Assembly: GCA_016194865.1 (NCBI GenBank)
Contig: JACQAT010000001.1
Coordinates: 81,657 to 145,656, forward strand
Source of the DNA: Chloroflexota bacterium
GTDB taxonomy: Bacteria > Chloroflexota > Limnocylindria > P2-11E
Direction of reading: 5' to 3'
Length of the DNA: 64,000 bases
Of this stretch, positions 1 to 64,000 are shown one piece after another (positions within the stretch are counted from its first letter, which is position 1; each line of letters opens with the position of its first letter). The notes under the pieces were generated by a model. The model made no database searches and was not told the origin of the DNA. It worked only from the letters and a program-made list of their open reading frames with translations. The position numbers and the translations under genes were made by a program.

Positions 1-826
1 CGTTCCCCGACGGCGGGGTCTGCACGCCGAGCTGGGTGCCGACCTGAGCGCCGATCGTGTCGTTCTCGGTGCCGGTGTTCTGCTCCTGCTCGGAGCCACC
101 GCGGCTGGTCACGAGCGGGGTCGGGGTCGAGCTCGGCGCCGGAGTGGAGGTTGAGCCCTCTTCGATCGACTGCGAGCCGTTCTTGGTGCTGACGGAGCCG
201 GTGTTCGATCCATTGGTGCCCTTTGCGCCGCCGGTGTTCATCGATCCGACCGATCCGGTGTTCTTCGAGCCGGTGCCCGAGCCGTTCGTGCCCTTGCTGC
301 CCTTGCTCTTCTTCGTGCCGCCGTTCGTCGGCGCCGACTTCTCACCCGCGTTGGCGGTCGGGCCGGGGCTCGAGGGAGCACGCGTCGGCGTCGGTGTCGG
401 GCTCGCGGCGGTCTCGGTGCCGTGCGTCTTTCCGCACTCGACCCAGAAGACCTTGTGCTTGCCATCGCCCTTGCCGGTGTTGACATCGAGCTTGTAGTGG
501 CCATCCGGGAGCGTCATCACGCTCGTCCGCCAATTGCCGTGGCTGTCGGCGGGGCCCCAGGTCCCGGAAGATCCGACATTGCTCTTGGTCGGGGCCTGGC
601 CGCCGATGGTCCAGGTACCGCTCTGATCCTTGTCGAAGTTGAAGCCGTCGATGTAGAAGCGGCACACGTGCGGCTCGCTGCGATGGTCCTCTTGCGACGT
701 GTCCGCATCGTGGATCTTCACGTCACCGTTGTTCCCGCCCGGATCGGCGGACGCGAAGTTGGCTCCCCCGTTGAAGAGGAGCGCGACGCTCGCGAGTAAT
801 CCAGCGAACCATTTGGCCTTGCGCAT
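1..826 (-). CDS. secreted Thr/Gly/Ser-rich low-complexity protein; 3' end lies beyond window start
   Basis: ATG at 826..824 with an AAAGGA RBS about 8 nt upstream. N-terminal signal peptide MRKAKWFAGLLASVALLFNGGANFASA, followed by a T/G/S/N-rich region. The frame stays open to position 1. The six-frame track omits it because there is no stop inside the window. Confidence 0.5.
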   Translation of the reverse strand, partial: MRKAKWFAGLLASVALLFNGGANFASADPGGNNGDVKIHDADTSQEDHRSEPHVCRFYIDGFNFDKDQSGTWTIGGQAPTKSNVGSSGTWGPADSHGNWRTSVMTLPDGHYKLDVNTGKGDGKHKVFWVECGKTHGTETAASPTPTPTRAPSSPGPTANAGEKSAPTNGGTKKSKGSKGTNGSGTGSKNTGSVGSMNTGGAKGTNGSNTGSVSTKNGSQSIEEGSTSTPAPSSTPTPLVTSRGGSEQEQNTGTENDTIGAQVGTQLGVQTPPSGN

Positions 827-1083
827 CTCTCGTCCTTTCGTCCTGCCCGTCGAGCGGGCGTGTTTGTCGGGACGGGAGAGCACCTGACTGACCAATCGTG
901 ACCGCGGACGTGTAGCGCGAGTCTCGCCGCGCGCGCGCTTGCGTAACGCCAGCGCTGCGAAGGTGTGACCGCGGATCTGTTACCGAGACGGTTCGCGGAC
1001 GTTGGATCGTTGTTGACGATCGACCCGAACTATCCGGGCGCGATCCCATGTGTGCTCGGTCTATTCGCGCTATTCGCCGGTCC

Positions 1084-1099
1084 TACCTACCAGTAAGTA
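1084..1099. promoter_or_regulatory. 16-bp imperfect palindrome TACCTACCAGTAAGTA, about 20 nt upstream of the TetR start; putative TetR operator
   Basis: Matches the self-complementary consensus TACYTACYRGTARGTA. A second inverted copy lies at 1735..1750. Confidence 0.45.
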
Positions 1100-1119
1100 G
1101 AGGCGCTAGCATCGCGCCG

Positions 1120-1716
1120 ATGGCGACGAAGGATCGTCCGAAGCGGCGCAGGCCGGTGTCTTCGACGCGCGAGCGGGTCATCCAGGCGGCCGATCGCCTC
1201 TGGTCCGAGCGTGGCGTGCGCGGGGCGTCGCTCGACGACATCGCGCGCGCCGCATCCGTCACGAAGCCGACGGTCTACTACTACTTCGCCGACAAGAGCG
1301 CGCTCTTCACCGAGGTCGTGTGCAGCGTCCTCGAGGAGCATGGCAGCGGGCTGCGCGGCGCGACCCGGCCTGGTGGTCTTGCCCGCGAGCGACTGGTTTC
1401 AGCGGTCGCCTACCTGGTGAAGGCGCGCTGCAGTGGGCCGCGTCTGCTACGCGATGGCGGGGTCGCGCTGACCACCGATCAGACGAGCCAGGCGAGGAGC
1501 GCCGTCTTCCGTCACTTCTTCTCGCCGATACAACAGATCCTCGACGACGGCGTGCGCGCCGGCGAGCTCCGCGCGCACGACACCGCCTTCGTCACGCAGG
1601 CGCTCTTCAACCTGGTCGATCCCTGGACGGCGCGCGACCCGCTGCCCGGTGGGCGACACGCCACGCAGCTGGCGGAGGACCTGGTCGGTCTCGTGTGCGA
1701 CGGGATCGGGGCCTGA
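1120..1716 (+). CDS. TetR/AcrR family transcriptional regulator
   Basis: HTH motif region RERVIQAADRLWSERGVRGASLDDIARAASVTKPTVYYYFADKSALF. ATG at 1120 is in the frame of the longer track ORF 1048..1716. Confidence 0.8.
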   Translation: MATKDRPKRRRPVSSTRERVIQAADRLWSERGVRGASLDDIARAASVTKPTVYYYFADKSALFTEVVCSVLEEHGSGLRGATRPGGLARERLVSAVAYLVKARCSGPRLLRDGGVALTTDQTSQARSAVFRHFFSPIQQILDDGVRAGELRAHDTAFVTQALFNLVDPWTARDPLPGGRHATQLAEDLVGLVCDGIGA

Positions 1717-1734
1717 AGCGACGCGAGCAGTCTT

Positions 1735-1750
1735 TACTTACCGGTAGGTA
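1735..1750. promoter_or_regulatory. second copy of the palindromic operator-like site (TACTTACCGGTAGGTA), just 3' of the TetR stop
   Basis: Near-identical reverse complement of the 1084..1099 site, differing at one position. Confidence 0.4.
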
Positions 1751-1759
1751 GGCTCTCCG

Positions 1760-1838
1760 GTCGATCGAGCGCTGCGCGACCGCTCCGCGCGTGCCTAGCG
1801 GATTACGTCGATCGAACGCTGCGCGAACGCTCGGCGCG
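1760..1838. repeat. imperfect tandem direct repeat (about 32 bp unit, period 47 bp) spanning the 3' end of the aminotransferase gene
   Basis: GTCGATCGAGCGCTGCGCGACCGCTCCGCGCG at 1760 and GTCGATCGAACGCTGCGCGAACGCTCGGCGCG at 1807. Confidence 0.4.
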
Positions 1839-2996
1839 CGACCACTCCGCAATGCGTGATGTCGCCTCGCGCAGCTGATCGAGCGAGGCGGCGTAGCTGA
1901 GGCGCAGGTAGCCCTCGCCGGCGCTCCCGAAGCAGGTGCCCGCGAGCGTGGCGACGCCCGCCTCGTTCAGGATGCGATCCGCGACGGTGGCGCTGTCGCC
2001 CAGCCGCAGGCCGGTGATGTTGGGGAACACGTAGAACGCGCCGTGCGGCATCCGGCAGGTGACGCCATCGATGCCGTTCAGCGCCGCGACCATGACGCGG
2101 CGGCGCTCCTCGAACGCGGCGACCATCGCCGCGACCTCGCGCGGCCAGTGCGCGAGCGCTTCGACCCCCGCGCGCTGGACGAACGCGGCGGTGCACGACA
2201 CGGAGTTGGTGACCAGCCTTGTGACCGGCTCGACCAGCGGCTTCGGGAAGACGCCAAAGCCAAGGCGCCAGCCGGTCATCGCGAAGGTCTTGCTGAAGCC
2301 GTCGAGCAGGATCGTCCGCTCGGCCATGCCGGGCTCGCTCAGGGGTGAGTGATGCGTGCCGTCGTACAGGATGTCCGCGTAGATCTCATCCGACAGCACC
2401 CACAGGTCGCGCTCGCGCGCCAGCTGTGAGATCGCGCGGATGGCCGCGGCGTCAAGGATGCCGCCGGTGGGGTTGTGCGGGCTGTTGAGCACGATGAGCT
2501 TGGTGCGCTCCGTGACGAGCGAGCGCAGCTCGTCGAGGTCGGACGCGAAGTCGTTGGCCTCACGCAGCGGCAGCGGGACGCCACGCGCGCCGCTGAACGC
2601 GATCATCGACGAGTAGATGGGGAAGCCCGGATCCGGGTAGATCGCCTCGTCGCCCTCCTCGAGAAGGGCGAGCAGCGCATAGAACATGATCGGCTTGGCG
2701 CCCGGCGTCACGATCACCTGGGACGGGTCGACCGACAGGCCGCGCCGGGTCCGCAGCGAGCGCGCGATCGCCTCGCGTAGCTCCGGGATACCGGCAGATG
2801 GGGTGTAGTGGGTGTCGCCGCCCCGCAGCGCCGCGGCCCCCGCCGCGATCACGCTCGGCGGCGTGTCGAAGTCGGGCTCGCCGATCTCCAGGTGGATGAT
2901 GCTGCGGCCCTTCGCCTCCAGCGCCCGGGCGCGCGCGAGCACCTCGAATGCGGTCTCGGTGCCGAGGCGCGTGAGGCGTGTGGCCAGCGGTCGCAC
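1803..2996 (-). CDS. pyridoxal-phosphate-dependent aminotransferase (class I/II, aspartate/aromatic aminotransferase-like)
   Basis: 397 aa. Family-typical blocks IIHLEIGEPDFDTP, NSPHNPTGG and SKTFAMTGWRLG (Lys in SKTF is the PLP site). Confidence 0.8.
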   Translation of the reverse strand: MRPLATRLTRLGTETAFEVLARARALEAKGRSIIHLEIGEPDFDTPPSVIAAGAAALRGGDTHYTPSAGIPELREAIARSLRTRRGLSVDPSQVIVTPGAKPIMFYALLALLEEGDEAIYPDPGFPIYSSMIAFSGARGVPLPLREANDFASDLDELRSLVTERTKLIVLNSPHNPTGGILDAAAIRAISQLARERDLWVLSDEIYADILYDGTHHSPLSEPGMAERTILLDGFSKTFAMTGWRLGFGVFPKPLVEPVTRLVTNSVSCTAAFVQRAGVEALAHWPREVAAMVAAFEERRRVMVAALNGIDGVTCRMPHGAFYVFPNITGLRLGDSATVADRILNEAGVATLAGTCFGSAGEGYLRLSYAASLDQLREATSRIAEWSRAERSRSVRST

Positions 2997-3031
2997 GGCG
3001 AGGCAGCCTAGCCCTTCCGCATACTGCCCGC

Positions 3032-3913
3032 ATGCGAGTCGGCGCGGTCCTCCCGCAGCTCGAGATCGGTGCGCACCCGAACGGCATCACGCGTTATGCG
3101 ACGACCGTCGAGCGGCTTGGCTACCAGCACATCGTCGCGTACGACCACGTGCTCGGCGCCCATCCCGACCGCGCGGGCGGCTGGAGGGGCCCGTACACGC
3201 ATGTCTCGCTGTTCCATGAGCCCTTCGTGCTGTTCGGCTATGTGGCCGCCATCGCGCCACAGCTCGAGCTCGTGCCCAGCGTGATCGTGCTTCCGCAGCG
3301 CCAGACGGCGCTCGTCGCGAAGCAGGCCGCCGAGGTCGACGTGCTGTCCCAGGGAAAGCTTCGTTTCGGCATCGGCATCGGCTGGAACTTCGTGGAGTTC
3401 GAGGCGCTCGGCCAGAAGTTCACCGACCGCGGCAAGCGCATGGAAGAGCAGATCGCCGTCCTGCGCCGTCTCTGGACCGAAGAGGTCGTCGACTTCACCG
3501 GTCGCTGGCACCGCATCGATCGCGCGGGCATCAATCCCCTGCCGGTGCAGCGGCCGATCCCGATCTGGATGGGCGGCACCGCGGAGCCCGCCGTGCGGCG
3601 GATCGCGGCGCTCGGCGACGGTTGGCTGACGCAGGCGCAGCCGAACGACGAGGGGCGCGCGGCATTCGCGCAGTTCCGCGGCTTTGTCGGAGAGGCCGGC
3701 CGCGATCCCGAGCGCATCGGCATCGAAGGGCGGATCAATGCCAGGCGCGGCACGCCCACCGAGTGGATCGAGGGCGCGCGCATCTTCGCCGACATGGGCT
3801 GCACGCACATCGAGCTGAACACGATGGGCGCGGGCTACGCGACGATCGACGCGCACCTCGATGCGCTCGCTCGGTTCCGCGAGGGACTTCGCGGCGCCGG
3901 CCTCGATCGCTAG
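3032..3913 (+). CDS. LLM-class F420-dependent oxidoreductase (luciferase-like monooxygenase family)
   Basis: Blocks MRVGAVLPQL, LGYQHIVAYDHV, LRFGIGIGWNFVEFEALG and IPIWMGGTAE typical of the luciferase-like TIM-barrel F420 enzymes. The start is shortened from the track ORF to ATG 3032. Confidence 0.7.
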   Translation: MRVGAVLPQLEIGAHPNGITRYATTVERLGYQHIVAYDHVLGAHPDRAGGWRGPYTHVSLFHEPFVLFGYVAAIAPQLELVPSVIVLPQRQTALVAKQAAEVDVLSQGKLRFGIGIGWNFVEFEALGQKFTDRGKRMEEQIAVLRRLWTEEVVDFTGRWHRIDRAGINPLPVQRPIPIWMGGTAEPAVRRIAALGDGWLTQAQPNDEGRAAFAQFRGFVGEAGRDPERIGIEGRINARRGTPTEWIEGARIFADMGCTHIELNTMGAGYATIDAHLDALARFREGLRGAGLDR

Positions 3914-6054
3914 GGGAGCGTCGCCGAGATCGGCACCCCGATGGGCCCGATACGCACACCATCGCCGCCACCGATCGCGTACGCGAAGAGCCCGGTGTTG
4001 AGCGCGGCGTAGAACCAATTGCCGTCGGGCGACCAGCCTGCGAACCGGCCGTCGCGTGTCGCGATCACCTTGCCAGTGATCGCGTCGACGAGCTGGGCGG
4101 TCTGCTTGCCGGGCGACGTGGTGGTCATGCCGAACTGCGCGCGCACCGGTGACCAGAGCGCCTGCTCGCCGCCGATCTCGCCGATATAGGTGGCGGGCGC
4201 GCCGTCGCTCGCGCGGACGATGACGGTCTGGATCGCGCGCGAGCCGCCGCCGGCGGGCGTGGAGAGCAGCCGTACGCTCGCGTGGCTCCCGTCCACGGCG
4301 GCGCCGAGACCCGTGAGCGTGCCCGTGGCGCCGCTCGACCCGGCGGAGCGCGGGTCGGCCATCAGCGCGGCCTTTGTCACGAGCGAGCGTCGCTCGTCGC
4401 CACGGATGAGATCGATCCCGTTCTCGCCGAGCACGAAGATCCCGGTCTTCGTCCAGGCGACCTCACGGCCGGGGACCGCCCTGCGTATGACGTCCCCGCG
4501 AACGCCGAAGAAGCGGATCTCGAGGTCCGCCTGCCCGTTCTGCGCGTCGACGCCTCTCTTGTCGACCGCGATCGCGAACGCGTCGCCTTCGGGCGACCAC
4601 GAGGGGGCGGATGAGCCCGCCGCGCGGCCCTCTGGGTAGGCCGTCGCCCTGCCGTCGCGATCGAGCGTGTAGGGAACGAGCGTCGCGCTCGTCACGTTCG
4701 GCACCAGCGCCCTGGTGTTGTCGTCGACGAACAGCACGCGGTCGCCCCGCGGAGACCACACGGGCGCGGGCGGCTGGTTCCGACCGACGACGCGCGCGGA
4801 TGTCGGTCCCGGCCGCAGCAGCGCGGCCGTCCCGTCCGCCGCCATGGACCAGACGTTGCCGCCGAGCCAGAACGCGTAGCGCGCCGCCGGTCGCGGTCCG
4901 CTCGCGATCGCCGTCGGCGCGATCGTCGTGCTCCGTGGGTACCAGACGTCCCCGTTCGTCGCGGAGTCGATGAGGACCGTCGGGTTCAGCGCGAACGCGC
5001 CCGCCGCCTGTGTCGCGCCGAGGTCGAAGCGGATCACGCGCGTCGACGAGAAGCCGATGAGCGACTTTCCATCGGGCGACCCGACCGCGCGCTCGATCGG
5101 GCCCGCGTCGACCGGCGGCAGCGCGATCACATCTCCGGCGAGGACCGACTGCAGCGGGCCGGCGCCGCGATGCACGAGGTAGCGCCCGTTGCCGAGCGCG
5201 GCGTCGAGCCGCAGGTCGTCCTGGTCGACCCCGGTCTCGCGTCGAAGGCCGGCGCCGTCGAGCGTCATGCTCCAGACCGCGGACGAGTTCGCGACCGGGA
5301 ACGGCACGGAGGGATCGCGTGGCCCCGGCGCGATGCGACCGGCGAGGAAGTGGACGCGGCCGTCGGGCCCGAGCACGGGCGATGTCGCGGACACCCCGGT
5401 GAGCGCGCGGAGCGGTGACCCCGCCTTCAGCGCGGCGATGACGCCACCCGAGGTGAAGGCCAGCAGCTGGTCCGCGGCGACCCAGTCCGCGGCGTACGCG
5501 TCGCCGAGCTCCGTGGCGCGCGTCCAGCGCGGCGCATCGATGCGGGCCAGGTACACGTCGCCGCGTGAGTCGTTGTTGCCGAGGCGTTGCATCGTCGCGG
5601 CGACCGAGCGCGAGTCGGGCGACCAGCGCAGGTCGGTGATGCGCAGCCCCTGCGTCCCGACGTTCGGCTGGATCTCCAGGCGCGTGCCGTCGAGACGTGC
5701 CACGATCGCCTGATTGCCGCCTTCCACGTACGAGACGCCGCTGCCGTCGGGTAGCCAGCGCACGAGGGACGTGCGGCGGACACCGTCGATCTTCGCGATG
5801 GAGCGGCGCAGCGCCCCATCAAGGTTCGAGACGAAGAGCTGACCCTCGCCGCCGCTCGGATCGCCGCGCCAGTACGCGAGGCGTGCGGTGCGCGACATCT
5901 CGGGGAGCGCCCGCCCTGCCGTGGCCGAGGGGGTGGCGCTCGGCTGGTCGCGACCACCGACGGTCAGCGCGTCGCGCACAGCGCCCGACAGGGCGGCGAC
6001 GGTGCCGGTGACGATGAGCACCGCGGCCGCGGCGTACGGAGCGAGCGCTCGCAC
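3910..6054 (-). CDS. TolB-like beta-propeller protein (PD40/WD40-like repeats) with N-terminal signal-anchor
   Basis: Repeated WSPDG / WLPDGS / WSPEGD motifs. An N-terminal hydrophobic segment follows a GTG at 6054 (VRALAPYAAAAVLIVTGTVAALSG). The track M1 at 6177 would overlap the divergent gene. Confidence 0.55.
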   Translation of the reverse strand: MRALAPYAAAAVLIVTGTVAALSGAVRDALTVGGRDQPSATPSATAGRALPEMSRTARLAYWRGDPSGGEGQLFVSNLDGALRRSIAKIDGVRRTSLVRWLPDGSGVSYVEGGNQAIVARLDGTRLEIQPNVGTQGLRITDLRWSPDSRSVAATMQRLGNNDSRGDVYLARIDAPRWTRATELGDAYAADWVAADQLLAFTSGGVIAALKAGSPLRALTGVSATSPVLGPDGRVHFLAGRIAPGPRDPSVPFPVANSSAVWSMTLDGAGLRRETGVDQDDLRLDAALGNGRYLVHRGAGPLQSVLAGDVIALPPVDAGPIERAVGSPDGKSLIGFSSTRVIRFDLGATQAAGAFALNPTVLIDSATNGDVWYPRSTTIAPTAIASGPRPAARYAFWLGGNVWSMAADGTAALLRPGPTSARVVGRNQPPAPVWSPRGDRVLFVDDNTRALVPNVTSATLVPYTLDRDGRATAYPEGRAAGSSAPSWSPEGDAFAIAVDKRGVDAQNGQADLEIRFFGVRGDVIRRAVPGREVAWTKTGIFVLGENGIDLIRGDERRSLVTKAALMADPRSAGSSGATGTLTGLGAAVDGSHASVRLLSTPAGGGSRAIQTVIVRASDGAPATYIGEIGGEQALWSPVRAQFGMTTTSPGKQTAQLVDAITGKVIATRDGRFAGWSPDGNWFYAALNTGLFAYAIGGGDGVRIGPIGVPISATLP

Positions 6055-6084
6055 CTGCCGCAAGTACCCATAATCACATGCCGC

Positions 6085-6897
6085 ATGGAGGCCGCCACCG
6101 TTCGCGCCTTCATCGCCTCGCTCGAGGACCGTCCAGCGGATCGAAAACGGATGGACGCGCTGCTCCAGAGCGTGCAACGACCCGACGTCCGGTATCTCGT
6201 GGGGCGCCTGCTGGGCGGCGGGAGCGAGCCCGTCGCGAGGGTCGCGCGCGCCATCCTCGAGGCGGCCGGGGCGCCGACCGGCGTCCTCGCGCCGGCTGGG
6301 CCGCTGATCAGTGGTGCTGCACTCGACGATGCATTACTCGCGTCGGCAGGCACGTTCGTCGCCGGCGCCGCCTATCAGCTCGCCGGCGAGCGGGCGGACC
6401 TCGGCGAGCTGACGCGCCGCGAGGCGGAGGTCGCGCTCGCCCTCGTCGCGTTCGCGCAGTCGAGCCGGCGCGCCGTGCTGCTCCTCGACGAGGGGATCTC
6501 CGCGGAAGATCCGCTGCACGCGCCGGAGGCCGACCTGGTCGTGATCGGTCGGGTCGATCGCGCTGGGGCCGAGCGCGCGCTCGCGCTCGTGCCCGACGGC
6601 CGTCCAGCCGTCGCGGCACCACAGTCGGCCGAGGTCCGTGACGCTTTGGAACAGGCCGCGAAGGAGCGCGGGATCCCACTGCTGCTTGGTGACCGGGACT
6701 TTTCATTCACGGAGACGAGCGAGACCGGCGCGGGCATCGAGGTCCGTGTCGGCGATACGCGCTATGACCTCATGCGGCCACGAGGTCTCTCGCCCGCGGA
6801 GCTGGCGACCGGCGTGGCGACGGCCCTCGCGCTCGGGGTGCTCGGCATCCGCATGCGCGAGGAGTGGGTGATCGCCGGATGCGGGAGTATCAGCTGA
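6085..6897 (+). CDS. hypothetical Ala-rich protein
   Basis: 270-aa ORF with very GC3-rich, coding-like codon usage; no confident family assignment. Its 5' end overlaps the divergent gene if ATG 6085 is used, so the true start may be internal. Confidence 0.35.
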   Translation: MEAATVRAFIASLEDRPADRKRMDALLQSVQRPDVRYLVGRLLGGGSEPVARVARAILEAAGAPTGVLAPAGPLISGAALDDALLASAGTFVAGAAYQLAGERADLGELTRREAEVALALVAFAQSSRRAVLLLDEGISAEDPLHAPEADLVVIGRVDRAGAERALALVPDGRPAVAAPQSAEVRDALEQAAKERGIPLLLGDRDFSFTETSETGAGIEVRVGDTRYDLMRPRGLSPAELATGVATALALGVLGIRMREEWVIAGCGSIS

Positions 6898-6899
6898 GG

Positions 6900-7232
6900 A
6901 TGCCGAAGCCGATCGAAGCCGCGAAGACCTTCATGGCCGCACTCGAGGCGAAGGACGGCGACCGTGCCGCCTCCGTCTGCGCGGATGAGGTGACGATCGT
7001 CCTCCCCGGCGGCGAGACCGAGCTCGAGGGGAAGGAAGGCGCACGGCGGCTCGTCCGCATGGCGCCGCCCTTCGTGCGCCTGATCCGCGAGGAGCAGGTC
7101 GATGGCACCACGGTGATCCTCCGTGGCCTCACGCGCGCGCCCGGCCACTTCGCCAACTACACGACGTGGACGTTCGAGACGGACGGATCGCTGATCACGC
7201 ACGTCTCGTTCCTCTGGAAGCCGGCGAACTAA
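6900..7232 (+). CDS. NTF2-like / SnoaL-like small protein
   Basis: About 110 aa. Pattern AAKTFMAALEAKDGDRAASVCADEVTIVLPGG...THVSFLWKP resembles ketosteroid-isomerase/NTF2 fold proteins. ATG 6900 follows the previous stop. Confidence 0.4.
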   Translation: MPKPIEAAKTFMAALEAKDGDRAASVCADEVTIVLPGGETELEGKEGARRLVRMAPPFVRLIREEQVDGTTVILRGLTRAPGHFANYTTWTFETDGSLITHVSFLWKPAN

Positions 7233-7519
7233 CCCTCGACGTACTGGAAGGACCGGGGCGTCTTCTTCAGCCCGTACTCGGCGATCTCCCTCGGCTTCTT
7301 GTAGCGCTTCACCTTCGAGACCGGCAGCGCCCAGCCCTCCTCGGTCTTCCGCTCCGGGACGCCGAGCTCGCATTCGCCGACGACCCCGCTCCGCCCGACC
7401 GCGAGGTACGCCCGCGCGGGCAGCTCCTTTGGCGCGTGGGTCCGGTGATCGAACCGGCGTGAGCCCGACAGGATCGCGTCCGCGTTCTCCGCGGTGACCG
7501 CAAGCACGATGCGCCGCAT
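7229..7519 (-). CDS. small ASCH/PUA-like domain protein (hypothetical)
   Basis: 96 aa; AILSGSRRFDHRTHAPK...AYLAV resembles ASCH domain beta-barrel proteins. Confidence 0.35.
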   Translation of the reverse strand: MRRIVLAVTAENADAILSGSRRFDHRTHAPKELPARAYLAVGRSGVVGECELGVPERKTEEGWALPVSKVKRYKKPREIAEYGLKKTPRSFQYVEG

Positions 7520-7595
7520 GTGTGCGACCTCCAGGTGATCTTCTGGAGGGGAGATCGGCCGCCGCTTGCGGCCGCGCCGCTAGGCGATCAGCAGA

Positions 7596-9347
7596 TCAGA
7601 CCGGGTGCAGCGTGCCGTCCATCAGCATGATGATCACGAAGCTATCGGCCGGGCCGTTCTTGTAGATCGGGTCGCCGCTCGGCCACCAGCCCGCGACGCG
7701 CTTGCGATCGTTGACCGGACTGTTGGTGTAGCGCTCCCATAGGGGGATCACGGGCAGGAGGTCGTTGAACGCGAGCGCCGCCTTCGTCACGGCGTCCCGC
7801 TGCTTCGCCGTGTCGAGGCCGTCCGTCATCGCCGGCAGCAGCGCGCTGAAGTTGGCGTCCCCCTGCCGGAGCGGATAGCGCATGCCGCCGCCGCTCTGAG
7901 CGGTGTTGTGCGCCTGGAGATCCTGCGAGTAGCTGAGCTGCGGGTTCGGGTTGCCCGCGCCCCAGGCCCGCACCGCGACCTGGAACCGTCCCGCGTTGAC
8001 GTCCGCCACCTGGACGGTGTTGACGCTGCCGAGTGGCGTCACCTTGATGCCGAATTTGTTCAGGGCATCGGCCGCGTGGTTCGCCGCGGCCGTCCAGTCG
8101 CCGAAGTCGCTCGGGTAGGACAGCTCGAGCTCGAGCCGCTTCCCGCCCTTCGCGTAGAAGCCGTCGGTGCCTTTCTCGTAGCCCGCGTCACGCATGAAGC
8201 CGGCGGCGCGTGCCACGTCGTAGGCGTAGGGCTTGAGCCTGCGCTGATCGTCGGCGCTGAGCCAGAGAGACACGAGCTCGTCGCTCATGCCCGCCATCGT
8301 CCGCGAGTCCCTGCCCGACTCTCCGTAGGCGATCTTGGCGCTCTCGCCGCGGTCGATCGCGTGGGCGACCGCCCAGCGCAGCCGCGTGTCCTGGAACGCC
8401 GGCGCCTTCTCCCAGTGAAAGAACAGCGCGGGCCCGGTGTATGTCGGCGCGCGGATGACGCGCAGGCCCTGATCCGTGAACGCCTTGTCGGTCGAGACCC
8501 CGAACCCCGCGGTCGTGTAGTCGACGTCGCCGCCGAGGGCGAGTGGCGCGGGGTCACCCTGGTAGATGACGATCCGGTCGAGGTTCACCTTGTCCTCGAA
8601 CAGGCCGCCCTTGTTCCTGACAAGGGTGAGCTGGGCCTCGGTCACCGATGTCTCGTCGAGCCTGTAGGGACCGATCGATGGGAACGCGGTCGGGCGCAGG
8701 TCGGCGACGTCCCTGGCGACCGCGCGCATCTCGTTCGACGCGGTCGTGCTGCCCCCGCGATAGAGGTCCGCCGCGCGCTTCGCGAGCGGACCGTAGACGG
8801 CGTCCGGCCGAATGGCCGTCCGCAGGACCGTGCGCTCGAGCAGGCTCGACGACCGCGCGACGTGGAGGCGGATGGTGAGGTCGTCGACGACGTCGATCCG
8901 ATCCACGTACGACCACAGGCCGATGCCCTGGGTGCGGCCGATCCAGAAGGTCGTCGCGACGTCCTTCGTGGTGAACGCGGCGCCGTCGCTCCAGCGCAGG
9001 CCCGGCCGCAGCTTCACCTCGTAGGCGTCGCCCTGCGGCGACGCGGACTCCGCGAGCCACATGTCCCAGCGCATCTCCGCCCAGTGATAGACCGCGAGGG
9101 ACGGCGTGATGAGGTCGGTGAAGATGCTGCCGCCGAGGATCGGGCCCGGCGCGAAGTAGTTGTAGTGGCCCTTTGGGGGCGGGTCGTACAGCCAGGTGCC
9201 GTGCAGCTCCCCGCCGCGCTTGACGAGCGGGGTCACCGCCTTCGGCGGTGTCGCGGGCGCGGCGGTCGTGCATGCAGCGGTCCACACGCCCACGCCGGTC
9301 AGGAGCGAATCGCGGAGGAAGCGCCGGCGCGTCAGCTGTGGTCGCAC
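7596..9347 (-). CDS. ABC transporter substrate-binding protein, family 5 (peptide/nickel), Tat signal
   Basis: GTG at 9347 lies 1 nt after the upstream peptidase stop. Twin-arginine motif TRRRFLRDSLLTGVGVWTAACTT; the family-5 SBP fold extends throughout. Confidence 0.75.
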   Translation of the reverse strand: MRPQLTRRRFLRDSLLTGVGVWTAACTTAAPATPPKAVTPLVKRGGELHGTWLYDPPPKGHYNYFAPGPILGGSIFTDLITPSLAVYHWAEMRWDMWLAESASPQGDAYEVKLRPGLRWSDGAAFTTKDVATTFWIGRTQGIGLWSYVDRIDVVDDLTIRLHVARSSSLLERTVLRTAIRPDAVYGPLAKRAADLYRGGSTTASNEMRAVARDVADLRPTAFPSIGPYRLDETSVTEAQLTLVRNKGGLFEDKVNLDRIVIYQGDPAPLALGGDVDYTTAGFGVSTDKAFTDQGLRVIRAPTYTGPALFFHWEKAPAFQDTRLRWAVAHAIDRGESAKIAYGESGRDSRTMAGMSDELVSLWLSADDQRRLKPYAYDVARAAGFMRDAGYEKGTDGFYAKGGKRLELELSYPSDFGDWTAAANHAADALNKFGIKVTPLGSVNTVQVADVNAGRFQVAVRAWGAGNPNPQLSYSQDLQAHNTAQSGGGMRYPLRQGDANFSALLPAMTDGLDTAKQRDAVTKAALAFNDLLPVIPLWERYTNSPVNDRKRVAGWWPSGDPIYKNGPADSFVIIMLMDGTLHPV

Positions 9348-9348
9348 G

Positions 9349-10704
9349 CTAGGTCTCGGTCGCGTAGCGCCCGTAGAGGCGCGCCGTCGCGGCCAGCGCC
9401 TTCCAGTAGTTGGCGAGGATGATGTGCTCGTTCGGCGCGTGCGCACCCGAGTTCGGGTGCCCCATGCCGAGCGTCACGTTCGCGAGCGCGTGCTCGTTGC
9501 ACACGACCCACATCGGCGACGTGCCGCCGCTCGTCGGAACGAGCAGGGCCTCCTTGCCGAACGTCTCCTCGGCCGCGGCCTTCGTCGCGCGGACGAGTGG
9601 ATCGTCCCAGCGGCCGCGATACGGCCGGGTGCCCTCCTTCGCGATCATCTCGACCTCCGTGAATCCCTCACGGTCGAGGTGCTCGCGCAGCAGCGCGCGG
9701 ATCCGCGCCGGGTCCTGATCGGGGACGAGGCGGAAGTCGATCTTGCACGCGGCCTCGGACGGGATCACGGTCTTGGTCCCCTCGGTGATGAATCCGCTCC
9801 AGAGGCCCGCGATGTTGCAGGTCGGCTCGAACTGGGACATCACGCGGACGTCGGCGTCGTTCCGTCCGAACGCGAAGCCGCGGTCGAGCCCGAAGATCCG
9901 CTTGACCTCGGCGGCATCGAACGGAAGACCGGCGACGTGAGCGCGCTCCTCCGCCGACGGGGCGCGTACGTCGTCGTAAAAACCTTTGATACGAATGCGG
10001 CCGTCCGCGTCCATGAGCGTGGACAGCGCCGCGACGAGTCGCCACGCCGCGTTCGGGAGGTGCGTCGCGCCCCCCGAATGCGCGTCGCGGGCCATCGAGC
10101 GCACGCGCAGCTCGACGTAGAAGATCCCCTTGCCGCCGAGCAGCAGCTGCGGACGGCCGGCGCTGTCGATCCCGCCGCCCTCCTTCAACGCGCCGGTGCC
10201 CTTCGTGAGGCCCGGCGCCTTCGCGAGCAGCTCCTCGAGATGACCGCTGCCCGACTCCTCCTCGCCCTCGATGAGGAAACGCACGCGGATCGGCATCTCG
10301 CCGAAGCACGCGCGATAGGCCTCGAGGGCCTGGATGCGCAGCAGGAGATGGCCCTTGTTGTCGTCCGCGCCGCGCGCGAAGAAGGCGCCGTCGCGGATGC
10401 TCGGCTCGTACGGGGACGTCTTCCACAGCCCGAGCGGCACCGCCGGCTGCACGTCGTAGTGCTGCACGCCGATCAGCGTCCTCTCACCGTGGCCGATCTC
10501 TCCGACGACGAGCGGCGGCGCGCTGTCCACGCTGAGCTGCCGCGTCACGCAGCCCGCCGCCCGCAGACGCTGCTCGCACCAGTCCGCGGCGCGCTGGAGC
10601 GCGACGGGATCCGTCGCCTCGGAGGGGATCGCGCACAGCTCGCGCAGCTCGCTCGTGAAGCGGTCGGCGTTCTCCGCGATGTAGCTGGCGAGCGCGACGG
10701 TCAA
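9349..10704 (-). CDS. M20 family metallopeptidase (dipeptidase/ArgE/DapE-like)
   Basis: 451 aa with metal-binding blocks GVQHYDVQP, ARGADDNKGHLL and LIEGEEESGS typical of M20/M25/M40 peptidases. Confidence 0.8.
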   Translation of the reverse strand: MTVALASYIAENADRFTSELRELCAIPSEATDPVALQRAADWCEQRLRAAGCVTRQLSVDSAPPLVVGEIGHGERTLIGVQHYDVQPAVPLGLWKTSPYEPSIRDGAFFARGADDNKGHLLLRIQALEAYRACFGEMPIRVRFLIEGEEESGSGHLEELLAKAPGLTKGTGALKEGGGIDSAGRPQLLLGGKGIFYVELRVRSMARDAHSGGATHLPNAAWRLVAALSTLMDADGRIRIKGFYDDVRAPSAEERAHVAGLPFDAAEVKRIFGLDRGFAFGRNDADVRVMSQFEPTCNIAGLWSGFITEGTKTVIPSEAACKIDFRLVPDQDPARIRALLREHLDREGFTEVEMIAKEGTRPYRGRWDDPLVRATKAAAEETFGKEALLVPTSGGTSPMWVVCNEHALANVTLGMGHPNSGAHAPNEHIILANYWKALAATARLYGRYATET

Positions 10705-10824
10705 GCGTGCATCCTCTTCACCAGCCGCGCCCTCTGCAGCTCGCCGCGCGGCGGCGCAGCGACCGTGCGCTTCGGCCGCGCGGTCTTCTTCGGGGCCTTC
10801 ATTGCCGCGGAGTATCGCTTGCGA

Positions 10825-11742
10825 TCAGCGGACCTGCGAGGCCTTCACCGCGTGCCGAGGATCGAGGGCGTCCCGCAGGCCGTCTCCGATGAAGTTGATC
10901 GACACGACGGCGAGGAAGATGAAGAAGCCCGGGAAGAACGCGAGCCACGGCGCCTTCTCCATGTCGCTGGTCGCGTCGCGCAGCATGTTGCCCCACGACG
11001 GTGTCGGCGGCTGGATGCCGAGCCCGAGGAACGACAGGGTGCTCTCGGCGATGATCGCGCTGGCGACGCCGAGCGTGGCCGCGACGATGATCGGCGCCAG
11101 CGAGTTCGGCAGGATGTGCCGCAGGATGATCCGCCGGTCGGAGGCCCCAACGGCACGCGCGGCGAGCACGAATTCCCGTTCCTTCAGGGACAGGAACGTG
11201 GCACGCACGAGTCGCGAGGTCGTCATCCACGACAGCATCCCGAGGACGATCACGATGACCGCGGGCGTCATGCCCTTGAAGAAGACGCCGAACAGGATCA
11301 GCAGGAACAGCCGCGGGAACGAATACATCATGTCGACGAAGCGCATCAGCACGCCGTCGACGAAGCGGCCGTAGTAGCCGGCGAGCATGCCGACGAGGGT
11401 CCCAAGCGTGACGGCGACCGACACCGCGAGCACGCCGACAGAGAGCGACACCCGGCCGCCGTACAGGATGCGTGTCGCGAGATCGCGGCCCAGGCTGTCC
11501 GTCCCGAACAGATGCGTGCCCGAGGGCGCTTCGTAGAGATCCAATAGCCGCGTGCGCTCGGGGTCGTACGACGACAAAAGCGGCGCGAGCGCGGAGAGCA
11601 GCGCGAGCGTCGCGAGGACGAACACGCTGGCCAGCGCGAGGCGATGCTGCATGAAGCGTTCGCGCGCCATGCGCCACTGGCTCCGCGGCACATAGGCCGC
11701 GGCGGGTCTAGGAGTAGCGGATGCGGGGGTCGAGATATCCAT
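10825..11742 (-). CDS. ABC transporter permease (DppC/OppC-like)
   Basis: 305 aa, multiple TM segments, binding-protein-dependent transport EAA-like motif region ...ARAVGASDRRIILRHILPN... Confidence 0.85.
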   Translation of the reverse strand: MDISTPASATPRPAAAYVPRSQWRMARERFMQHRLALASVFVLATLALLSALAPLLSSYDPERTRLLDLYEAPSGTHLFGTDSLGRDLATRILYGGRVSLSVGVLAVSVAVTLGTLVGMLAGYYGRFVDGVLMRFVDMMYSFPRLFLLILFGVFFKGMTPAVIVIVLGMLSWMTTSRLVRATFLSLKEREFVLAARAVGASDRRIILRHILPNSLAPIIVAATLGVASAIIAESTLSFLGLGIQPPTPSWGNMLRDATSDMEKAPWLAFFPGFFIFLAVVSINFIGDGLRDALDPRHAVKASQVR

Positions 11743-12661
11743 ACAACACGTCCGCGGTCAGGTTCGCGAAGACGATGAGCGTGCTGGACACCGCGAGGAT
11801 GCCCTGCAGCACGGGGTAGTCCGAGCGCGTCGCGGCGTCCCAGAAGAGACGGCCCATCCCCGGCCAACCGAAGATCTGCTCGGTCACGAGCGCACCGACG
11901 AAGAGCTCGGGCACGTCGAGCGCGACGATGGTGACGAGCGGGATGGCCGCGTTCTTCAAGGCGTGACGCAGCACGACGACCCGCTCGCCGAGGCCCTTGG
12001 CGCGGGCGGTGCGCAGGAAGTCTTGGCCGATGGTCTCGAGCATCGACGCCCGAAGGAAACGGACGTGCGAGCCGAGCTGCACGAGCGCGATCGTCGCGAC
12101 GGGCAGGATCAGGTGGCGCAGGCGGTCGCCGACGTCGAAAGGCGCGCCGGACGTCGCGATCCCGCCGAGGGGGAGCCAGCGCAGGTCCAGGCCGAAGACG
12201 ATGATGAGCAGCAGCCCGAGCCAGAACGTGGGCGTCGAAAGGAACGTGAAGGTCGCACCGGTCACGACGTGATCGAAAGCGGAGTACTGCTTGAGCGCGG
12301 TGAGCACTCCGATCGGGATCGCGAGCAGCAGCACGACCAGGAACACCGTACCCATGAGGTAGAGCGTTGCGGGGAGGCGCTCGAAGATGAGGCTCAGCAC
12401 GGGCTGGTGGCTCGCGAAGGAATAGCCCCAGTCCCCGGTCAGGAAGCCGCTGAACCAGCTGAGGTACTGGATGGGCAGGGGCCGGTCGAGCCCGAAGGCG
12501 TGCTCGAGCCGGATGCGGTCGTCGTCGGTGAAGTTCGGGTTCCCCTCGTACGCGGCGAGCGGCCCGCCCGGGGTCACTTTGAGGATGGCGAACGAGACGA
12601 CGCTGATCGCGAGCAGGAGCGGCAGCGCCTGCACGAGCCGTCGGACGATGTAGCGACTCAC
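11708..12661 (-). CDS. ABC transporter permease (DppB/OppB-like)
   Basis: 317 aa; N-terminal MSRYIVRRLVQALPLLLAISVVSF and TARAKGLGERVVVLRHALKNA motif typical of DppB. Confidence 0.85.
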   Translation of the reverse strand: MSRYIVRRLVQALPLLLAISVVSFAILKVTPGGPLAAYEGNPNFTDDDRIRLEHAFGLDRPLPIQYLSWFSGFLTGDWGYSFASHQPVLSLIFERLPATLYLMGTVFLVVLLLAIPIGVLTALKQYSAFDHVVTGATFTFLSTPTFWLGLLLIIVFGLDLRWLPLGGIATSGAPFDVGDRLRHLILPVATIALVQLGSHVRFLRASMLETIGQDFLRTARAKGLGERVVVLRHALKNAAIPLVTIVALDVPELFVGALVTEQIFGWPGMGRLFWDAATRSDYPVLQGILAVSSTLIVFANLTADVLYGYLDPRIRYS

Positions 12662-12692
12662 GTGGCGGCTGCCGCTCCCCGCCTCGGTCTCG

Positions 12693-14381
12693 TTACTTCT
12701 TCAGGAACCAGTCCCCGATGTTCCAGGTGAACCGCTGCCAGGTGTTCGGCGCCCAGCCCCGCAGCTCGGCGCGGCGGCCGTCGATGTCTGCGCGGTCGTA
12801 GAGCCAGATGATCACGTAGGCGTCGTTCAGCGCCTTGAGCGCCGTCGCGTACGCCGCCTTGCGCGCCGCCTGGTCGAGCGTCGCGCCGGCCGCCTCGATC
12901 GCCCTGTCCGCCTCGGGACTCTTGAAGCGGGTGTAGTTCTGGCCGGCGCAGTTCGCCGCCGTCGGGATGTTCTTCGAGCTGTAGCGCGGCTCGACGGTCG
13001 AGTGCGGGTCGATGCCCGGCGCGGAAGCGAACTGCACCATGTCGAACGTCCCGAGCTTGCGTGGATCCTTCGAGGCGCACGAGCCCGAGAGCAGCACGCT
13101 CGACGGGATGTTCTGGATCTTCACCTCGACGCCAACGGCCTTCCACTCATCCAGCAGGACCTGCTGCACCCGCTCTCGCAGCTGGTCGCCGGTCGTGGTC
13201 GTGTACGTGAGCGAGGCACGCACGCCGTTCTTGCTGCGGATCCCGTCGGCGCCCTTCGCCCAGCCGGCCTTGTCGAGCGTCGCGCTGGCCTTGGCCGGGT
13301 CGTAGCCCTCCTGCGGGACCTTGTAGGCCGCCCAGCCCTGCGAGACCGGCGACGTGCCAGGCGAGGCCTTGCCGAAGAGGAGCTTGTCGATGAGCTGCTG
13401 CTTGGGGGTGGCGTAGAGCAGCGCCTTGCGCATCTCGAGGTCGCCGAGCACCGGGTGGACGCTGTTGGGATCGGTGTTCTCCTTGTTGACCGCGGTGTTC
13501 AGCTCGATCCGCTCGACGGTCGGGCCCGGCACGACCTGCAGCGCCATCGCCGCGTCCTTCTCGACGTCGGGCGTCTGCGACGCCGAGAGGTTCCACACCG
13601 CGTGGACCTCACCGGCCTTCAGCTGCGCGAGTGCGACCTCGACGGTCGGCACGCTCTTGAAGATCATCTTGTCGAGGTACGGCTTGTCCGGTCCGAAGCG
13701 GTAGTTCGTGTTCCGCTCCAGCGTGATCGAGTCGCCGGCCTTGAAGTCGGTGATCTTGAACGGGCCCGTGCCCATGGGCTTGCGGTTGTAGTCCGTCTTG
13801 CTGATGTCCGCTTCCTTCTCGAGGAGGTTCTTCGGCATCAGCGCGACGAAGTTCCGCGGGTAGGGGGCGTACAGCGATCTGTAGTGAACGACGGCGGTCA
13901 GACCGTTCGGGAGGTCGATCGACTCGATCTCGCTGAAGCCGGTCCGGTTGTTCACCTTGGGGTCCTTCATGAAGATCTCCCAGGTGAACCTGACGTCCGC
14001 GCTCGTCAGAGCGCTGCCGTCCGACCACTTCAGGCCGGGCCGCAGCTCCCAGGTGACATCGAGCTTGCTGCCCTTCACGACGACCCCGCCGTTGGCGACG
14101 GTCGGCACCTTCGTCGCGAGGGTCGGCACGTACTCGCCCTCGGTGGTCGTGTCGGCCAGACCCTCGAGGACGCCGTAGTTGACGATGTCGCTCACGGTCT
14201 GGTTCGCGTAGTGCGGCGCGAGGCTCGACGGCTCCTGCCAGATTGCGACGATGGCCGTCCCGCCCTTGACCGGCGCCTCCGAAGCCTTGGCCGAGGCCGA
14301 TGCCGTCGTCGCGCCCGTGCCGGGGGCACATGCCGCCAGCGCCATGGCAAGTGCCGCGAACACCGAAAGCGTGCGTTTCAC
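12693..14381 (-). CDS. ABC transporter substrate-binding lipoprotein, family 5 (peptide/nickel)
   Basis: Lipoprotein signal MKRTLSVFAALAMALAACAPG; 562-aa family-5 SBP fold. Confidence 0.8.
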   Translation of the reverse strand: MKRTLSVFAALAMALAACAPGTGATTASASAKASEAPVKGGTAIVAIWQEPSSLAPHYANQTVSDIVNYGVLEGLADTTTEGEYVPTLATKVPTVANGGVVVKGSKLDVTWELRPGLKWSDGSALTSADVRFTWEIFMKDPKVNNRTGFSEIESIDLPNGLTAVVHYRSLYAPYPRNFVALMPKNLLEKEADISKTDYNRKPMGTGPFKITDFKAGDSITLERNTNYRFGPDKPYLDKMIFKSVPTVEVALAQLKAGEVHAVWNLSASQTPDVEKDAAMALQVVPGPTVERIELNTAVNKENTDPNSVHPVLGDLEMRKALLYATPKQQLIDKLLFGKASPGTSPVSQGWAAYKVPQEGYDPAKASATLDKAGWAKGADGIRSKNGVRASLTYTTTTGDQLRERVQQVLLDEWKAVGVEVKIQNIPSSVLLSGSCASKDPRKLGTFDMVQFASAPGIDPHSTVEPRYSSKNIPTAANCAGQNYTRFKSPEADRAIEAAGATLDQAARKAAYATALKALNDAYVIIWLYDRADIDGRRAELRGWAPNTWQRFTWNIGDWFLKK

Positions 14382-14465
14382 CGGTCAACCCCCCCGAGCG
14401 CAGGCGCGAGTGCTCATTATTCACCCCTGAATCGGTAAAGTGGCGGTCCTGCGAAGGGGGGCGAC

Positions 14466-15305
14466 ATGTCGAAGGTAAGAGCTGCGCTCGTCCAGACCGC
14501 GTGGGCTGGCGACAAGGACAAGATGATCGAGCGGCACGTCCGCTACATCGAGGACGCCGCCAAGCAGGGCGCGCAGGCCATCTGCCTGCAGGAGCTCTTC
14601 TACGGCCCGTACTTCTGCCAGGTCCAGGACACGAAGTACTACTCGTACACGGAGCGGATCCCCGATGGCCCGACGACGAAGCTCATGCAGGAGCTCGCGA
14701 AGAAGCACTCGCTGGTGATCGTCGTCCCGATGTACGAGGAGGACGCGCCCGGCGTCTACTACAACACCGCCGCCGTGATCGATGCCGACGGCAAGTACCT
14801 CGGGAAGTACCGCAAGACCCACATCCCGCAGGTGAACGGCTTCTGGGAGAAGTTCTACTTCCGGCCGGGGAACATTGGGTACCCCGTCTTCGACACCGCG
14901 GTCGGCAAGGTCGGCGTCTACATCTGCTACGACCGTCACTTCCCGGAGGGGGCGCGGATGCTCGGGCTGCACGGCGCGGAGCTCGTCTTCATCCCATCCG
15001 CGACGTCGCGCGGCCTGTCGATGCACCTCTGGTTCATCGAGCAGACGGCGCACGCGATCGCGAACGGCTACTGGGTCGGCACGATCAACCGCGTCGGCAC
15101 GGAGAAGGAGTTCGGTCCGAACGAGTACTACGGCTCGTCGTACTTCGCCGATCCGCGGGGCAAGATCGTCGCGCAGGCGTCCGACAAGGACGAGCAGCTC
15201 GTCGTCGCCGACCTCGACATGGACCTCGTGCGCGAGGTCCGCAACACCTGGCAGTTCTACCGCGATCGCCGGCCGGACATGTACGACGATCTGGTGAAGC
15301 CCTAG
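14466..15305 (+). CDS. beta-ureidopropionase (beta-alanine synthase; nitrilase/CN-hydrolase superfamily)
   Basis: From memory (no alignment run), long matches to eukaryotic/bacterial beta-ureidopropionase blocks: NTAAVID, GKYRKTHIP, ICYDRHFPE, FIPSAT, INRVGTE, YGSSYFADP and LVVADLDMDLVREVRNTWQFYRDRRPDMY. Confidence 0.75.
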   Translation: MSKVRAALVQTAWAGDKDKMIERHVRYIEDAAKQGAQAICLQELFYGPYFCQVQDTKYYSYTERIPDGPTTKLMQELAKKHSLVIVVPMYEEDAPGVYYNTAAVIDADGKYLGKYRKTHIPQVNGFWEKFYFRPGNIGYPVFDTAVGKVGVYICYDRHFPEGARMLGLHGAELVFIPSATSRGLSMHLWFIEQTAHAIANGYWVGTINRVGTEKEFGPNEYYGSSYFADPRGKIVAQASDKDEQLVVADLDMDLVREVRNTWQFYRDRRPDMYDDLVKP

Positions 15306-16363
15306 CCGGCGCGCGCGACCTCGTTCGCCGCCGCGCGACGCGCCGTCGTGATCGGCAGCTGCCACAGACTCGACTGCCACGCGACCTTGAATCCCAGCTG
15401 CGTGTTGATGCCGAGCATTTGCTGGTTCACGTTCGCGTTGCCCGTGCGGATGAAGCGCGCGTCAGGCCGCTCGCGCAGGATCCGCTGGAGCATCGCCGCC
15501 TTCATCCACAGACCGACATGGTGTCCGCGGTGTCCGTCGATCACCGCCGTCCCGCGCTGCTGGATCACGTGCGGGATCTTCGGGTCGTAACTGACGTCGG
15601 TGAACCCCGCGCCCGCGCCCGTGGCCTCGTGGATCGCGAGGATCAGCCACCCCTCGACGCCCGCCTTGGCCATCCACTCCTCGCGATCGCGGACGTGCTC
15701 CTCCGTGAGCTTCCAGTCCGCCATCTGGAGGTTCCCGCGCGGCGCGTCGTTCATCCCGTTGGCGGCCTGAAGCAGTGGCGCGATCAGCTCCGGCGGAACC
15801 ACCTGGTCGACCTTCACGAGTCGGTAGCCGGCCGGCGACAACGCGGCCCACTCGTCGATCTTCGCGCGGTCCACGCCGGCGAGGTCCAGCTGGTTCATCT
15901 TCATCGGCAGGCCGGGCTCCGCGCCGATGGCCTTGAGGAACGCGGCGCCCGACGGGACGCGGTCGCTGACGGACGTCATGAACAGGACGTCGTCACCGAA
16001 CTCCTCGCACGCGCTCACGATGCCCGCGAGCAGCGCGCGGCCGATGCCCGCGCGACGGTGATCAGGATGCACGAAGACCTCCGCCCAGTAGAGGTGCGCG
16101 TTCTCCGGCTCGTTCAGGTTGTGATCGGCGAACGCCGCGCCCAGCAGGCGGCCCTGCGCGTCGCGTGCCCTGACGTGAGCGCGCCACTCGTGGGCCGCGA
16201 GGAGCCGCGCCCGGCGCATGAGGACCTCGGTCGAGATCTCGGGGTCCTCGGGCACGCGCTCCTTGGCCAGCACCTGCTGGAGGCGCGCGAGCTCGACGAG
16301 CTCCGCCTCCGGGATGCCGGCGGGCTCGAACCGATCGATCGTGTAGGCCCTCGTTGCGTTCAT
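15302..16363 (-). CDS. GNAT family N-acetyltransferase (tandem GNAT domains)
   Basis: 353 aa; acetyl-CoA binding-like motifs HRRAGIGRALL and the second half. Confidence 0.6.
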   Translation of the reverse strand: MNATRAYTIDRFEPAGIPEAELVELARLQQVLAKERVPEDPEISTEVLMRRARLLAAHEWRAHVRARDAQGRLLGAAFADHNLNEPENAHLYWAEVFVHPDHRRAGIGRALLAGIVSACEEFGDDVLFMTSVSDRVPSGAAFLKAIGAEPGLPMKMNQLDLAGVDRAKIDEWAALSPAGYRLVKVDQVVPPELIAPLLQAANGMNDAPRGNLQMADWKLTEEHVRDREEWMAKAGVEGWLILAIHEATGAGAGFTDVSYDPKIPHVIQQRGTAVIDGHRGHHVGLWMKAAMLQRILRERPDARFIRTGNANVNQQMLGINTQLGFKVAWQSSLWQLPITTARRAAANEVARAG

Positions 16364-16442
16364 GGTCCGCGGAGCCTAGCGAACGAGCTCGCCGCGCGTC
16401 CATCAAATAGGGCACGTTCGCGAGTGCCACTAGGCTCGTTGC

Positions 16443-17864
16443 ATGAGCGCGGACGCGATCGTGATCGGCGCGGGTCCGAACGGCCTCGGCGCCGCGATCG
16501 CGCTCGCGCGAGCCGGTCATTCGGTCGTCGTGCACGAGGCCGAGGACACAATTGGGGGCGGTTGCCGGTCCGCCGAGCTGACGCTCCCAGGCTTCGTCAA
16601 CGACATCTGCTCCGCGATCCATCCGCTGGCGGCCGCGTCGCCCTTCTTCCGCGAGCTGCCGCTCGAACGGTACGGCCTCGAATGGATCCAGCCGGCGGCG
16701 CCGCTCGCGCATCCGCTCGACGACGGGACCGCGGTCGTCCTGGAGAGGGACGTGGACGAGATGGCCCGTTCGCTCGGTCGCGACGGCGGCGCGTGGCGGC
16801 TCGTCTTCGGGGGTACCGCCCGCGATTGGGAGCGAATCGTCGGGCACATGACCGGACCGCTGCTGCGCGTCCCGCGGCATCCGTTGACCATGGCGCGTGC
16901 CGGCGCGTTCGGCGTGCTGTCGGCACGGGCCCTCGCGGAGCTGTTCTTCCGCACCCCACGAGCGCGCTCTCTCATCGCCGGTCTCGCGGCGCACTCCTTC
17001 CTCTCCCTCGATGCGCCACTCTCCGCGACGTTCGCGCTCGCGCTCGGTGGTTCGGCGCATGCCGTCGGCTGGCCGCTGCCGCGCGGCGGCTCGCAGCGCA
17101 TCGCGGATGCGCTGGTCGCGTATCTGCGCTCGCTCGGCGGAGAGGTGCGCGCCGGCGATCGGGTCGCGGCGCTGCGCGAGCTCGATCCAGCGCGGGCGTA
17201 CCTGTTCGACGTGACCCCGGCGCAGCTCGACACGATTGCGGGCGACCGTCTCCCGGATCCCTACCGGCGTTCGCTGCGGCGCTTCCGTCCCGGGCCGGGC
17301 GTGTTCAAGCTCGACTACGCCCTGAGCGCGCCCGTGCCGTGGCGTGCCGCGGAGTGCGCGCGCGCCGGGACGGTCCACCTCGGCGGCACGTTCGACGAGA
17401 TCGCGGCCGGCGAGGCCGCGGTCATGCGTGGCGAGCACCCGGAGCGCCCGTTCGTCCTCGTGGCGCAGCAGAGCCTCTTCGATCCGACCCGCGCACCCGC
17501 CGGCAAGCACACGCTGTGGGCCTACTGCCATGTCCCCAACGGCTCGCGCGTCGACATGATCGCGCGCATCGAGGCGCAGCTCGAGCGCTTCGCGCCGGGC
17601 TTCCGCGACGTCGTGCTCGCGCGGCACGCGATGGACAGCGCCGAGGTCGAGCGGCGGAACGCCGCGCACGCCGGCGGCGACATCTCGGGCGGAGCGCACA
17701 CCGGTCTGCAGCTCATCGCGCGGCCGACGCTCGCGCGCGTCCCGCACGCCACGCCGGCACGAGACATCTACCTGTGCTCCGCGTCCACGCCGCCGGGTGG
17801 GGGCGTGCATGGGATGTGCGGCTACCTCGCGGCGCAAGCAGCTCTTGCGCGGAGCTTCGCGTGA
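16443..17864 (+). CDS. NAD(P)/FAD-dependent oxidoreductase (phytoene desaturase/CrtI-like family)
   Basis: N-terminal dinucleotide-binding motif DAIVIGAGPNGLGAAIALARAG, 473 aa. Confidence 0.7.
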   Translation: MSADAIVIGAGPNGLGAAIALARAGHSVVVHEAEDTIGGGCRSAELTLPGFVNDICSAIHPLAAASPFFRELPLERYGLEWIQPAAPLAHPLDDGTAVVLERDVDEMARSLGRDGGAWRLVFGGTARDWERIVGHMTGPLLRVPRHPLTMARAGAFGVLSARALAELFFRTPRARSLIAGLAAHSFLSLDAPLSATFALALGGSAHAVGWPLPRGGSQRIADALVAYLRSLGGEVRAGDRVAALRELDPARAYLFDVTPAQLDTIAGDRLPDPYRRSLRRFRPGPGVFKLDYALSAPVPWRAAECARAGTVHLGGTFDEIAAGEAAVMRGEHPERPFVLVAQQSLFDPTRAPAGKHTLWAYCHVPNGSRVDMIARIEAQLERFAPGFRDVVLARHAMDSAEVERRNAAHAGGDISGGAHTGLQLIARPTLARVPHATPARDIYLCSASTPPGGGVHGMCGYLAAQAALARSFA

Positions 17865-18238
17865 TCGTCGAGCTTGACGAGGCGGTCGTCGCGCTCCTTC
17901 CGCGGCGTCATGGGTTCCGGCGTGCCGCTCTTTTGATGACTTTGCTGCTTGTCGCGATCGTCCCGTTGATCCGCGACGAGCCGCTTCCTGTCCGCAGGTT
18001 GCACATGCCCGACGATGCTCAAGACGTTGAGCTGACATGGCTCCCGGACCGGCTCGCGAACGAACCGCCACCCGCGTCTGTCCGGATCCCCGTGAGCATC
18101 CGAGGCACGACCGGCCTCGCGTCCGTCGATGAGACCGTCGCGATCGTCCTGTGGACGGAGCGTGGGATCGCGTATCGGCTGCTGTCCGACACGCGAAGCG
18201 TCGGCGATCTCGTGCTCGTGGCCGCGCGCCTTCGCTAG
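17861..18238 (+). CDS. hypothetical small membrane protein (low confidence)
   Basis: GTG at 17861 overlaps the upstream stop (GTGA) and there is one predicted TM helix. Its GC3 is noticeably lower than in neighbouring genes, so it may be non-coding leader DNA. Confidence 0.3.
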   Translation: MIVELDEAVVALLPRRHGFRRAALLMTLLLVAIVPLIRDEPLPVRRLHMPDDAQDVELTWLPDRLANEPPPASVRIPVSIRGTTGLASVDETVAIVLWTERGIAYRLLSDTRSVGDLVLVAARLR

Positions 18239-18262
18239 ATCCCCCGCGTATCCTCTCGCCGC

Positions 18263-19675
18263 ATGACCAGGACGCTCATCACCGGCGGGACCATCGTGAC
18301 CGCGTCGGACACCTACAAGGCCGACGTGCTCGTCGACGGCGAGAAGGTCGCGATGATCGGCAAGGGCCTCAAGCCCGACGGCGCCAAGAAGCTCGACGCG
18401 GGCGGGATGTACGTGATCCCGGGCGGCATCGACGTGCACACGCACATGGAGCTGCCGTTCGGCGGCACGACCGCGTCCGATGACTTCGAGACGGGCACGC
18501 GCGCCGCGGCCTTCGGTGGGACGACGTCGATCGTCGATTTCGCGGTGCAGGGCTTCGGCGAGCCGCTGCGCAAGGCACAGGACCTGTGGCTGAAGAAGGC
18601 GCAGGGCAAGGCCGTCATCGACTACGGCTTGCACATGATCGTTCGCGACGTGAGCGACAAGGTCCTTCGTGAGATGGACACGCTCGTCCGCGACGGCATC
18701 AGCTCCTTCAAGCTCTTCATGGCCTATCCCGGCGTGTTCATGCTCGATGACGGCGCCATCTTCAAGGCCCTCGTGCGGACCGGCGAGAACGGTGGCCTCA
18801 TCTGCATGCACGCCGAGAACGGCGGTGTCATCGACGTGCTGGTGAAGAAGGCGCTCGCCGAGAAGAAGACCGCGCCGAAATGGCACGCGCTCACGCGTCC
18901 ACCCGAGGTCGAGGGCGAGGCGACAGGCCGCGCGTTCAAGCTCGCGGAGATGGCGGGCGGTGTGCCGCTGTACATCGTCCACCTGTCAGCCGCACAGGCG
19001 CTCGAGCAGGTGCGCCTGTTCCGCGATCGGGGGCTTCCTGCCTACGCCGAGACGTGCCCCCAGTACCTCTTCCTCTCCTATGACAACTACGAGGAGCCAG
19101 GCTTCGATGGCGCCAAGTACGTCATGTCGCCGCCGCTGCGCCCGAAGTGGCACCAGGACGAGCTGTGGAAGGGACTCGCGCGGAACGATCTCCAGGTCGT
19201 CTCGACGGACCACTGCCCGTTCTGCATGAAGGAAGGGTTCGCGGGCATGCCGAAACAGAAGGAGCTGGGGAAGGGCGACTTCTCGAAGATCCCCAATGGG
19301 GCGCCCGGCGTCGAGACGCGGATGGCCCTGATGTATGACGGTGGCGTGGTCGGCGGGCGCATCACCCTGAATCGTTGGATCGAGCTGACCTCGACGACGC
19401 CGGCGAAGATCATGGGGATGTTCCCGAGGAAGGGGACCGTCGCGGTCGGAAGCGATGCCGATCTCGTTTTGTGGGACCCGAAGGCCACCCAGGTGCTCTC
19501 GGCCAAGACCCACCACATGCGCGTCGACTACAACCCGTACGAGGGCCGCAAGGTCAGGGGCAGGGCGAGCGTGGTCCTCAGCCGCGGCGAGGTCATCGTC
19601 CAGGACGGGAAATTCCTCGGGAAGACCGGCCGAGGCCGGTTCGTCAAGCGCGGCGCGCCGGTCCTCCAGACCTGA
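18263..19675 (+). CDS. dihydropyrimidinase / D-hydantoinase (cyclic amidohydrolase)
   Basis: 470 aa; TLITGGTIV, metal-binding GGIDVHTHMELPFGGT and carboxylated-Lys region typical of hydantoinase/dihydropyrimidinase. Confidence 0.8.
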   Translation: MTRTLITGGTIVTASDTYKADVLVDGEKVAMIGKGLKPDGAKKLDAGGMYVIPGGIDVHTHMELPFGGTTASDDFETGTRAAAFGGTTSIVDFAVQGFGEPLRKAQDLWLKKAQGKAVIDYGLHMIVRDVSDKVLREMDTLVRDGISSFKLFMAYPGVFMLDDGAIFKALVRTGENGGLICMHAENGGVIDVLVKKALAEKKTAPKWHALTRPPEVEGEATGRAFKLAEMAGGVPLYIVHLSAAQALEQVRLFRDRGLPAYAETCPQYLFLSYDNYEEPGFDGAKYVMSPPLRPKWHQDELWKGLARNDLQVVSTDHCPFCMKEGFAGMPKQKELGKGDFSKIPNGAPGVETRMALMYDGGVVGGRITLNRWIELTSTTPAKIMGMFPRKGTVAVGSDADLVLWDPKATQVLSAKTHHMRVDYNPYEGRKVRGRASVVLSRGEVIVQDGKFLGKTGRGRFVKRGAPVLQT

Positions 19676-19690
19676 TCTGAGGCGATTTCC

Positions 19691-19727
19691 CGGTCCGCGG
19701 GTCCCATCGTCGAACCGACGGACCGGA
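19691..19727 (+). terminator. hairpin (8-bp stem CCGGTCCG/CGGACCGG) 3' of the dihydropyrimidinase gene; possible terminator
   Basis: Perfect inverted repeat separated by about 21 nt and followed by GGTTTCC; the U-tract is weak. Confidence 0.3.
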
Positions 19728-19844
19728 GGTTTCCGAAATGGATCGGTGTGACGCCGTACACGCCAAATGGCCGTATCTGCGACTGAATGGACACTCGGCG
19801 GGCAGCCGAGCGCGATAACTTCCCTCGGCGTGGGGAGGTATTAG

Positions 19845-20270
19845 ATGAAGAGGTGGCTGGCGTCCGCGGTCGCTGCGGTGATCCTGACCCTCGGTGTGGG
19901 TCTGCCTTCGGCAGCCGCGCCAGAATGGTGCGAGGTCGATCCGATCCTGCACTTCTCCGACGGGGGGACCGTTCGGCTCACGGCACAGTTCCGATCCGTC
20001 TACCTCACACCCTCGACCGTCGCCACCTTCGACGTGACCGTCGCGAAGGGCACGCATGTCAGCGTGACGATCCCCAAGGGGCTGGCGGTCCCTGAGAAGG
20101 TGAATATCATCAACAGCAGCTCGCAGGACGAGGGCACCGCGTCCGTCAACGTGACCGTCTCCGGCGGGAAGTTCCCGATCACCGTGATCCGTTCGGGTCC
20201 GGGCGATCAGTACACGGTCACGCACGGGCAGAGCACAGGTACGAGGTTGAGCTTCTCGACCGAGGAGTAG
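19845..20270 (+). CDS. small secreted protein (signal peptide), hypothetical
   Basis: MKRWLASAVAAVILTLGVGLPSAAAP signal peptide and GGAGG-like RBS (gggaggtattagATG). It sits in a lower-GC intergenic context. Confidence 0.5.
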   Translation: MKRWLASAVAAVILTLGVGLPSAAAPEWCEVDPILHFSDGGTVRLTAQFRSVYLTPSTVATFDVTVAKGTHVSVTIPKGLAVPEKVNIINSSSQDEGTASVNVTVSGGKFPITVIRSGPGDQYTVTHGQSTGTRLSFSTEE

Positions 20271-20273
20271 TCC

Positions 20274-21542
20274 GTGGCGAAGCTGCGCTGGCCACTCCGT
20301 CTCTATCTGGCGACCGTCATGGTCGCGGCGGCGCTGGCGCTGGCGGTCGCGTTCGTCGACACGCTCGAGCCGGTCTCGCCACTCCTCGTCGCCGTCGTGT
20401 TCGCGCTTGCCACCGCGGCGCAGGTCCGTTCCGTCCACGTGAGCCCGAAGATCAAGGTAAATGTCGGTGACACCGCGACATTCGCAGCGGCCCTGATCTT
20501 CAGCCCCTTCGTCGCGATCGCGATCGCGATCGTCTCGTCGCTCGCCGCGAAGGCGTTCGCGCGGTCGCAGGCGTCGTGGTATCAGCGCGCGTTCAACGCC
20601 GCGGTGCTGGGCCTCGGCACGGGCGCCGCCGCCGCGACGTTCAGCTCCCTCGGCGTCGACGGCCGCTCGGTCATGCGCAACCCGCTGGCCGCCGTCCTGG
20701 CGGCGATCGTCATGTATCTCGTGATGACGACCCTCATCGACGGCATGGTCGCGCTCCAGATGCGCCGCGACCCGATCTCGACCTGGTGGCCGCTCCACCG
20801 GCGCGACATCCCCCAGCACTCCGCTCTGTACGGTCTGGGCGCCCTCGCGGCCCTGTCCGTGGACGTGCAGCCCTGGGCGCTCGTGCTGTTCATCGTTCCC
20901 GCCGGCCTGGTGCTCATCGCGATCCGCGACGCCGCGCGCATGCGCGAGCAGACGCGTCAGGCGATCTACGACCTCGCGGACCTCGTCGACAAGCGCGATC
21001 CGTACACGCACGGTCACTCGCAGCGCGTCGCGCGGTACGCCGAGCGGCTCGCGAAGCGCATGAAGCTGTCCTCGGTACAGGTCGACCTCATCCGCGAGGC
21101 GGCGCGCATGCACGATGTCGGCAAGATCAGCACGCCGGACAACGTCCTCAACAAGCCGGGCCCGCTCACCCCGCACGAGCTCGTCGAGATGCATGCGCAC
21201 AGCGAGGACGGAGCGAAGCTCCTCGCCCGCCTGCCGGAGTTCTGGGAGGGGGCGGCGCTCGTCCGCGCGCATCACGAGCGGCTCGACGGCACCGGGTACC
21301 CGCGCGGCCTCGCTGGGAACGAGATCCCCGTCGAGGCGTACGTGATCGCGGTGGCCGACGCCTACGACGCGATGGCCACGGACCGCCCGTACCGCAGCGC
21401 GCTTGGCTGGCCGCAGATCCAGTCCGAGTTCGCGCGCGGTCGCGGCACGCAGTGGCGGGGCGACGTGGTCGACGCGATGGTCACGATGCTCCACGAAGAG
21501 CGCGCGCAGCCGACGGGGGAGCTCACCGCGGCGACGGCGTAG
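20274..21542 (+). CDS. membrane-anchored HD-GYP domain phosphodiesterase (c-di-GMP signalling)
   Basis: N-terminal multi-TM region, then an HD domain (HGHSQRVARYAERLA, HDVGKISTPD) and a GYP motif (HHERLDGTGYPRGL). Confidence 0.75.
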   Translation: MAKLRWPLRLYLATVMVAAALALAVAFVDTLEPVSPLLVAVVFALATAAQVRSVHVSPKIKVNVGDTATFAAALIFSPFVAIAIAIVSSLAAKAFARSQASWYQRAFNAAVLGLGTGAAAATFSSLGVDGRSVMRNPLAAVLAAIVMYLVMTTLIDGMVALQMRRDPISTWWPLHRRDIPQHSALYGLGALAALSVDVQPWALVLFIVPAGLVLIAIRDAARMREQTRQAIYDLADLVDKRDPYTHGHSQRVARYAERLAKRMKLSSVQVDLIREAARMHDVGKISTPDNVLNKPGPLTPHELVEMHAHSEDGAKLLARLPEFWEGAALVRAHHERLDGTGYPRGLAGNEIPVEAYVIAVADAYDAMATDRPYRSALGWPQIQSEFARGRGTQWRGDVVDAMVTMLHEERAQPTGELTAATA

Positions 21543-21548
21543 CCCGCG

Positions 21549-22487
21549 CTAGCCGATCAGCTCCAGCAGCTTCGGCTTCACCTCGCGCATGAGACGTTCG
21601 ATCGTCTCGTGGTCGTAGGGCGCGGAGATACCGAAGATGAAGCCGCGGGCGCCCGCGCGCCAGCGCTCGAGGAGGTGCTTCGCGACGCCATCGGGCGTCC
21701 CGCTGATGGTGACGTTCGGCGTCGCGGACTGGCGGTGGTGCGTGCGGAGCTCGTTGAGGCGGGCGTCGATCGCGCTCTGCGTGTCGCGGACGAGCGCGCT
21801 GCCACCCGTCGTCGGCAGGATGGCGGCGTAGTCGCGCTTCACGGTCTCGCAGTGGCGCTTGAGCACTTCGAGCTTGTGGGCGATCACGTCGGCCGTCCCG
21901 AAGCCGTGCCAGATGTCGGCGAAGCTCGCTGTGATCTTGAGCGTCACCTGCTCGCCGCCGCCGCCGATCATGATCGGCAGGCGCTTCTGGATCGGCTTCG
22001 GCTCGCAGGTGGCGTCGGTGATCGTGTAGTGCGTGCCGGCGAAGGTCGTTCTCGGCTGGTCGAGCAGCGAGCGGATGATCGGCACGGCCTCGCGCAGCTT
22101 CTGGAGGCGGATCGGCGCGGTGTCGAACGGGATGCCGTACATCTTGTGCTCGGCCTCGTGCCACGCGGCCCCGATGCCGAGGATGGCCCGGCCCTCGGTG
22201 ATGTGATCGAAGGTGGCCGCCATGTTCGCGAGCACCGCCGGATGCCGGTAGGTGTTCCCGGTCACGAGCATGCCGAGCTTCACGCGAGTCGTCGACGCGC
22301 CAAGGGCCGGAAGGATCTGCCAGCCCTCGAAGTTCGGACCCGTCGCGTCGCCGATCAGCGGAACGAAGTGGTCCCACGTGGTGAGCCAGTCGTAGCCGAG
22401 CTCATCGATGAGGCGAGCTGTTCCGCGGATCTCCGGCCAGGTCGTGTACTGCGGGTGCAGCTGGATGCCGAATCCGACGTTCATCAC
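21549..22487 (-). CDS. LLM-class F420-dependent oxidoreductase
   Basis: 312 aa; strongly similar in block structure to the 23946..24896 paralogue (TWDHFVPL, ILGIGAAWHEAEHKMYGIPF, IMIGGGGEQ). Confidence 0.75.
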   Translation of the reverse strand: MMNVGFGIQLHPQYTTWPEIRGTARLIDELGYDWLTTWDHFVPLIGDATGPNFEGWQILPALGASTTRVKLGMLVTGNTYRHPAVLANMAATFDHITEGRAILGIGAAWHEAEHKMYGIPFDTAPIRLQKLREAVPIIRSLLDQPRTTFAGTHYTITDATCEPKPIQKRLPIMIGGGGEQVTLKITASFADIWHGFGTADVIAHKLEVLKRHCETVKRDYAAILPTTGGSALVRDTQSAIDARLNELRTHHRQSATPNVTISGTPDGVAKHLLERWRAGARGFIFGISAPYDHETIERLMREVKPKLLELIG

Positions 22488-22605
22488 GATGAAGCGTAGA
22501 TGGTCACAGCACCGCCCGGCGGTGCCGTGACCATCCTGCTACGCCTGCGGCTACGTAGTAGGTCGCACGGGGCCGACCTCGCTCGCGGGGTATCCTTCAT
22601 CGCTC

Positions 22606-23949
22606 ATGGCCCTCAAGACCGCGGCCGATACCGCCCGCATCGCGCGCGACACGCGCGCCCACGTCCTCACGTCGTGGTCCGCGCAGGGCGCCGTCAGTCC
22701 GCTCGTCATCACCGGCGGCGAGGGCTGCTGGCTGCGTTCCGGAGAGCGGCGCGTGCTCGACTTCTCATCGACGCTCATCAACACGAATCTCGGCCACCAG
22801 CACCCGCGCGTCGTCCGCGCGATCCAGGAGCAGGCCGCGACGCTGACCTACGCGGCTCCCGCATTCACCGACGAGCCGCGCGCGACCCTCGCGCGACTGC
22901 TCGCGGAGGTCACGCCGGGCGATCTGGTCAAGACCGTGTTCACGACCGGCGGCAGCGAAGCCAACGAGCACGCCATCAAGATCGCCCGCATGGCCACCGG
23001 GCGGCACAAGATCCTCACGCAGTGGCGTTCGTTCCACGGTCAGACGCAGGGCGCGATGACGCTCGGCGGCGACAACCGGCGCTGGGCGCACGAGCCAGGC
23101 ATCTCGGGTGTCGTGCACTTCCTCAATCCCGACCCGTATCGCTCGGTGTTCGGCGACGACGTGCAGCAGGCGCTCGCGCACGTCGAGGAGGTGCTCTGGT
23201 ACGAGGGCCCGAAGCAGGTGGCGGCCATCATGCTCGAGCCCATCGTCGGCACCTCGGGCCTCCTCGTGCCACCTGACGGCTACCTGCAGGGCCTGCGGCG
23301 GCTGTGCGACACGCACGGCATCCTGCTGATCCTCGACGAGGTGATGACCGGATTCGGCCGGACCGGGCGCTGGTTCGGCGCGGACCACTGGGGCGTGGCG
23401 CCCGACATCATGACCTTCGCCAAGGGCGTGACCTCCGGGTATGTGCCCCTGGGCGGCGCGATCGTCAACGAGAAGCTCGCGAAGCACTTCGAGCAGAACG
23501 TGCTGTGGGTCGGCTCGACATACAGTGGCCACGCGCTCGCCTGCGCGGCGGGCGCGGTGGCCATCGAGGCGTACCGCGACGAGCATGTGATCGAGAACTC
23601 CGCGGCGATGGGCGAGCTGCTGCTGCGCGAGCTGAAGACCGTCGCCGTGCGGCACCCATCGGTCGGCGATGTCCGTGGTCGCGGCCTGTTCGTCGGCATC
23701 GAGCTCGTGAAGGACCGCGGCACGAAGGAGATGCTCGAGCGCTGGAACGGTCCGTCGAGCGCGCTGGCCAACGCGCTGAAGAACGCGCTCCTGGAGCGCG
23801 ACGTCTACATGTTCTGCCGCTGGAACGTCATGTTCGTCGCGCCGCCGCTGATCATCCGCGAGGACGAGCTGCGCATCGGCGTCAAGGCGATCGACGAGGT
23901 GCTCGAGATCGCGGATCGCTACGCGGAGACCGGGAAACTCGACACCTGA
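22606..23949 (+). CDS. class-III (omega) aminotransferase, possibly beta-alanine/omega-amino acid:pyruvate type
   Basis: 447 aa; the PLP-lysine block ILDEVMTGFGRTGRWFGADHWGVAPDIMTFAKG is the class-III signature. Confidence 0.8.
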   Translation: MALKTAADTARIARDTRAHVLTSWSAQGAVSPLVITGGEGCWLRSGERRVLDFSSTLINTNLGHQHPRVVRAIQEQAATLTYAAPAFTDEPRATLARLLAEVTPGDLVKTVFTTGGSEANEHAIKIARMATGRHKILTQWRSFHGQTQGAMTLGGDNRRWAHEPGISGVVHFLNPDPYRSVFGDDVQQALAHVEEVLWYEGPKQVAAIMLEPIVGTSGLLVPPDGYLQGLRRLCDTHGILLILDEVMTGFGRTGRWFGADHWGVAPDIMTFAKGVTSGYVPLGGAIVNEKLAKHFEQNVLWVGSTYSGHALACAAGAVAIEAYRDEHVIENSAAMGELLLRELKTVAVRHPSVGDVRGRGLFVGIELVKDRGTKEMLERWNGPSSALANALKNALLERDVYMFCRWNVMFVAPPLIIREDELRIGVKAIDEVLEIADRYAETGKLDT

Positions 23950-24896
23950 CGCGGCAGGCACCGCATCTCGGCATCAACCTGCCGGCGCAGCACACCACCT
24001 GGGACAAGCTCCGCGACACGGTCGCGCTCATCGACCGCAGCGGTCTGGATTCCGTGTGGACGTGGGATCACTTCGTCCCGCTCAGCGGTGACACCGACGG
24101 CCCGATGTTCGAGGCCTGGGAGTTGCTCGCGGCCTGGGGCGCGATCACCACGCGCGTGAAGATCGGCACGCTGGTGACCGGTGCGACCTACCGGAACCCT
24201 GCGCTGCTCGCGAAGATGGTCGCGACGCTCGACCACATCACGAAGGGACGCGCGATCCTCGGCCTTGGGGCGGCCTGGCACGAGGACGAGCACAAGATGT
24301 ACGGCATCCCGTTCCTCTCCACGGGCGGGCGCCTGGCGCGCCTCGCGGAGGCGTCAGAGGCGATCCGCATGCTCCTCGATCAGCCGTTCGCCACGCTCAA
24401 CGGGAAGTACGTGAAGCTGACGAACGCGCTCTGCGAGCCGAAGCCGGTCCAGGCGCGGCTCCCGCTGCTCATCGGCGGCGGCGGCGAGCGCAAGACGCTG
24501 CGCATCGTCGCGCGCTTCGCGGACTACTGGCACGGGCACGGCACCCCGGAGGTCATCGCGCACAAGCTCGAGGTGCTCAAGGCGCACTGCGCCGCCGTCG
24601 GGCGGGATATCAGCGAGATCACGCCGCTCACGACGACCCGTCCGAACATCGTGCTGCGCGACACGGTGGCCGAGGTGCGCGCCCACTGGAAGCAGGTGGC
24701 AGAGGCCGCGCGGATGACCGAGGTGCCCGAGCCGAACCCGATCCACACGGTCGATACGCTCGTCGAATTGCTCATCCGGTATTGGAAGGCCGGCGCGCGC
24801 GGGTTCCTGTTCTACTCGCAGGAGCCGTTCGACCACGAGACCATCACGCGCATCGCGGAGCAGGTACGGCCACGCCTGACGGAGGCCCTCCCGTGA
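23946..24896 (+). CDS. LLM-class F420-dependent oxidoreductase (start codon uncertain)
   Basis: The conserved N-terminus (HLGINLPAQHTTW...) begins immediately at the aminotransferase stop. No in-frame ATG or GTG is available there; the nearest candidate is CTG 23946, which overlaps the upstream TGA. Confidence 0.6.
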   Translation: MTRQAPHLGINLPAQHTTWDKLRDTVALIDRSGLDSVWTWDHFVPLSGDTDGPMFEAWELLAAWGAITTRVKIGTLVTGATYRNPALLAKMVATLDHITKGRAILGLGAAWHEDEHKMYGIPFLSTGGRLARLAEASEAIRMLLDQPFATLNGKYVKLTNALCEPKPVQARLPLLIGGGGERKTLRIVARFADYWHGHGTPEVIAHKLEVLKAHCAAVGRDISEITPLTTTRPNIVLRDTVAEVRAHWKQVAEAARMTEVPEPNPIHTVDTLVELLIRYWKAGARGFLFYSQEPFDHETITRIAEQVRPRLTEALP

Positions 24897-24948
24897 CCAC
24901 GATCGTCCGCGCGGCCACGCTCATCGACGGTGCAGCGCTGAGCGTCGT

Positions 24949-25962
24949 TCAGGCGGTGAGGGTCGGCTGGAGATCGCGGACGTGCGGGATGATGTCGCGC
25001 CCGTAGCGCTCGAGGATCTGCTCCTCGTCGCCGCTCATCAGGTAGATGTTGAACTGCGTCACGCCGGCCTTCGCGAGCGTGCGCAGCTTCTCGATGTGCT
25101 CGTCCACCTCGCCGATGACGCAGAAGCGGTCGACCGACTCGTCGTCCACGAACGCGGCATTCGCTGAGCCCGACTCCGCGTGGTGCTTGTAGTCGTAGCC
25201 GGGCCGCCCACGGACGTACGCCGTCAGGTCGGCCGGCAGCCCCTGCTCGCCGTAGCGCTTCACGAGGTCCACGACGTGGTTGCTCACGAGGGCGGGGAAC
25301 CAGCGCACGCGCTCGCGCACGTCCGCGCGCTTCCCCACATGCGCCGGGGCGGCCGCCATGACGCGCAGCGCACCAGGATCGCGGCCCGCGGCGCGCGCGC
25401 CCTCGCGGAGCAGTCCGACGCACCACGCGACGAGGCCAGGGTCGGCGAGCTGGATGATCGCGCCGTCGGCGACGCGGCCGGTGAGGGCGAGGGCCCTCGG
25501 TCCGTAGCCCGCGATCCACATCGGCAGCGCGTGGGGCTCGACCCAGTCGAGATGGAGCTTGGTGCCTTCGTACTCGATCGGCCGGCCCTCGCACAGCTCC
25601 CTGATGACAAGCGCGGCCTGCTCGAGGTCGACGAGCGTCATCGGGCGCTTGCCGAGCACGCGGCGCGCCGAGTCACCGCGCCCGATCCCCAGGTCCATGC
25701 GGCCCTTCGAGAGGATCTGCAGCACGGCGAGGGCGCTCGCGGTGACGCTGGGCTCGCGCGTGGCCGGGTTGGTGACGCAGGTGCCGAGGCGCATGCGCTC
25801 GGTGTTCTGCGCCATGAGCGTGAGCAGCGTGTACGGCTCCTTCCACAACACGTGGCTGTCGAAAAGCCAGCCGTACGTGAAGCCACTCCGCTCCGCGAGC
25901 TTCGTCAGGCTGACGATGCGCTCGAGCGAGTGGTCGGGCTTGAGGGTGAAGCCGAATTCCAT
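24949..25962 (-). CDS. LLM-class F420-dependent oxidoreductase
   Basis: ATG 25962 (MEFGFTLKPDHS...); the track ORF upstream of this is an Arg/Ser-rich artefact. Luciferase-like blocks are present (GFTYGWLFDSHVLW, RMDLGIGRGD). Confidence 0.7.
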   Translation of the reverse strand: MEFGFTLKPDHSLERIVSLTKLAERSGFTYGWLFDSHVLWKEPYTLLTLMAQNTERMRLGTCVTNPATREPSVTASALAVLQILSKGRMDLGIGRGDSARRVLGKRPMTLVDLEQAALVIRELCEGRPIEYEGTKLHLDWVEPHALPMWIAGYGPRALALTGRVADGAIIQLADPGLVAWCVGLLREGARAAGRDPGALRVMAAAPAHVGKRADVRERVRWFPALVSNHVVDLVKRYGEQGLPADLTAYVRGRPGYDYKHHAESGSANAAFVDDESVDRFCVIGEVDEHIEKLRTLAKAGVTQFNIYLMSGDEEQILERYGRDIIPHVRDLQPTLTA

Positions 25963-25987
25963 GAGGACGGGAGTGTACGGAGCGGCG

Positions 25988-26521
25988 CTAGCCGCTCGCG
26001 TCCCAGCGCGTTCGCCGCTCGACGGCCACGCGCACGATCGGGCGGCCGGCGAGGGAGCCGTCCTGGTACTGCGGATATTTGACCGCCAGCAGCTCGGCCG
26101 CGCGATCGCGCTCGTCCCCCGACTCGAGGATCGTCGCGATCCCGTCGAGGCGCACCCACGCGAGGCGCGTCCAGTCCTCGTCCCAGCGGTCGACGAGGAC
26201 GCTCGCGCGCCCGTTCGTCTCGATGTTGCGGACGCGCTGGAGCGCGTGCCAGTCATCGTCACGCTTCGGCTTCCGGTCCAAGGGCGTATAGAGCACGTCG
26301 CTCCCGCTCATCACGTACACGATGGGGACGACGTGCGGGCGCGCGTATTGGTCGGACGTCGCGAGGTGCGCGACGCGAGCGCCGTCTAGGAGCTCGTCCG
26401 CAGCCGAGGAATGACCTCCGTCGAGAACTGGCGCAGCGAGCGCTCCTGGTCGCGTCCCGGGAAGTGGAAGACCAGATGCCCGAAGCCGAGGTCCAGGTAC
26501 GGCCGCAGCTGCGCGACGCAC
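25988..26521 (-). CDS. PPOX-class F420-dependent (pyridoxamine 5'-phosphate oxidase family) enzyme; start uncertain
   Basis: The core ELLDGARVAHLATSDQYARPHVVPIVYV...LAWVRLDG matches the F420-binding PNPOx-like split barrel. The track M1 overlaps the fgd 3' end by 135 nt, so the true start is probably further in. Confidence 0.55.
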   Translation of the reverse strand: MRRAAAAVPGPRLRASGLPLPGTRPGALAAPVLDGGHSSAADELLDGARVAHLATSDQYARPHVVPIVYVMSGSDVLYTPLDRKPKRDDDWHALQRVRNIETNGRASVLVDRWDEDWTRLAWVRLDGIATILESGDERDRAAELLAVKYPQYQDGSLAGRPIVRVAVERRTRWDASG

Positions 26522-27393
26522 TCCGCGGGATCGTTCGTGACGATGAAGCGCGTGTGCGCCTTGTCGGCGCCGGCGACCGAGCGGCGCTCCATCTCACGCG
26601 GGTCCTCGACGCCGGCCTTGTCCTCCGCGGGCAGCGCCAGCGCCGCCCACTCCCGCGTGTCGGCGAGCGCGCGGTCGCGATCCGCGTCGAACGAGACCTT
26701 GATCTCGATCATCAGCTCGAGCGCGGCCGGATCCTTCTTCGCCTTGGCCGCGCCCTTGCGGAAATTCGGCAGCAGCGTCTCGGTGTAGAGCGCCATCCCC
26801 TTGCCGCTCGTCACGATGAGCCCGTCGCCGTCCTGCCCCGCGTACTCGGCCGCCTTCGGGCCCGACGCGGCGAAGAGGATCGGCAGCGCGCCGTCCGGCT
26901 TGTCGAAGATCTTCGCGGCGCGCGTCTTGTAGAAGGTGCCCTCGAACGTGACGTAGTTCTCTGTCCAGAGACGGCGGATGAGCGTGACCGCCTCGCGCAG
27001 ACGCGCCAGCCGCTCGCCCGGCGCCGGCCACTCGCCGGCGGTGACGGGCGTCTCGTTCATCGACTCGCCGCTGCCCACGCCGAGGAACACGCGCCCCGGG
27101 AAGAGCGACCCGAGCGTCGCGAAGGCCTGCGCGACGACCGCGGGGTGATAGCGGAACGTCGGCGTCACCACGCTGGTCCCGATGCGGACGCGCTTCGTGG
27201 CCTGGCCGAGCGCGCCGAGCCATGCGAACGAGAACGGCGCGTGCCCGTCGGTGTCCTTCCAGGGGTGGAAGTGGTCGCTCACCACGACGCTGTCGAACCC
27301 GAGCTCCTCGGCGAGGAGCCCGTAGCGCAGCAGCTCGCGTGGCGCGAACTGCTCCGCGGATGCCTTGTAGCCGAGCGTCAGCACTCCGTTCAT
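26386..27393 (-). CDS. fgd: F420-dependent glucose-6-phosphate dehydrogenase
   Basis: 335 aa; matches to mycobacterial Fgd1 (recalled from memory, not aligned) include LGYKASAEQFAPRELL, VSDHFHPW, GHAPFS, LGTSVVTPTFRYHPAVVAQAFATLG, VFLGVGSGE and HLVFHFPG. Confidence 0.8.
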   Translation of the reverse strand: MNGVLTLGYKASAEQFAPRELLRYGLLAEELGFDSVVVSDHFHPWKDTDGHAPFSFAWLGALGQATKRVRIGTSVVTPTFRYHPAVVAQAFATLGSLFPGRVFLGVGSGESMNETPVTAGEWPAPGERLARLREAVTLIRRLWTENYVTFEGTFYKTRAAKIFDKPDGALPILFAASGPKAAEYAGQDGDGLIVTSGKGMALYTETLLPNFRKGAAKAKKDPAALELMIEIKVSFDADRDRALADTREWAALALPAEDKAGVEDPREMERRSVAGADKAHTRFIVTNDPAECVAQLRPYLDLGFGHLVFHFPGRDQERSLRQFSTEVIPRLRTSS

Positions 27394-27408
27394 CCTACTG
27401 TCCTACGC

Positions 27409-28160
27409 ACATGAAGCTCGAGATCGTCGGCGTCGACGGCCTGCCCGAGATCCGTCCGGGCGACGATCTCGCGCGACTCATCTCGGAACGCGCCACTCTG
27501 CACACCGGGGACGTCCTCGCCGTCGCGCAGAAGATCGTCTCGAAAACCGAGAACCGCATCGTGCGCCTCGCCGACGTCACGCCCGGCCCGCGCGCGCTCG
27601 CGATGGCCGAGGAGGCCGGTGGCAAGGACGCGCGGATCCTCGAGGTCGTGCTCGGCGAGACGCGCAAGATCGTTCGCTGGACCCGCGGCGTCCTGATCTC
27701 CGAAACGCATCACGGGTTCGTGTGCGCGAACGCCGGCGTCGATCGCTCGAACGCGGGAGAGCAGGACGCGGTGGTGCTGCTGCCGGTCGACCCCGATGGC
27801 TCCGCCATGCGGATTCGGAAGGCGCTCAAGGAGATCGCGAAGGCCGACGTCGCGGTCATCGTGACCGACACGTTCGGGCGCGCCTGGCGCGAAGGGCACG
27901 CGAACATGGCGATCGGCATCGCGGGCCTGTCCGCGCTGAAGCGCTACGCGGGGCAGTACGACCCGCAGGGCTACGAGCTGCGCGTGACCGAGATCGCCAT
28001 CGCCGATGAGATCGCGGCCGCCACCGAGCTCGTCATGGGGAAGCTCGACCGCTGCCCTGCGGCGATCGTGCGCGGTCTGCACCTGGAGTTCACGGACAGC
28101 GGCGGCGAGGAGACGGCGCGCGAGTACGTCCGCAGCGCGGAGCGCGACCTGTTCCGGTGA
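27409..28160 (+). CDS. cofE: coenzyme F420-0:L-glutamate ligase
   Basis: 250 aa; the CofE/FbiB N-domain pattern MKLEIVGVDGLPEIRPGDDL...VAQKIVSK...HGFVCANAGVD...VTDTFGRAWREG. Confidence 0.75.
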
Positions 28161-28178
28161 GGCTGCCCGACTTCGCCA

Positions 28179-28310
28179 TCAGCCGCGTCCACGCCCACGG
28201 GTTCTGAGCTCGCGCTCGAGCGCCGCGCGCGCCTCCCGTGAGTCGGCCCCGTACAGGTTCGCCAGGATGTCCAGCGCGACGAGCGCTCCGATGAACATCA
28301 GGATCTCCAT
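28179..28310 (-). CDS. possible small ORF (43 aa) with strong RBS
   Basis: GGAGG lies 6 nt upstream of ATG 28310 and codon usage is very GC3-rich (MEILMFIGALVALDILANLYGADSREARAALERELRTRGRGRG). It is below the six-frame track length cut-off. Confidence 0.35.
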   Translation of the reverse strand: MEILMFIGALVALDILANLYGADSREARAALERELRTRGRGRG

Positions 28311-28423
28311 GTGCGCCTCCTTCGTGCGTGCCTACTGGTAGAACGGTCGGTCCGCGGCTCCTGTGAGGTGGCTCCGTATCACCATCATTTGCCATTTGAC
28401 CGGTTAGGCACGTTGTAGGCCTC

Positions 28424-28461
28424 TTGACCTAACCTGTCAAGCGGTTTATGGTGGTCAGGTC
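28424..28461 (+). promoter_or_regulatory. sigma70-like promoter (TTGACC-N17-TATGGT) driving an essentially leaderless transcript of the CGNR gene
   Basis: -35 TTGACC at 28424..28429, -10 TATGGT at 28447..28452 and ATG at 28462. The -35 sits inside an inverted repeat (GGTTAGG...CCTAACC / CTTGAC...GTCAAG). Confidence 0.4.
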
Positions 28462-29076
28462 ATGACTCCTCCGCGACAGTTCGATCTCGGCAGCGGCGCG
28501 CTGCCGCTGGACTTCGCGAACACCGTCAGCGGCAGCCGCCCGGCCTCGCCGCGCGAGCTCCTGCTGGACTACGACGACCTCGTCGCGTGGGGGCTCCAGG
28601 CGTGCCTGCTGGCAGAGGCGGACGCGGCGAAGCTGCGCGCCGAGGCGAAGCGGCACCCCCAGGCCGCCAGGCGCGCCCTCGAGCGCGCCCGCGACCTTCG
28701 CGAGGCGATCTATCGCGTCTTCACCGCGCGCGGTGCCGCTGGATCGCCGGAGGCCTCAGATATCGCGCTGATCGGTGCGGCGGCGGGCGAAGGCTTCGCG
28801 CGCTCCTCCCTGGTCGAGCGCGACGGTCGCTACGCGTGGACGTGGTCCGGCGCGCGCGATGACCTCGACCGCGTCCGGTACGCCGTCGCGCGGGCCGCCT
28901 CCGAGCTTCTCCAGGAGGACGACGTGCCGATCGTGGGGGAGTGCGCGTCCGATACCTGCACCTGGCTGTTCGTCGACACGAGCAAGAACCACAGCCGCCG
29001 CTGGTGCTCGATGAGCGACTGCGGCAACCGCGCGAAGGCGCGACGTCATTACGCGCGCACGCGGACGACGAATTAA
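28462..29076 (+). CDS. ABATE-domain / CGNR zinc-finger protein
   Basis: C-terminal CASDTCTWLFVDTSKNHSRRWCSMSDCGNRAKARRHYARTR is the CGNR zinc-finger signature. Confidence 0.75.
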   Translation: MTPPRQFDLGSGALPLDFANTVSGSRPASPRELLLDYDDLVAWGLQACLLAEADAAKLRAEAKRHPQAARRALERARDLREAIYRVFTARGAAGSPEASDIALIGAAAGEGFARSSLVERDGRYAWTWSGARDDLDRVRYAVARAASELLQEDDVPIVGECASDTCTWLFVDTSKNHSRRWCSMSDCGNRAKARRHYARTRTTN

Positions 29077-29120
29077 CCTCTTCCCTTTCAGGGAAGAGCT
29101 CGTGGGTTCGCCCATCCGGG

Positions 29121-29594
29121 CTACACGTAACCCTCAGGTACTGGCCCAAGCACCTCCATTGAGTAACGGCGCGCGACATCGGACAGCGAGTCTTGATCCA
29201 TCCGGCCCTCCTTGAGAGCAGTTGCCAGATCATCGAAGTAGCCGACCATCGCGGCCGGCGTGTAGATGTTGAGCTTGCGACTGGCGACCTTCCCCACCTT
29301 GAAGCCGTGCGCCATTCCTGCGGGGATGAATATGAACGAGCCGGCCGGGCACGCGAACTCCTGGTCACCCAGAAAGATGATGTATTCACCCTCGAGTACG
29401 TAGAAGGCCTCCGCGGCGTCGTGGTGGATGTGTAGAGGCGGCCCGAAGCCGGCTGGTTCAGTCGCTTCAAGCAGCGAGAACGCGCCGCGAGTTACGTCGC
29501 CCGTTGCCTTGACCGACATCTTGAATCCGCCCAGGTCGATCGCCCTGCCCTCACCGGGTCGAAGGATCCGTGCTCCGTCAGCTGTCTCGCTCAC
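29121..29594 (-). CDS. cupin domain protein
   Basis: GTG 29594 with a GAGGAG RBS. The cupin motif PLHIHHDAAEAFYVLEGEY...GSFIFIPAGMAHGF is present. The track ORF N-terminal extension is unlikely to be real. Confidence 0.6.
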   Translation of the reverse strand: MSETADGARILRPGEGRAIDLGGFKMSVKATGDVTRGAFSLLEATEPAGFGPPLHIHHDAAEAFYVLEGEYIIFLGDQEFACPAGSFIFIPAGMAHGFKVGKVASRKLNIYTPAAMVGYFDDLATALKEGRMDQDSLSDVARRYSMEVLGPVPEGYV

Positions 29595-30505
29595 GCGCGT
29601 CTCCTCAGAGCGGGTTGGGCGGGATACTACTAGCGAGACGCGAGAGACGGCCGGGCGGGCGATCGAGGCTTCGCGAGACAAAGGCGGCCTGCTGACGGCG
29701 CACAGGTCGAGCATGGCGAGACCACCGGGCCCGTCCTACAGCTCGCATTGCCCGAGTAGCGCTGCCCGGAAAATCTCCGTGCGTAGCGCAACTTGGTGAG
29801 GCCCTTGACGTCCGGACCGTACTGCTCTACGACGGCGGCCGGTGGGATACCTAGGCGCCGGCGGCCGGCGATCCATGATCGCCTTCACGGCTGTGGTGAT
29901 CCTGCTCACAGCCGCGGCGCCGCCGGCGGAGGCGTGCGGAAGCATCGTTTCGCCTCGAGGCGATACGGAGGTCCGCAGCTTCGTGACCATGCTCGCGTTC
30001 GACGGCCGCTTCGAGGACCTCGTCACGACGGTCAGCTACGGCAGGACGAGCGAGGATTTCGGTTGGATCATTCCGGTGCCCACGCCTCCCACGATCGACC
30101 GTGCGGATCTGAGCGGCATCGCGACCGCGGCGCGACTCACGGCGCCGCCGCGGCCGAGCTCCGGGATCGGCATCGGAGTTGGGGCGGGCCGGCCTGGCGG
30201 GGTCGAGGAGCTCGGCAGGACGGTGGTCGGAGACCTCGAGTTCGTGACCCTGCGCGCGAGCGGTGTCGACGAGCTCTCGGCGTGGATCCGAACGAACGGC
30301 TTCGCCTTCCACGGGGGCCAGGACGGGATCCTCCAGAGGTACCTGTCCCGGGGCTGGGTCGTCGTCGCCGCGCGGCTCGCGCGCGACCTCGCCGCGACAG
30401 CCGAGTCGCTGAGCGTCCGGCTGCGCTTCGCCAGCGGATCGCTCGTGTATCCGTTGGCGATGGCGGGCGCGCCGCACACGGGAACCCTCCGGATGACCGT
30501 CTACG

Positions 30506-31735
30506 TGAGATTCCCGGTGGTTTGTGAGACTGCCTCAGGCCGCGGCACGCAGCTCCTCCAGCCAACCCTGCAGGTGTGCGAGCGCTGGGATGTTGTCGAA
30601 GCCGCGATCGGTGAAGGGCGTGCCGTCGTAACGCTCACCCGGGGTGAGCCAGCCGATCTCGCCGTGCAGCCGGTGGTAGTTGTAGTAGCCGGCGAAGCGC
30701 TCGAGGGCGGCCTCTGCATCCCCCAGCGAGCGGAAGATCTCGCGGTCGAGGACCTCGTCCTTGAGCGTCGCCCAGAACGCCTCGATCTTGCCGTTGGTCC
30801 AGGGCGAGTTCACCTGGGTCCTGATGTGACGGATCGCAAGCTCGCGCAGCGTCTTGCCGAACTGAGTCAGCACACCGGGCATCCAGAAGACAAAGGGACT
30901 GCCGTTGTCACTCATGAGATCGAGCGGCCGGCCGCAGAGCTCGAAGCAGTCGCGGATCCACTCAAGGATCGGGACCGCCGCCTGGCTCGTCTGGATGCGC
31001 AGGCCCAGCACGTAGCGCGAGTGATCGTCGACCAGGCCGAAGATCCAGGTCTTGAGGTAGCGGTCCCGCGCGAGTTGGATGAAGAAGGGACCTTTGATGT
31101 CGATGTGCCAGAGCGAGTTCGGGCTCTCGCGCTCGTAGCGGGGGCCGCGCGGGCGCGGCCCGGATGGCCGTGCCGTGCCGAGGTCGTCAAAGAGCCGCTC
31201 GATCCACCACTGGCCGACGCTCGCGATCTCGCGTCGACGCAGCTCGGCCGAGATGCGCTTGGCGTTCCAGTATGTGGCCAGGCGCACCGCGATCACGACC
31301 TGCTCCAGCCACGCGGGATGTTTGATCTGCGGAGCGCGTGGCCCGCGCCGCCCCGGTACCAGCGCCGCAAGACCGCCGCGCTCGTACGCGCCCTGCCAGC
31401 GGAACAGGCTCGCCCGGCTGCAGCGGCCCAGGGCGAGCGCCGCAACCAGGCCCTCCTCGCGCATGACGCGCAGCAGCCCCGACCGCGCGCGGACCAGGGC
31501 GAGCTCGCTGCGTCGCTGCGTCTGAGCGGGCGGTCGACCACCACGCGTGGCCAGGAAGCGGAACCCCGGACCCTCCTGGTACGTGTGCCGCAGCCAGCGC
31601 CGCTGCGGATCGCCGCGATGGCCGTGGTGCGCGAAGATCTCGTCGGGCATGGCACTCCCTCCTCGCTCCGGCGCGAGGATACGAATGGGCTCGGCCACGT
31701 CCGAGTCGCAGTCTCACAAACCACCGGGAATCTCA
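30506..31735 (-). mobile_element. IS481-family insertion sequence, 1230 bp, perfect 28-bp terminal inverted repeats, 6-bp target duplication TCTACG
   Basis: IRL TGAGATTCCCGGTGGTTTGTGAGACTGC (30506..30533) is exactly the reverse complement of IRR (31708..31735). Direct repeats TCTACG lie at 30500..30505 and 31736..31741. The element encodes a single HTH+rve transposase. Confidence 0.85.
30535..31698 (-). CDS. IS481-family transposase (HTH + integrase-core rve DDE domain)
   Basis: 387 aa; HIDIKGPF...D-x-SRY...MSDNGSPF...Y-N-Y-HRLHGEIG pattern of the DDE integrase core. Confidence 0.85.
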   Translation of the reverse strand: MAEPIRILAPERGGSAMPDEIFAHHGHRGDPQRRWLRHTYQEGPGFRFLATRGGRPPAQTQRRSELALVRARSGLLRVMREEGLVAALALGRCSRASLFRWQGAYERGGLAALVPGRRGPRAPQIKHPAWLEQVVIAVRLATYWNAKRISAELRRREIASVGQWWIERLFDDLGTARPSGPRPRGPRYERESPNSLWHIDIKGPFFIQLARDRYLKTWIFGLVDDHSRYVLGLRIQTSQAAVPILEWIRDCFELCGRPLDLMSDNGSPFVFWMPGVLTQFGKTLRELAIRHIRTQVNSPWTNGKIEAFWATLKDEVLDREIFRSLGDAEAALERFAGYYNYHRLHGEIGWLTPGERYDGTPFTDRGFDNIPALAHLQGWLEELRAAA

Positions 31736-32114
31736 TCTACGCGGTCACGCCGTGGCGACCGGTCGCGGTCGGACTACCTGAAACGATCGAACGGCCGATC
31801 GACGGCGTGTTCGGGAACCCGGCCAGCCGCCTGGGCGTTCGATACTCAGCACCGCTCTCGCAAGACGACGCCGCGGGGATCTCCCGCACGGTCGCCGTAC
31901 CGAGCGGGGCATGGCTCACCCGCTACGACAGCAACTGGGATGTGAACGACCTGAAGCAGGATCTGATGCTGGACCGCGCGAGCGAGCAGACGCCGATCGA
32001 CTTTCGAGGAGCGAACGCCGACGATCCGTCCTGGGCACTGGGGCCGGCGGTCCTTCTGGCCGCCGCGGCCGCCGGCCTCGTGTTCCTGCGTCGCCGCCGC
32101 CCGGCGAGCACGCG

Positions 32115-33224
32115 GTGAGGATCGTCGGTCTGGCGGCCGTGTTCATCTCGGTGGTACTGGCCATCGCCTCGGCACCGTCGCTGGCCGCCCAGGTCGACTG
32201 CAGCGACCCGCAGGTCCGGTCGGCGATCCAGACAGCGCAGAACGCATGGGCCCAAACGATCGCTCAATACCGCCAGCTTCCGCCGGCATATCAACAGCAG
32301 CTCGATCAGCAGGTGCGCCAGGCGACCGGATATACGCTTCCGCAGCTCGCGCAGCTCATCGTCGACTGCGGCGGCGCCCGGCCCTCGACGCCGCGGCCGA
32401 CCGCTCGCCCGGCCACCGCCCCGCCGGCGGGCGTGACCGCGCGACCCCCGACGGCGCCTCCGGCACCGACTCCTCGGCCGACCCTGCGCGTCTTCCTGCC
32501 GAGTCAGTACCAGTTCCGCCTCCAGCCGTTCGTGCTGCGCACGCTCAGCCCCTCGCGCTACCTGCGTCCTCCCACGCCGCGGCCGGAGCCGGCGATCCAA
32601 CGCGCTCGCGGTGGACCGCTCGCGGACGTGACGCTCCCCCCGGTGCCCGCGGGCCGCGTACCCGTGGGCAGCGGCGAGCTCAAGCTCTGCTGGCAGCTCT
32701 TCAGCCGAACGGACTGCACCGATCAGCAGGCGGTGGACGCGTACCGCCAGCGGGCAGAGCCGATCATCGACCGACTGAAGGCGCAGCAACAGGCCACCGA
32801 CGTGGAGCGCGCGCAGTATGAGCGTCGCGGCCAGCTGTTCGAGGACGCCGTCAAGTCGCAGAGCATCGCGCGGCTCACCAGTGACCTGCGCGACGACCAT
32901 GCGTACTTCATGAAGGAGCGCAATGACGCGGCGACGGACGTCGTCGCGTCGCTCCTTGGCGCCGCGCCATCGCAGCCGCTGAACGACGTGTCCGCCGCCT
33001 CGATGTACCTGCGCGACGCGCCCAAGTTCGCGGCAACGCTCGGCCGGAAGGTCGCCAGCGGCGAGCGCTGGTCGGCCGGCGACGTGGAGGACGCCGCGAA
33101 CCTCGCGGCTTCGCTCAGCATCGATCTCACGACGCGTGCGCTCGAGGGCACGAGATACGCCGCGAGCGCGACCGCCGTGGGCCGGGGTGTCGCCGGCGGC
33201 CAAGCGGCGATCAAGCTCGCCTAG
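32115..33224 (+). CDS. secreted protein with Pro-rich linker (hypothetical); the frame continues past a TAG stop
   Basis: GTG 32115 overlaps the upstream TGA. Signal peptide VRIVGLAAVFISVVLAIASAPSLAAQ and PT/PA-rich linker. The TAG at 33222 is followed in frame by 63 further coding-like codons that end in an ATGA overlap with the next gene. Confidence 0.5.
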   Translation: MRIVGLAAVFISVVLAIASAPSLAAQVDCSDPQVRSAIQTAQNAWAQTIAQYRQLPPAYQQQLDQQVRQATGYTLPQLAQLIVDCGGARPSTPRPTARPATAPPAGVTARPPTAPPAPTPRPTLRVFLPSQYQFRLQPFVLRTLSPSRYLRPPTPRPEPAIQRARGGPLADVTLPPVPAGRVPVGSGELKLCWQLFSRTDCTDQQAVDAYRQRAEPIIDRLKAQQQATDVERAQYERRGQLFEDAVKSQSIARLTSDLRDDHAYFMKERNDAATDVVASLLGAAPSQPLNDVSAASMYLRDAPKFAATLGRKVASGERWSAGDVEDAANLAASLSIDLTTRALEGTRYAASATAVGRGVAGGQAAIKLA

Positions 33225-33412
33225 GCCGCGTACGCGGACTACGCGCTCCGCCAGGTCGACCTCGCGATCCAGCGACCGACCGAGGCGATCGAGCAGCACC
33301 GCGCGCTCCTCGCCGGCCAGGTGTTCTCCGCCCAGCTCCGGAGCGATGAGCTCGCGTACGAGGTCGGCTGGCGCCAGAACGAGCTCTCCGCGGTGCTCCG
33401 CTACGCCGCGCG

Positions 33413-33736
33413 ATGAGCGCCTCTGAGGCGACTTCCTCCGTCCGACCGCTGCCCGTCGCGCGCTTTCTCGGACTGCTTCTCAACGTCCTGTGCGTACTCG
33501 TCGGCGTCCGCTTCCTCCTGATCCTCGTAGGGGCGAACGTCGACCAGCCGATCGTCGCGTTCCTGATCTCGTTCACCGATCCCATCTCGGCACCGTTCGA
33601 GGGCGTGTTCGAGCAACCGGCCGACGACGCGGGCATTCTCCCGATCGACCTCGGGGCGCTCCTCGGCATCGGCGCGCTGCAGCTCGCGGCGGCATTCATT
33701 CGGATCGTCGCGCGCCGCGCGCGAGAGCTCGAATGA
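33413..33736 (+). CDS. small integral membrane protein (hypothetical)
   Basis: 107 aa with two predicted TM helices; the ATG is embedded in ATGA overlaps at both ends. Confidence 0.45.
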   Translation: MSASEATSSVRPLPVARFLGLLLNVLCVLVGVRFLLILVGANVDQPIVAFLISFTDPISAPFEGVFEQPADDAGILPIDLGALLGIGALQLAAAFIRIVARRARELE

Positions 33737-34371
33737 GCAGACGCCGGCTCGAGGAAGGGCTCGCGGTCGCCTTCGGCGCGTTGCTCCTCGTCGCGGACGC
33801 CGTCTCTCTCGACCTGTTCGCCTCACTTGCCGGTACGACGCTGGCGCTGCTGGCGCTGTACGCCTTGACGCGGCCGGCCCTGGCCGGCCGGGCGATCGGC
33901 TGGATCCGCGCAGACCTGCGGCGGAGCCTCGCCGTCGGGGTGGGCGGCGTGGCGGTGCTCGCGCTCGTTGCGTTCGCCGGTGGCCAGCTCCGGCATCCCT
34001 CCGTGAGCGCGGCGGAACAGGCGGCCGATTGGAGCGCCACGAACAGCGCGCTCGCGCAGGTCGTGGCCGCCGACCTTCGCTGGCAAGCGGCGCCGGCTCC
34101 GGATCGAGCCGCGCGCGTCACCGAGGTACGCGCCGCGACCCGTCTCTTCGCCGACTCGGTGAACCTTCTCGAGCGGATCCGCCCGCCCGAGGAAGGGCTC
34201 CAAGCGCACCGCGCCACGACCGCGGTCTATCGGAACATGGCCGAGCTGCTCGACCTCCTGCCGGGAGCGTTGGCGACGGAGGACACGGGCCTCGCGGCGG
34301 CGATCTGGCGGAGCGTCGGCACTCTGAGCGACGAGGCAGCGTCCTTCGTCGATCTCACCACCCCGCGTTGA
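33733..34371 (+). CDS. integral membrane protein (hypothetical)
   Basis: ATG 33733 (MSRRRLEEGLAVAFGALLLV...) and several TM helices; the N-terminal part of the track ORF is discarded. Confidence 0.45.
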   Translation: MSRRRLEEGLAVAFGALLLVADAVSLDLFASLAGTTLALLALYALTRPALAGRAIGWIRADLRRSLAVGVGGVAVLALVAFAGGQLRHPSVSAAEQAADWSATNSALAQVVAADLRWQAAPAPDRAARVTEVRAATRLFADSVNLLERIRPPEEGLQAHRATTAVYRNMAELLDLLPGALATEDTGLAAAIWRSVGTLSDEAASFVDLTTPR

Positions 34372-34384
34372 CCCCGCACGATCC

Positions 34385-34696
34385 TCATTGACACTGGCCT
34401 GGTTCGTAGTACCCGTACAGGCATCCGTGCGAGCCGACGACGACCACCAACAGCAGCGCCGCCAGCCCGATGCCGATGACCGTCGCGCAGAGCCCGAAGG
34501 CGAGCAGGACGCGGTCGACGCCGGTGCGCGGCGGCGTGCGCCATGAGTAGAGCGCGAGGGCGAGCCAGCCGACGCCGACCACGCCGGCCACGCTCGGGTT
34601 GTCGTTGCGGCCGACGTAGATGAGCGCGACGCCGCCGAGCGCGGTCACCGCGGCGAGGACTCGCGCGACCGGCCGCCGCCTGATCGTTGGGATCAA
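34385..34696 (-). CDS. small membrane protein (hypothetical)
   Basis: 103 aa with three hydrophobic segments. Confidence 0.35.
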   Translation of the reverse strand: MIPTIRRRPVARVLAAVTALGGVALIYVGRNDNPSVAGVVGVGWLALALYSWRTPPRTGVDRVLLAFGLCATVIGIGLAALLLVVVVGSHGCLYGYYEPGQCQ

Positions 34697-34750
34697 CGTC
34701 CCTTGATCACCACCGCATCATTGAAGCACCGCCGATGCAGCCGCGCCCGA

Positions 34751-35188
34751 TCAACGCGCTCCGACCTCCCGTAGCGCGCTCGCGCTGACCCACTCGTCTC
34801 CGGACGACGTGCGGACGAGGACCATGGCCGCGCCGTCGCGGAAGGCCGCGTCGCGGAACGTGACGCGCACGGCGCGGCCGATCAGCACCGCGTCGCCGCG
34901 GGCGTAGTGATCGTCGATCCAGCCCTCCTGCGCGACAGCTTCGATCGTGCGCACGTAGAGCCAGCTGTTCTGCTCGCGCAGTACGAACACGAAGCTCCCG
35001 TCCATCGCCGAACCGTTCACGACGGAGTCGTTCGGCGACCGCAGCAGGGCGACCGCAGGGCGGGCGACCAGACCGTGATCGTCGCGTCCGGAGATGAGCA
35101 CGACCCTCGTCGCGGGTGACGCGCAGCCCTGGCCTCCCACGAGGAAGGCCAGGGCTGCGCAGACAGAGAGGACGCGCGCTAGGGACAC
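34751..35188 (-). CDS. hypothetical secreted protein/lipoprotein
   Basis: GTG start option with signal-like VSLARVLSVCAALAFLVGGQGCASP; the start is uncertain. Confidence 0.35.
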   Translation of the reverse strand: MSLARVLSVCAALAFLVGGQGCASPATRVVLISGRDDHGLVARPAVALLRSPNDSVVNGSAMDGSFVFVLREQNSWLYVRTIEAVAQEGWIDDHYARGDAVLIGRAVRVTFRDAAFRDGAAMVLVRTSSGDEWVSASALREVGAR

Positions 35189-36990
35189 GTGGTCGGGTTC
35201 GCCGTTCCCTTGGTGATGTTGGTGGATCGGGTCGCGCACCAGGCGCCGCCGTCACCGATCCGGTGGAGGACGTTGTTGTAGTACGTCGAGCTGAAGCTGT
35301 ACGTGGTGCTGTCGTAGACGGTCTCGACGCCGCCGACGATCTTGAGGTAGCGGACCTCCTCGGAGCCCGTGTTGTTGAGGAAGCCGCTGGCGATGTTCAT
35401 CACGTAGTAACCGTGCGCGGCGATGGTCGTGCCCGCGGGGATCACCTTGGGCGCACCGCCGCCGTTCACCAGGTCGTCGATGTAGAGGCCGCTCAGATCG
35501 ACGGCCACGGACAGTGGGTTGTAGAGCTCGACCCACTCGCCGTCCGTCGAAGGATTCGGAGCCCAAAGGAATTCGTTGATGACGACCTTCGAGGGATCAG
35601 CCGGTGTCGGCGTCGGAGTCGGGGTCGGCGTGGGCGTGGGCGTGGGCGTGGGCGTCGGGGTCGGCGTGGGTGCTCCGTAGGCCGTGTACGACCTGCTGCC
35701 CACGTCGTAGGTGATCGTGTAGCCGGTGCCCCCACCGGTCGTGCGGAGGACCACGGTGCCATTCGAGTTGAGCACGCCGGCGTAGTTCGTGAGCGTGACA
35801 CCGTCCGCCTGATGCACGTCGCACGGGTTGTTGGCGATGTAGATGTCGGCGCCCGTGCCGCGCGGGTTCACGATGCTCCGCAGCGCGTCGAGCATCCTGT
35901 TGCCGGGGTGCCCATAGCTGTTCGCGCCGCACGAGAGCCACGCGGTGACGGGCGTGAGGCTGTTGACGTAGGCCTGCGAGCTCGAGTGATCGCTGCCGTG
36001 GTGATTCGCCCGCATCGTGTCGACCGCTCCGAAGAGCGGCCCGATCTTCGCCTCGATGTTGTTGTACGTGTAGCTGTTGGCGCTGGTGTTGTACTCGCCG
36101 TCGGAGTCGCCGGCGGTCGCGTAGCGCCAGCCGCCGTAGGTGATCTTCACCGCGATCGAATAGTCGTTCTCCGAGGGCGGGACCGCGTCGGCGCTGTGAT
36201 CGCCGCTGACCGGCGTCACGCCGTCGGCCTGCATCGTGTCCTTGCCGTTCGCGTTGAGGATCGTCGCGGTGACGCCTGTTCCGAGATCGATCGCGGGCCA
36301 GCTCCCGGTGTTCGTGAGCGTGACGACGTGTCCCTGGATGTTCGCGCGGTCAGCCTGGCCCGCCGGCCCGTAGAGCCAGCAGATCCAGCGACGCGATGTT
36401 TGCGATGTCGTGCCCGCGTTGTGCCACGCGATCTCGGGGTCGGGCGCCGCCGACGACCCGACCGTGCAGCGGCCGTCGGCGTTCGCGTCGGTCCAGGTCC
36501 CGCCGTCGTGGTCGATCAGGCTGCCGACCGTGAAGCCAAATCCACCCGAGGTCGTCGGCGCGAGGAGCTGGTAGAGGCCGTTGCCGACGGACCCAGCGGT
36601 GTCCTGCGGATTCCAGGCATAGCCGATGTGGTCGAGGTGGTGGTGCGAGGCCATGACGTAGTCCAGCGCCACGGGGCTCGTGCCCGTCCCGCAGATCGAG
36701 CGGATGACGGATTCGTACCGCGCGGCGTTGGTGCTCGCGCCGGTCGAGTTCCAGGCCGTCTCGCCGAGGTCGATGAGCAGCGTCTTTCCGGTGGGCCCGA
36801 CGATGAACTGCCCATCGCCCTGCTCGACGTCAAGCCAGTAGAGGTTCACCTCGCCCTGCGTCCAGGTCCCCGCGGTCGAGCAGGCCACGGCGGGAACGGC
36901 GAACGCTGCTTGGGGATGCACACCCACGGTCAGGAGAAGCGCTACGAGGACGCTCGTTATGGCGTAAGCCATCGCGCGCTGGGGGGTCAT
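35179..36990 (-). CDS. secreted MBL-fold metallo-hydrolase fused to a (PT)n linker and C-terminal lamin-tail domain (LTD)
   Basis: Signal peptide (MAYAITSVLVALLLTVGVHPQAAFA). MBL motif VMASHHHLDHIGY plus downstream His/Asp ligands, a (PT)14 linker, then LTD signature VVINEFLWAPN...EWVELYNP. The start is either ATG 36990 or ATG 36972. Confidence 0.7.
   Translation of the reverse strand: MTPQRAMAYAITSVLVALLLTVGVHPQAAFAVPAVACSTAGTWTQGEVNLYWLDVEQGDGQFIVGPTGKTLLIDLGETAWNSTGASTNAARYESVIRSICGTGTSPVALDYVMASHHHLDHIGYAWNPQDTAGSVGNGLYQLLAPTTSGGFGFTVGSLIDHDGGTWTDANADGRCTVGSSAAPDPEIAWHNAGTTSQTSRRWICWLYGPAGQADRANIQGHVVTLTNTGSWPAIDLGTGVTATILNANGKDTMQADGVTPVSGDHSADAVPPSENDYSIAVKITYGGWRYATAGDSDGEYNTSANSYTYNNIEAKIGPLFGAVDTMRANHHGSDHSSSQAYVNSLTPVTAWLSCGANSYGHPGNRMLDALRSIVNPRGTGADIYIANNPCDVHQADGVTLTNYAGVLNSNGTVVLRTTGGGTGYTITYDVGSRSYTAYGAPTPTPTPTPTPTPTPTPTPTPTPADPSKVVINEFLWAPNPSTDGEWVELYNPLSVAVDLSGLYIDDLVNGGGAPKVIPAGTTIAAHGYYVMNIASGFLNNTGSEEVRYLKIVGGVETVYDSTTYSFSSTYYNNVLHRIGDGGAWCATRSTNITKGTANPTTCP
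35591..35658 (-). repeat. tandem hexanucleotide repeats encoding the (Pro-Thr)n linker
   Basis: The (GGCGTG/GGGGTC)n array on the plus strand is the reverse complement of ACNCCN repeats. Confidence 0.7.
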
Positions 36991-37144
36991 CGACACCGCC
37001 TTCACCGCGAAGCTCCGGCGAAGCCCCCCTTCCGCCGTGCGGGGCAATCGTCGGGCGCGGATGCACGCCCGGTCAACGTCTCGCGGGTATCAACCTGTTG
37101 ATGTTCGAGGCGGGGGCCGGCCCCGGCCGACCCCCGCCGCTGAA

Positions 37145-39043
37145 TCAGTGCGCCAGGCTGCCGCCGGAAGTCTGGCGCGCGTAGTCGGTGTAGGTGCGCC
37201 GCGGATCGTCGGTCGGGCCCTCGGGCCCGCTGTTGGCATAGCTCACGTGGGCGAGTCCGTTGGAGTCGCGATCGACCATCGTGAAGTCGAGGAGGATGCG
37301 GCCGTCGTCACCGCCGGTCGTGCAGCCGAGGCCGGAGAGGCAGATCGAGCCGTAGCGGATGGGCTGTGGGCTGATGCGGCCGAGCGTCGTCACCGGAGCG
37401 CCCGTCGCGCTACGGATGCTCGCCATGTACATGTACCAGTCCGCGGTGGGGTCGTTCGTCGATGGGTTCGACGAGCCCGCGTAGACGATGTCGACCTTGC
37501 CGCTGGCGCCCGCGACGGCCCATGGCAGCACCGCCGAGCTCGTGTTCGTCGATACGGTGCGCGGGGCCGACCAGGTGTTGCCATGGTCGGTCGAGGTGCT
37601 GAGCTTGACCGAGCTTGGGCCATACGGGGCCACGCGCTCGGACCAGACCGCGTACAGGTTGCCGGCGTCGTCGATCGCGATCACCGGGAAGAGCGCCGCA
37701 ACATCGTTGCCGAGCGGCGCGCTGTAGATGAGCTTGTTCGTGAAGATGACGGCGTCCGCCGACTTCGCGAGGTAGATGTTGCGGGTCGCCGCGGGCGCGC
37801 CGCCGGTCGGAGCGCCCGGCGAGGCGACGATCGCGTACACCACGCCATCGCTGCCGAAGACCTGGTTGCCGATGAAGGTGTTGCCGAACGCGTTCGCGAG
37901 GGCCGTCGGGTCGGTGATCATCGGGTTGCAGACCGGCTGCCCGACGCCGTTCGACAGGATCAGGCACTCGTACGGAAGGTTGTCGACGTTGATGTCGTGG
38001 TAGCTGACGACGACCTTGCTCGGCGCGCTCGCGCCGGGTGAGGTGTACGTCGCGAGCCACTCACGATCGGCGTCGACGCCCGGTGGCGTGGTCCCCGTCC
38101 AGGTCGCGCCCTTGTCATGGGAGACACCGACGTAGATCGCGGCGGCGCCGAGGTCCGCCTGCCAGACGTCGCCGTTCCTCGCGACGGCGAGGTGAGAGTC
38201 GAAGCCGCCGATCGCGTTGAGCGAGAAGCTCGGTTGCGAGTGTGTGAAGTTCCCGCCCGCGTCGAGCGAACGCCAGAAGTCGACGCCCGCAGGGTTGCCG
38301 CCGGCGACCGCGGGGCCACCGACCGGCGCGGAGACGTACACGGTGTCGCCGTTCCAACGGTCGACGGCGATCGACGGCTCACCATCGCCGCCGTCAGGGA
38401 GGTGCATCGTCGTGAAGCCGAATCCGGTGCTCGCCGGCGCGCTCGCGAAGAGCCGCACCTTCAGCGTCCACGGGATCGATTGGATGAGCGCGCAGGGCCC
38501 CGCCGTCGATTCGCCGGGTGAGTTCCGGCGGATCTGGAGCATGTAGTAGCGGAGCTGCGGCTGCGCGATCGCGACACGCTGCGTCGAGACGCGGTTCTCG
38601 GCCGAGCGCCGGACGCGCGCCCCGGACGTGCTCTTCGCCGCGTCGGACTGCAGGATCTGGAGGTACGGCGGGCAGTCCGGATTGAGGAGCAGGCCGAGGT
38701 CGTACGTGATCCGCGCGTCGACGACCACGTAGTTGTTCGCGAAGAACGACGCCCTCGTCTTGCTGATGTCGACGAACACGTCGCCGTTGCCGGTTCCGGT
38801 CGCGGAGAAGTCGCCGGCTCCCGTCGCGTCGATCGCATCCATGAGCGCTTCGATGACCGGGCTGTCCGCGCGCGCGCCGCCACCGAACACGCCGGCCAGC
38901 AGGACGACCGCGAGCGTTATCGAGATGGAGGGAACGCGAGCGAGGCGGGCTACGCCCGCCGAGTGAGCTCGACCAGCCTTGAGCCGCGCCGCGGCCCTCG
39001 TAGCGAAGCGAGAGGGACGCTGCGCATTAGAAGAGCGAGTCAT
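37145..39043 (-). CDS. secreted BNR/Asp-box repeat protein (sialidase/exo-alpha-sialidase-like beta-propeller)
   Basis: Signal-anchor near the N-terminus and multiple S-x-D-x-G-x-T-W Asp-box motifs (SHDKGATW, STDHGNTW); 632 aa. Confidence 0.6.
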   Translation of the reverse strand: MTRSSNAQRPSRFATRAAARLKAGRAHSAGVARLARVPSISITLAVVLLAGVFGGGARADSPVIEALMDAIDATGAGDFSATGTGNGDVFVDISKTRASFFANNYVVVDARITYDLGLLLNPDCPPYLQILQSDAAKSTSGARVRRSAENRVSTQRVAIAQPQLRYYMLQIRRNSPGESTAGPCALIQSIPWTLKVRLFASAPASTGFGFTTMHLPDGGDGEPSIAVDRWNGDTVYVSAPVGGPAVAGGNPAGVDFWRSLDAGGNFTHSQPSFSLNAIGGFDSHLAVARNGDVWQADLGAAAIYVGVSHDKGATWTGTTPPGVDADREWLATYTSPGASAPSKVVVSYHDINVDNLPYECLILSNGVGQPVCNPMITDPTALANAFGNTFIGNQVFGSDGVVYAIVASPGAPTGGAPAATRNIYLAKSADAVIFTNKLIYSAPLGNDVAALFPVIAIDDAGNLYAVWSERVAPYGPSSVKLSTSTDHGNTWSAPRTVSTNTSSAVLPWAVAGASGKVDIVYAGSSNPSTNDPTADWYMYMASIRSATGAPVTTLGRISPQPIRYGSICLSGLGCTTGGDDGRILLDFTMVDRDSNGLAHVSYANSGPEGPTDDPRRTYTDYARQTSGGSLAH

Positions 39044-39157
39044 TCGAGTGACCCCCTTACACGCGAGAGTGGTCGTCGATGCCGCAACCGCGCGGCCACG
39101 AGGGGGTAACGAACGGCAACGTTCGGTAAAGATCGCCGGTGATCTGGGTCACGCACG

Positions 39158-39190
39158 AAAAAGGCCCCGCCTGTCCGGCGGGGCCTTTCG
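39158..39190. terminator. bidirectional rho-independent terminator
   Basis: AAAAA-GGCCCCGCC-TGTCC-GGCGGGGCC-TTTCG: a 9-bp GC stem flanked by an A-run on one side and a T-run on the other. It lies between the zinc-ribbon gene and the BNR gene. Confidence 0.65.
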
Positions 39191-39230
39191 TCATTGGCTT
39201 GGGAGTGCCTGGTCCGTTGGTACCAGTGCG

Positions 39231-39575
39231 CTAGTAGCGCGCTCCACGCGACGCCGACGGGCGCACCTGCTCGAAGCAGCTGCTGCAGTACACCGGCTTG
39301 TCGCCACGGGGCTGGAACGGAACGCGTGCCTCGCCACCGCAGTTGCTGCATGTCGCGGTGAAGAACTCGCGCGGACCGCCCATGCCGCGCCCGCCGCCGC
39401 CGTACATCCCGCCGCCGCCCATCCCGCCGCTCGCGCGACGCGCCGAACGACACGTCGGGCAACGGCCGGGCTCGTTGACCAGTCCACGTGACTGGTAGAA
39501 CTCCTGCTCACCAGAAGTCCAGATGAACTCCTGACCGCAGTCCTTGCAGGTCAGCGTCTTGTCCGAGAAGCTCAC
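39231..39575 (-). CDS. zinc-ribbon protein with two CxxC...CxxC modules joined by a Gly/Met-rich linker
   Basis: GTG 39575 with a GGGAGG RBS. The sequence is TCKDCGQEF...RCPTCR, then a GGMGGGGMYGGGGRGMGG linker, then TCSNCGG...YCSSCF. The upstream part of the track ORF is discarded. Confidence 0.6.
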   Translation of the reverse strand: MSFSDKTLTCKDCGQEFIWTSGEQEFYQSRGLVNEPGRCPTCRSARRASGGMGGGGMYGGGGRGMGGPREFFTATCSNCGGEARVPFQPRGDKPVYCSSCFEQVRPSASRGARY

Positions 39576-39714
39576 TTGTGAAGCTTCCTCCCTTTGTTGT
39601 GCTGACGCCTCGAGCCGTCGCTCGGTCGCGGGAGGATGTGCCTCACTCGACGCTCGCGGAGATGACTCTCGCCGCCGCCTTTTGCCCCTTTGGGGCGAAA
39701 AAATCGTAGCAGTT

Positions 39715-40338
39715 TCAGTCTTTTCGGGGTAGTCCCGGGGAAGGATCCAGCAGGATCTCGCCCAGCCACTCGTCGTGCCACTGCCCCGTGCGGAAGTACG
39801 CCTCCCGCAGCCGGCCCATCTGGCGGTAGCCCGCCTTTTCATTCGCCCGCCGGCTACCGCGGTTGCGCATCACGATCCAGTTGTGGACGCGGCGGATACG
39901 AAGCTCGTCCCAGGCGAACGCGGTGCGCAGGCGGATCGCCTCGGACGCGATGCCCCGGCCGTACAGATCGCTCCGCCCGATGAAGATGCCGCTCTCGCCG
40001 TCGCGCGCGACCCAGTCGATGTCGAAGATACCCGTGAACCCGACGTGCTCCTCTTCCAGATGGATCGCCCAGGCGACGTTCGTCGTGCCCGACGCCTGCT
40101 CCTTGAAGCGCTTCTCGATCTCGTCATCGCCGCGCGAGAGCGTCCGCCAGCCCCAGAAGCGCGTCGTTTCCGGCTCGAGCATCCACAGGATCTCGCGCTT
40201 GAACGTCTCGAGCGTCGGCGGACGCAGCGAGATGCCGCGCTCGCCGTCGAGCCGCGGGCCGAATATGGCTAGGCCTCCAGCTCCGGGCCGAGCGGCGCCG
40301 GATATTCGCGATGCTCGGCGCCCCAGCGCTCGTCCCAT
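39715..40338 (-). CDS. GNAT family N-acetyltransferase (RimJ/RimL-like)
   Basis: The conserved core starts about ISLRPP. The 5' end overlaps the upstream GNAT gene by about 70 nt, so the start is uncertain. Confidence 0.6.
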   Translation of the reverse strand: MGRALGRRASRISGAARPGAGGLAIFGPRLDGERGISLRPPTLETFKREILWMLEPETTRFWGWRTLSRGDDEIEKRFKEQASGTTNVAWAIHLEEEHVGFTGIFDIDWVARDGESGIFIGRSDLYGRGIASEAIRLRTAFAWDELRIRRVHNWIVMRNRGSRRANEKAGYRQMGRLREAYFRTGQWHDEWLGEILLDPSPGLPRKD

Positions 40339-40868
40339 GTCCGCAGCGTCATGCGCATGCGGTATTGGTCGACGTAGGCGCTGTCGCGATAGAAGGCCTC
40401 ATGCCCGTGGGCGAAGCGCTCGTACCCGAGCTTCTCCGCGATGCGCAGCGCGCTGAGCTGATCCACGGGGAGCTCGATGTTCACGCAACGCAGGTGCACG
40501 ATGTCGAAGATCCAGCGATGGAGCGTCAACGCCGCATCGAAGCCGTGGCCCTTGTGCCAGTGCCCGGGGTCGATGAGGAACTGCTGGATGTCCACCGCGT
40601 CGGCCGCGGGTGCGCCTGAGAAACGGATCTTCGCGAGGCCGACCGCGGCGCTGTCGGCTTCGATCAGCCAGAGCACGCAGTCCTTGTCCTTGACGACGTC
40701 GTTGAAGCGCTCCTTCCACGTGGATGACGCGCACGGCTCGCCGATACGGCCCATCGGCCCGCCGCGACGCACGCGCATGTCCGCCGCCCAGCGATCGACC
40801 TGTGGCAGGTCATCGAGCGTGGGCAGGCGAAGGCGCGTGGTCTTCCCGCGTACGGTCCCGCCGAGCAT
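40269..40868 (-). CDS. GNAT family N-acetyltransferase
   Basis: ATG 40868 (MLGGTVRGKTTRLRLPTLDD...); the track ORF upstream of that is an artefact. Confidence 0.65.
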   Translation of the reverse strand: MLGGTVRGKTTRLRLPTLDDLPQVDRWAADMRVRRGGPMGRIGEPCASSTWKERFNDVVKDKDCVLWLIEADSAAVGLAKIRFSGAPAADAVDIQQFLIDPGHWHKGHGFDAALTLHRWIFDIVHLRCVNIELPVDQLSALRIAEKLGYERFAHGHEAFYRDSAYVDQYRMRMTLRTWDERWGAEHREYPAPLGPELEA

Positions 40869-40872
40869 CGGC

Positions 40873-42222
40873 TCAGGGTACGGGGAGATGGATCGCGAAC
40901 TCCGCGCCGTGCCCCGCGACGTTCCTCGCCTCGATGCGGCCGCCGTGCGCCTGCGCGATCGCCTGCGCGATCGCGAGGCCGAGGCCCGCTCCGTCGCGTG
41001 CCGCGTTCTCGCCGCGGTAGAAGCGCTCGAAGAGTCTTGTTTCCGCCCCGTCCGGAAGTCCGGAGCCGTCGTCGCGAACGCGCACGACGAACTCGCCGTC
41101 CTCACGGCCGCCGCGGACCGCGACCGTCGATCCGCTCGGCGAGTGCTTCACCGCGTTGTCGAGCACGTTGAGGAACAGCTGCGACAGCCGATCCGGATCG
41201 CCCTTCATGTCCGGCATCGTCCCAAGCTGGCTGTCGATCGCGACGTTCGCCTCCTTCGCCTGCACCGCGATCGCGGCCAGCGCGCTCTCGACCAGCGTGT
41301 CGACACGGACGGTCTCGCTGGCCATGTGCTGCGATCCGGACTCCAGCTTCGCGACCTGCAGCAGCCCCTCCACGAGACGCGTCAGCCGGCGTGCCTCGCG
41401 CTGGATGACGCCCGCGGCCCAGCCGGTTCCCTCGCCGCTGACCTCGCCCTCGACGATGGCCTGCGCGAAACCCTGGATCGACGTGAGCGGGGTGCGCAGC
41501 TCGTGCGACATGTCCGCGAGGAACGCGTGCTCGCTTCCGCGGGCGCGCTCGACCTCGTCCGCCATCTCGTTGAAGGCGATGCCGAGATCGGCCACCTCAC
41601 GTGGTCCCGCGACCGGCGCGCGAGACCGGTAGCGGCTCGCGGCGAAGGTCCGCACGCTCGCCGCGAGGCCGCGGACGGGCCCGGTGATCGTCCGCGCGAG
41701 GAGCGCGGCCACGATCAGCGCGAACAGCGCGGCGATGACGCCCGCGGCGGCGAGCGATGGCGTCAGGATGCGCAGCGTGTCGCCGAAGGCGGCCTTCGGC
41801 CGCGCGACGATCACCGTCCCCACCTGGCCGAGCGCCCGTTGCACGAAGCTCCAGTCCTCACCGCGGTCGCGCAGCGTCCCGAGCCCGGTCGCCGGGTCGA
41901 GCGAGGCGATGGTCTGCCCCTCGAGCGAGCCGTCGCTGTCGACGAGGACACGCCGCGTGTTCGTCACGACGATGAGCACGCGTGCGTCCACGGTCCGCGC
42001 CTGCTCCGAGATGGCCTGGACCGCGTCTCGGACCGGGCGCCCCTGGCGGAGCGAGGTCTGGATGCTCGTGACGATCGGCGCGGTGAGCTCCTCGAGGCGC
42101 ACGCGCGCGACGTCGTTCTCGTAGCGCAGGAGGAGGCCCGCGATGGCGATCGCGGCGACGATGAGGCCCACGACGACGACCGCGAGGTAGGAAAGGAAGA
42201 GGCGCGTCGCGACGGTGTTCAC
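40873..42222 (-). CDS. two-component sensor histidine kinase (TM-HAMP-HisKA-HATPase)
   Basis: H-box FLADMSHELRTPLTSI and the N/G1/G2 boxes (VLDNAVKHSP, DDGSGLPD, GAGLGLAIA). Confidence 0.85.
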   Translation of the reverse strand: MNTVATRLFLSYLAVVVVGLIVAAIAIAGLLLRYENDVARVRLEELTAPIVTSIQTSLRQGRPVRDAVQAISEQARTVDARVLIVVTNTRRVLVDSDGSLEGQTIASLDPATGLGTLRDRGEDWSFVQRALGQVGTVIVARPKAAFGDTLRILTPSLAAAGVIAALFALIVAALLARTITGPVRGLAASVRTFAASRYRSRAPVAGPREVADLGIAFNEMADEVERARGSEHAFLADMSHELRTPLTSIQGFAQAIVEGEVSGEGTGWAAGVIQREARRLTRLVEGLLQVAKLESGSQHMASETVRVDTLVESALAAIAVQAKEANVAIDSQLGTMPDMKGDPDRLSQLFLNVLDNAVKHSPSGSTVAVRGGREDGEFVVRVRDDGSGLPDGAETRLFERFYRGENAARDGAGLGLAIAQAIAQAHGGRIEARNVAGHGAEFAIHLPVP

Positions 42223-42908
42223 GTGCCGTCGGGCCCGACCAGCTTATATCCGACGCCGAAGACGGTCTCGATCTTCGCGGCCATGCCGTCGGGCTTGTCC
42301 CGCAGCTGCTTCACGTGGACGTCGACGGTGCGCGTCTCGCCGGGATAGGCGAAGCCCCACACGTCCTCGAGGAGCTTGTCGCGCGTGAGCACGATCCCCG
42401 GCTGGCGCAGGAACGCCTCGAGCAGCTCGAACTCCTTCGCGCGCAGCGCGATCGCGCGACCCGCGACGGTCACCTCGTGACGCGACGGATCGAGCCGTAG
42501 GTCGCCGAGCTCCAGGGTCCGCCCGCCGCCCGGCATGCCGCTCGCGCGACGCAGCACGGAGCGCACGCGCGCCACCAGCTCGCGCGGATTGAACGGCTTG
42601 GTCATGTAGTCGTCGACGCCCGCCTCGAGCGAGGCGATCTTGTCCTCGTCGTCGGCGCGCGCGGTCAGCAGGAGCACCGGCGTGTCGTGGTGGCTCCGCA
42701 GCTCGCGGAAGAGCTCGAGCCCGTCACCGTCGGGAAGCCCGAGATCGAGGACGACGATGGCCGGCTTCGTCTCTTTGAACGCTGCGCGTGCGCGCGAGGC
42801 GGTCGTCGCGTGCTCGACGATGAACCCGGCGTTGCGCAGGTACAGCGTGACGAGCTCCGCCACCGAGACGTCGTCCTCGACGACCACGACGCGCGGTTGC
42901 GCGCTCAC
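42219..42908 (-). CDS. OmpR-family response regulator
   Basis: Receiver domain (VVVVEDD...LDLGLPDGDG) plus a winged-helix Trans_reg_C domain; 4-nt overlap with the kinase gene. Confidence 0.9.
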   Translation of the reverse strand: MSAQPRVVVVEDDVSVAELVTLYLRNAGFIVEHATTASRARAAFKETKPAIVVLDLGLPDGDGLELFRELRSHHDTPVLLLTARADDEDKIASLEAGVDDYMTKPFNPRELVARVRSVLRRASGMPGGGRTLELGDLRLDPSRHEVTVAGRAIALRAKEFELLEAFLRQPGIVLTRDKLLEDVWGFAYPGETRTVDVHVKQLRDKPDGMAAKIETVFGVGYKLVGPDGT

Positions 42909-42931
42909 ATCCGAATGCTAGGTGCGCCCGA

Positions 42932-43357
42932 TCACCTTTTCCGTCGCGGCGCGGCACGTCGCGGTCTCGCTCGCGGCGCTGCACGGCCGCGACCCCGAAC
43001 GGCCTTCCGGGCTTTCGAGGGTGACGCGGACGCGCTAGCCCGAGCGGCCGCGCGCGGTCGCTCGCTGGACGCGCGCTCCCGCGCGGCGGTGCGCTGCAGG
43101 GGCTCGAAGGAGACCACGAGACGATGTCCGTAGGCCGCGGCAAGACGCGCGAGCGAACGCAGGCTCGGGAGATAGCGCGGGTCCTCCATGCGCCGAAGCT
43201 GCGTCTGCGACGTATGCAGGAGCTTCGCCGCGCCGCGCTCCGAAAGGCCGAGCGCGTAGCGCAGCTCGGCGACCGCGCGCGCGACGTTGACGGCGAGGGG
43301 ATCCGGCTTCTGCTCAGGGGTCTCCGCGACCGTCTGTGGTAGCGGCTGTTCGGGCAC
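42932..43357 (-). CDS. XRE-family helix-turn-helix protein with highly basic C-terminal tail
   Basis: HTH region LRYALGLSERGAAKLLHTSQTQLRRME; the C-terminal 50 aa are Arg/Ala/Pro-rich. Confidence 0.55.
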   Translation of the reverse strand: MPEQPLPQTVAETPEQKPDPLAVNVARAVAELRYALGLSERGAAKLLHTSQTQLRRMEDPRYLPSLRSLARLAAAYGHRLVVSFEPLQRTAARERASSERPRAAARASASASPSKARKAVRGRGRAAPRARPRRAAPRRKR

Positions 43358-43413
43358 CGGGGGATGTTAGCTCGCTGGTGAGTGATCGCGGGTCCGGTCC
43401 AGTATCACGTGAC

Positions 43414-44022
43414 TCAGGCGCTCGCGAATTCGTCCAACAGCTCCAGCTGGGTCGGGTCGTACGTGACCAGCAGCACTCCTTCGCAGCCGCTCGCGACCGC
43501 GGCGCGCAGCTGGGCGCGGAGCAGCAGCCTCTCTCCGGCGTGCGCCCTGAGCCCGCCCCACATTTTCGTGATCGGCGCCTGATCGCGCGCGTGACGCAGC
43601 AGCCGCGCGACCTCGTCCGTGCCGCGCATGAGGGCCATCGGGCACAGCAGGTCGATATCGATCGCGTGGACCCGTGCCGGCCAGCCCGCGTCCAGCGGCC
43701 GCACGGCGAGCGAGCGCACCAGAAGCCTCCGCGTCGGCACCGGGACCATCGCAGCGGCGAGCTCCTCGAAATGGAGGCCCTCGATCGCGTGCTCGTCCGC
43801 GAAGGCGGCGACGCCCGTCGGGTCGAATGGCCGTGGCGCGGCGTGGATCCGCACGCCCACGACCGCCGCTGCCCTCACGAGATGCGCGTGGGCGCCTGTC
43901 GCCGGCACGCGTATCTCCACGACGAGATCGCGGATGCCGCGCGTCGCCACGTCAGCAAGGAGATCGTCGATGGCCACTGTGCTTGCCATCCGCACGGCCT
44001 CGACCCACAGCGCCTTTTCCAT
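43414..44022 (-). CDS. hypothetical protein
   Basis: Internal ATG 44022 (MEKALWVEAV...) is preferred. No confident family; it may have an alpha/beta TIM-like fold. Confidence 0.3.
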   Translation of the reverse strand: MEKALWVEAVRMASTVAIDDLLADVATRGIRDLVVEIRVPATGAHAHLVRAAAVVGVRIHAAPRPFDPTGVAAFADEHAIEGLHFEELAAAMVPVPTRRLLVRSLAVRPLDAGWPARVHAIDIDLLCPMALMRGTDEVARLLRHARDQAPITKMWGGLRAHAGERLLLRAQLRAAVASGCEGVLLVTYDPTQLELLDEFASA

Positions 44023-44131
44023 CACAGCGCCGCGAACGTCGACAGCGTGAGCCCGTTCGCCGCGACGGCCGACCGCACGCGCGGGTCGCACAGCGGTCGC
44101 GCGAAGGTCAGCAGCCGCCTCATGAGAGGCT

Positions 44132-46045
44132 TCACTCGATCGCCCGGCGCACGTCCCAGGCCGTTCGTTCGAGTCGCGCGATCGCGTCCTCCTCGCTCAC
44201 TCCCGTTTCGGCGCGCACGATCCCGATCGCGCGCGCCCTGAGCTTCGCGTTGGAGGCACGCACGTCGACCATGAGGTCGCCACGCGTGTGCCCGAGCCGC
44301 ACCATCGCCGCGGTCGACAGCATGTTCAGCACCAGCTTCGTCGCGGTGCCCGCCTTCAGCCTGCTGGACCCCGCGACGATCTCGGCGCCGACCTCGAGGA
44401 CGATCGCGACGTCGGCCGCGCGCGCGAGCGCCGAGCTGCCGACGCAGGTGACGGCGACCGTGCCCGCGCCCCTGTTTCTCGCGCGCGCGATCGCGCCGAC
44501 GACGAAGCGCGCTCCGCCGCTCGCGGAGATCCCGACGACGACATCGCTCGGCGACGCCGCCGCGAGCGCCTCGCCGCCCGACCCCTCGTCGTCCTCCGCG
44601 CCCTCGACCGCGTCGCGCAGCGCGAGATCGCCACCGGCGATGACGGCCTGGAACAGCTCCCTCCCCGCGCCGAAGGTCGGCGGGATCTCGCTGGCGTCGA
44701 GCGCGCCGAGGCGGCCGCTCGTGCCCGCGCCGACGTAGATCACATGGCCGTTCATCTGGATCGACCGCACGATGCGCTCGACCGCGCGCTCGATGGCGGG
44801 AAGCGCGCGTGCCACGGCGAGCGGCACGGTCGTGTCCTCCCTGTTCATGAGCTCGAGGATCTGTCGCGTGCTCATGTCGCCGAGCCCCTTCGCGCGCGGG
44901 TTGCGTCCCTCGGTGGTCACCCGCCGATGATGCGCTTCACGAAGATGCGCTTCAGGGGATGTGGATGGCCCCGCCGCTCGTCGCATGGTGGGCACCGGTG
45001 CAGCGGGGGAGGTGTTCGGCAGCCCGCGCCAGCGATACGCGCCGAGGATGGCGAACGACACCGCCTCGCGCGCGCTCGCAGGGATCCCGAGCTCGTCCAA
45101 CGGACGGACGATGAGCGGCGCGACGTCCGCGCGCAGCGCGTCGACGAGCGCCGGATTGGCGCTGCCGCCACCGGCGATCGCGAGCTCGCGCCAGCGTGTC
45201 CCTGCGGGCGTCTCCCGCGCCAGCGCCTGCGCGATCGTGCGCGCGCTCAACGCCGTCGCCGTCGCGATCGCGTCGTCGAGCCCCGGGCACTCGCGCAGCA
45301 GGCGCAGCGCGAGCTCGTGACCGAAGTCCTGGCGTCCGGTGCTCTTCGGCGCGCGCTTCGCGAAGAACGGGTGGGCCAGCGCGCGCGCGAGCGCCGTCTC
45401 GTCCGTCCTTCCGGCGCGCGCGCGCGTCCCATCGCGGTCGAACGGCTCGCCGACCGTCGCGCACAGGGCGTCGATCACGATGTTCGCGGGGCCCGTGTCG
45501 AACGCGACCACGTCGTCCGCTCGATCGCTCGGGATCAGCGTGAGGTTCGCGATGCCTCCGAGGTTCAGCAGCGCTATCGGCGCTCGCTCCCGGAACAGCA
45601 GGTGGTCCGCGAACGGCACGAGCGGCGCACCCTGGCCACCCGCGCTCACGTCGGCGCTGCGGAAGTCCGAGATGGCCGGCACGCCGCAGCGCCGCGCGAC
45701 ACGGGACGCGTCCCCGAGCTGGAGCGTCGCGCCGCGGTCGGGAAGGTGCGCGATCGTCTGGCCATGCAGCGCGATGAACGCCGGACGCGCGGGCAGCAGA
45801 CGGACGATCTCCTCGGCGGCGTCCGCGTAGGCGTCCCCGAGATCGGCGTGCAGCGTGGCCACGTCCGACGCGGTCAGCGCCTCGCCGGAGGCGGCTGCCA
45901 GCGCGCGCGCGCGGAGCGCGGCCGCGTAGGGCGTGTGTCGCGTTCGCACGATCGTGACCGCCGGTCGCTCGCCGTCTCCGATCTCGATCGCCGCGGCATC
46001 GATGCCGTCGAGCGAGGTGCCTGACATCAATCCGACCGCGATCAC
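44132..46045 (-). CDS. anmK-murQ: apparent in-frame fusion of anhydro-N-acetylmuramic acid kinase (AnmK) and N-acetylmuramic acid 6-phosphate etherase (MurQ)
   Basis: Residues 1 to about 350 are AnmK-like (MIAVGLMSGTSLDGIDAA...GGGSANPAL). Residues about 376 to 637 are MurQ-like SIS (VTTEGRNPRAKGLGDMSTRQILELMNREDTTV...VGAGTSGRLG...). No stop codon separates them. A GTG at 44920 could alternatively start a separate murQ. Confidence 0.7.
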   Translation of the reverse strand: MIAVGLMSGTSLDGIDAAAIEIGDGERPAVTIVRTRHTPYAAALRARALAAASGEALTASDVATLHADLGDAYADAAEEIVRLLPARPAFIALHGQTIAHLPDRGATLQLGDASRVARRCGVPAISDFRSADVSAGGQGAPLVPFADHLLFRERAPIALLNLGGIANLTLIPSDRADDVVAFDTGPANIVIDALCATVGEPFDRDGTRARAGRTDETALARALAHPFFAKRAPKSTGRQDFGHELALRLLRECPGLDDAIATATALSARTIAQALARETPAGTRWRELAIAGGGSANPALVDALRADVAPLIVRPLDELGIPASAREAVSFAILGAYRWRGLPNTSPAAPVPTMRRAAGPSTSPEAHLREAHHRRVTTEGRNPRAKGLGDMSTRQILELMNREDTTVPLAVARALPAIERAVERIVRSIQMNGHVIYVGAGTSGRLGALDASEIPPTFGAGRELFQAVIAGGDLALRDAVEGAEDDEGSGGEALAAASPSDVVVGISASGGARFVVGAIARARNRGAGTVAVTCVGSSALARAADVAIVLEVGAEIVAGSSRLKAGTATKLVLNMLSTAAMVRLGHTRGDLMVDVRASNAKLRARAIGIVRAETGVSEEDAIARLERTAWDVRRAIE

Positions 46046-47073
46046 GACGGCTCGCTCACTGCTTCATGCACGGCGATCCGGAAGCGGTACATGTCAGGGT
46101 CGTTGTCGCGGCCGAAGTACACGCGGTTCGTGAGCAGCGCCACGGTCAGGCCGAGCGCGGGGTCGATCCACAGCGATGTCCCGGTGAACCCGAGATGCCC
46201 GAACGCGGACTCGCCGAACCAGCGCCCGACCATGGGGCCGACCGGCGCGCGGAGCGCCAGGCCGAGGCCGCGCCGCGCGTTCTCGCCACGCGCGTGCTCC
46301 TTCCTCGCTTCCTGCGCGAGCTCGTTCCCGATGACCGCGCCGTCGCGGAACACGCGCGCGAGCGCGAGGACGTCGGCGGCCGTGCCGAAGAGGCCCGCGT
46401 GCCCGGCGATGCCGCCCATCGCGTGCGCGTTCTCGTCATGCACCTCGCCGCGCAGCCGCTTGTGGCGCCAGGCCGTGTCCTCCTCGGTGGCCACGCACCG
46501 CAGCGTCTCCTTCGGCAGGAAGTCGCACTCGGCCTCGATCGGTTCGAGCACGCGCTCGCGCACGAGATCGTGGAAGGGCGCGTCGCCCACGTTCGCGAGG
46601 CCCTGCGTCAGCATGACGTAGCCCAGATCGCTGTAGACGAAGGTGCCGGGCTCGCGCGCGAGCGGCTCCTGCGCCGCGAGCCAGATCGCCTCCTCCGAAG
46701 AGGTCGCTTCTTTCCACAGCGGCTTCCACCAGTTGAGGCCCGCCGTGTGTGTGAGCACCTGCGCCAGGGTCACTGTGTCCTTCGCGCCCCCACGGAAGTC
46801 CGGCACCAGCTCGCGCAGGGGTTGATCGAGCTCGAGCACGCGATCCCTGACGAACGAGAGCACGAGCGTGGTGGTCGCGAGCTTCGTCAACGAGGCCAGA
46901 TCGAAGAGCGAGCGAGCGGTGCATTCGGCGTCCGGACCGCCGTTCGGGTCCGGGCACAGCGTCCCGGCGGCGATCAGCTCGCGCGTCCCGCCGCGCTCCG
47001 TCGCGAGCACGCACGCGGTGAAGAGCTTCCCGAGGTGCTCATCGATGACCGCGCGCGCGGTCGCGAGGCTCAT
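46042..47073 (-). CDS. serine hydrolase, beta-lactamase/esterase family
   Basis: SxxK active-site motif FDLASLTKL, YSD and HTGFTG-like blocks (HLGFTGTSLW). Confidence 0.7.
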   Translation of the reverse strand: MSLATARAVIDEHLGKLFTACVLATERGGTRELIAAGTLCPDPNGGPDAECTARSLFDLASLTKLATTTLVLSFVRDRVLELDQPLRELVPDFRGGAKDTVTLAQVLTHTAGLNWWKPLWKEATSSEEAIWLAAQEPLAREPGTFVYSDLGYVMLTQGLANVGDAPFHDLVRERVLEPIEAECDFLPKETLRCVATEEDTAWRHKRLRGEVHDENAHAMGGIAGHAGLFGTAADVLALARVFRDGAVIGNELAQEARKEHARGENARRGLGLALRAPVGPMVGRWFGESAFGHLGFTGTSLWIDPALGLTVALLTNRVYFGRDNDPDMYRFRIAVHEAVSEPS

Positions 47074-48536
47074 GCGAGACGCACGGGCGCGCGGCCCGAC
47101 GCGGCACGGTCTCCGGCGAGCACGGCCGCGAGCGCCTCGAGCGAGCAGGGCACGTCGCCGTAGGTGAGGAGCGCGGGCCGCTCCGGCACGAGCGTCGCGT
47201 CATACGGCGAGCGCAGCGCGCAGAGGACGCCACCCGTCGCGAGGAGCGCACGGACCTGCGCGGCACGCTCCGGGTCGAAGAAGGCGGACGACGAGCAGAC
47301 CACGAGCGGGCCGTCGCCCTCGGGCACCCGACCGTCGCGCGCGAACCGCAGGCGATCGCCGAGCCGGCTCGCGAGCGCGCGCTCGAGGACCGAGATCGGG
47401 TCGCCCAGCTCTTCGACGGGAGAAAGTCCACGTGGCTCGAACGCGGTGACCCGGATGGTCCCGCGCAGGTCCGGGAGCGTCCCGCGCAGGGTGATCGAGC
47501 GTGCGGCGACGTCGCGCGCGAGCGCACGCGCGCTGTCGTCGTCCGCCTCGTCGGCTTCACGACCACCGAAGCGCTCGCGGAACGTCGAGGCGCGCCGCAC
47601 GGCCTCCAGCACCCGTTGCGGGCGCACTCCGGTGGCGATCCGCTCCGCGGCCTCCAGCTGGAGCTCGGGATCGAACAGCATGACGGTGTCGATACCCGCC
47701 TCGACGGCGCGCGGCGCGAGCGCCTCGGGGATCTCGACCTGCGTCACGCCGCCCATGTCCAGCGCGTCGGTCATCGCGAGGCCGCGGAAGCCCAGCGTGC
47801 CGCGCAGCAGATCCGTCGCGATCGGCTTCGACAGCGTCGCGATGCGCTCGGTGTCGAGCGCCGGATAGCGCACGTGCGCGGTCATCACGCTGGAGACGCC
47901 GGCCGCGATCGCGCTGCGGAACGGCACGAGCTCGCGCTGCTCGAGCATCGCGCGGTCGACGTGTGAGTCGACCGTCGTGTGGTGCGGGTCGACGACGCTC
48001 GACCCGTGCCCGGGGAAGTGCTTGGCCGTCGCGGCGACCCCGCTCGTTTCGCTGCCGCGGATCCACGATGCCGCGAGGAGCCCGACGCGCTCGGGGTCGT
48101 CGCCGAACGAGCGCGTCCCGATGACCGGATTGCGCGGCTCGGTGTTGACATCGCAGACCGGCGCGTAGTTCACGGTGATGCCGTCGGCACGCAGCCCGAG
48201 TGCAACCGCGCCGGCGACGCGCTCGGCGTCAGCGGGGTCGCCGGTCGCCGCGATCGCCATGGCGCTCGGGAACACCGCGCGGTAGCCGACCCGCACGACG
48301 CTCCCGCCCTCCTGATCGACGGCCACGGGCACCGGGGGCAGGCCGCTCCGCTCTGTGGCGGCCCGCGCCTCGCGGAGCATCGCGCGCACCTGTTCCTTCG
48401 TCTTGAGATTCCCTTTGAACGCGAAGAGCGCGAGCCCGCCGATGCGCCCGGCACCGATCGCGTCGAGCAGCGCGCCGGGGACGGTCTCGCCGTCGAAGGC
48501 GGCCCACACGAGCGCGCCCGGGCCGAGTCGGCTCAC
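47070..48536 (-). CDS. glycoside hydrolase family 3 (beta-N-acetylhexosaminidase NagZ-like) with C-terminal extension
   Basis: GTG 48536 with GGAGG RBS overlapping the GntR stop (GTGA). GH3 blocks KHFPGHG and MTAHVRYPALD are present. Track ORF residues upstream of this are artefact. Confidence 0.75.
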   Translation of the reverse strand: MSRLGPGALVWAAFDGETVPGALLDAIGAGRIGGLALFAFKGNLKTKEQVRAMLREARAATERSGLPPVPVAVDQEGGSVVRVGYRAVFPSAMAIAATGDPADAERVAGAVALGLRADGITVNYAPVCDVNTEPRNPVIGTRSFGDDPERVGLLAASWIRGSETSGVAATAKHFPGHGSSVVDPHHTTVDSHVDRAMLEQRELVPFRSAIAAGVSSVMTAHVRYPALDTERIATLSKPIATDLLRGTLGFRGLAMTDALDMGGVTQVEIPEALAPRAVEAGIDTVMLFDPELQLEAAERIATGVRPQRVLEAVRRASTFRERFGGREADEADDDSARALARDVAARSITLRGTLPDLRGTIRVTAFEPRGLSPVEELGDPISVLERALASRLGDRLRFARDGRVPEGDGPLVVCSSSAFFDPERAAQVRALLATGGVLCALRSPYDATLVPERPALLTYGDVPCSLEALAAVLAGDRAASGRAPVRLA

Positions 48537-49282
48537 GCCTCCGTCTTCGCGATGAGCTCGCTCGTGAACGCGTAGGCATCGCCGCGATAGACGGCCTCGG
48601 CGAGCTCGATCGCGCGCCCGGCGTCGTCGAATGAGCGTCGCTTCGTGCGCAGCACGGGCGCGCCCGGTCCGAGCCCGAGCAGCTCCGTCTCGCGCTCGTT
48701 GGCGAGGGAGGCGCTGATCTCCTGCTCCGCCCGCACCGGGTGATGACCGAGCTCCGCGAGCCGCTCGTAGAGAGAGCCCGTCGACAGATCCGAGGCGATG
48801 AGCTTCTCCGCGCCGCTGATGGCGAGCCACGCGCGCTCGATGCCGACCGGCGCGCCGTTGGCCAGGCGCAGCCGCTCGACGTAGGCGAGGGCACGACCCG
48901 CGCGCACGCCGAGCTCGCGCGCGACGTCGTCGGGGGCCGCCGCGAGGGAGGCGTTGAGCAGCGTGCTGGTGCCCACGAGCCCACGCGCCGCCATGTCCTG
49001 CGTGAACCCTGTGAGGTAGCGCAGCCGCTGGGCGATCTTCGGATGCGCGACGAAGGTGCCGCGCCCCTGCCTCCGCGTGAGCACACCCTCGTGGACGAGG
49101 TCGCCGATCGCCTGACGCGCGGTCATCCGGCTGATGCCGTACGCCGCGCAGATCTCCCGTTCGGAGGGGATCGTGTCGCCGGCCTTCCACTCGCCCGCGT
49201 CGATGCCGGCGCGGATCGTCTCCTTGAGGCGCACGTACACGGGGACGCTGCTTCGTGCCACAAGCTCGCTCGGAAGGGCCAT
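48533..49282 (-). CDS. GntR-family transcriptional regulator (HTH + UTRA effector domain)
   Basis: N-terminal winged HTH (PSEREICAAYGISRMTARQAIGDLVHEGVLTRRQGRGTFV) plus a UTRA-like C-terminus. Confidence 0.8.
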   Translation of the reverse strand: MALPSELVARSSVPVYVRLKETIRAGIDAGEWKAGDTIPSEREICAAYGISRMTARQAIGDLVHEGVLTRRQGRGTFVAHPKIAQRLRYLTGFTQDMAARGLVGTSTLLNASLAAAPDDVARELGVRAGRALAYVERLRLANGAPVGIERAWLAISGAEKLIASDLSTGSLYERLAELGHHPVRAEQEISASLANERETELLGLGPGAPVLRTKRRSFDDAGRAIELAEAVYRGDAYAFTSELIAKTEA

Positions 49283-49323
49283 ATGGTCCGAACGATAGGA
49301 CCACTTGGAAGACGTTCCGCTCG

Positions 49324-49794
49324 TCAGTCCTCCGGGAGATCCGCCCAGAACGCCTCGGTGATCCGGTTGTTCATGTTGGCCACGCCCACGTTCACGACCA
49401 GCTCCACGAGCTGGCGCTCATTCAGGAAGCCCTTCGCCTTCGCGAATGTCTCCTCCGACACGTGCACGTCGCGCGTGAGCTCGGTCGAGAGCGCGATGAC
49501 CGCCCTCTCCTCGTCGCTGAAGAGCGGGCTCGACGCGACGGACCCATCCTTCATCGCCTCGATCATCTCGTTCGTGATGCCCAGCGCACGGCCGGACGCG
49601 GTGTGGGACTTGATTCAGTAGCGACAGCCGTTCTGCAGATCCGTCGCAAGGAACGAGAGGAGCCGCAGCTTCGCGGACAGCGCGCCGCCGTCCAGCGCGT
49701 CCCGCAGCTTCCAGTACGCCGCCGAGACCTCCGGCGAATGGTTGAGCAAGCGCCGGAACGCGCTGCCCTCGCCGGTGTACGGGATGCGCGCCAT
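49324..49794 (-). CDS. carboxymuconolactone decarboxylase/AhpD-family protein with in-frame TGA at the second Cys of the CxxCxxxH motif (selenocysteine candidate or pseudogene)
   Basis: The two track ORFs 49615..50115 and 49324..49566 are contiguous in one frame across TGA 49617..49615. The reconstructed motif is NGCRY-[TGA]-IKSHTASGRALG, i.e. C-x-x-U/C-x-x-x-H. ATG 49794 (MARIPYTGEG...) overlaps the upstream stop (TGATG). Confidence 0.5.
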
Positions 49795-50177
49795 CAGCCG
49801 CGGGTCCGGAAGCGCGAGATCGCGAGCTCGCCGAGCGTTCGCCTGGAGCTCGCCGTCGACTTCTCCAGGATGACCCGGCGGATCTGGTCCGCATCGGGCA
49901 CGATCGGCGCGATGCGCCTGACGCTGCGCGGGCCGGCGATACGGCCCTCGAGCGCGTCGACGATGTCCTTCACGCGCTCGTCGATCTCGTGGATGGCGAG
50001 CGGGCGATCGCCGAGGCGCAGCGCGATGCGGATCTCGAGGCGATCCGTCTCGCGATAGCCGACGCCGCGCCGGGTCTGCGCCTCGAGGACGGCGGCGTGC
50101 ACCCGCCGCCGCCATTCGTTGCGCGGCCGCGCATAGGGAGGGATCGGGACGACGATCGAGAAGCGGCGTTTGGCCAT
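49794..50177 (-). CDS. RusA-like (Holliday-junction resolvase family) small protein, tentative
   Basis: 127 aa; pattern VVPIPPYARPRN...HEIDERVKDIVDAL...IVPDADQIRRVILEK resembles the RusA PxPPSxN ... DxDNxxKxxxDAL ... DDxQ blocks. Family assignment from memory, low certainty. Confidence 0.35.
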   Translation of the reverse strand: MAKRRFSIVVPIPPYARPRNEWRRRVHAAVLEAQTRRGVGYRETDRLEIRIALRLGDRPLAIHEIDERVKDIVDALEGRIAGPRSVRRIAPIVPDADQIRRVILEKSTASSRRTLGELAISRFRTRG

Positions 50178-50180
50178 GTC

Positions 50181-51758
50181 TTAGCGGACCACCTGTATCT
50201 CGATCGTGTCATATCCGGTCGCGCCGCTGGGGAACGGCTCTCGGCGGACCGCCGTCTGCGTGAGACCCGCGCCGTCCGTGGCGCGCACGAGCAGCTTCTT
50301 CGGTCCGACGCCGTCGGGCGTCCAGCGATAGAGCCAGCGCCGCCAGGTCAGCGCGCCGAGGGCGGTCTCGAGCTCCGCGACGACCCACGGCTGGCCACCA
50401 TCGACGGAGACCTCGACCTTCGAGATGCCACGCGCGCCGGCGAACGCAATACCCGCGACGGCCACCTGACCGCCGTCCCATCGCACCGTGCGGACCGGCG
50501 CGTCGAAGCGGGAGCCGACGTTCACGATCGCGGCGTCGTTCCAGCCGCGCTCCTGCCAGTAGCCGAAGTAGTCGAATGTCGCGACCTCGACCGTCTTGAG
50601 CCACTTCACGTTCTTCATCCCGTAGATATTCGGCACCAGCAGGCGCGCGGGGAAGCCGTGATCGATCGGCAGCGTCACGCCGTTCATCAGGTAGGCGACG
50701 ATCGTCTTGGCCTCGAGCGCCTTCGCGATCGGGATCGAGTCGGAGTAATCGTCGACCGAGCGCAGGATGACATCGAACGCGCCGTTCTTCGGCTTGGCGC
50801 GCGCGAGCAGGTCACGCAGTGGGACGCCGGTCCACAGCGCCGTCGAGATGAGATCGCCGCCCACCTCGTTGCTGATGCACTCGAGCGTGTGGAGCTGCTC
50901 GACGCTCGGGAGCTCGAGCAGCTCGTCGTAGGTCAGCTCGAACGGCTGCTCGACGTTGCCCCTGATCGCGAGGGTCCACCTCGCCGTATCGACCTGCGGC
51001 TTGAACAGCGTCGTGTCGACCGTGTAGTGATCGGCGTTCGCGGTGATCCGCGGCGTGAGCCGCTCGATCTTCTCGAACTGCGGGTCCGGCGGGGGCACCG
51101 TCTCGCGGAACACGAGGTTGCGCGCCGTGGCGACGACGTTCTCGCCAGCGGCTCGAGCGATGCGCAGGCTCGGGCCCAGCTTGAGACCGCCGAAGGCGAC
51201 GAGCGCCGCCACGCCGAAGGTCGCGTAGAGCGCGCGCCGCCGCGAGGGCGCCGGGACCGGAACGCGGTACTGCCCGGCCGATCGCAGGAGCGCGAGGCTC
51301 GCGGCGAACACGGCGAGACCCGCGCCCGCGTCGACGAGGAGCGCGCCGAGCTCGAGGTGGGCGGCCGCGAAGAGCTGCGCGAGCACCACGGTGAGGAGCC
51401 AGGGCGCGACGGCGAGCGAGACGACGACGCGGTCGCGTCTTCCCGGATCGAGCGCCGCGATGCCCGCGATCGTTCCGCTCGCGAGGTAGAGCGCGACGAC
51501 ACCGATCACGAGCAGGCGTTGCGCCCAATGCTGGAAGAGCTCGATGAGCGGGATCGAGATCCATCCGGGGAGCACCTCGATGATCGCCTGGCCGAGGCTG
51601 AGCGGCGCGAACGGGACGCCGGCGAGGCTCACGATGAACGCGACATCGAGCGCGAAGAACATCGCGAGAGCGCCCACCAGGATGCCGGTGCGTGCCCGCG
51701 TATCCAAGCCCTTCACCTGTGGCACGATACGCCCGCGTGCCCGAGCTCCCTCCACCAC
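50181..51758 (-). CDS. membrane-anchored molybdopterin-dependent oxidoreductase (sulfite-oxidase/MsrP-like Mo domain + dimerisation domain)
   Basis: N-terminal polytopic membrane region. C-terminal TYDELLELPSVEQLHTLECISNEVGG...LMNGVTLPIDHGFPARLLVPNIYGMKNVKWL is the Moco-binding sulfite oxidase family signature. Confidence 0.65.
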   Translation of the reverse strand: MVEGARARGRIVPQVKGLDTRARTGILVGALAMFFALDVAFIVSLAGVPFAPLSLGQAIIEVLPGWISIPLIELFQHWAQRLLVIGVVALYLASGTIAGIAALDPGRRDRVVVSLAVAPWLLTVVLAQLFAAAHLELGALLVDAGAGLAVFAASLALLRSAGQYRVPVPAPSRRRALYATFGVAALVAFGGLKLGPSLRIARAAGENVVATARNLVFRETVPPPDPQFEKIERLTPRITANADHYTVDTTLFKPQVDTARWTLAIRGNVEQPFELTYDELLELPSVEQLHTLECISNEVGGDLISTALWTGVPLRDLLARAKPKNGAFDVILRSVDDYSDSIPIAKALEAKTIVAYLMNGVTLPIDHGFPARLLVPNIYGMKNVKWLKTVEVATFDYFGYWQERGWNDAAIVNVGSRFDAPVRTVRWDGGQVAVAGIAFAGARGISKVEVSVDGGQPWVVAELETALGALTWRRWLYRWTPDGVGPKKLLVRATDGAGLTQTAVRREPFPSGATGYDTIEIQVVR

Positions 51759-51973
51759 TTCTCGCCGAAGACCTCTCTGCCTTTCGCTTCGTCAGCGACG
51801 CGCAGCTCTCGCCCGATGGCGCGCGCATCGCCTTCGTGCTGCGCACCGTCGGCCACTCGTTCTTCCACGAATTCCAGGTGCTCCGGCCGTGGCTACGCCG
51901 TCCTCTATTGGAGCACCGTCTGCTCATTGCATGGTCCGACAGCCATCACTACCGTTGGACTGAGGTTCGATAG
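51692..51973 (+). pseudogene. probable gene remnant: N-terminal fragment resembling S9 peptidase/TolB-type N-terminus
   Basis: Only about 50 codons show family-like sequence (LAEDLSAFRFVSDAQLSPDGARIAFV); the rest is unstructured and it overlaps the end of the Mo-enzyme gene. Confidence 0.25.
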
Positions 51974-52203
51974 CCACGCCTAGCGATCACGGGACGTTCC
52001 CGCAGTGGGCCCGCAACACGCTGCGGCCGCGCGCCTGGTCGCGACGCTGGCTCGCGATCTCGCTCCGCAACTACTGGATCCGCATCGCGCGCCGGCAGCT
52101 CTGTTGCGGGCATCCTGGCGAGCCGGGCTGCTGAAAGCCCGTCACGGCGGACGGTCGTCCGCATTCGCACGGCGCGCATCCCGATTAGGATTCGTGGCGT
52201 CCG

Positions 52204-52704
52204 ATGAAGGAATTCCTCCAGGGCCGACGCTTCGGCTTCTCGCTCCGACCCGCTTTCGGCATGCTCGCCGCGGGCCTGGGCATCGCGACGACGCTCCTCG
52301 ATCTGATGGCCTGGCTGCAATGGGGAAGCCGTGACACGAACGGCTTCGTCATCGCTGCGTACGGCACGATCATCGCGACGACGGTCGTCGCCGCGCTCGC
52401 CGCGCTCGCGGCCCTCTTCGAATGGCTCGATGTACCGGAGGAGGAGCGCCCGCTCGCGCGGCTCGATCTCATCGCCGCGGCCGTGGCGGTCGTGCTCTAC
52501 CTCGTCGCGACGGTCCTTCGCGCCGGCGACCTCGGCGGGGCCGGCGTGACCCCGATCGAGCTGCTCCTCGCGATCGCCGGGCTCATCGTTCTTCTTGTCG
52601 ACGGCGTGATCAGCGCGAGCCTCTACGCCACGCGCGAGTGGGAGATCATCGAGGAGGACCTGCCCAGCGTGCGCCACCGGCGCAGGCGGACCGCCCGCAG
52701 CTAG
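52204..52704 (+). CDS. hypothetical integral membrane protein
   Basis: 166 aa with 4 hydrophobic helices; the stop overlaps the ABC exporter stop region. Confidence 0.4.
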   Translation: MKEFLQGRRFGFSLRPAFGMLAAGLGIATTLLDLMAWLQWGSRDTNGFVIAAYGTIIATTVVAALAALAALFEWLDVPEEERPLARLDLIAAAVAVVLYLVATVLRAGDLGGAGVTPIELLLAIAGLIVLLVDGVISASLYATREWEIIEEDLPSVRHRRRRTARS

Positions 52705-54539
52705 AGCCCCTTCGCAGCGACCTGTGTCTCGCGCGGCGTCGCGAAGGTGCGGTCGTACAGGCGTTGATACAGGCCGCGCCCGGCCATGAGCTCGTCGTGG
52801 GTGCCCTCTTCGACGATCCGCCCGGCCTCGAGGACCAGGATCCGGTCGGCGCGCTCCACGGTCGTGAGCCGGTGGGCGATGACGATGGTCGTCCGGCCGC
52901 GCATGAGCCGGTCGAGCGCCTGCTGCACGAGGAACTCGGATTCGTTGTCGAGCGACGAGGTCGCCTCGTCGAGGAGCAGGATGCGGGCGTCGCGCAGAAG
53001 CGCGCGAGCGATCGCGATGCGCTGCCGCTGACCGACAGACAGCTTGACCCCGCGCTCGCCCACGAGCGACTCGTAGCCCTGGGGAAGGCGATCGATGAAC
53101 TCGACCGCGTTGGCCGCTTTCGCCGCCGCCTCGATGTCCGCATCGGACGCGTCGAGGCGGCCGTAGCGGATGTTCTCGCGCACGGTCGCGCCGAACAGGA
53201 TCGGCTCCTGCGGGACGACGGCGATCTGCGAGCGCAGCGACTCGATCGTGAACGAGCGCGCGTCGTCGCCGTCGACGCGGATCGTGCCGAGGATCGGGTC
53301 GTAGAAGCGGCCGATGAGGTTCACGAAGGTCGTCTTGCCCGCGCCGGAGGGACCGACGAGCGCGATCACGCTTCCCGGTGCGAGGTCGGCGCTGATGTGG
53401 TCGAGCACGATCGGACCCTTGTCGTATCTGAAGGTGACGTCGTCGAACGTGATGCGGCCAAGGAGCCGCGGCGCGATCCTGGCGCCTGGCTCGTCGCGCA
53501 CCTCGGGCTCGCGGTCGAGCACGTCGAAGACGCGATCCGCCGCGCCGAAGGCGGCCTGCAGTCGCGACCACTCCATCGCGAGCCCACCGACGGGGCCGGC
53601 GACGATGCTCATGTACAGGACGAAGGCGAGGAGCTCGCCGACGGTGAGCTCGCCCTCGATGACCAGATGACCGCCGTACCAGAGCACGATGATGCTGCTC
53701 GCGAAGATCAGGAACCCCATGAGCGGCCCGATGAGCGCCTGCCAGCGATCCATGCGGATCGCCGCTTCGAACTGCTTGCGGATCCCGGCCGTGAAGCGCT
53801 GGGTCTCGTAGGTCTCGCGCGTGAACGCCTGCACGGTGCGGATCTCGGCCAGCGACTCCTGCAGGATGCCGACGGCCTCGCCCTGCGCGTCCTGCACGGC
53901 GCGCGCGAAGCCGCGGATGCGGCGGCCGGAGACCACCGCGAGGATCGCGACCAGCGGCGCGACGACGAGCGTCAGCGTCGCGAGCTTCCAGTTCATCGAG
54001 AAGATCACGAGCACGCCGCCCGCGAGCGTGAGCACCTGCTGCAGCACGGAGAGCACGGACTGCGTGACCGCGGAGTGCAGCTGCACCACGTCGCTGGTGA
54101 CGTGCGACAGGATCTCGCCGGTCTTGCGGTCGTTGTAGTAGGAGAGCGAGAGCCCCATGAGGTGCCGCGCGACCCGCACGCGCAGGTCGACGATGATGCG
54201 CTCTCCGGTCCAGCTCATGATGTAGCCGCGAACCGCGTCGACGATCACGCGAAGCACCTGGAGCCCGACGAGCAGGAAGATCAGTCGATCGAGCTGCGCG
54301 CTGTCGCCCGTCGTGACGACGCCATCGACGATCTGCCGGATGAACTGCGGCCACGCGAGGTTGAGCGCGATACCGATCCCGAGCAGCACCGCCGCGACGA
54401 CGAGCTGCGCCACGTACGGTCGCGCGAACGCGAGCAGGCGCCTGTACACGCGCCACGACGGACGCTGGCCCTTCGTGCCGCTCGGGCCGCCGAACCACAT
54501 GCCGCCGCCAATGCCCCCGCCGCCCATCCGGATCATCAC
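52701..54539 (-). CDS. ABC exporter, fused permease-ATPase (MsbA/multidrug type)
   Basis: Six-helix TMD followed by an NBD with Walker A GPSGAGKTT, signature LSVGQRQR and Walker B ILLLDEATS; Gly-rich N-terminal tail. Confidence 0.85.
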   Translation of the reverse strand: MMIRMGGGGIGGGMWFGGPSGTKGQRPSWRVYRRLLAFARPYVAQLVVAAVLLGIGIALNLAWPQFIRQIVDGVVTTGDSAQLDRLIFLLVGLQVLRVIVDAVRGYIMSWTGERIIVDLRVRVARHLMGLSLSYYNDRKTGEILSHVTSDVVQLHSAVTQSVLSVLQQVLTLAGGVLVIFSMNWKLATLTLVVAPLVAILAVVSGRRIRGFARAVQDAQGEAVGILQESLAEIRTVQAFTRETYETQRFTAGIRKQFEAAIRMDRWQALIGPLMGFLIFASSIIVLWYGGHLVIEGELTVGELLAFVLYMSIVAGPVGGLAMEWSRLQAAFGAADRVFDVLDREPEVRDEPGARIAPRLLGRITFDDVTFRYDKGPIVLDHISADLAPGSVIALVGPSGAGKTTFVNLIGRFYDPILGTIRVDGDDARSFTIESLRSQIAVVPQEPILFGATVRENIRYGRLDASDADIEAAAKAANAVEFIDRLPQGYESLVGERGVKLSVGQRQRIAIARALLRDARILLLDEATSSLDNESEFLVQQALDRLMRGRTTIVIAHRLTTVERADRILVLEAGRIVEEGTHDELMAGRGLYQRLYDRTFATPRETQVAAKGL

Positions 54540-54707
54540 TTCGCTAAGCGTCTCACGAGCGTGCGGCGGGAGCGGCCGGCGGTGCCGGGCCGTCTGGCCA
54601 CCGCTCCGTTCGCGAGGCTCACCGCTGCTCTAGTGCCGCACTCGCCCGCTTCGCGGGCTCAAGTGGCCGGCCGGCACGGCACCGCCGGCCGCTCCCGCGC
54701 ATCAGGC

Positions 54708-55520
54708 TCAGATCGCGGCTCCGGTCAGGAAGAAGACGACGCGAGCGCTGATCTCGCCGGCGAGGACCATGCCCAGCCCGACGTAGAGCAGCCCGGTCGA
54801 CGATTGCGTGTTCATGCGCGCGGTCCACCACGCGCCGAGGGCGACGCCGAGCGTCGCGAGGAGCCCGACGCCGACGCGGATCGCGACGGCCACGAACAGC
54901 GCGGTCTCCGTGATGTTCGTGAGCTCTCCGCGCGCGATCGAGATCGCGACGAGGACGCTCTGGAGCACGACCGCGACGACGACGACCAGCGCGGCGCGCT
55001 CGAGCGGCGCGGTCGATAGCTTCGGCGTCACCAGGTACCAGTGGCCGAGGAGCATCGCGGCGTCCGAGCCGCCGAGCGCGAGGGCCCCCAGCGGCAACGC
55101 GAGCAGCGCGAAGACGTCGTACGGGGATTGGCTGGGGCGCGCGCTCGCGGCGAGCGCGAGGCTGGTCACGCCCACGATCACGACCGCGGCGCCTGTCACG
55201 GCGCGGAAGCGCTTCCACGGGGTGAACACGGCGACGAGCTGCACGATCACGAGGACCGTGACGACGACGAGCAGCTGCCCGAACGCGGAGACCTTGCCGA
55301 TGTCGATGCCGATGCGGACCGCGGTCGCGCCCTGCGGGAGCGCGCCGTTCAGCGCGAGGGCGAAGGCGATGACCGCCGCGTCGACGAAGGCCGCGAGCTT
55401 CAGGAAGCCGCCGGGCGCCTCGTCGGTCCGATCGATGAACCAGATGAGGAACGCGCCTCCGACGGCGAGCTCCAGCAGCACGACGGCCAGGACGAGCGGC
55501 AGGCTGACGAGGGCGTCCAT
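54708..55520 (-). CDS. hypothetical polytopic membrane protein
   Basis: ATG 55520 (MDALVSLPLVLAVVLLELAV...) with about 8 TM helices; the N-terminal part of the track ORF is discarded. Confidence 0.45.
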   Translation of the reverse strand: MDALVSLPLVLAVVLLELAVGGAFLIWFIDRTDEAPGGFLKLAAFVDAAVIAFALALNGALPQGATAVRIGIDIGKVSAFGQLLVVVTVLVIVQLVAVFTPWKRFRAVTGAAVVIVGVTSLALAASARPSQSPYDVFALLALPLGALALGGSDAAMLLGHWYLVTPKLSTAPLERAALVVVVAVVLQSVLVAISIARGELTNITETALFVAVAIRVGVGLLATLGVALGAWWTARMNTQSSTGLLYVGLGMVLAGEISARVVFFLTGAAI

Positions 55521-55566
55521 CAGGGGAAACGCGCCGATCCCACGCTCATGAGCGTAGCGTTCGTCC

Positions 55567-56256
55567 ATGCCGAGCGCCGACCACGACACGCGCATCGCCG
55601 CGATGTTCGATCGCATCTCACCGCGATACGACCGGCTCAATCGCGTGCTCTCGTTCGGCGCGGACATCGCGTGGCGCGGGCGCGCGATCGCGTTGCTCGG
55701 CGCGAGACCGGGCGACGTGGTGCTCGACCTCGGCGCCGGGACCGGCGACCTCTCCCGCGCGGTCGCCGCGCGGGGCGCGCGGGTGCTGGCGATCGATCTG
55801 TCGCCGCGAATGCTCGGCATCCTCGCCAGGAAGGGCGCTCGCGAGATCCACGCGATCGTCGCGACCGGCCGCGCGCTTCCGCTGGCGGACGCGTCCGTCG
55901 ATCGCGTGGTCAGCGGGTTCACCGTGCGCAATGTCGGGGAGCTCGCACCGGTATTCGGCGAGCTGCGCCGCGTCCTTCGTCCCGGCGGTCGCGTCGTGCT
56001 GCTCGAGCTGTCGCACCCGCCGAGCCCGCTGTTCGCCTCGCTCTACTCCTTCTATTTCGACAGGCTGGCCCCGCTCCTGGCGACGTTGCTCGGTGGGGAT
56101 GCCGAGGCGTACCGGTACCTCCCGCGCTCCCTGCGCGCATTCCCGGGGCCGGAGGATCTCGCCGGCACGCTCGGCGCGGCCGGCTTCACGCACGTGCGTT
56201 TCGAGCGACTAACCTTCGGCATCGCGGCGATCCACATGGGGGAGCGAAGAGCGTGA
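55567..56256 (+). CDS. class I SAM-dependent methyltransferase (UbiE/MenG demethylmenaquinone methyltransferase-like)
   Basis: FDRISPRYDRLNRVLSFG...VLDLGAGTGDL motifs I and post-I. Confidence 0.75.
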   Translation: MPSADHDTRIAAMFDRISPRYDRLNRVLSFGADIAWRGRAIALLGARPGDVVLDLGAGTGDLSRAVAARGARVLAIDLSPRMLGILARKGAREIHAIVATGRALPLADASVDRVVSGFTVRNVGELAPVFGELRRVLRPGGRVVLLELSHPPSPLFASLYSFYFDRLAPLLATLLGGDAEAYRYLPRSLRAFPGPEDLAGTLGAAGFTHVRFERLTFGIAAIHMGERRA

Positions 56257-57401
56257 ACTTCGACATCCCTGAGGAGCTTCAGCTTCTCGGGAAGACCGTG
56301 CGTGCCTTCGTCGACGAGCGGCTGGTCCCCATCGAGAAGCAGGTCGAGGACGAGGACCGGATCCCGCAGGCCGTATTGGATGAGATGGGCGCGCTCGGCT
56401 TCTTCGGGCTGCCCATCCCCGAGGAGTACGGCGGAGCCGGGGCGGGCGACCTCGGATATTGCATCGCGCTCGAGCAGTTCGGCCGCACCTCGGCCGCCTT
56501 CTCGAACCTGATCGGCGCGCACACCTCCATCGGCTCGATGTCGATCCTGCTCGGCGGCACCGCGGGCCAGAAGAAGCGCTACCTGCCGGACCTCGCCGCG
56601 GGAAAGAGGATCGCCGCGTTCTCGCTGACCGAGCCGAACGCGGGCTCCGACGCGGCCTCGATCCAGACGGCCGCCGAGAAGAAGGGCGATCGCTGGATCC
56701 TCAATGGCACGAAGATCTGGGTCACGAACGGGCCGATCGCCGACGTGGTCATCTGCTATGCGGCCAATGACCGAGCGAAGGGCGCCCACGGCGGGATCAC
56801 CGCGTTCATCGTCGAGAAGGGCTTCACGGGGTTCCGGGTGGGCCGCGTGGACAACAAGATGGGGCTGCGCGGCTCGTACACCGCGGAGCTGATCTACGAG
56901 GACTGCGAGGTGCCCGAGGAGAACGTCCTCGGCGGCGCCGTGGGGAGCGGGTTCAAGACCGCGCTCGGCGCGCTCGACATCGGGCGCGTCTCGCTCGCCG
57001 CCGGCGCGGTCGGCTCGAGCCAGCACCTGCTCGAGCTCGCGATCGAGCACAGCAAGCGGCGCACGCAGTTCGGCAAGCCGATCGCCGCGAACCAGGCGAT
57101 CCAATGGATGCTCGCGGACTCGGCCGTCGAGATCCATGCCGCGCGCCTCATGGTGTACGACGCCGCATGGAAGCTCGATAGCGGCAAGCGCGCGTCGCAC
57201 GAGGCCGCGATGGTCAAGGTCTACGCGTCGGAGATGGCCGGCCGCGTCGTCGACCGCGTGCTCCAGATCCACGGGGGTATGGGCTACATGAAGGAGTCGC
57301 CCGTCGAGCGCGCGTACCGCGATGCGCGCATCCTGCGCATCTATGAAGGGACGAGCGAGGTCCAGCGGATGATCATCGCCGAGGACCTCCTCCGAGGGTA
57401 G
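56253..57401 (+). CDS. acyl-CoA dehydrogenase
   Basis: GTG 56253 overlaps the upstream TGA. ACAD blocks AFSLTEPNAGSDAAS, IWVTNG and QIHGGMGYMKESPVERAYRDARILRIYEGTSEVQ are present. Confidence 0.8.
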   Translation: MNFDIPEELQLLGKTVRAFVDERLVPIEKQVEDEDRIPQAVLDEMGALGFFGLPIPEEYGGAGAGDLGYCIALEQFGRTSAAFSNLIGAHTSIGSMSILLGGTAGQKKRYLPDLAAGKRIAAFSLTEPNAGSDAASIQTAAEKKGDRWILNGTKIWVTNGPIADVVICYAANDRAKGAHGGITAFIVEKGFTGFRVGRVDNKMGLRGSYTAELIYEDCEVPEENVLGGAVGSGFKTALGALDIGRVSLAAGAVGSSQHLLELAIEHSKRRTQFGKPIAANQAIQWMLADSAVEIHAARLMVYDAAWKLDSGKRASHEAAMVKVYASEMAGRVVDRVLQIHGGMGYMKESPVERAYRDARILRIYEGTSEVQRMIIAEDLLRG

Positions 57402-57405
57402 GGAC

Positions 57406-59136
57406 ATGGGCAAGAAGATGGCGGTCGTCACGAAGGATCCCGCGCCGCTCGCGTCCCGTCCGTGGACGAAGCACTACGACCTGACCGTCCCCGCGACGAT
57501 CGACTACCCCGACGCGCCGCTGCACGCGATCCTCGAGGATTCCGCGCGGGAGCACACCAACGCGACCGCGACGATCTTCTTCGGCGCGGTCCGCACGTAC
57601 CGCAGCCTGCAGCGCGACGTCGCGTTCCTCTCGGGCAGCCTGCGCCGCCTCGGCGTGAAGAAGGGCGACCGCGTCGCGATCATGCTGCCCAACTGCCCGC
57701 AGTTCGTGATCGCGTTCTTCGCGACGCTGCGCCTCGGCGCCGTCGTCGTCCCGTGCAACCCGCTCTACACAGCGCGCGAGATCCAGTACCAGCTCGCGGA
57801 CTCGGGGGCGGAGACGATCGTCGTGCTCTCGCGCCTGTATCCGGTCATCAAGGCGGCGCGGGCCGGTACGAAGCTGCGCAACGTCATCGTCGCGAACATC
57901 AAGGACGAGATGCCGCCCCTGAAGCGGACGCTGTTCACCCTGTTGAAGGAGAAGAAGGGCGGACATCGCACGCATTGGCAGGGCGATCCCGGAGCCGTCG
58001 CCTTCAAGGACCTGCTCGTCTACGACGGCGAGCCGGTCTCCGCGCCGGTCAGCCCGTCGGACCTCGCGGTGCTGCAATACACGGGCGGCACGACGGGCGT
58101 GCCGAAGGGCGCGATGCTCTCGCATCGCGCGCTCGTCGCGAACACGCTGCAATGCCGCGCCTGGTTCACGAACCTGCGCGATGGCAGGGACAACCTCATG
58201 GCCGTCATGCCCCTGTTCCACGTGTACGGGCTCACGGTCGCCATGGACCTGGCGATCCAGGCGGCGGCCGGTCTCATCCTCGAGCCGCAGTACGAGCTCA
58301 AGCAGGTCCTCGAGGACATCCAGAAGTGGAAGCCGAAGATCTTCCCGGGCGCGCCACGCATCTACAACGCCATCAACCTTTCGCCCCTTTCGGCGAAGTA
58401 CGACCTGAGGTCGATCGAGGCGTGCATCTCGGGCTCGGCGCCGCTGCTCCGCGAGACCGCTCGCAGGTTCCGCGAGCTCACCGGTGGCCACCTGGTCGAG
58501 GGCTACGGGCTCACCGAGGCGGCCCCGGTGACGCATTGCAACCCGATCTTCGGCGAGGGGCGGCAGAAGGAGGGGAGCATCGGGATCCCGTTCCCCGACG
58601 TCGATTCGAAGATCATGGATCTGGAGACCGGTCAGCGCGAGGTGCCCGTCGGCGAGATTGGCGAGCTCGTGCTGCGCGGCCCGCAGCTGATGGACGGCTA
58701 CTACGAGCGCCCGGACGAGACCGCGCAGGCGATCCGGGGCGGGTGGCTCTACACCGGGGACATCGCGAGGGTCGACGAGGATGGCTACGTCTTCATCGTC
58801 GATCGCAAGAAGGAGCTGATCATCGTCTCCGGCTTCAACGTGTATCCGCGTGAGGTCGAGGAGGCCCTGGCGCGCCACCCGGCCGTCGCGGAGGGCGCCG
58901 CGATCGGCATCCCGCACCCGCTCAAGGGCGAGGAGGTCAAGGCCTACGTGGTGCTGAAGCCGGGCATGAGCGCGTCCGCGGATGAGCTCATCACCTTCCT
59001 CCGGGGCGAGGTCGCGCCGTTCAAGGTGCCGAAGGAGATCGAGTTCCGCGAGGCGCTGCCGAAGACGCTCATCGGGAAGGTGCTCCGCCGGCAGCTCGCC
59101 GAGGAGGACCGCGCCACGAGGACGCGGCCGTCGTGA
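57406..59136 (+). CDS. long-chain-fatty-acid-CoA ligase (AMP-binding, FadD-like)
   Basis: AMP-binding motif LQYTGGTTGVPKGAMLSH, YGLTE and the C-terminal lid motif; 576 aa. Confidence 0.8.
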   Translation: MGKKMAVVTKDPAPLASRPWTKHYDLTVPATIDYPDAPLHAILEDSAREHTNATATIFFGAVRTYRSLQRDVAFLSGSLRRLGVKKGDRVAIMLPNCPQFVIAFFATLRLGAVVVPCNPLYTAREIQYQLADSGAETIVVLSRLYPVIKAARAGTKLRNVIVANIKDEMPPLKRTLFTLLKEKKGGHRTHWQGDPGAVAFKDLLVYDGEPVSAPVSPSDLAVLQYTGGTTGVPKGAMLSHRALVANTLQCRAWFTNLRDGRDNLMAVMPLFHVYGLTVAMDLAIQAAAGLILEPQYELKQVLEDIQKWKPKIFPGAPRIYNAINLSPLSAKYDLRSIEACISGSAPLLRETARRFRELTGGHLVEGYGLTEAAPVTHCNPIFGEGRQKEGSIGIPFPDVDSKIMDLETGQREVPVGEIGELVLRGPQLMDGYYERPDETAQAIRGGWLYTGDIARVDEDGYVFIVDRKKELIIVSGFNVYPREVEEALARHPAVAEGAAIGIPHPLKGEEVKAYVVLKPGMSASADELITFLRGEVAPFKVPKEIEFREALPKTLIGKVLRRQLAEEDRATRTRPS

Positions 59137-59278
59137 TCAGCGATCGCGTCTAGAGTCGGACCGTGATCCGCGTCGATGATCCGGAGATCCTCTCTCAGAT
59201 GCGAGCACGAGCTACGCCGACGACGGCACGCACGCCGGTGCGGGATTCCGCCTGGTGCGCGGCATGACCGGGAGGTAG

Positions 59279-60205
59279 ATGGCGCTTCCCACCATCGTGG
59301 CCAGCGGGAATGGCACGAGCGCGCTCGCCACGGGGATACGGATACTCAAGCGCGGCGGCAGCGCCCTCGACGCGGTCGAAGCCTGCGCACGCCTCGTCGA
59401 GGCCGACCCGAACGACAAGACCGTCGGACGCGGCGGGCATCCGAACGTCCTCGGCCAGGTCGAGCTCGATGCCTCGATCGTCGATGGGACATCGCGCGCC
59501 GCGGGCGCGGTCGCCGCGCTCCGCGGCTACCTGTACCCGATCAGCGTCGCGCGCGCGGTCATGGAGAAGCTGCCACACGTGATGCTCGTCGGTGACGGTG
59601 CGGCGCGCTTCGCTCGCGAGATCGGCGCGGAGCGAGCGCGGAACCTCACGGCCTCGACCGCGAAGGAGTGGCGCGCGCAGCTGCGGGCCATCGGGGAGAC
59701 GCCCGCATCGATCAGGAAGCGCAAGGACCTTGTCTCGCGTGTCTGGAAGATGGCGATCGACGAGCTCGGCACCGTGAACTTCCTCGCCATCGACCGGCGC
59801 GGCCGCATCGCGTCGGCGGTCACGACGAGCGGCTGGGCGTACAAGTATCCAGGGCGGGTGGGGGACTCACCGATCGTGGGCGCGGGCAACTACTGCGACA
59901 GCGAGAGCGGCGCGGCCGCGTGCACGGGATTCGGCGAGCTCGCGATGCGACTGCTGACCGCGCGCGTCGCCGTGGAGCGGCTCTCCCGTGGTGCCAGCGC
60001 GGGGCGCGCGGCGCGCAGCGCGATCGAGGACGCGAACGGCATCGCGAGCCCCGGCACGCGCCTCAGCATCGTCGTGCTCGCGAAGGACGGGACGCACGGA
60101 GCGGCGACGACGCGAGAGGGCGTGCGCTACACGTTCATGACCTCGGTGATGAGCGAGCCGGCGACGAAGCCACGCGCGCTCGTCCCGCGGACAAGCACCA
60201 AATGA
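59279..60205 (+). CDS. isoaspartyl peptidase / L-asparaginase (Ntn-hydrolase, asparaginase-2 family)
   Basis: Autoproteolytic nucleophile context DELGTVNFLAIDRRG and GAGNYCD block. Confidence 0.7.
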   Translation: MALPTIVASGNGTSALATGIRILKRGGSALDAVEACARLVEADPNDKTVGRGGHPNVLGQVELDASIVDGTSRAAGAVAALRGYLYPISVARAVMEKLPHVMLVGDGAARFAREIGAERARNLTASTAKEWRAQLRAIGETPASIRKRKDLVSRVWKMAIDELGTVNFLAIDRRGRIASAVTTSGWAYKYPGRVGDSPIVGAGNYCDSESGAAACTGFGELAMRLLTARVAVERLSRGASAGRAARSAIEDANGIASPGTRLSIVVLAKDGTHGAATTREGVRYTFMTSVMSEPATKPRALVPRTSTK

Positions 60206-60304
60206 CCGAGGGAGGGCTCCGCCCGACCGAGGGATTCCACAGAGCCGAGCTCCGGACTCCCCGCTCAGGTCGCCCGCAGCGTGCGACCTGCGACGCGAGC
60301 TATA

Positions 60305-61051
60305 TCAGACGGGGCCGAAGCTCCGCCAGAGGAGATTGGCGACGCTCACCACGAGCAGCGCGACGATCAGCCTGCGGAACAGCTGCGGATCGACGCGGCC
60401 GCGCAGGAAGACGCCCGCCATCAGCGCGAGCAGCGTCGGGACCAGGCCGAACAGCCCGAGCGCGACGATCTCCGGCGTGTAGAGGCCCAGCAGGCTGAAG
60501 CCGATCAGCTGCGTGATCGCGCTGATCTGGAAGACCGTCGCGACCGCGATCACGTAGTCGCGCGGCGGAAGCCTGCGCGCGTGGAAATACGATCCGATGA
60601 CCGGACTGCCGATCGAGGTCGTTCCCAGCATGACGCCGCCGACCAGTCCGAACAACGGCCCGATGATCCGCGCGCGCCGCGCGGCCGGGTCGTCGCCGAG
60701 CAGTCGATCGCCGCGGAGCAGGAAGAGCGCGACCATCACGGTGATGAGCAGCGCGAAGGTCCGCTGATCGAGCTGGGCGAGCAGGTTCACGCCGATGATC
60801 GTGCCGATCACGCAGGCGACGATCACCGGGACCGTCCCGCGCAGGACGTCGAGACGGCGGAAGCCCTGCAGGACCAAGATGGTGTTCGAGGCGAGGATGG
60901 GGATCGTCACGATCACGACCGCGGCCCGCGGTCCGAATACGCCGGCGAGGATCGGGGTCGCGACGAGCGGCAGACCCATCCCGGTGAGCCCCTTCGCGAA
61001 CCCCGCGAACGCGAGGCCGGCGACAAGGATCAGGAGGTCGAGCGCGCCCAC
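60305..61051 (-). CDS. sulfite exporter TauE/SafE family membrane protein
   Basis: 248 aa with 7 to 8 TM helices and an internally duplicated GxGGG-like pattern (AGFAKGLTGMGLP / GLVGGVMLGTTSIGSP). Confidence 0.75.
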   Translation of the reverse strand: MGALDLLILVAGLAFAGFAKGLTGMGLPLVATPILAGVFGPRAAVVIVTIPILASNTILVLQGFRRLDVLRGTVPVIVACVIGTIIGVNLLAQLDQRTFALLITVMVALFLLRGDRLLGDDPAARRARIIGPLFGLVGGVMLGTTSIGSPVIGSYFHARRLPPRDYVIAVATVFQISAITQLIGFSLLGLYTPEIVALGLFGLVPTLLALMAGVFLRGRVDPQLFRRLIVALLVVSVANLLWRSFGPV

Positions 61052-62376
61052 GTGGACCGCTCGACCAGCGTGCTCCAGTCGACATCGTGCAGCCGTGCGC
61101 TCGGTGTGTACGCCCGCCCCGTCTTGGCGAGATCGCGCCCACCCACGCGCACGACGTCGGCCGTGTGATCGAAGCCCTCGCCGGCGACAAGCGCTGAGCC
61201 CACACCGTAGACGTCGACCGGCACGCCGAGCGCCTCGAACCGCGCGATCTTCTCGCGGTCGAAGCCTCCTGACGCCACGATGCGGACGTGCCGGTGGCCG
61301 GCCTGATCTAGCGCGTTGCGCAGCAGCTCGACGAGCCGCGGCGTCACGCCGCGCACATCGTCGCGGGCGATGCCGCCGGTCGCTTCGAGCTCGCGGAGGA
61401 TCGACGCGTCCACCAGCGACTCGCTCGTATCGACCCGTACACCCCAGAGCCGCGTGCCGAGGGCGTGCGCGACCCCCAGCGACGTATTGACCACGTCGTT
61501 GCGGAAGTCGACGAGCGCCGTCACGTTGACGTGGCCTTCGGGCGTGCCGGCCGCGGTGAGATGGCCGGCGTCACCGACGCCGCGATTGATGACCTCGTCG
61601 AACTTCAGCGTCGCGACGGTCGTGTCGCCACCGTACGCGGCGATGAGCGCGTGCGGGATCGTGCCCAGCCCTGTCGAGCCCCACCACTCGCCCTGCTCGT
61701 CCGTCGAGACCGCGGAGGCGCCGCCGAGATACGAGGCGTAGCCGGAGCCGGCCTGCGCCTCGTGGGCTTCGTGGCGCGCGCCGAACATGATCACCGGCTT
61801 GCCGCGGGCGGCCGCCACGACGTCGCGCGTGTTCGTCGCCACGCGCGTGCCTTCGGTCAGCGCACCGAGGTAGAGGGTCTCGAGGTGCGCGAACGAGGCG
61901 TACTCGCCCTCGATGTGCATGACCGGCTCGCGCGGCTCGGCCGTCTCGCCGTCGTGGAGCGAGCGCACGCGCAGCTCCTGCCATGCCGGCTCCCACAGCG
62001 AGGCGAGCTCCGACGAGATCTCGAAGACCTCGCGCGCGAGCGGCTCGTACTCCGGCCAGCCACCGGCCGGAAGCCGAAGCCAGTGCGCGTAGAGGCGCCG
62101 CTCGGCGGCGAGGTAGTGGGCGAAGAGCGACTCGCCCGTTGACCGGTCGCGATAGCGGCCCGTTCCGACGTGGAGGATCGCCAGCGTGTGATCGGTGCCG
62201 ACGATGACGGCGTCGGGGCGCTTCTGGAAGATCTGCATCGTGACGTCATCGCGGCGCGCGTCGCGCTCGAGGATGAGCTTTGTCCTCGCGAAGTAGATGT
62301 CGCTCTTGTAGCCGGCGCGGATCTTCTCGACCGGGAGCCGGAAGACCTCAGGCCGCAGCCTCGTGGACGCGATCAA
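61030..62376 (-). CDS. pncB: nicotinate phosphoribosyltransferase (archaeal/actinobacterial-type)
   Basis: [13 protein letters not shown] and [14 protein letters not shown] blocks as in structurally characterised NAPRTases. Identified from memory. Confidence 0.65.
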
Positions 62377-63173
62377 AACATCGCTTGGAGCATCCCGCCG
62401 TCCACCTGCGCCGAGAGGCCGGTGATGTAGGACGCCCGGGCGGACGCGAGGAAGACGACCGCCGCCGCGAATTCCTCGGGCGTGCCGTAGCGGCCGAGCG
62501 GGATGACGGTCCTGGCGTAGTGCTGACGGATCTCATCCTCGCTCTTCGACTCGCGCTTCGCGGTGTCCTGATCGAGCTGCTTGATGCGATCCGTCTCGAT
62601 GCGACCGGGTTGGACCGCGTTGATGCGTATCCCGTCGGCGGCGAGGTCCTTCGACAGTGTCTTCAGCATGCCGTGCACCGCGGCGCGGATCGCGTTCGAC
62701 AGGATCAGGTTGAGGTACTGCGTCGGCTGCCGCACCGACGTCGAGGTCATGTACACGATGTTGCCCTTCGAGCGCCTCAGCGCGGGGAGCGCGAGGCGCG
62801 TCAGGCGCACCGCGGAGAAGAGCGTGAGGTCGACCGCCTTCTGCCACGCCGCGTCGTCGAGATCGTCGAATCGTCCGGGCGGCGGTCCGCCCGCGTTCAC
62901 GACGAGCACGTCGATGGCGCCGTGCGCGTCGATCGCCGCGCTCACGAAGACCTGGCAGCCGGCCGTGGTGCTCAGGTCGGCCGCGACCGCGACGACCCTG
63001 GCTCGCGGATGCGCGGCGGTGATCTCCTTCGCGACCTTTTCGATCGCCGCTTTGTCGCGGCTGCAGATCGCCAGGTGGGCGCCCTCGCGCGCGAACTCGT
63101 GCGCGACCGCGCGTCCCAGCCCCTTGCTCGCGGCGCTCACGAGCACGACCTTGCCCGCCAGACCGAGATCCAC
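62373..63173 (-). CDS. SDR family oxidoreductase (FabG-like)
   Basis: [16 protein letters not shown] Rossmann motif, NAG and the catalytic YxxxK-type region. Confidence 0.8.
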
Positions 63174-63192
63174 AGCGCTAGAGTGCCACGGC

Positions 63193-63990
63193 TCAGAGCG
63201 CCTTGAGCGCGACGGCGACGAGCACGAGGACGGCGAGAGCGACCCGATACGGCACGAACCACAGGAGCGAATGACGGCGGACGAAGCGCATCAGGAACAC
63301 GACGGTCCCAAGGCCGGCCAGGAACGACACGCCGAAGCCGATCGCGACGAGATCCGGCCGCTCGAAAAGGGCCGTGGCCCTGCGCAGGTCGAGCAGCGTC
63401 TTCGCCGCGGCGCCGCCGATGATCGGCGTCGCGATGAGGAAGGCGAAGCGTGTCGCCTCGGCGCGCTCGATGCCGCGCACCAGGCCGCCCGAGATCGTGA
63501 TGCCGGAGCGCGAGATCCCGGGGATGAGCGCGATCGCCTGCGCCGCGCCGATGAAGAGCGCGTCGCCGTAGCCGAGCTCCCCTTCGCCGCGGCGCTGCGT
63601 GGCGAAGCGCTCGGCGCCGATGAAGATCAGCGAGCCGGCGATCAGCGCGATCGCGATGATCGCCGGGTCGCGCAGCTCGCGCTCCACGACCGATTCGAAG
63701 AGCACACCGATGACCGCGCCGGGGATGGTGCCGAGCACCAACAGGAGCGGGAGCTTCCATTGCCCCTGGAAGAGGCCGCGCACGAGGGCGATCCACGTGG
63801 AAAGGAAGTACAGCAGCACCGCGAGCAGCGTCCCGAGATGGAGCGCCACGTCGAACGTCAGGCCGAAGCGCAGCGGGTCGAGCTGGAACGCCCGCTGGGC
63901 GAGCGCGAGATGCGCCGTCGAGCTGACCGGCAGGAACTCGGTGAGGCCCTGGATGAGGCCGAGGAGTGCGGCCGCGAGGGTGTCGTTCAC
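63193..63990 (-). CDS. uppP: undecaprenyl-diphosphate phosphatase
   Basis: BacA/UppP signature blocks [19 protein letters not shown] and [14 protein letters not shown]; GTG start at 63990. Confidence 0.8.
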
Positions 63991-64000
63991 GAACGCATCC

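What the first reader, a model, noticed from the sequence alone, without database searches (positions are those of the whole stretch)
14466..28160. Pyrimidine/hydantoin catabolic enzymes embedded in an F420 island with no dihydropyrimidine dehydrogenase: candidate F420H2-dependent reductive pyrimidine pathway
Within about 14 kb the window encodes dihydropyrimidinase (18263..19675), beta-ureidopropionase (14466..15305) and a class-III aminotransferase (22606..23949). These correspond to steps 2 to 4 of reductive pyrimidine catabolism (dihydrouracil to ureidopropionate to beta-alanine to malonate semialdehyde). No PydA/PreAT-type dihydropyrimidine dehydrogenase is present. The same block instead carries four luciferase-like F420-dependent oxidoreductases (21549..22487, 23946..24896, 24949..25962; and 3032..3913 further upstream). 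One of these begins inside the stop codon of the aminotransferase. It also carries a PPOX-class F420 enzyme, F420-dependent G6PD (fgd, the F420H2 generator) and cofE (F420 polyglutamylation). An F420H2-dependent enoate-type reduction of uracil/thymine or hydantoins by one of the LLM/PPOX enzymes would complete the pathway. To my knowledge this has not been described.
Basis: partly seen in the sequence, partly recalled or inferred. Interest (0 to 1): 0.75.

Follow-up and report, generated by a model that had tools for sequence, protein, structure and literature searches.

The report
Candidate F420-dependent uracil reductase pathway
This Chloroflexota window encodes steps 2 to 4 of reductive pyrimidine breakdown but no known enzyme for step 1, and comparison across about 170 loci in three phyla picks out one uncharacterised F420-dependent enzyme (family TIGR03842) as the likely missing uracil/thymine reductase, which could also explain why some Proteobacteria make cofactor F420.

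Summary
The window comes from a Candidatus Limnocylindria (Chloroflexota) genome. It encodes a dihydropyrimidinase, a beta-ureidopropionase-like CN hydrolase, a class-III aminotransferase, four F420-type LLM oxidoreductases, a PPOX-class F420 enzyme, fgd and cofE. No PreA/PreT-type dihydropyrimidine dehydrogenase lies in the 64 kb.

In relatives at 55-75% identity, every locus with full flanks (23/23) has dihydropyrimidinase within 10 kb, often directly adjacent. At least seven gene orders occur. Streptomyces carries an operon CN hydrolase-aminotransferase-dihydropyrimidinase-TIGR03842. In marine Alpha- and Gammaproteobacteria the gene ends an operon cofGHDCE-fno-TIGR03842. That operon sits inside or next to dihydropyrimidinase, an M20 carbamoylase, a nucleobase transporter and an aminotransferase, in two genera together with a RutR-like regulator.

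Only 1 of about 170 loci has a PreA-like gene. The protein is Mer-like in fold but lacks Mer's Glu6. I found no paper describing this.

It remains a prediction. No enzyme assay exists and no whole genome was checked for a canonical dehydrogenase. The TIGR03560 LLMs, the TIGR03619 LLM and the PPOX enzyme are not conserved partners.

The parts
24949..25962 (-). TIGR03842-family LLM-class F420-dependent oxidoreductase (337 aa, ATG at 25962). Candidate F420H2:uracil/thymine reductase, the functional replacement for PydA/PreAT.
   Evidence: NCBIfam TIGR03842 426 bits against cut-off 295. Closest solved structure by sequence is Mer, E 5e-40. AF2 model pLDDT 87, and the top 29 Foldseek hits are all F420-dependent LLMs. 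Conserved next to dihydropyrimidinase and a carbamoyl-amidase in three phyla.
18263..19675 (+). Dihydropyrimidinase / D-hydantoinase (step 2: opens the dihydrouracil or dihydrothymine ring).
   Evidence: TIGR02033 617 bits against cut-off 393. Solved structures 1yny, 1k1d and 3sfw score 560-572 bits.
14466..15305 (+). CN-hydrolase carbamoyl-amidase, probably beta-ureidopropionase (step 3).
   Evidence: PF00795 231 bits. Closest solved structures are N-carbamoylputrescine amidase 5h8i, beta-alanine synthase 2vhh and beta-ureidopropionase 6ftq. Triad E43/K117/C154 is kept, and the motif ICYDRH resembles beta-ureidopropionase ICYGRH. Orthologues at 58-91% identity flank the TIGR03842 LLM in other loci.
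22606..23949 (+). Class-III (omega-amino acid) aminotransferase, probably converting beta-alanine or beta-aminoisobutyrate to the semialdehyde (step 4).
   Evidence: NCBIfam PRK06062 562 bits against cut-off 472. Present within 10 kb of the TIGR03842 LLM in 8/8 full-flank loci of the window's clade and 13/16 of the next clade.
26386..27393 (-). [quoted passage not shown] First gene of the minus-strand run fgd-PPOX-TIGR03842.
   Evidence: TIGR03554 420.8 bits against cut-off 420. Same order in related loci.
25988..26521 (-). PPOX-class F420-dependent oxidoreductase, family TIGR03668 (Rv0121-like), between fgd and the TIGR03842 LLM. Role unknown. The start is uncertain: the domain begins near 26404 and the only upstream canonical start is GTG 26521, inside fgd.
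   Evidence: PF01243. TIGR03668 145 bits against cut-off 119. Start analysis. Within 2 kb of the LLM in 23 of 27 loci of the window's clade, and in only 4 of 47 loci with >=2 kb flanks in the other identity groups.
27411..28160 (+). cofE, F420-0:L-glutamate ligase, divergent from fgd.
   Evidence: TIGR01916 281.6 bits against cut-off 180.65. ATG at 27411.
23946..24896 (+). TIGR03560 LLM (b), directly downstream of the aminotransferase. Speculative role: F420H2-dependent reduction of malonate or methylmalonate semialdehyde.
   Evidence: TIGR03560 237 bits against cut-off 231. Only a CTG start at 23946, overlapping the aminotransferase stop codon. The aminotransferase-LLM pairing is conserved in the window's clade only.
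21549..22487 (-). TIGR03560 LLM (a), divergent from the aminotransferase. Role unknown, same speculation as for (b).
   Evidence: TIGR03560 241.7 bits against cut-off 231.4. Flanks the aminotransferase in many Limnocylindria loci.
22499..22535 (.). Inverted repeat with 18-nt arms in the intergenic region between LLM (a) and the aminotransferase. Possible operator.
   Evidence: the repeat finder: arms 22499-22516 and 22518-22535, 94% complementary. Function not tested.
28462..29076 (+). ABATE/CGNR zinc-finger putative regulator, a recurrent neighbour of the TIGR03842 LLM in the window's clade.
   Evidence: PF07336 and PF11706. Homologues at 40-49% identity lie next to the LLM in many loci.
3032..3913 (+). 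No evidence that it belongs to the pathway.
   Evidence: TIGR03619 254.5 bits. No homologue in loci L001-L080. Only one 30%-identity hit, in L147.

Best explanation
The block encodes a reductive pyrimidine (uracil/thymine) degradation pathway whose first step is carried out by a cofactor-F420-dependent enzyme instead of an NAD(P)H/Fe-S/flavin dihydropyrimidine dehydrogenase.

Proposed sequence of steps:
1. Fgd oxidises glucose-6-phosphate and reduces F420 to F420H2. In Proteobacteria, Fno does this with NADPH.
2. The TIGR03842 LLM (24949-25962) passes the hydride from C5 of F420H2 to C6 of uracil or thymine. C5 is then protonated, giving 5,6-dihydrouracil or dihydrothymine.
3. Dihydropyrimidinase (18263-19675) opens the ring.
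4. The CN hydrolase (14466-15305) releases beta-alanine or beta-aminoisobutyrate, NH3 and CO2.
5. The class-III aminotransferase (22606-23949) makes malonate or methylmalonate semialdehyde.

What is shown: the family assignments, the Mer-like F420-LLM fold, and the cross-phylum genomic linkage. What is inferred: the substrate, the direction of the reaction and the chemistry of the TIGR03842 enzyme. A role for the two TIGR03560 LLMs as semialdehyde reductases is speculation.
For: 1. Synteny in Chloroflexota and metagenomes.
- I collected 160 loci: 80 from genomes and 80 from metagenomes.
- Among loci with at least 9 kb on both sides, 16/16 at 64-75% identity and 7/7 at 55-64% identity carry dihydropyrimidinase within 10 kb. 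The CN hydrolase is there in 16/16 and 6/7.
- Regardless of flank length, dihydropyrimidinase or the CN hydrolase lies within 300 nt of the LLM in 38/70 and 21/25 loci of those two groups.
- Several gene orders occur: CN hydrolase-LLM-dihydropyrimidinase with roughly 30-nt gaps (for example L060, L076, L080); dihydropyrimidinase-CN hydrolase-LLM; dihydropyrimidinase-NCS1-CN hydrolase-LLM; divergent dihydropyrimidinase and LLM; and NCS1-LLM-dihydropyrimidinase.

2. Streptomyces. Streptomyces sp. G45 and S. lavendulae have a one-strand operon CN hydrolase-Aminotran_3-dihydropyrimidinase-TIGR03842. Strain BHT-5-2 is similar.

3. Proteobacteria. TIGR03842 is the last gene of cofG-H-D-C-E-fno-TIGR03842.
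- In Leisingera this operon is divergent from pntAB-aminotransferase-M20 carbamoylase-hydA-NCS1.
- In Marinobacterium it lies next to an Amidohydro_1-family gene cut by the locus end (not confirmed as dihydropyrimidinase), NCS1 and an M20 hydrolase.
- In Cohaesibacter it follows a likewise cut Amidohydro_1 gene and an ABC transporter with an NMT1-type binding protein.
- In an abundant marine alphaproteobacterium it is fused into one array: cofD-cofE-fno-LLM-EamA-M20-dihydropyrimidinase (TIGR02033, 592 bits)-ABC transporter-aminotransferase.
- Step 3 is filled by a non-homologous enzyme (M20 instead of CN hydrolase), yet the linkage to the LLM persists.

4. Direction of the reaction. Two unrelated F420-reducing enzymes sit immediately upstream of TIGR03842: Fgd in Chloroflexota and Fno in Proteobacteria. 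This implies that the LLM consumes F420H2.

5. Regulation. RutR-like regulators (42% and 46% identical to E. coli RutR) flank the operon in Leisingera and Marinobacterium. In Marinobacterium, four TTTACCnnnnGGTAAA boxes all lie in the two promoter regions, two of them 48-98 nt upstream of cofG. Shuffled sequence gives 0.3 on average.

6. No canonical first enzyme. PreA and PreT give no hit in the window. Across 1.2 Mb of loci plus the metagenome loci they give a single PreA-like hit.

7. Fold. The top 29 solved-structure matches are all F420-dependent LLMs, with Mer at TM 0.82.

8. Chemical precedent. NpsU/SSGG-03002, a putative F420/FMN enzyme, reduces uracil C5=C6 in mureidomycins (PMC10714638).
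Against: - There is no biochemical or genetic test of any TIGR03842 protein.
- Whole genomes could not be searched, so a canonical pydA or preAT elsewhere is not excluded.
- In the window's own clade (at least 75% identity) the LLM sits with fgd, PPOX, cofE and the aminotransferase. Only 1 of 8 full-flank loci has dihydropyrimidinase within 10 kb. In the window itself, dihydropyrimidinase and the CN hydrolase are 5.3 and 9.6 kb away, separated by unrelated genes.
- In S. venezuelae the orthologue follows cydABCD with no pyrimidine genes nearby.
- Paracoccus alcaliphilus shows no dihydropyrimidinase within 10 kb.
- One locus (L077) carries a PreA-like gene in the same cluster.
- The loci are phylogenetically related, so the counts are not independent.
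- LLM enzymes are not known ene-reductases of pyrimidines. The family-specific segment, residues about 221-270, is the least confident part of the model.
Confidence: 0.65

Rival explanations
1. The TIGR03842 LLM belongs to the pathway but acts at another step or on another ring. Examples are an F420H2-dependent malonate/methylmalonate semialdehyde reductase (analogous to PydE, RutE or YdfG), or a reductase for a different N-heterocycle such as a substituted pyrimidine or a hydantoin precursor.
For: F420-dependent LLMs include alcohol/carbonyl oxidoreductases (Adf, Fgd, fHMAD), which are among the structural matches. A class-III aminotransferase that would make the semialdehyde is a frequent neighbour. 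The dihydropyrimidinase family also acts on 5-substituted hydantoins, and NCS1 carriers include hydantoin and allantoin permeases.
Against: Seven of 24 full-flank loci with dihydropyrimidinase and CN hydrolase have no class-III aminotransferase within 10 kb, and the Marinobacterium locus has none either. The LLM is typically wedged between, or directly beside, dihydropyrimidinase and the amidase rather than beside the aminotransferase. The only obligatory redox step of the pathway would otherwise have no enzyme in the clusters. RutR-type regulators sense uracil and thymine in E. coli (established knowledge). The CN hydrolase scores about twice as high against beta-ureidopropionase and N-carbamoylputrescine amidase (186-213 bits) as against D-carbamoylases (about 100 bits).
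Confidence: 0.2
2. The linkage has no functional meaning for step 1. A canonical NAD(P)H dihydropyrimidine dehydrogenase encoded elsewhere does the reduction, and TIGR03842 has an unrelated, perhaps housekeeping, F420 role. This would explain why it rides with F420 biosynthesis genes.
For: Association with cofE and fgd in the window and with cofGHDCE-fno in Proteobacteria. The S. venezuelae copy is away from pyrimidine genes. L077 has a PreA-like gene. Whole genomes were not searched.
Against: Chance co-location within 10 kb of a roughly single-copy gene is below 1% per genome (my estimate, assuming a genome of about 3.5 Mb). It is seen in 23/23 full-flank loci of two clades, in at least seven arrangements, in three phyla, and it survives replacement of the amidase type. 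In the marine alphaproteobacterium the F420 genes, the LLM and the catabolic genes form one co-directional array.
Confidence: 0.08
3. Another F420 enzyme of the island is the uracil reductase: one of the TIGR03560 LLMs, the TIGR03619 LLM or the PPOX-class protein.
For: All are predicted F420 enzymes. The only genetic precedent for uracil-ring reduction, NpsU/SSGG-03002, has weak PPOX-class similarity rather than an LLM fold. LLM (b) is translationally coupled to the aminotransferase.
Against: Homologues of the TIGR03560 LLMs, the TIGR03619 LLM and the PPOX enzyme did not turn up in the Streptomyces or proteobacterial clusters, and they are rare in the 55-75% identity Chloroflexota and metagenome loci. 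TIGR03619 has no syntenic homologue.
Confidence: 0.05
4. The cluster is the F420 variant of the reductive uric-acid (yanthine) pathway predicted for Chloroflexota, with the 'dihydropyrimidinase' acting as HyuA.
For: PMC12507026 reports an LLM-family putative F420 reductase replacing YgfK/UacX next to SsnA in Chloroflexota. E. coli HyuA is 44% identical to the window's dihydropyrimidinase.
Against: YgeW, YgeX, YgeY, YqeA, YgfK, SsnA, YgfM, XdhD and XdhA have no homologue in the window or in 84 related loci at E 1e-5. The amidase and the aminotransferase fit beta-alanine chemistry, not diaminopropionate chemistry.
Confidence: 0.02

Closest known systems
Canonical reductive pyrimidine catabolism (PydA/DPD or E. 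coli PreT-PreA, then PydB dihydropyrimidinase, PydC beta-ureidopropionase, and the PydD/PydE extension)
   Same: Steps 2 to 4 use the same enzyme families: TIGR02033 dihydropyrimidinase, a CN-hydrolase or M20 carbamoyl-amidase, and a class-III aminotransferase. The clusters also carry NCS1 or ABC nucleobase transporters. In two Proteobacteria a RutR-like regulator is present.
   Different: No FMN/FAD/Fe-S dihydropyrimidine dehydrogenase is present. Its place in the clusters is taken by a cofactor-F420 LLM together with an F420-reducing enzyme (Fgd or Fno). In Proteobacteria the whole F420 biosynthesis operon is part of the cluster.
Mer, F420-dependent methylenetetrahydromethanopterin reductase (PDB 1f07, 1z69, 8qpl)
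   Same: Closest relative by sequence (E 5e-40, about 31-32% identity) and by fold (TM 0.82). It is a TIM-barrel LLM, and the N-terminal two-thirds, including the VTNP and GIGxGD motifs, is shared.
   Different: The score is below the Mer equivalog cut-off (155.9 against 348.7). Mer's Glu6, mutated in PDB 8qq8, is Thr6 here. The family-specific motifs NHV(V/A)D and GRxGYDYxxH lie in a segment that does not align with Mer. The host organisms are not methanogens or methylotrophs, and the genomic context is different.
RutA, the FMN-dependent LLM pyrimidine monooxygenase of the Rut pathway
   Same: Same superfamily, acts on uracil and thymine, and is controlled by RutR. RutR-like regulators flank TIGR03842 in two Proteobacteria.
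   Different: Only 23% identity (E 4e-5). RutA cleaves the ring with O2 and FMNH2 and needs no dihydropyrimidinase. No rutB-G genes were seen in the annotated or Pfam-labelled contexts, although they were not searched for specifically.
NpsU / SSGG-03002 of napsamycin and mureidomycin biosynthesis
   Same: It is the only reported case, by genetics and NMR, of a putative F420/FMN-dependent enzyme reducing the C5=C6 bond of a uracil ring (PMC10714638).
   Different: It is a 443-aa protein with weak PPOX-class similarity, not an LLM. It acts on a uridyl-peptide antibiotic, not in catabolism, and its in-vitro activity was not reconstituted.
Predicted F420 LLM 'yanthine reductase' in Chloroflexota uricolytic clusters (PMC12507026)
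   Same: The same logic applies: in Chloroflexota an LLM-family putative F420 enzyme replaces a PydA-like or YgfK flavoenzyme that dearomatises a uracil-type ring.
   Different: That is a different pathway (SsnA, YgeW/UacY, YgeY, YgeX), and none of its genes is present here. It is also untested.

Membership tests
TIGR03842 (CPS_4043) family of LLM-class F420-dependent oxidoreductases | Score at or above the NCBIfam curated cut-off over the full-length model | tested here: met
   426 bits against cut-off 295.45, model positions 1-328 of 329. 76 columns are invariant across 31 members from three phyla.
F420-dependent luciferase-like hydride transferases | TIM-barrel LLM fold closest to structurally proven F420 enzymes | tested here: met
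   AF2 model pLDDT 87.1, pTM 0.88. Foldseek ranks 1-29 are all F420-dependent LLMs (Mer, FGD2, FGD, Adf), and FMN enzymes rank lower.
F420-dependent luciferase-like hydride transferases | Actually binds and uses F420 | not testable with these tools
   Only indirect evidence: the gene lies in an operon with cofGHDCE and fno in Proteobacteria, and with fgd and cofE here.
Mer (methylene-H4MPT reductase, TIGR03555) | Equivalog score, and the Glu6 residue that is mutated in PDB 8qq8 | tested here: not met
   155.9 bits against cut-off 348.7. Glu6 of Mer aligns with Thr6. That Glu6 is catalytic is my reading of the E6Q entry title together with recalled literature.
RutA pyrimidine monooxygenase (TIGR03612) | Equivalog-level similarity | tested here: not met
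   Not among the listed families for this protein. 23% identity, E 4e-5 against E. coli RutA.
PydA/PreA-PreT dihydropyrimidine dehydrogenase | DHO_dh-type FMN domain with Fe-S and FAD/NAD(P) modules encoded in the block | tested here: not met
   tblastn of E. coli PreA and PreT finds nothing in the window. The single hit in 1.22 Mb of loci is L077. The rest of the genome could not be searched.
Dihydropyrimidinase / D-hydantoinase (TIGR02033) | Equivalog score | tested here: met
   617 bits against cut-off 393.25. Solved D-hydantoinases score 560-572 bits.
Beta-ureidopropionase (CN-hydrolase type) | Glu-Lys-Cys catalytic triad and closest similarity to carbamoyl-amine amidases | tested here: met
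   E43, K117 and C154 align with the triad of 5h8i (5h8k is the Cys-to-Ser mutant). The motif ICYDRH compares with ICYGRH of 2vhh and 6ftq.
Beta-ureidopropionase (CN-hydrolase type) | Specificity for N-carbamoyl-beta-alanine rather than N-carbamoylputrescine or other substrates | tested here: inconclusive
   The best NCBIfam hit is aguB at 277 bits, below cut-off 410. Solved N-carbamoylputrescine amidase (213 bits) and beta-alanine synthase (206 bits) score about the same. Context with dihydropyrimidinase favours beta-ureidopropionase.
Reductive uric-acid pathway (XdhD, YgfK, SsnA, HyuA, YgeW/YqeA, YgeY, YgeX) | Presence of SsnA plus the downstream carbamoyltransferase, peptidase and ammonia-lyase | tested here: not met
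   Only HyuA matches, and it matches the dihydropyrimidinase (44% identity). The other nine proteins give no hit at 1e-5.
Fgd (TIGR03554) and CofE (TIGR01916) | Equivalog scores | tested here: met
   Fgd 420.8 against 420, which is marginal. CofE 281.6 against 180.65.

The most novel reading that the evidence does not exclude
TIGR03842 proteins are a widespread, Fe-S-free, F420H2-dependent dihydropyrimidine dehydrogenase. In marine Alpha- and Gammaproteobacteria the entire F420 biosynthesis operon plus fno exists mainly to serve this one enzyme, as part of a RutR-controlled pyrimidine-catabolic module. This would give the first physiological role for F420 in Proteobacteria and a defined role in Chloroflexota and Streptomyces.
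Probability: 0.55. Interest if true: 0.85.

Novelty: new variant of a known kind. Interest (0 to 1): 0.78.

Why it matters
- A 2021 review of F420 states that no F420-dependent enzyme has been studied in Proteobacteria or Chloroflexi, and that why these groups make the cofactor is an open question (PMC8498797). This prediction offers a concrete answer that can be tested at the bench.
- It would add a third, mechanistically simple type of dihydropyrimidine dehydrogenase, working by direct hydride transfer without Fe-S clusters, alongside PydA and PreAT.
- It would assign a function to thousands of proteins now labelled only 'TIGR03842 family'. One marine cluster alone has 651 member sequences on 240 contigs.
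- It would revise models of pyrimidine and nitrogen recycling in soil Chloroflexota, Streptomyces and marine roseobacters.
- Practical angles: an F420-dependent ene-reductase for dihydropyrimidine and hydantoin chemistry, and possible bacterial reduction of 5-fluorouracil by a route other than PreTA.

Tried and rejected
- Reductive uric-acid pathway: rejected. Nine of ten E. coli pathway proteins have no homologue here.
- NpsU as a homologue of the LLM: rejected. I first recalled it as Mer-like, but the paper's supplement shows only weak PPOX-class similarity.
- Mer and RutA identity: rejected.
- Riboswitch or other known RNA in the window: no Rfam hits at gathering threshold.
- A shared operator among the window's intergenic regions: only chance-level 12-mers. 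The promoter and terminator scan was at the level of shuffled sequence.
- E. coli-type RutR boxes in Leisingera, Cohaesibacter and the marine alphaproteobacterium: none convincing. Only Marinobacterium is positive.
- Looking up the window's own contig through P0001: not on record. The rest of the 234-kb source contig therefore could not be read.
- The CrtI-like FAD oxidoreductase (16443-17864) and the GNAT as pathway members: no FAD-oxidoreductase homologue in L001-L080 and none listed in the metagenome loci, and the GNAT recurs in only two loci.
- Ten literature searches pairing F420 with dihydropyrimidine dehydrogenase, dihydrouracil, dihydropyrimidinase, hydantoinase, ureidopropionase, pyrimidine degradation or TIGR03842 found no description. 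Subscription-only papers are not covered.

Full report
**Source and gene content**

The window is about 70% G+C. Its TIGR03842 protein is identical to one from an NCBI metagenome-assembled Chloroflexi genome, on a contig of 234,508 bp. The nearest relatives are Candidatus Limnocylindria.

Because shadow ORFs abound at this G+C, I called genes by third-position G+C and annotated them with NCBIfam and Pfam. The order in the region of the finding is:

| Coordinates | Strand | Assignment |
|---|---|---|
| 7596-14381 | - | Opp/Dpp-type ABC transporter genes and an M20 dipeptidase |
| 14466-15305 | + | CN hydrolase |
| 15302-16363 | - | GNAT |
| 16443-17864 | + | CrtI/amine-oxidase-like FAD protein |
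| 18263-19675 | + | dihydropyrimidinase |
| 19845-20270 | + | 141-aa ORF, no family |
| 20274-21542 | + | membrane HD-GYP-like protein |
| 21549-22487 | - | TIGR03560 LLM (a) |
| 22606-23949 | + | class-III aminotransferase |
| 23946-24896 | + | TIGR03560 LLM (b) |
| 24949-25962 | - | TIGR03842 LLM |
| 25988-about 26404 | - | TIGR03668 PPOX |
| 26386-27393 | - | fgd |
| 27411-28160 | + | cofE |
| 28462-29076 | + | ABATE/CGNR regulator |

A TIGR03619 LLM lies at 3032-3913. The rest of the window (34-64 kb) is unrelated.

**Check of the observation**

- The dihydropyrimidinase passes its equivalog cut-off by a wide margin (617 against 393). It scores 560-572 bits against solved Bacillus D-hydantoinases.
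- The CN hydrolase keeps the Glu-Lys-Cys triad (E43, K117, C154). It scores about 186-213 bits against N-carbamoylputrescine amidase, Drosophila beta-alanine synthase and human beta-ureidopropionase, but only about 100 bits against D-carbamoylases. No specific NCBIfam model passes, so calling it beta-ureidopropionase rests on family plus context.
- E. coli PreA and PreT, taken from MG1655, find nothing in the 64-kb window.

Three corrections apply. The LLM said to begin inside the aminotransferase stop codon has only a CTG there (CTGA); the next canonical start would remove the first beta-strand. The PPOX ORF must overlap the end of fgd. cofE starts at 27411.

**Which F420 enzyme is tied to the pathway**

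I fetched 80 genomic loci around homologues of the TIGR03842 LLM. All came from Chloroflexota-type metagenome-assembled genomes. I then fetched 80 metagenomic loci using a three-phylum alignment as the query. I mapped the window's proteins, plus reference proteins, onto all loci by tblastn and counted neighbours.

Among loci with at least 9 kb on both sides:

| LLM identity to the window | Full-flank loci | Dihydropyrimidinase within 10 kb | CN hydrolase within 10 kb |
|---|---|---|---|
| 64-75% | 16 | 16 | 16 |
| 55-64% | 7 | 7 | 6 |
| at least 75% (window's own clade) | 8 | 1 | 1 |

- In the 55-64% group, 4 of 7 loci also carry an NCS1 nucleobase carrier.
- Many loci are tight operons. In L060, for example, the CN hydrolase is at 9136-9972, the LLM at 10001-10990 and dihydropyrimidinase at 11022-12386.
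- The order varies: CN hydrolase-LLM-dihydropyrimidinase; dihydropyrimidinase-CN hydrolase-LLM; dihydropyrimidinase-NCS1-CN hydrolase-LLM; divergent dihydropyrimidinase and LLM with NCS1 and CN hydrolase downstream; and NCS1-LLM-dihydropyrimidinase.
- In the window's own clade the LLM has instead settled between fgd-PPOX and the aminotransferase. All 8 full-flank loci carry cofE, PPOX and the aminotransferase. Several shorter loci (L004, L015, L020, L034, L041, L043, L049) do carry dihydropyrimidinase and the CN hydrolase, as the window does.
- The TIGR03560 LLMs and the PPOX enzyme accompany the LLM essentially only in this clade. TIGR03619 never does.

**Other phyla**

A tblastn search against plasmid records and two further protein searches gave named organisms.

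- Streptomyces: Streptomyces sp. G45 and S. lavendulae carry a one-strand operon CN hydrolase-Aminotran_3-dihydropyrimidinase-TIGR03842. Strain BHT-5-2 has dihydropyrimidinase 33 nt upstream of the LLM. S. venezuelae is an exception: there the gene follows cydABCD.
- Proteobacteria: the gene is the last cistron of cofG-cofH-cofD-cofC-cofE-npdG(fno)-TIGR03842.
  - In Leisingera this operon is divergent from pntA-pntB-class-III aminotransferase-M20 'hydantoinase/carbamoylase family' amidase-hydA-NCS1.
  - In Marinobacterium arenosum it neighbours an Amidohydro_1-family gene cut by the locus end, NCS1 and an M20 hydrolase. The cut gene was not confirmed as dihydropyrimidinase.
  - In Cohaesibacter it follows a likewise cut Amidohydro_1 gene and an ABC transporter with an NMT1/THI5-like binding protein.
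  - In an abundant marine alphaproteobacterium (651 member sequences, 240 contigs) everything is co-directional: cofD-cofE-fno-LLM-EamA-M20-dihydropyrimidinase (TIGR02033, 592 bits)-ABC transporter-Aminotran_3.

The linkage therefore survives replacement of the step-3 enzyme by a non-homologous one, and replacement of the aminotransferase subfamily.

**Further pointers to pyrimidines and to a reductive direction**

- Two unrelated F420-reducing enzymes lie immediately upstream of the LLM: Fgd in Chloroflexota and Fno in Proteobacteria. This argues that the LLM consumes F420H2.
- TetR regulators with the YcdC/RutR C-terminal domain flank the operon in Leisingera and Marinobacterium. They are 42% and 46% identical to E. 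coli RutR. From established knowledge, RutR is the uracil/thymine-sensing regulator.
- In Marinobacterium, four TTTACCnnnnGGTAAA palindromes resemble the RutR box as I recall it. All four fall in the two promoter regions, and two lie 48-98 nt upstream of cofG. Shuffled sequence gives about 0.3 in 21 kb. No such boxes were found in the other genera.
- NCS1 carriers, and ABC systems with NMT1-type binding proteins, recur in the clusters.

**The protein itself**

- It is Mer-like: E 5e-40 by sequence, and TM 0.82 for a model with pLDDT 87. The 29 best structural matches are all F420-dependent LLMs.
- It is not Mer. It fails the Mer model (156 against 349 bits). Mer's Glu6, the residue mutated in PDB 8qq8, is Thr6 here.
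- It is not RutA (23% identity).
- Seventy-six columns are invariant across three phyla. They include the motifs NHV(V/A)D (228-232) and GRxGYDYxxH (252-261). These sit in the segment that does not align with Mer and that the model predicts with the least confidence. I infer, without having tested it, that this segment forms the substrate site.

**Rival explanations**

- The reductive uric-acid pathway uses a HyuA of the same family, and an F420 LLM has been predicted for it in Chloroflexota (PMC12507026). It is excluded because none of its other nine proteins has a homologue here.
- A role for the LLM as a semialdehyde reductase is possible but less likely. Seven of 24 full-flank clusters lack the aminotransferase, and the pathway's obligatory reduction would be left without an enzyme.
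- A canonical dehydrogenase elsewhere in these genomes cannot be excluded with the tools available. Only one locus, L077, carries a PreA-like gene (303 bits against cut-off 335, lacking the Fe-S tail) in the cluster.

**Literature**

Ten full-text searches found no description of an F420-dependent dihydropyrimidine dehydrogenase or of a function for TIGR03842.

- The 2021 F420 review does not mention uracil or hydantoin and lists the role of F420 in Proteobacteria and Chloroflexi as unknown.
- The nearest precedents are NpsU/SSGG-03002, which reduces the uracil ring of an antibiotic, has a different fold and rests on genetics only, and the predicted Chloroflexota yanthine reductase.
- Subscription-only literature was not searchable.

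**Verdict**

This is a new variant of a known pathway. It is predicted from strong cross-phylum gene linkage and awaits an enzyme assay. Confidence in the specific step is about 0.65. Confidence that the enzyme is functionally tied to the dihydropyrimidinase pathway is above 0.9.

Noticed in passing
L081/L084 (Leisingera NZ_CP081034.1), L169, L170, L172: In marine Proteobacteria the complete F420 biosynthesis operon plus fno ends with the TIGR03842 gene. It is embedded in or adjacent to pyrimidine-catabolic genes. In Leisingera the membrane transhydrogenase pntAB heads the catabolic operon, suggesting an electron route NADH to NADPH to F420H2.
   Followed up: yes
L170 3219-3274 and 4375-4425; L170 3444-4076; L081 11228-11860: RutR-like TetR regulators (42-46% identical to E. 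coli RutR) sit beside the F420/LLM operon. In Marinobacterium, four TTTACCnnnnGGTAAA palindromes occupy the two promoter regions. No equivalent boxes were found in Leisingera or Cohaesibacter.
   Followed up: partly
L077 4106-5230 (-): This is the only locus of about 170 with a PreA-like gene: 374 aa, DHO_dh domain only, no Fe-S tail, 303 bits against cut-off 335. It lies between the class-III aminotransferase and a 604-aa protein with no family match, beyond which lies the NCS1 carrier. It is in the same cluster as CN hydrolase-TIGR03842-dihydropyrimidinase.
   Followed up: partly
L167/L168 (S. venezuelae): The TIGR03842 orthologue follows cydABCD and is not near pyrimidine genes, unlike in Streptomyces sp. 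G45 and S. lavendulae. The same downstream genes (GGT, inositol phosphatase, FAD amine oxidase, Macro) occur in both layouts. The FAD oxidase is 50% identical to window 16443-17864.
   Followed up: no
window 23946-24054: The TIGR03560 LLM downstream of the aminotransferase has no ATG, GTG or TTG start near its N-terminus. Only CTG 23946, overlapping the TGA of the aminotransferase, or CTG 23979 would keep the first beta-strand.
   Followed up: partly
window 22499-22535: Near-perfect inverted repeat with 18-nt arms (GATGGTCACAGCACCGCC / GGCGGTGCCGTGACCATC) in the divergent promoter region between a TIGR03560 LLM and the aminotransferase. It may be an operator, for example for the CGNR/ABATE protein.
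   Followed up: no
window 7596-14381; L169 12032-19025: An Opp/Dpp-type ABC transporter (two SBP_bac_5 binding proteins and two permeases, with no ATPase seen) and an M20 dipeptidase lie divergent from the CN hydrolase. In Cohaesibacter an SBP_bac_5/Opp system and an M20/M28 peptidase also sit next to the LLM. They could import beta-alanyl or carbamoyl compounds.
   Followed up: no
L060 3457-4620; L095, L100, L102, L118, L133, L169, L172: ABC transporters with an NMT1/THI5-like binding protein recur beside the clusters in both Chloroflexota and Proteobacteria. They are candidate pyrimidine importers, an alternative to NCS1.
   Followed up: partly
window 30535-31698 (-): An IS-type transposase (rve integrase core with HTH domains) lies just beyond the F420 block. 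It overlaps a long opposite-strand ORF with a DUF2330 match, which is probably a shadow ORF.
   Followed up: no
window 17865-18262: A 398-nt stretch upstream of the dihydropyrimidinase has no called gene and no Rfam match.
   Followed up: partly
window 27393-27411: fgd and cofE are divergent with only 17 nt between their start codons, so their promoters must lie inside each other's coding regions.
   Followed up: no

What the first reader, a model, noticed from the sequence alone, without database searches (positions are those of the whole stretch)
49324..49794. AhpD/carboxymuconolactone-decarboxylase family gene with in-frame TGA exactly at the second Cys of CxxCxxxH: candidate selenoprotein
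Two adjacent track ORFs are one continuous frame interrupted only by TGA at 49617..49615. Translating through gives NGCRY-X-IKSHTASGRALG, i.e. the family's redox motif C-x-x-C-x-x-x-H with X at the resolving-Cys position. Sec-containing AhpD-like proteins (CxxU) are an established selenoprotein family. A GC-rich imperfect hairpin (CCCA..CGCG-loop-UGCG..UGGG) begins about 10 nt 3' of the UGA, where a bacterial SECIS would sit. The alternatives are a recent nonsense mutation or a TGC to TGA sequencing error.
Basis: partly seen in the sequence, partly recalled or inferred. Interest (0 to 1): 0.6.

Follow-up and report, generated by a model that had tools for sequence, protein, structure and literature searches.

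The report
AhpD-like selenoprotein gene with SECIS hairpin
The apparent stop codon inside this small redox-enzyme gene is very probably read as selenocysteine; this is a real but ordinary example of a well-known bacterial selenoprotein family that gene callers split in two.

Summary
On the minus strand, 49794..49324 is one 156-codon frame of the AhpD/carboxymuconolactone-decarboxylase family (Pfam PF02627). Its only interruption is TGA at 49617..49615, at the second Cys of C57-R-Y-U60-I-K-S-H64. All 46 orthologues recovered from three Chloroflexota genome assemblies and 43 metagenome contigs (52-75% amino-acid identity) carry TGA at that column and none carries Cys. More distant full-length homologues and solved structures have Cys there. 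Both halves show the same coding-type substitution pattern. A 7-bp hairpin with loop CGUGC (49597..49579) starts 24 nt after the UGA and meets every published bacterial SECIS criterion. Its core codons show no synonymous variation: rare Arg codon CGT is used 40/40 there against about 8% elsewhere. Synonymous sites in the lower stem covary with their pairing partners. TGA is also the commonest ordinary stop in the window, so there is no general recoding. selA, selB, selD and tRNA-Sec are absent from the 64 kb, and the rest of the genome could not be searched. AhpD-like CxxU selenoproteins have been known since 2005, so this is a new member of a known kind and mainly an annotation correction.

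The parts
49324..49794 (-). Complete coding sequence of the AhpD/CMD-family selenoprotein: 156 codons plus the terminal TGA at 49326..49324. Gene callers split it into a 59-aa and a roughly 76-80-aa piece.
   Evidence: Searches give the frame. One search gives Pfam PF02627 at E=8e-11. One search shows PDB 2gmy and 2o4d aligning over residues 19-154. One search shows the Logan gene calls of 59 aa and 76 aa.
49615..49617 (-). In-frame UGA, codon 60, the proposed selenocysteine codon.
   Evidence: TGA sits at this column in 46/46 orthologues and in 40/40 unique coding sequences. It aligns with Cys in distant homologues.
49603..49626 (-). Redox motif C57-R-Y59-U60-I-K-S-H64 (CxxUxxxH).
   Evidence: C57, Y59, U60 and H64 are invariant in 40/40 sequences. 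They correspond to Cys48, Tyr50, Cys51 and His55 of PA0269 (PMC3141380).
49579..49597 (-). Bacterial SECIS-like hairpin with a 7-bp stem (G21-C39 to C27-G33) and apical loop CGUGC at 49590..49586. The invariant block GGCCGUGCGCU lies at 49593..49583.
   Evidence: It is the centroid fold at -11.1 kcal/mol. The same hairpin appears in the minimum-energy fold of 27/33 unique orthologue sequences. Codons 68-70 show no synonymous variation. CGT is used 40/40 here against 7.8% elsewhere. Pairing is 81% with compensatory changes.
49794..50177 (-). Conserved 127-aa protein of unknown family. Its stop codon overlaps the selenoprotein ATG by one base (TGATG), so the two are probably co-translated.
   Evidence: Searches show the overlap. 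It lies directly upstream of the orthologue in 17 loci at 71-83% identity. Pfam, NCBIfam and PDB give no match.
50181..51758 (-). Sulfite-oxidase-family molybdoenzyme, 525 aa. The catalytic domains begin near residue 250; the N-terminal stretch looks hydrophobic and membrane-like by eye but was not tested. It is the first gene of the conserved three-gene cluster.
   Evidence: Pfam Oxidored_molyb (E=2.5e-46) plus Mo-co_dimer. SorA and SoxC models score below their cut-offs. It is found upstream in 15 loci.

Best explanation
This is one gene for a small cytoplasmic thiol/selenol oxidoreductase of the AhpD-like (CMD, COG2128-type) family. Codon 60, UGA, is very probably decoded as selenocysteine. 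The mRNA hairpin 24 nt downstream (loop CGUGC) would act as a bacterial SECIS. It would recruit SelB bound to Sec-tRNA(Sec) to the ribosome paused at UGA, so that Sec is inserted instead of termination. In the protein, Sec60 takes the place of the exposed, attacking cysteine of the CxxCxxxH active site (Cys133 of M. tuberculosis AhpD, Cys51 of PA0269). Cys57 would then resolve the selenenylsulfide. The likely substrate is a peroxide, a sulfenic acid or a disulfide on a partner protein. Shown here: the frame, the conservation of UGA, the Cys/Sec alignment, and RNA-level selection on the hairpin. Inferred: SelB dependence, the catalytic roles of the residues, and the substrate.
For: 1. TGA is conserved in 46/46 orthologues at 52-75% identity, from three Chloroflexota genome assemblies and 43 metagenome contigs.
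2. Each of the 40 unique coding sequences has exactly one in-frame stop. Substitutions follow the coding pattern pos3 > pos1 > pos2 on both sides of it: 0.43/0.29/0.17 upstream and 0.39/0.27/0.21 downstream.
3. Predicted proteins in the databases above about 45% identity are only 78-112-aa C-terminal fragments, as expected if gene callers stop at the TGA.
4. Distant full-length homologues (P0020, P0031, P0037, P0040) and PDB 2gmy, 2ijc and 2o4d have Cys at the column of U60 within CxxCxxxH.
5. The hairpin meets the published bSECIS constraints (PMC13188914): 5-nt loop, 7-bp stem, G at loop position 2 followed by U, 24 nt between UGA and loop, and -11.1 kcal/mol.
6. Codons Gly68-Arg69-Ala70 are GGC 40/40, CGT 40/40 and GCG 36/36. 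CGT makes up only 7.8% of the other Arg codons in these genes and 6.8% in sampled window genes. The only changes inside the block fall at unpaired loop position 32.
7. The synonymous third base of Leu71 tracks its pairing partner. It is CUG in 12/12 sequences where codon 67 is UCC, and CUC in 11/11 where codon 67 ends in G. Overall 81% of cells pair, two pairs show double changes, and 0/500 shuffles reach the observed score.
8. TGA is the normal stop of 23/44 window genes.
Against: No selA, selB or selD was found among 46 coding-type ORFs scanned with Pfam. A few stretches without such ORFs were not scanned. No tRNA at all was found in the 64 kb or in the 52 related loci. The rest of the genome could not be searched, so the Sec machinery is unverified for this organism. 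The hairpin is no more stable than synonymous-codon shuffles of the same peptide (mean -10.7 against -10.3 kcal/mol), as expected at 70% GC. RNAalifold keeps only the three invariant apical pairs, because the lower stem uses two registers. No Rfam family matches. No other selenoprotein gene was seen in the window or the related loci.
Confidence: 0.9

Rival explanations
1. The gene is a pseudogene created by a recent nonsense mutation (TGC/TGT to TGA).
For: A single-base change from TGC or TGT would give TGA. The genome's Sec machinery has not been seen.
Against: TGA is present in 46/46 orthologues down to 52% identity. Both halves are under purifying selection in the same frame. No other in-frame stop or frameshift occurs in any of the 40 unique coding sequences.
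Confidence: 0.01
2. The TGA is a sequencing or assembly error for TGC.
For: None beyond prior possibility.
Against: A Logan assembly of SRR12113409 is identical over 3,050 nt, although it may derive from the same reads as the window. Forty-six contigs from separate samples have TGA at the same column.
Confidence: 0.01
3. The UGA is conserved and read through, but not as SelB-delivered selenocysteine. It could be near-cognate Cys or Trp insertion. Alternatively it could be a programmed stop that yields a 59-aa peptide and a separately initiated C-terminal protein.
For: The Sec machinery is unverified in this lineage. An internal ATG at 49566 gives an 80-aa ORF. The hairpin is not thermodynamically exceptional.
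Against: The 16 codons between the UGA and the internal ATG are conserved as protein (SH..GRALGIT). The active-site His64 lies in that stretch, so the two halves would not make a functional CMD fold separately (the PDB alignment spans residues 19-154). The hairpin has the bSECIS signature: a G-U in a small apical loop at the right spacing, held in place by a rare codon. The phylum Chloroflexota includes selenoprotein-rich genomes (PMC13326102).
Confidence: 0.06

Closest known systems
AhpD-like selenoproteins (CxxU) of Zhang, Gladyshev and co-workers: 'AhpD-like 1' (COG2128) and 'AhpD-like 2 / CMD-like' (PF02627). In the 2026 review they are listed under TIGR01926 and PF02627.
   Same: Same superfamily domain (PF02627 and TIGR00778 above their cut-offs). 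Same CxxU motif with Sec at the second Cys position. Same type of SECIS immediately downstream. Cys-containing homologues are widespread (PMC1088965, PMC2398784, PMC13188914).
   Different: It scores below the TIGR01926 cut-off (46.8 against 81.8 bits). It is about 20 residues shorter at the N-terminus than the full-length Cys homologues. Every member recovered in this clade has Sec; no Cys orthologue above about 45% identity was found. It comes from soil and freshwater Chloroflexota-like genomes, whereas the first descriptions were from marine metagenomes.
PA0269 of Pseudomonas aeruginosa (PDB 2o4d/2ijc) and Atu0492 (2gmy): AhpD-like proteins with weak peroxidase activity.
   Same: The alignment covers residues 18-154 (E=8.5e-10 to 2e-8). 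Cys48, Tyr50, Cys51 and His55 of PA0269 correspond to C57, Y59, U60 and H64 here (PMC3141380).
   Different: Sec replaces Cys51. The proton-relay Glu36 is replaced by a hydrophobic residue (Leu here; M/I/L/V in 40/40 Sec-clade sequences), while all seven full-length homologues aligned keep Glu.
NF053654 'YciW-related (seleno)protein' and NF041047 'GSU3128 family (seleno)protein' (NCBIfam).
   Same: These are AhpD-superfamily models that NCBI uses to name selenoproteins. NF053654 is the best NCBIfam hit by E-value.
   Different: The scores are 47.1 bits against a cut-off of 310, and 16.9 against 110, so this protein belongs to neither family.
E. coli fdhF SECIS and the bSECIS consensus.
   Same: A hairpin inside the coding sequence just after UGA, a small apical loop with G-U, and in many orthologues a bulged U below the apical pairs. 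The fdhF details are from general knowledge.
   Different: The G-U of the loop lies at +29/+30 from the U of UGA, against +23/+24 in fdhF. The sequence is unrelated. The lower stem alternates between two registers among orthologues.

Membership tests
AhpD/CMD superfamily (Pfam PF02627; TIGR00778 ahpD_dom) | Profile score above the curated cut-off | tested here: met
   PF02627 scores 42.2 bits against 23. TIGR00778 scores 34.5 against 27.8.
AhpD-like peroxidase-related proteins (PA0269 type) | CxxCxxxH active-site motif on the conserved helix pair | tested here: met
   C57, U60 and H64 are invariant in 40/40 sequences and align to Cys48, Cys51 and His55 of PA0269.
AhpD-like peroxidase-related proteins (PA0269 type) | Proton-relay acidic or basic residue (Glu36 of PA0269, Glu118 of MtbAhpD) | tested here: not met
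   The aligned position 45 is Leu here and M/I/L/V in 40/40 Sec-clade sequences. It is Glu in all seven full-length homologues aligned.
TIGR01926 'peroxidase-related enzyme' (model cited for AhpD-like selenoproteins) | Score above the cut-off of 81.8 bits | tested here: not met
   46.8 bits.
NF053654 YciW-related (seleno)protein | Score above the cut-off of 310 bits | tested here: not met
   47.1 bits.
True AhpD (TIGR00777; partner of AhpC) | Score above 191.95 bits and linkage to ahpC | tested here: not met
   18 bits. The neighbours are a molybdoenzyme, an unknown 127-aa protein and a GntR regulator, with no AhpC or peroxiredoxin.
Bacterial selenoprotein | In-frame UGA conserved among orthologues, with coding constraint on both sides | tested here: met
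   46/46 orthologues have TGA. The codon-position substitution pattern is the same on both sides.
Bacterial selenoprotein | Cys in homologues at the column of the UGA | tested here: met
   P0020, P0031, P0037, P0040 and PDB 2gmy, 2ijc and 2o4d have Cys there.
Bacterial selenoprotein | bSECIS consensus: 3-9 nt loop, 4-16 bp stem, G in the first two loop positions, 16-37 nt from UGA, MFE <= -7.5 kcal/mol | tested here: met
   Loop CGUGC, 7 bp, 24 nt spacing, -11.1 kcal/mol. Criteria are from PMC13188914. RNA-level conservation and covariation are shown.
Bacterial selenoprotein | selA, selB, selD and tRNA-Sec (selC) in the same genome | not testable with these tools
   They are absent from the 64-kb window and from 52 related loci (tRNA only).
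Bacterial selenoprotein | Selenium actually incorporated at the UGA | not testable with these tools
   This needs 75Se labelling or mass spectrometry.

The most novel reading that the evidence does not exclude
This may be a distinct, obligately Sec-containing clade of compact AhpD-like proteins in Limnocylindria-like Chloroflexota. The clade has lost the proton-relay Glu, which would be dispensable because a selenol is already ionised. In the window's sub-clade the gene forms a conserved, translationally coupled module with an unknown 127-aa protein and a sulfite-oxidase-family molybdoenzyme. In other sub-clades it follows a haem peroxidase gene. The selenoprotein would then be a dedicated redox partner or protector of these oxidant-handling enzymes, not a general AhpC reductase.
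Probability: 0.2. Interest if true: 0.4.

Novelty: new member of a known kind. Interest (0 to 1): 0.25.

Why it matters
The main value is correct annotation. Gene callers split this gene into two fragments (59 aa and about 76 aa in the Logan calls). Protein databases hold only C-terminal stubs of the whole clade. Recognising the UGA as Sec restores a complete redox enzyme. It also implies selenium use in a soil and freshwater Chloroflexota lineage for which I found no paper mentioning selenocysteine. In addition it supplies a well-conserved SECIS alignment of 33 unique sequences that could seed a covariance model. It does not change what is known about selenoproteins.

Tried and rejected
- Rfam at a permissive E-value over 49300-49850 gave only chance hits (asX3, snoU82P) and no SECIS family.
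It shows no covariation and is no better than shuffles.
- The bulged-U register, taken as a single consensus, reaches only 65% pairing. Orthologues split between two registers, and RNAalifold therefore keeps only three pairs.
- Hairpin stability against synonymous-codon shuffles was not significant. The argument therefore rests on conservation and covariation, not on energy.
- The search for Sec machinery found no tRNA in the window or in 52 loci. It found no SelA, SelB or SelD domain among 46 coding-type window ORFs.
- A scan for other TGA-interrupted coding frames found none in the window and nothing convincing in the related loci.
- An exact-sequence look-up of the GntR neighbour found nothing.
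- Hits P0011 and P0012 in the representative search looked like giant multi-repeat relatives. P0011 is a eukaryotic protein with BRCA2-type BRC repeats (FSTASGKPV...) that matches 'SHTASGRALGI' by chance. P0012 was not inspected.
- Structure prediction was not run.

Full report
**Observation.** Reading the minus strand from 49950 to 49200 and translating 49794..49324 gives one frame of 156 codons:

MARIPYTGEGSAFRRLLNHSPEVSAAYWKLRDALDGGALSAKLRLLSFLATDLQNGCRY*IKSHTASGRALGITNEMIEAMKDGSVASSPLFSDEERAVIALSTELTRDVHVSEETFAKAKGFLNERQLVELVVNVGVANMNNRITEAFWADLPED*

The single internal stop is TGA at 49617..49615. With Cys placed at the stop, the protein matches Pfam CMD PF02627 (42.2 bits, cut-off 23) and TIGR00778 'AhpD core domain' (34.5 bits, cut-off 27.8). 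A scan of all six frames for TGA codons flanked on both sides by at least 40 codons of coding-type composition (GC3 above 0.82) found only this site in the 64 kb. TGA is also the ordinary terminator of 23 of 44 confident window genes. UGA is therefore not generally reassigned in this organism.

**Comparative test of the TGA.**
- A scan of one genome per species found three relatives, all Chloroflexota assemblies and one named Candidatus Limnocylindria. They are 66% identical over the full length, and each has an in-frame stop at the same place. The DNA alignment shows it is TGA in all of them.
- A metagenome scan with a profile of these sequences returned 49 loci. Together with the three genomes, 46 are orthologues (52-75% identity).
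- All 46 have TGA at the column of the second Cys, and none has TGC or TGT. Two distant paralogues (33-36% identity) lack the motif altogether.
- Each of the 40 unique coding sequences has exactly one in-frame stop.
- Pairwise differences follow the coding pattern on both sides of the stop. For codon positions 1/2/3 they are 0.29/0.17/0.43 upstream and 0.27/0.21/0.39 downstream.
- Database proteins above about 45% identity to the C-terminal half are only 78-112 residues long. This is the signature of gene callers stopping at the TGA.
- A Logan assembly of run SRR12113409 is identical to the window over 3,050 nt and carries the same TGA. Its gene calls are 59 and 76 residues.

These results exclude a recent nonsense mutation and a base-calling error.

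**Cys/Sec pair.**
- Full-length homologues at 32-37% identity include several with Cys at the aligned column inside CxxCxxxH: P0020 NECEYCAHHH, P0037 NQCEYCISYH, P0040 NRCHYCVVHH and P0031 NECGRCWTSH.
- The nearest solved structures are Atu0492 (2gmy, E=8.5e-10) and PA0269 (2ijc/2o4d, about 2e-8). They align over residues 18-154 and have NGCxYC..H.
- Through that alignment, C57, Y59, U60 and H64 correspond to Cys48, Tyr50, Cys51 and His55 of PA0269. These are four of the five proton-relay residues described for that protein (PMC3141380).
- The fifth residue, Glu36, aligns with position 45. That position is Leu here and M/I/L/V in all 40 Sec-clade sequences. All seven full-length homologues in the alignment keep Glu.
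- I infer, without a test, that a general base is dispensable once the nucleophile is a selenol of low pKa.

**Role of the Sec position.** In M. tuberculosis AhpD it is Cys133, the second Cys, that forms the disulfide with Cys61 of AhpC, while Cys130 is partly buried (PMC6626918). B. thailandensis AhpD is reported to differ, so this assignment is by analogy only.

**The RNA element.** Positions are numbered from the U of UGA as 1.
- The centroid fold of the 71 nt after the stop is a single hairpin. Its pairs are G21-C39, U22-G38, C23-G37, C24-G36, G25-U35, G26-C34 and C27-G33. The loop is C28-G29-U30-G31-C32 and the energy is -11.1 kcal/mol. In window coordinates it spans 49597..49579.
- The same hairpin, with the loop at the same codons, is in the minimum-energy fold of 27 of 33 unique orthologue sequences.
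- It meets all four constraints of the published bacterial SECIS model (PMC13188914). These are a 3-9 nt loop, a 4-16 bp stem, G in the first two loop positions (usually followed by G or U), 16-37 nt from UGA (24 here), and MFE of -7.5 kcal/mol or lower.

**Stability is not evidence here.** Synonymous-codon shuffles of the same peptides fold about as well (-10.3 against -10.7 kcal/mol on average).

**Conservation and covariation are the evidence.**
- Codons Gly68-Arg69-Ala70, which form the apical pairs and loop, are GGC in 40/40, CGT in 40/40 and GCG in 36/36 sequences. Other invariant Gly, Arg and Ala codons in the gene use three to five codons each.
- CGT supplies the loop U30. It makes up only 7.8% of the remaining Arg codons in these genes and 6.8% in sampled window genes.
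- The only substitutions inside the invariant block GGCCGUGCGCU fall at unpaired loop position 32.
- In the lower stem, the synonymous third base of Leu71 follows its pairing partner. It is CUG in 12/12 sequences where codon 67 is UCC. It is CUC in 11/11 where codon 67 ends in G.
- On the alignment as a whole, 81% of cells pair and two pairs carry double changes (C-G/G-C 13:9 and G-C/C-G 15:7). No shuffle out of 500 reaches the observed score, and slid registers score far lower.
- Sequences with GCC at codon 67 mostly use a second register with U35 bulged. This is why RNAalifold reports only the three invariant pairs.
- Rfam has no matching family.

**Selenocysteine machinery.** ARAGORN found no tRNA in the window or in any of the 52 related loci. 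Pfam scans of 46 coding-type ORFs of the window found no SelA, SelB or SelD domain. A few stretches without such ORFs (for example 31.7-34.4 kb) were not scanned. This covers 64 kb of a genome of unknown size, so it does not count against Sec. At phylum level, Chloroflexota include some of the most selenoprotein-rich bacterial genomes (BSepDB, PMC13326102). No paper in the library mentions both Limnocylindria and selenocysteine.

**Context.**
- The selenoprotein ATG shares one base with the stop of a 127-residue ORF (49794..50177). That ORF matches nothing in Pfam, NCBIfam or PDB.
- Upstream of it lies a 525-residue sulfite-oxidase-family molybdoenzyme (50181..51758). It has Oxidored_molyb plus Mo-co_dimer domains beginning near residue 250. 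SorA and SoxC models score below their cut-offs.
- The 127-aa gene lies directly upstream of the orthologue in 17 loci. In 15 of them the molybdoenzyme gene precedes it.
- More distant orthologues sit elsewhere. In L030 and L032 the gene directly follows a 696-residue animal-haem-peroxidase-family gene. In L034 it lies beside a glutaredoxin-like protein.
- Downstream in the window are a GntR/UTRA regulator and cell-wall recycling genes: GH3, a beta-lactamase-like protein and an AnmK-SIS fusion.
- The recurrent neighbours are enzymes that handle oxidants. This fits a protective or partner redox role but does not identify a substrate.

**Comparison with what is known.**
- AhpD-like proteins with a CxxU motif were described as a new selenoprotein family in the Sargasso Sea data in 2005 (27 sequences; PMC1088965).
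- They are among the most abundant families in the GOS data: AhpD-like 1 (COG2128) with 299 Sec and 902 Cys forms, and AhpD-like 2 (pfam02627) with 70 Sec forms (PMC2398784).
- They are catalogued in a 2026 review and database (PMC13188914, PMC13326102).
- NCBIfam holds several (seleno)protein models in this superfamily. This protein scores below the cut-off of each: NF053654 47 against 310, TIGR01926 46.8 against 81.8, and NF041047 16.9 against 110.
- It is therefore a separate clade of a known kind. It is shorter at the N-terminus, it lacks the relay Glu, and every member recovered has Sec.

**Verdict.** Confidence that this is a genuine Sec-decoded gene is about 0.9. The residual doubt is the unverified machinery. 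Novelty: a new member of a known kind. Interest is low to moderate (0.25). It is a sound annotation correction and a clean SECIS example, not a surprise.

Noticed in passing
window 49794-50177 (-): A 127-aa ORF matches no Pfam, NCBIfam or PDB entry. It is more conserved (71-83% identity in 17 loci) than the selenoprotein it overlaps by one base. Its function is unknown. By eye it contains a 'DERVKDIVDAL' stretch reminiscent of RusA-type motifs; this was not tested.
   Followed up: partly
window 50181-51758 (-) and 52189-52704 (+): A sulfite-oxidase-family molybdoenzyme has its catalytic domains starting near residue 250 and scores below the SorA, SoxC and MsrP cut-offs. A weak DUF2231-like membrane protein is transcribed divergently from it. 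Both recur next to the selenoprotein cluster in related loci.
   Followed up: partly
L030 1842-3929, L032 1803-3899: In a more distant sub-clade the Sec-AhpD gene directly follows a 696-aa animal-haem-peroxidase-family gene (Pfam An_peroxidase, E=2.5e-98), an uncommon family in bacteria. In L034 the upstream neighbour is a glutaredoxin-like DUF836 protein.
   Followed up: partly
window 2975-3913, 21549-22538, 24949-26307, 26386-27402: There are four luciferase-like monooxygenase genes (PF00296) within 25 kb, alongside peptide ABC-transporter genes, aminotransferases and amidohydrolases.
   Followed up: no
window 30535-31713 (-), surrounding about 29-34.4 kb: An integrase-core (rve) transposase gene lies in a stretch where few ORFs pass the GC3 coding filter. 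It is probably an insertion element.
   Followed up: no
window 44132-46063 (-): A single ORF combines an anhydro-MurNAc kinase (AnmK) domain with SIS domains of the MurQ/GKRP type. It lies next to GH3 (NagZ-like) and beta-lactamase-like genes and forms a cell-wall recycling cluster under a GntR/UTRA regulator.
   Followed up: no
window 3913-6333 (-) and 54711-56042 (-): Two long ORFs of 807 aa and 444 aa have strong coding composition but no Pfam match. The 444-aa ORF also has no NCBIfam match.
   Followed up: no
P0011, P0012 (representative-library hits): Two giant proteins matched the query in 7 and 14 stretches. P0011 is a eukaryotic protein with BRCA2-type BRC repeats (FSTASGKPV...), so its match is a chance similarity to 'SHTASGRALGI' and not homology. 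P0012 was not inspected.
   Followed up: yes
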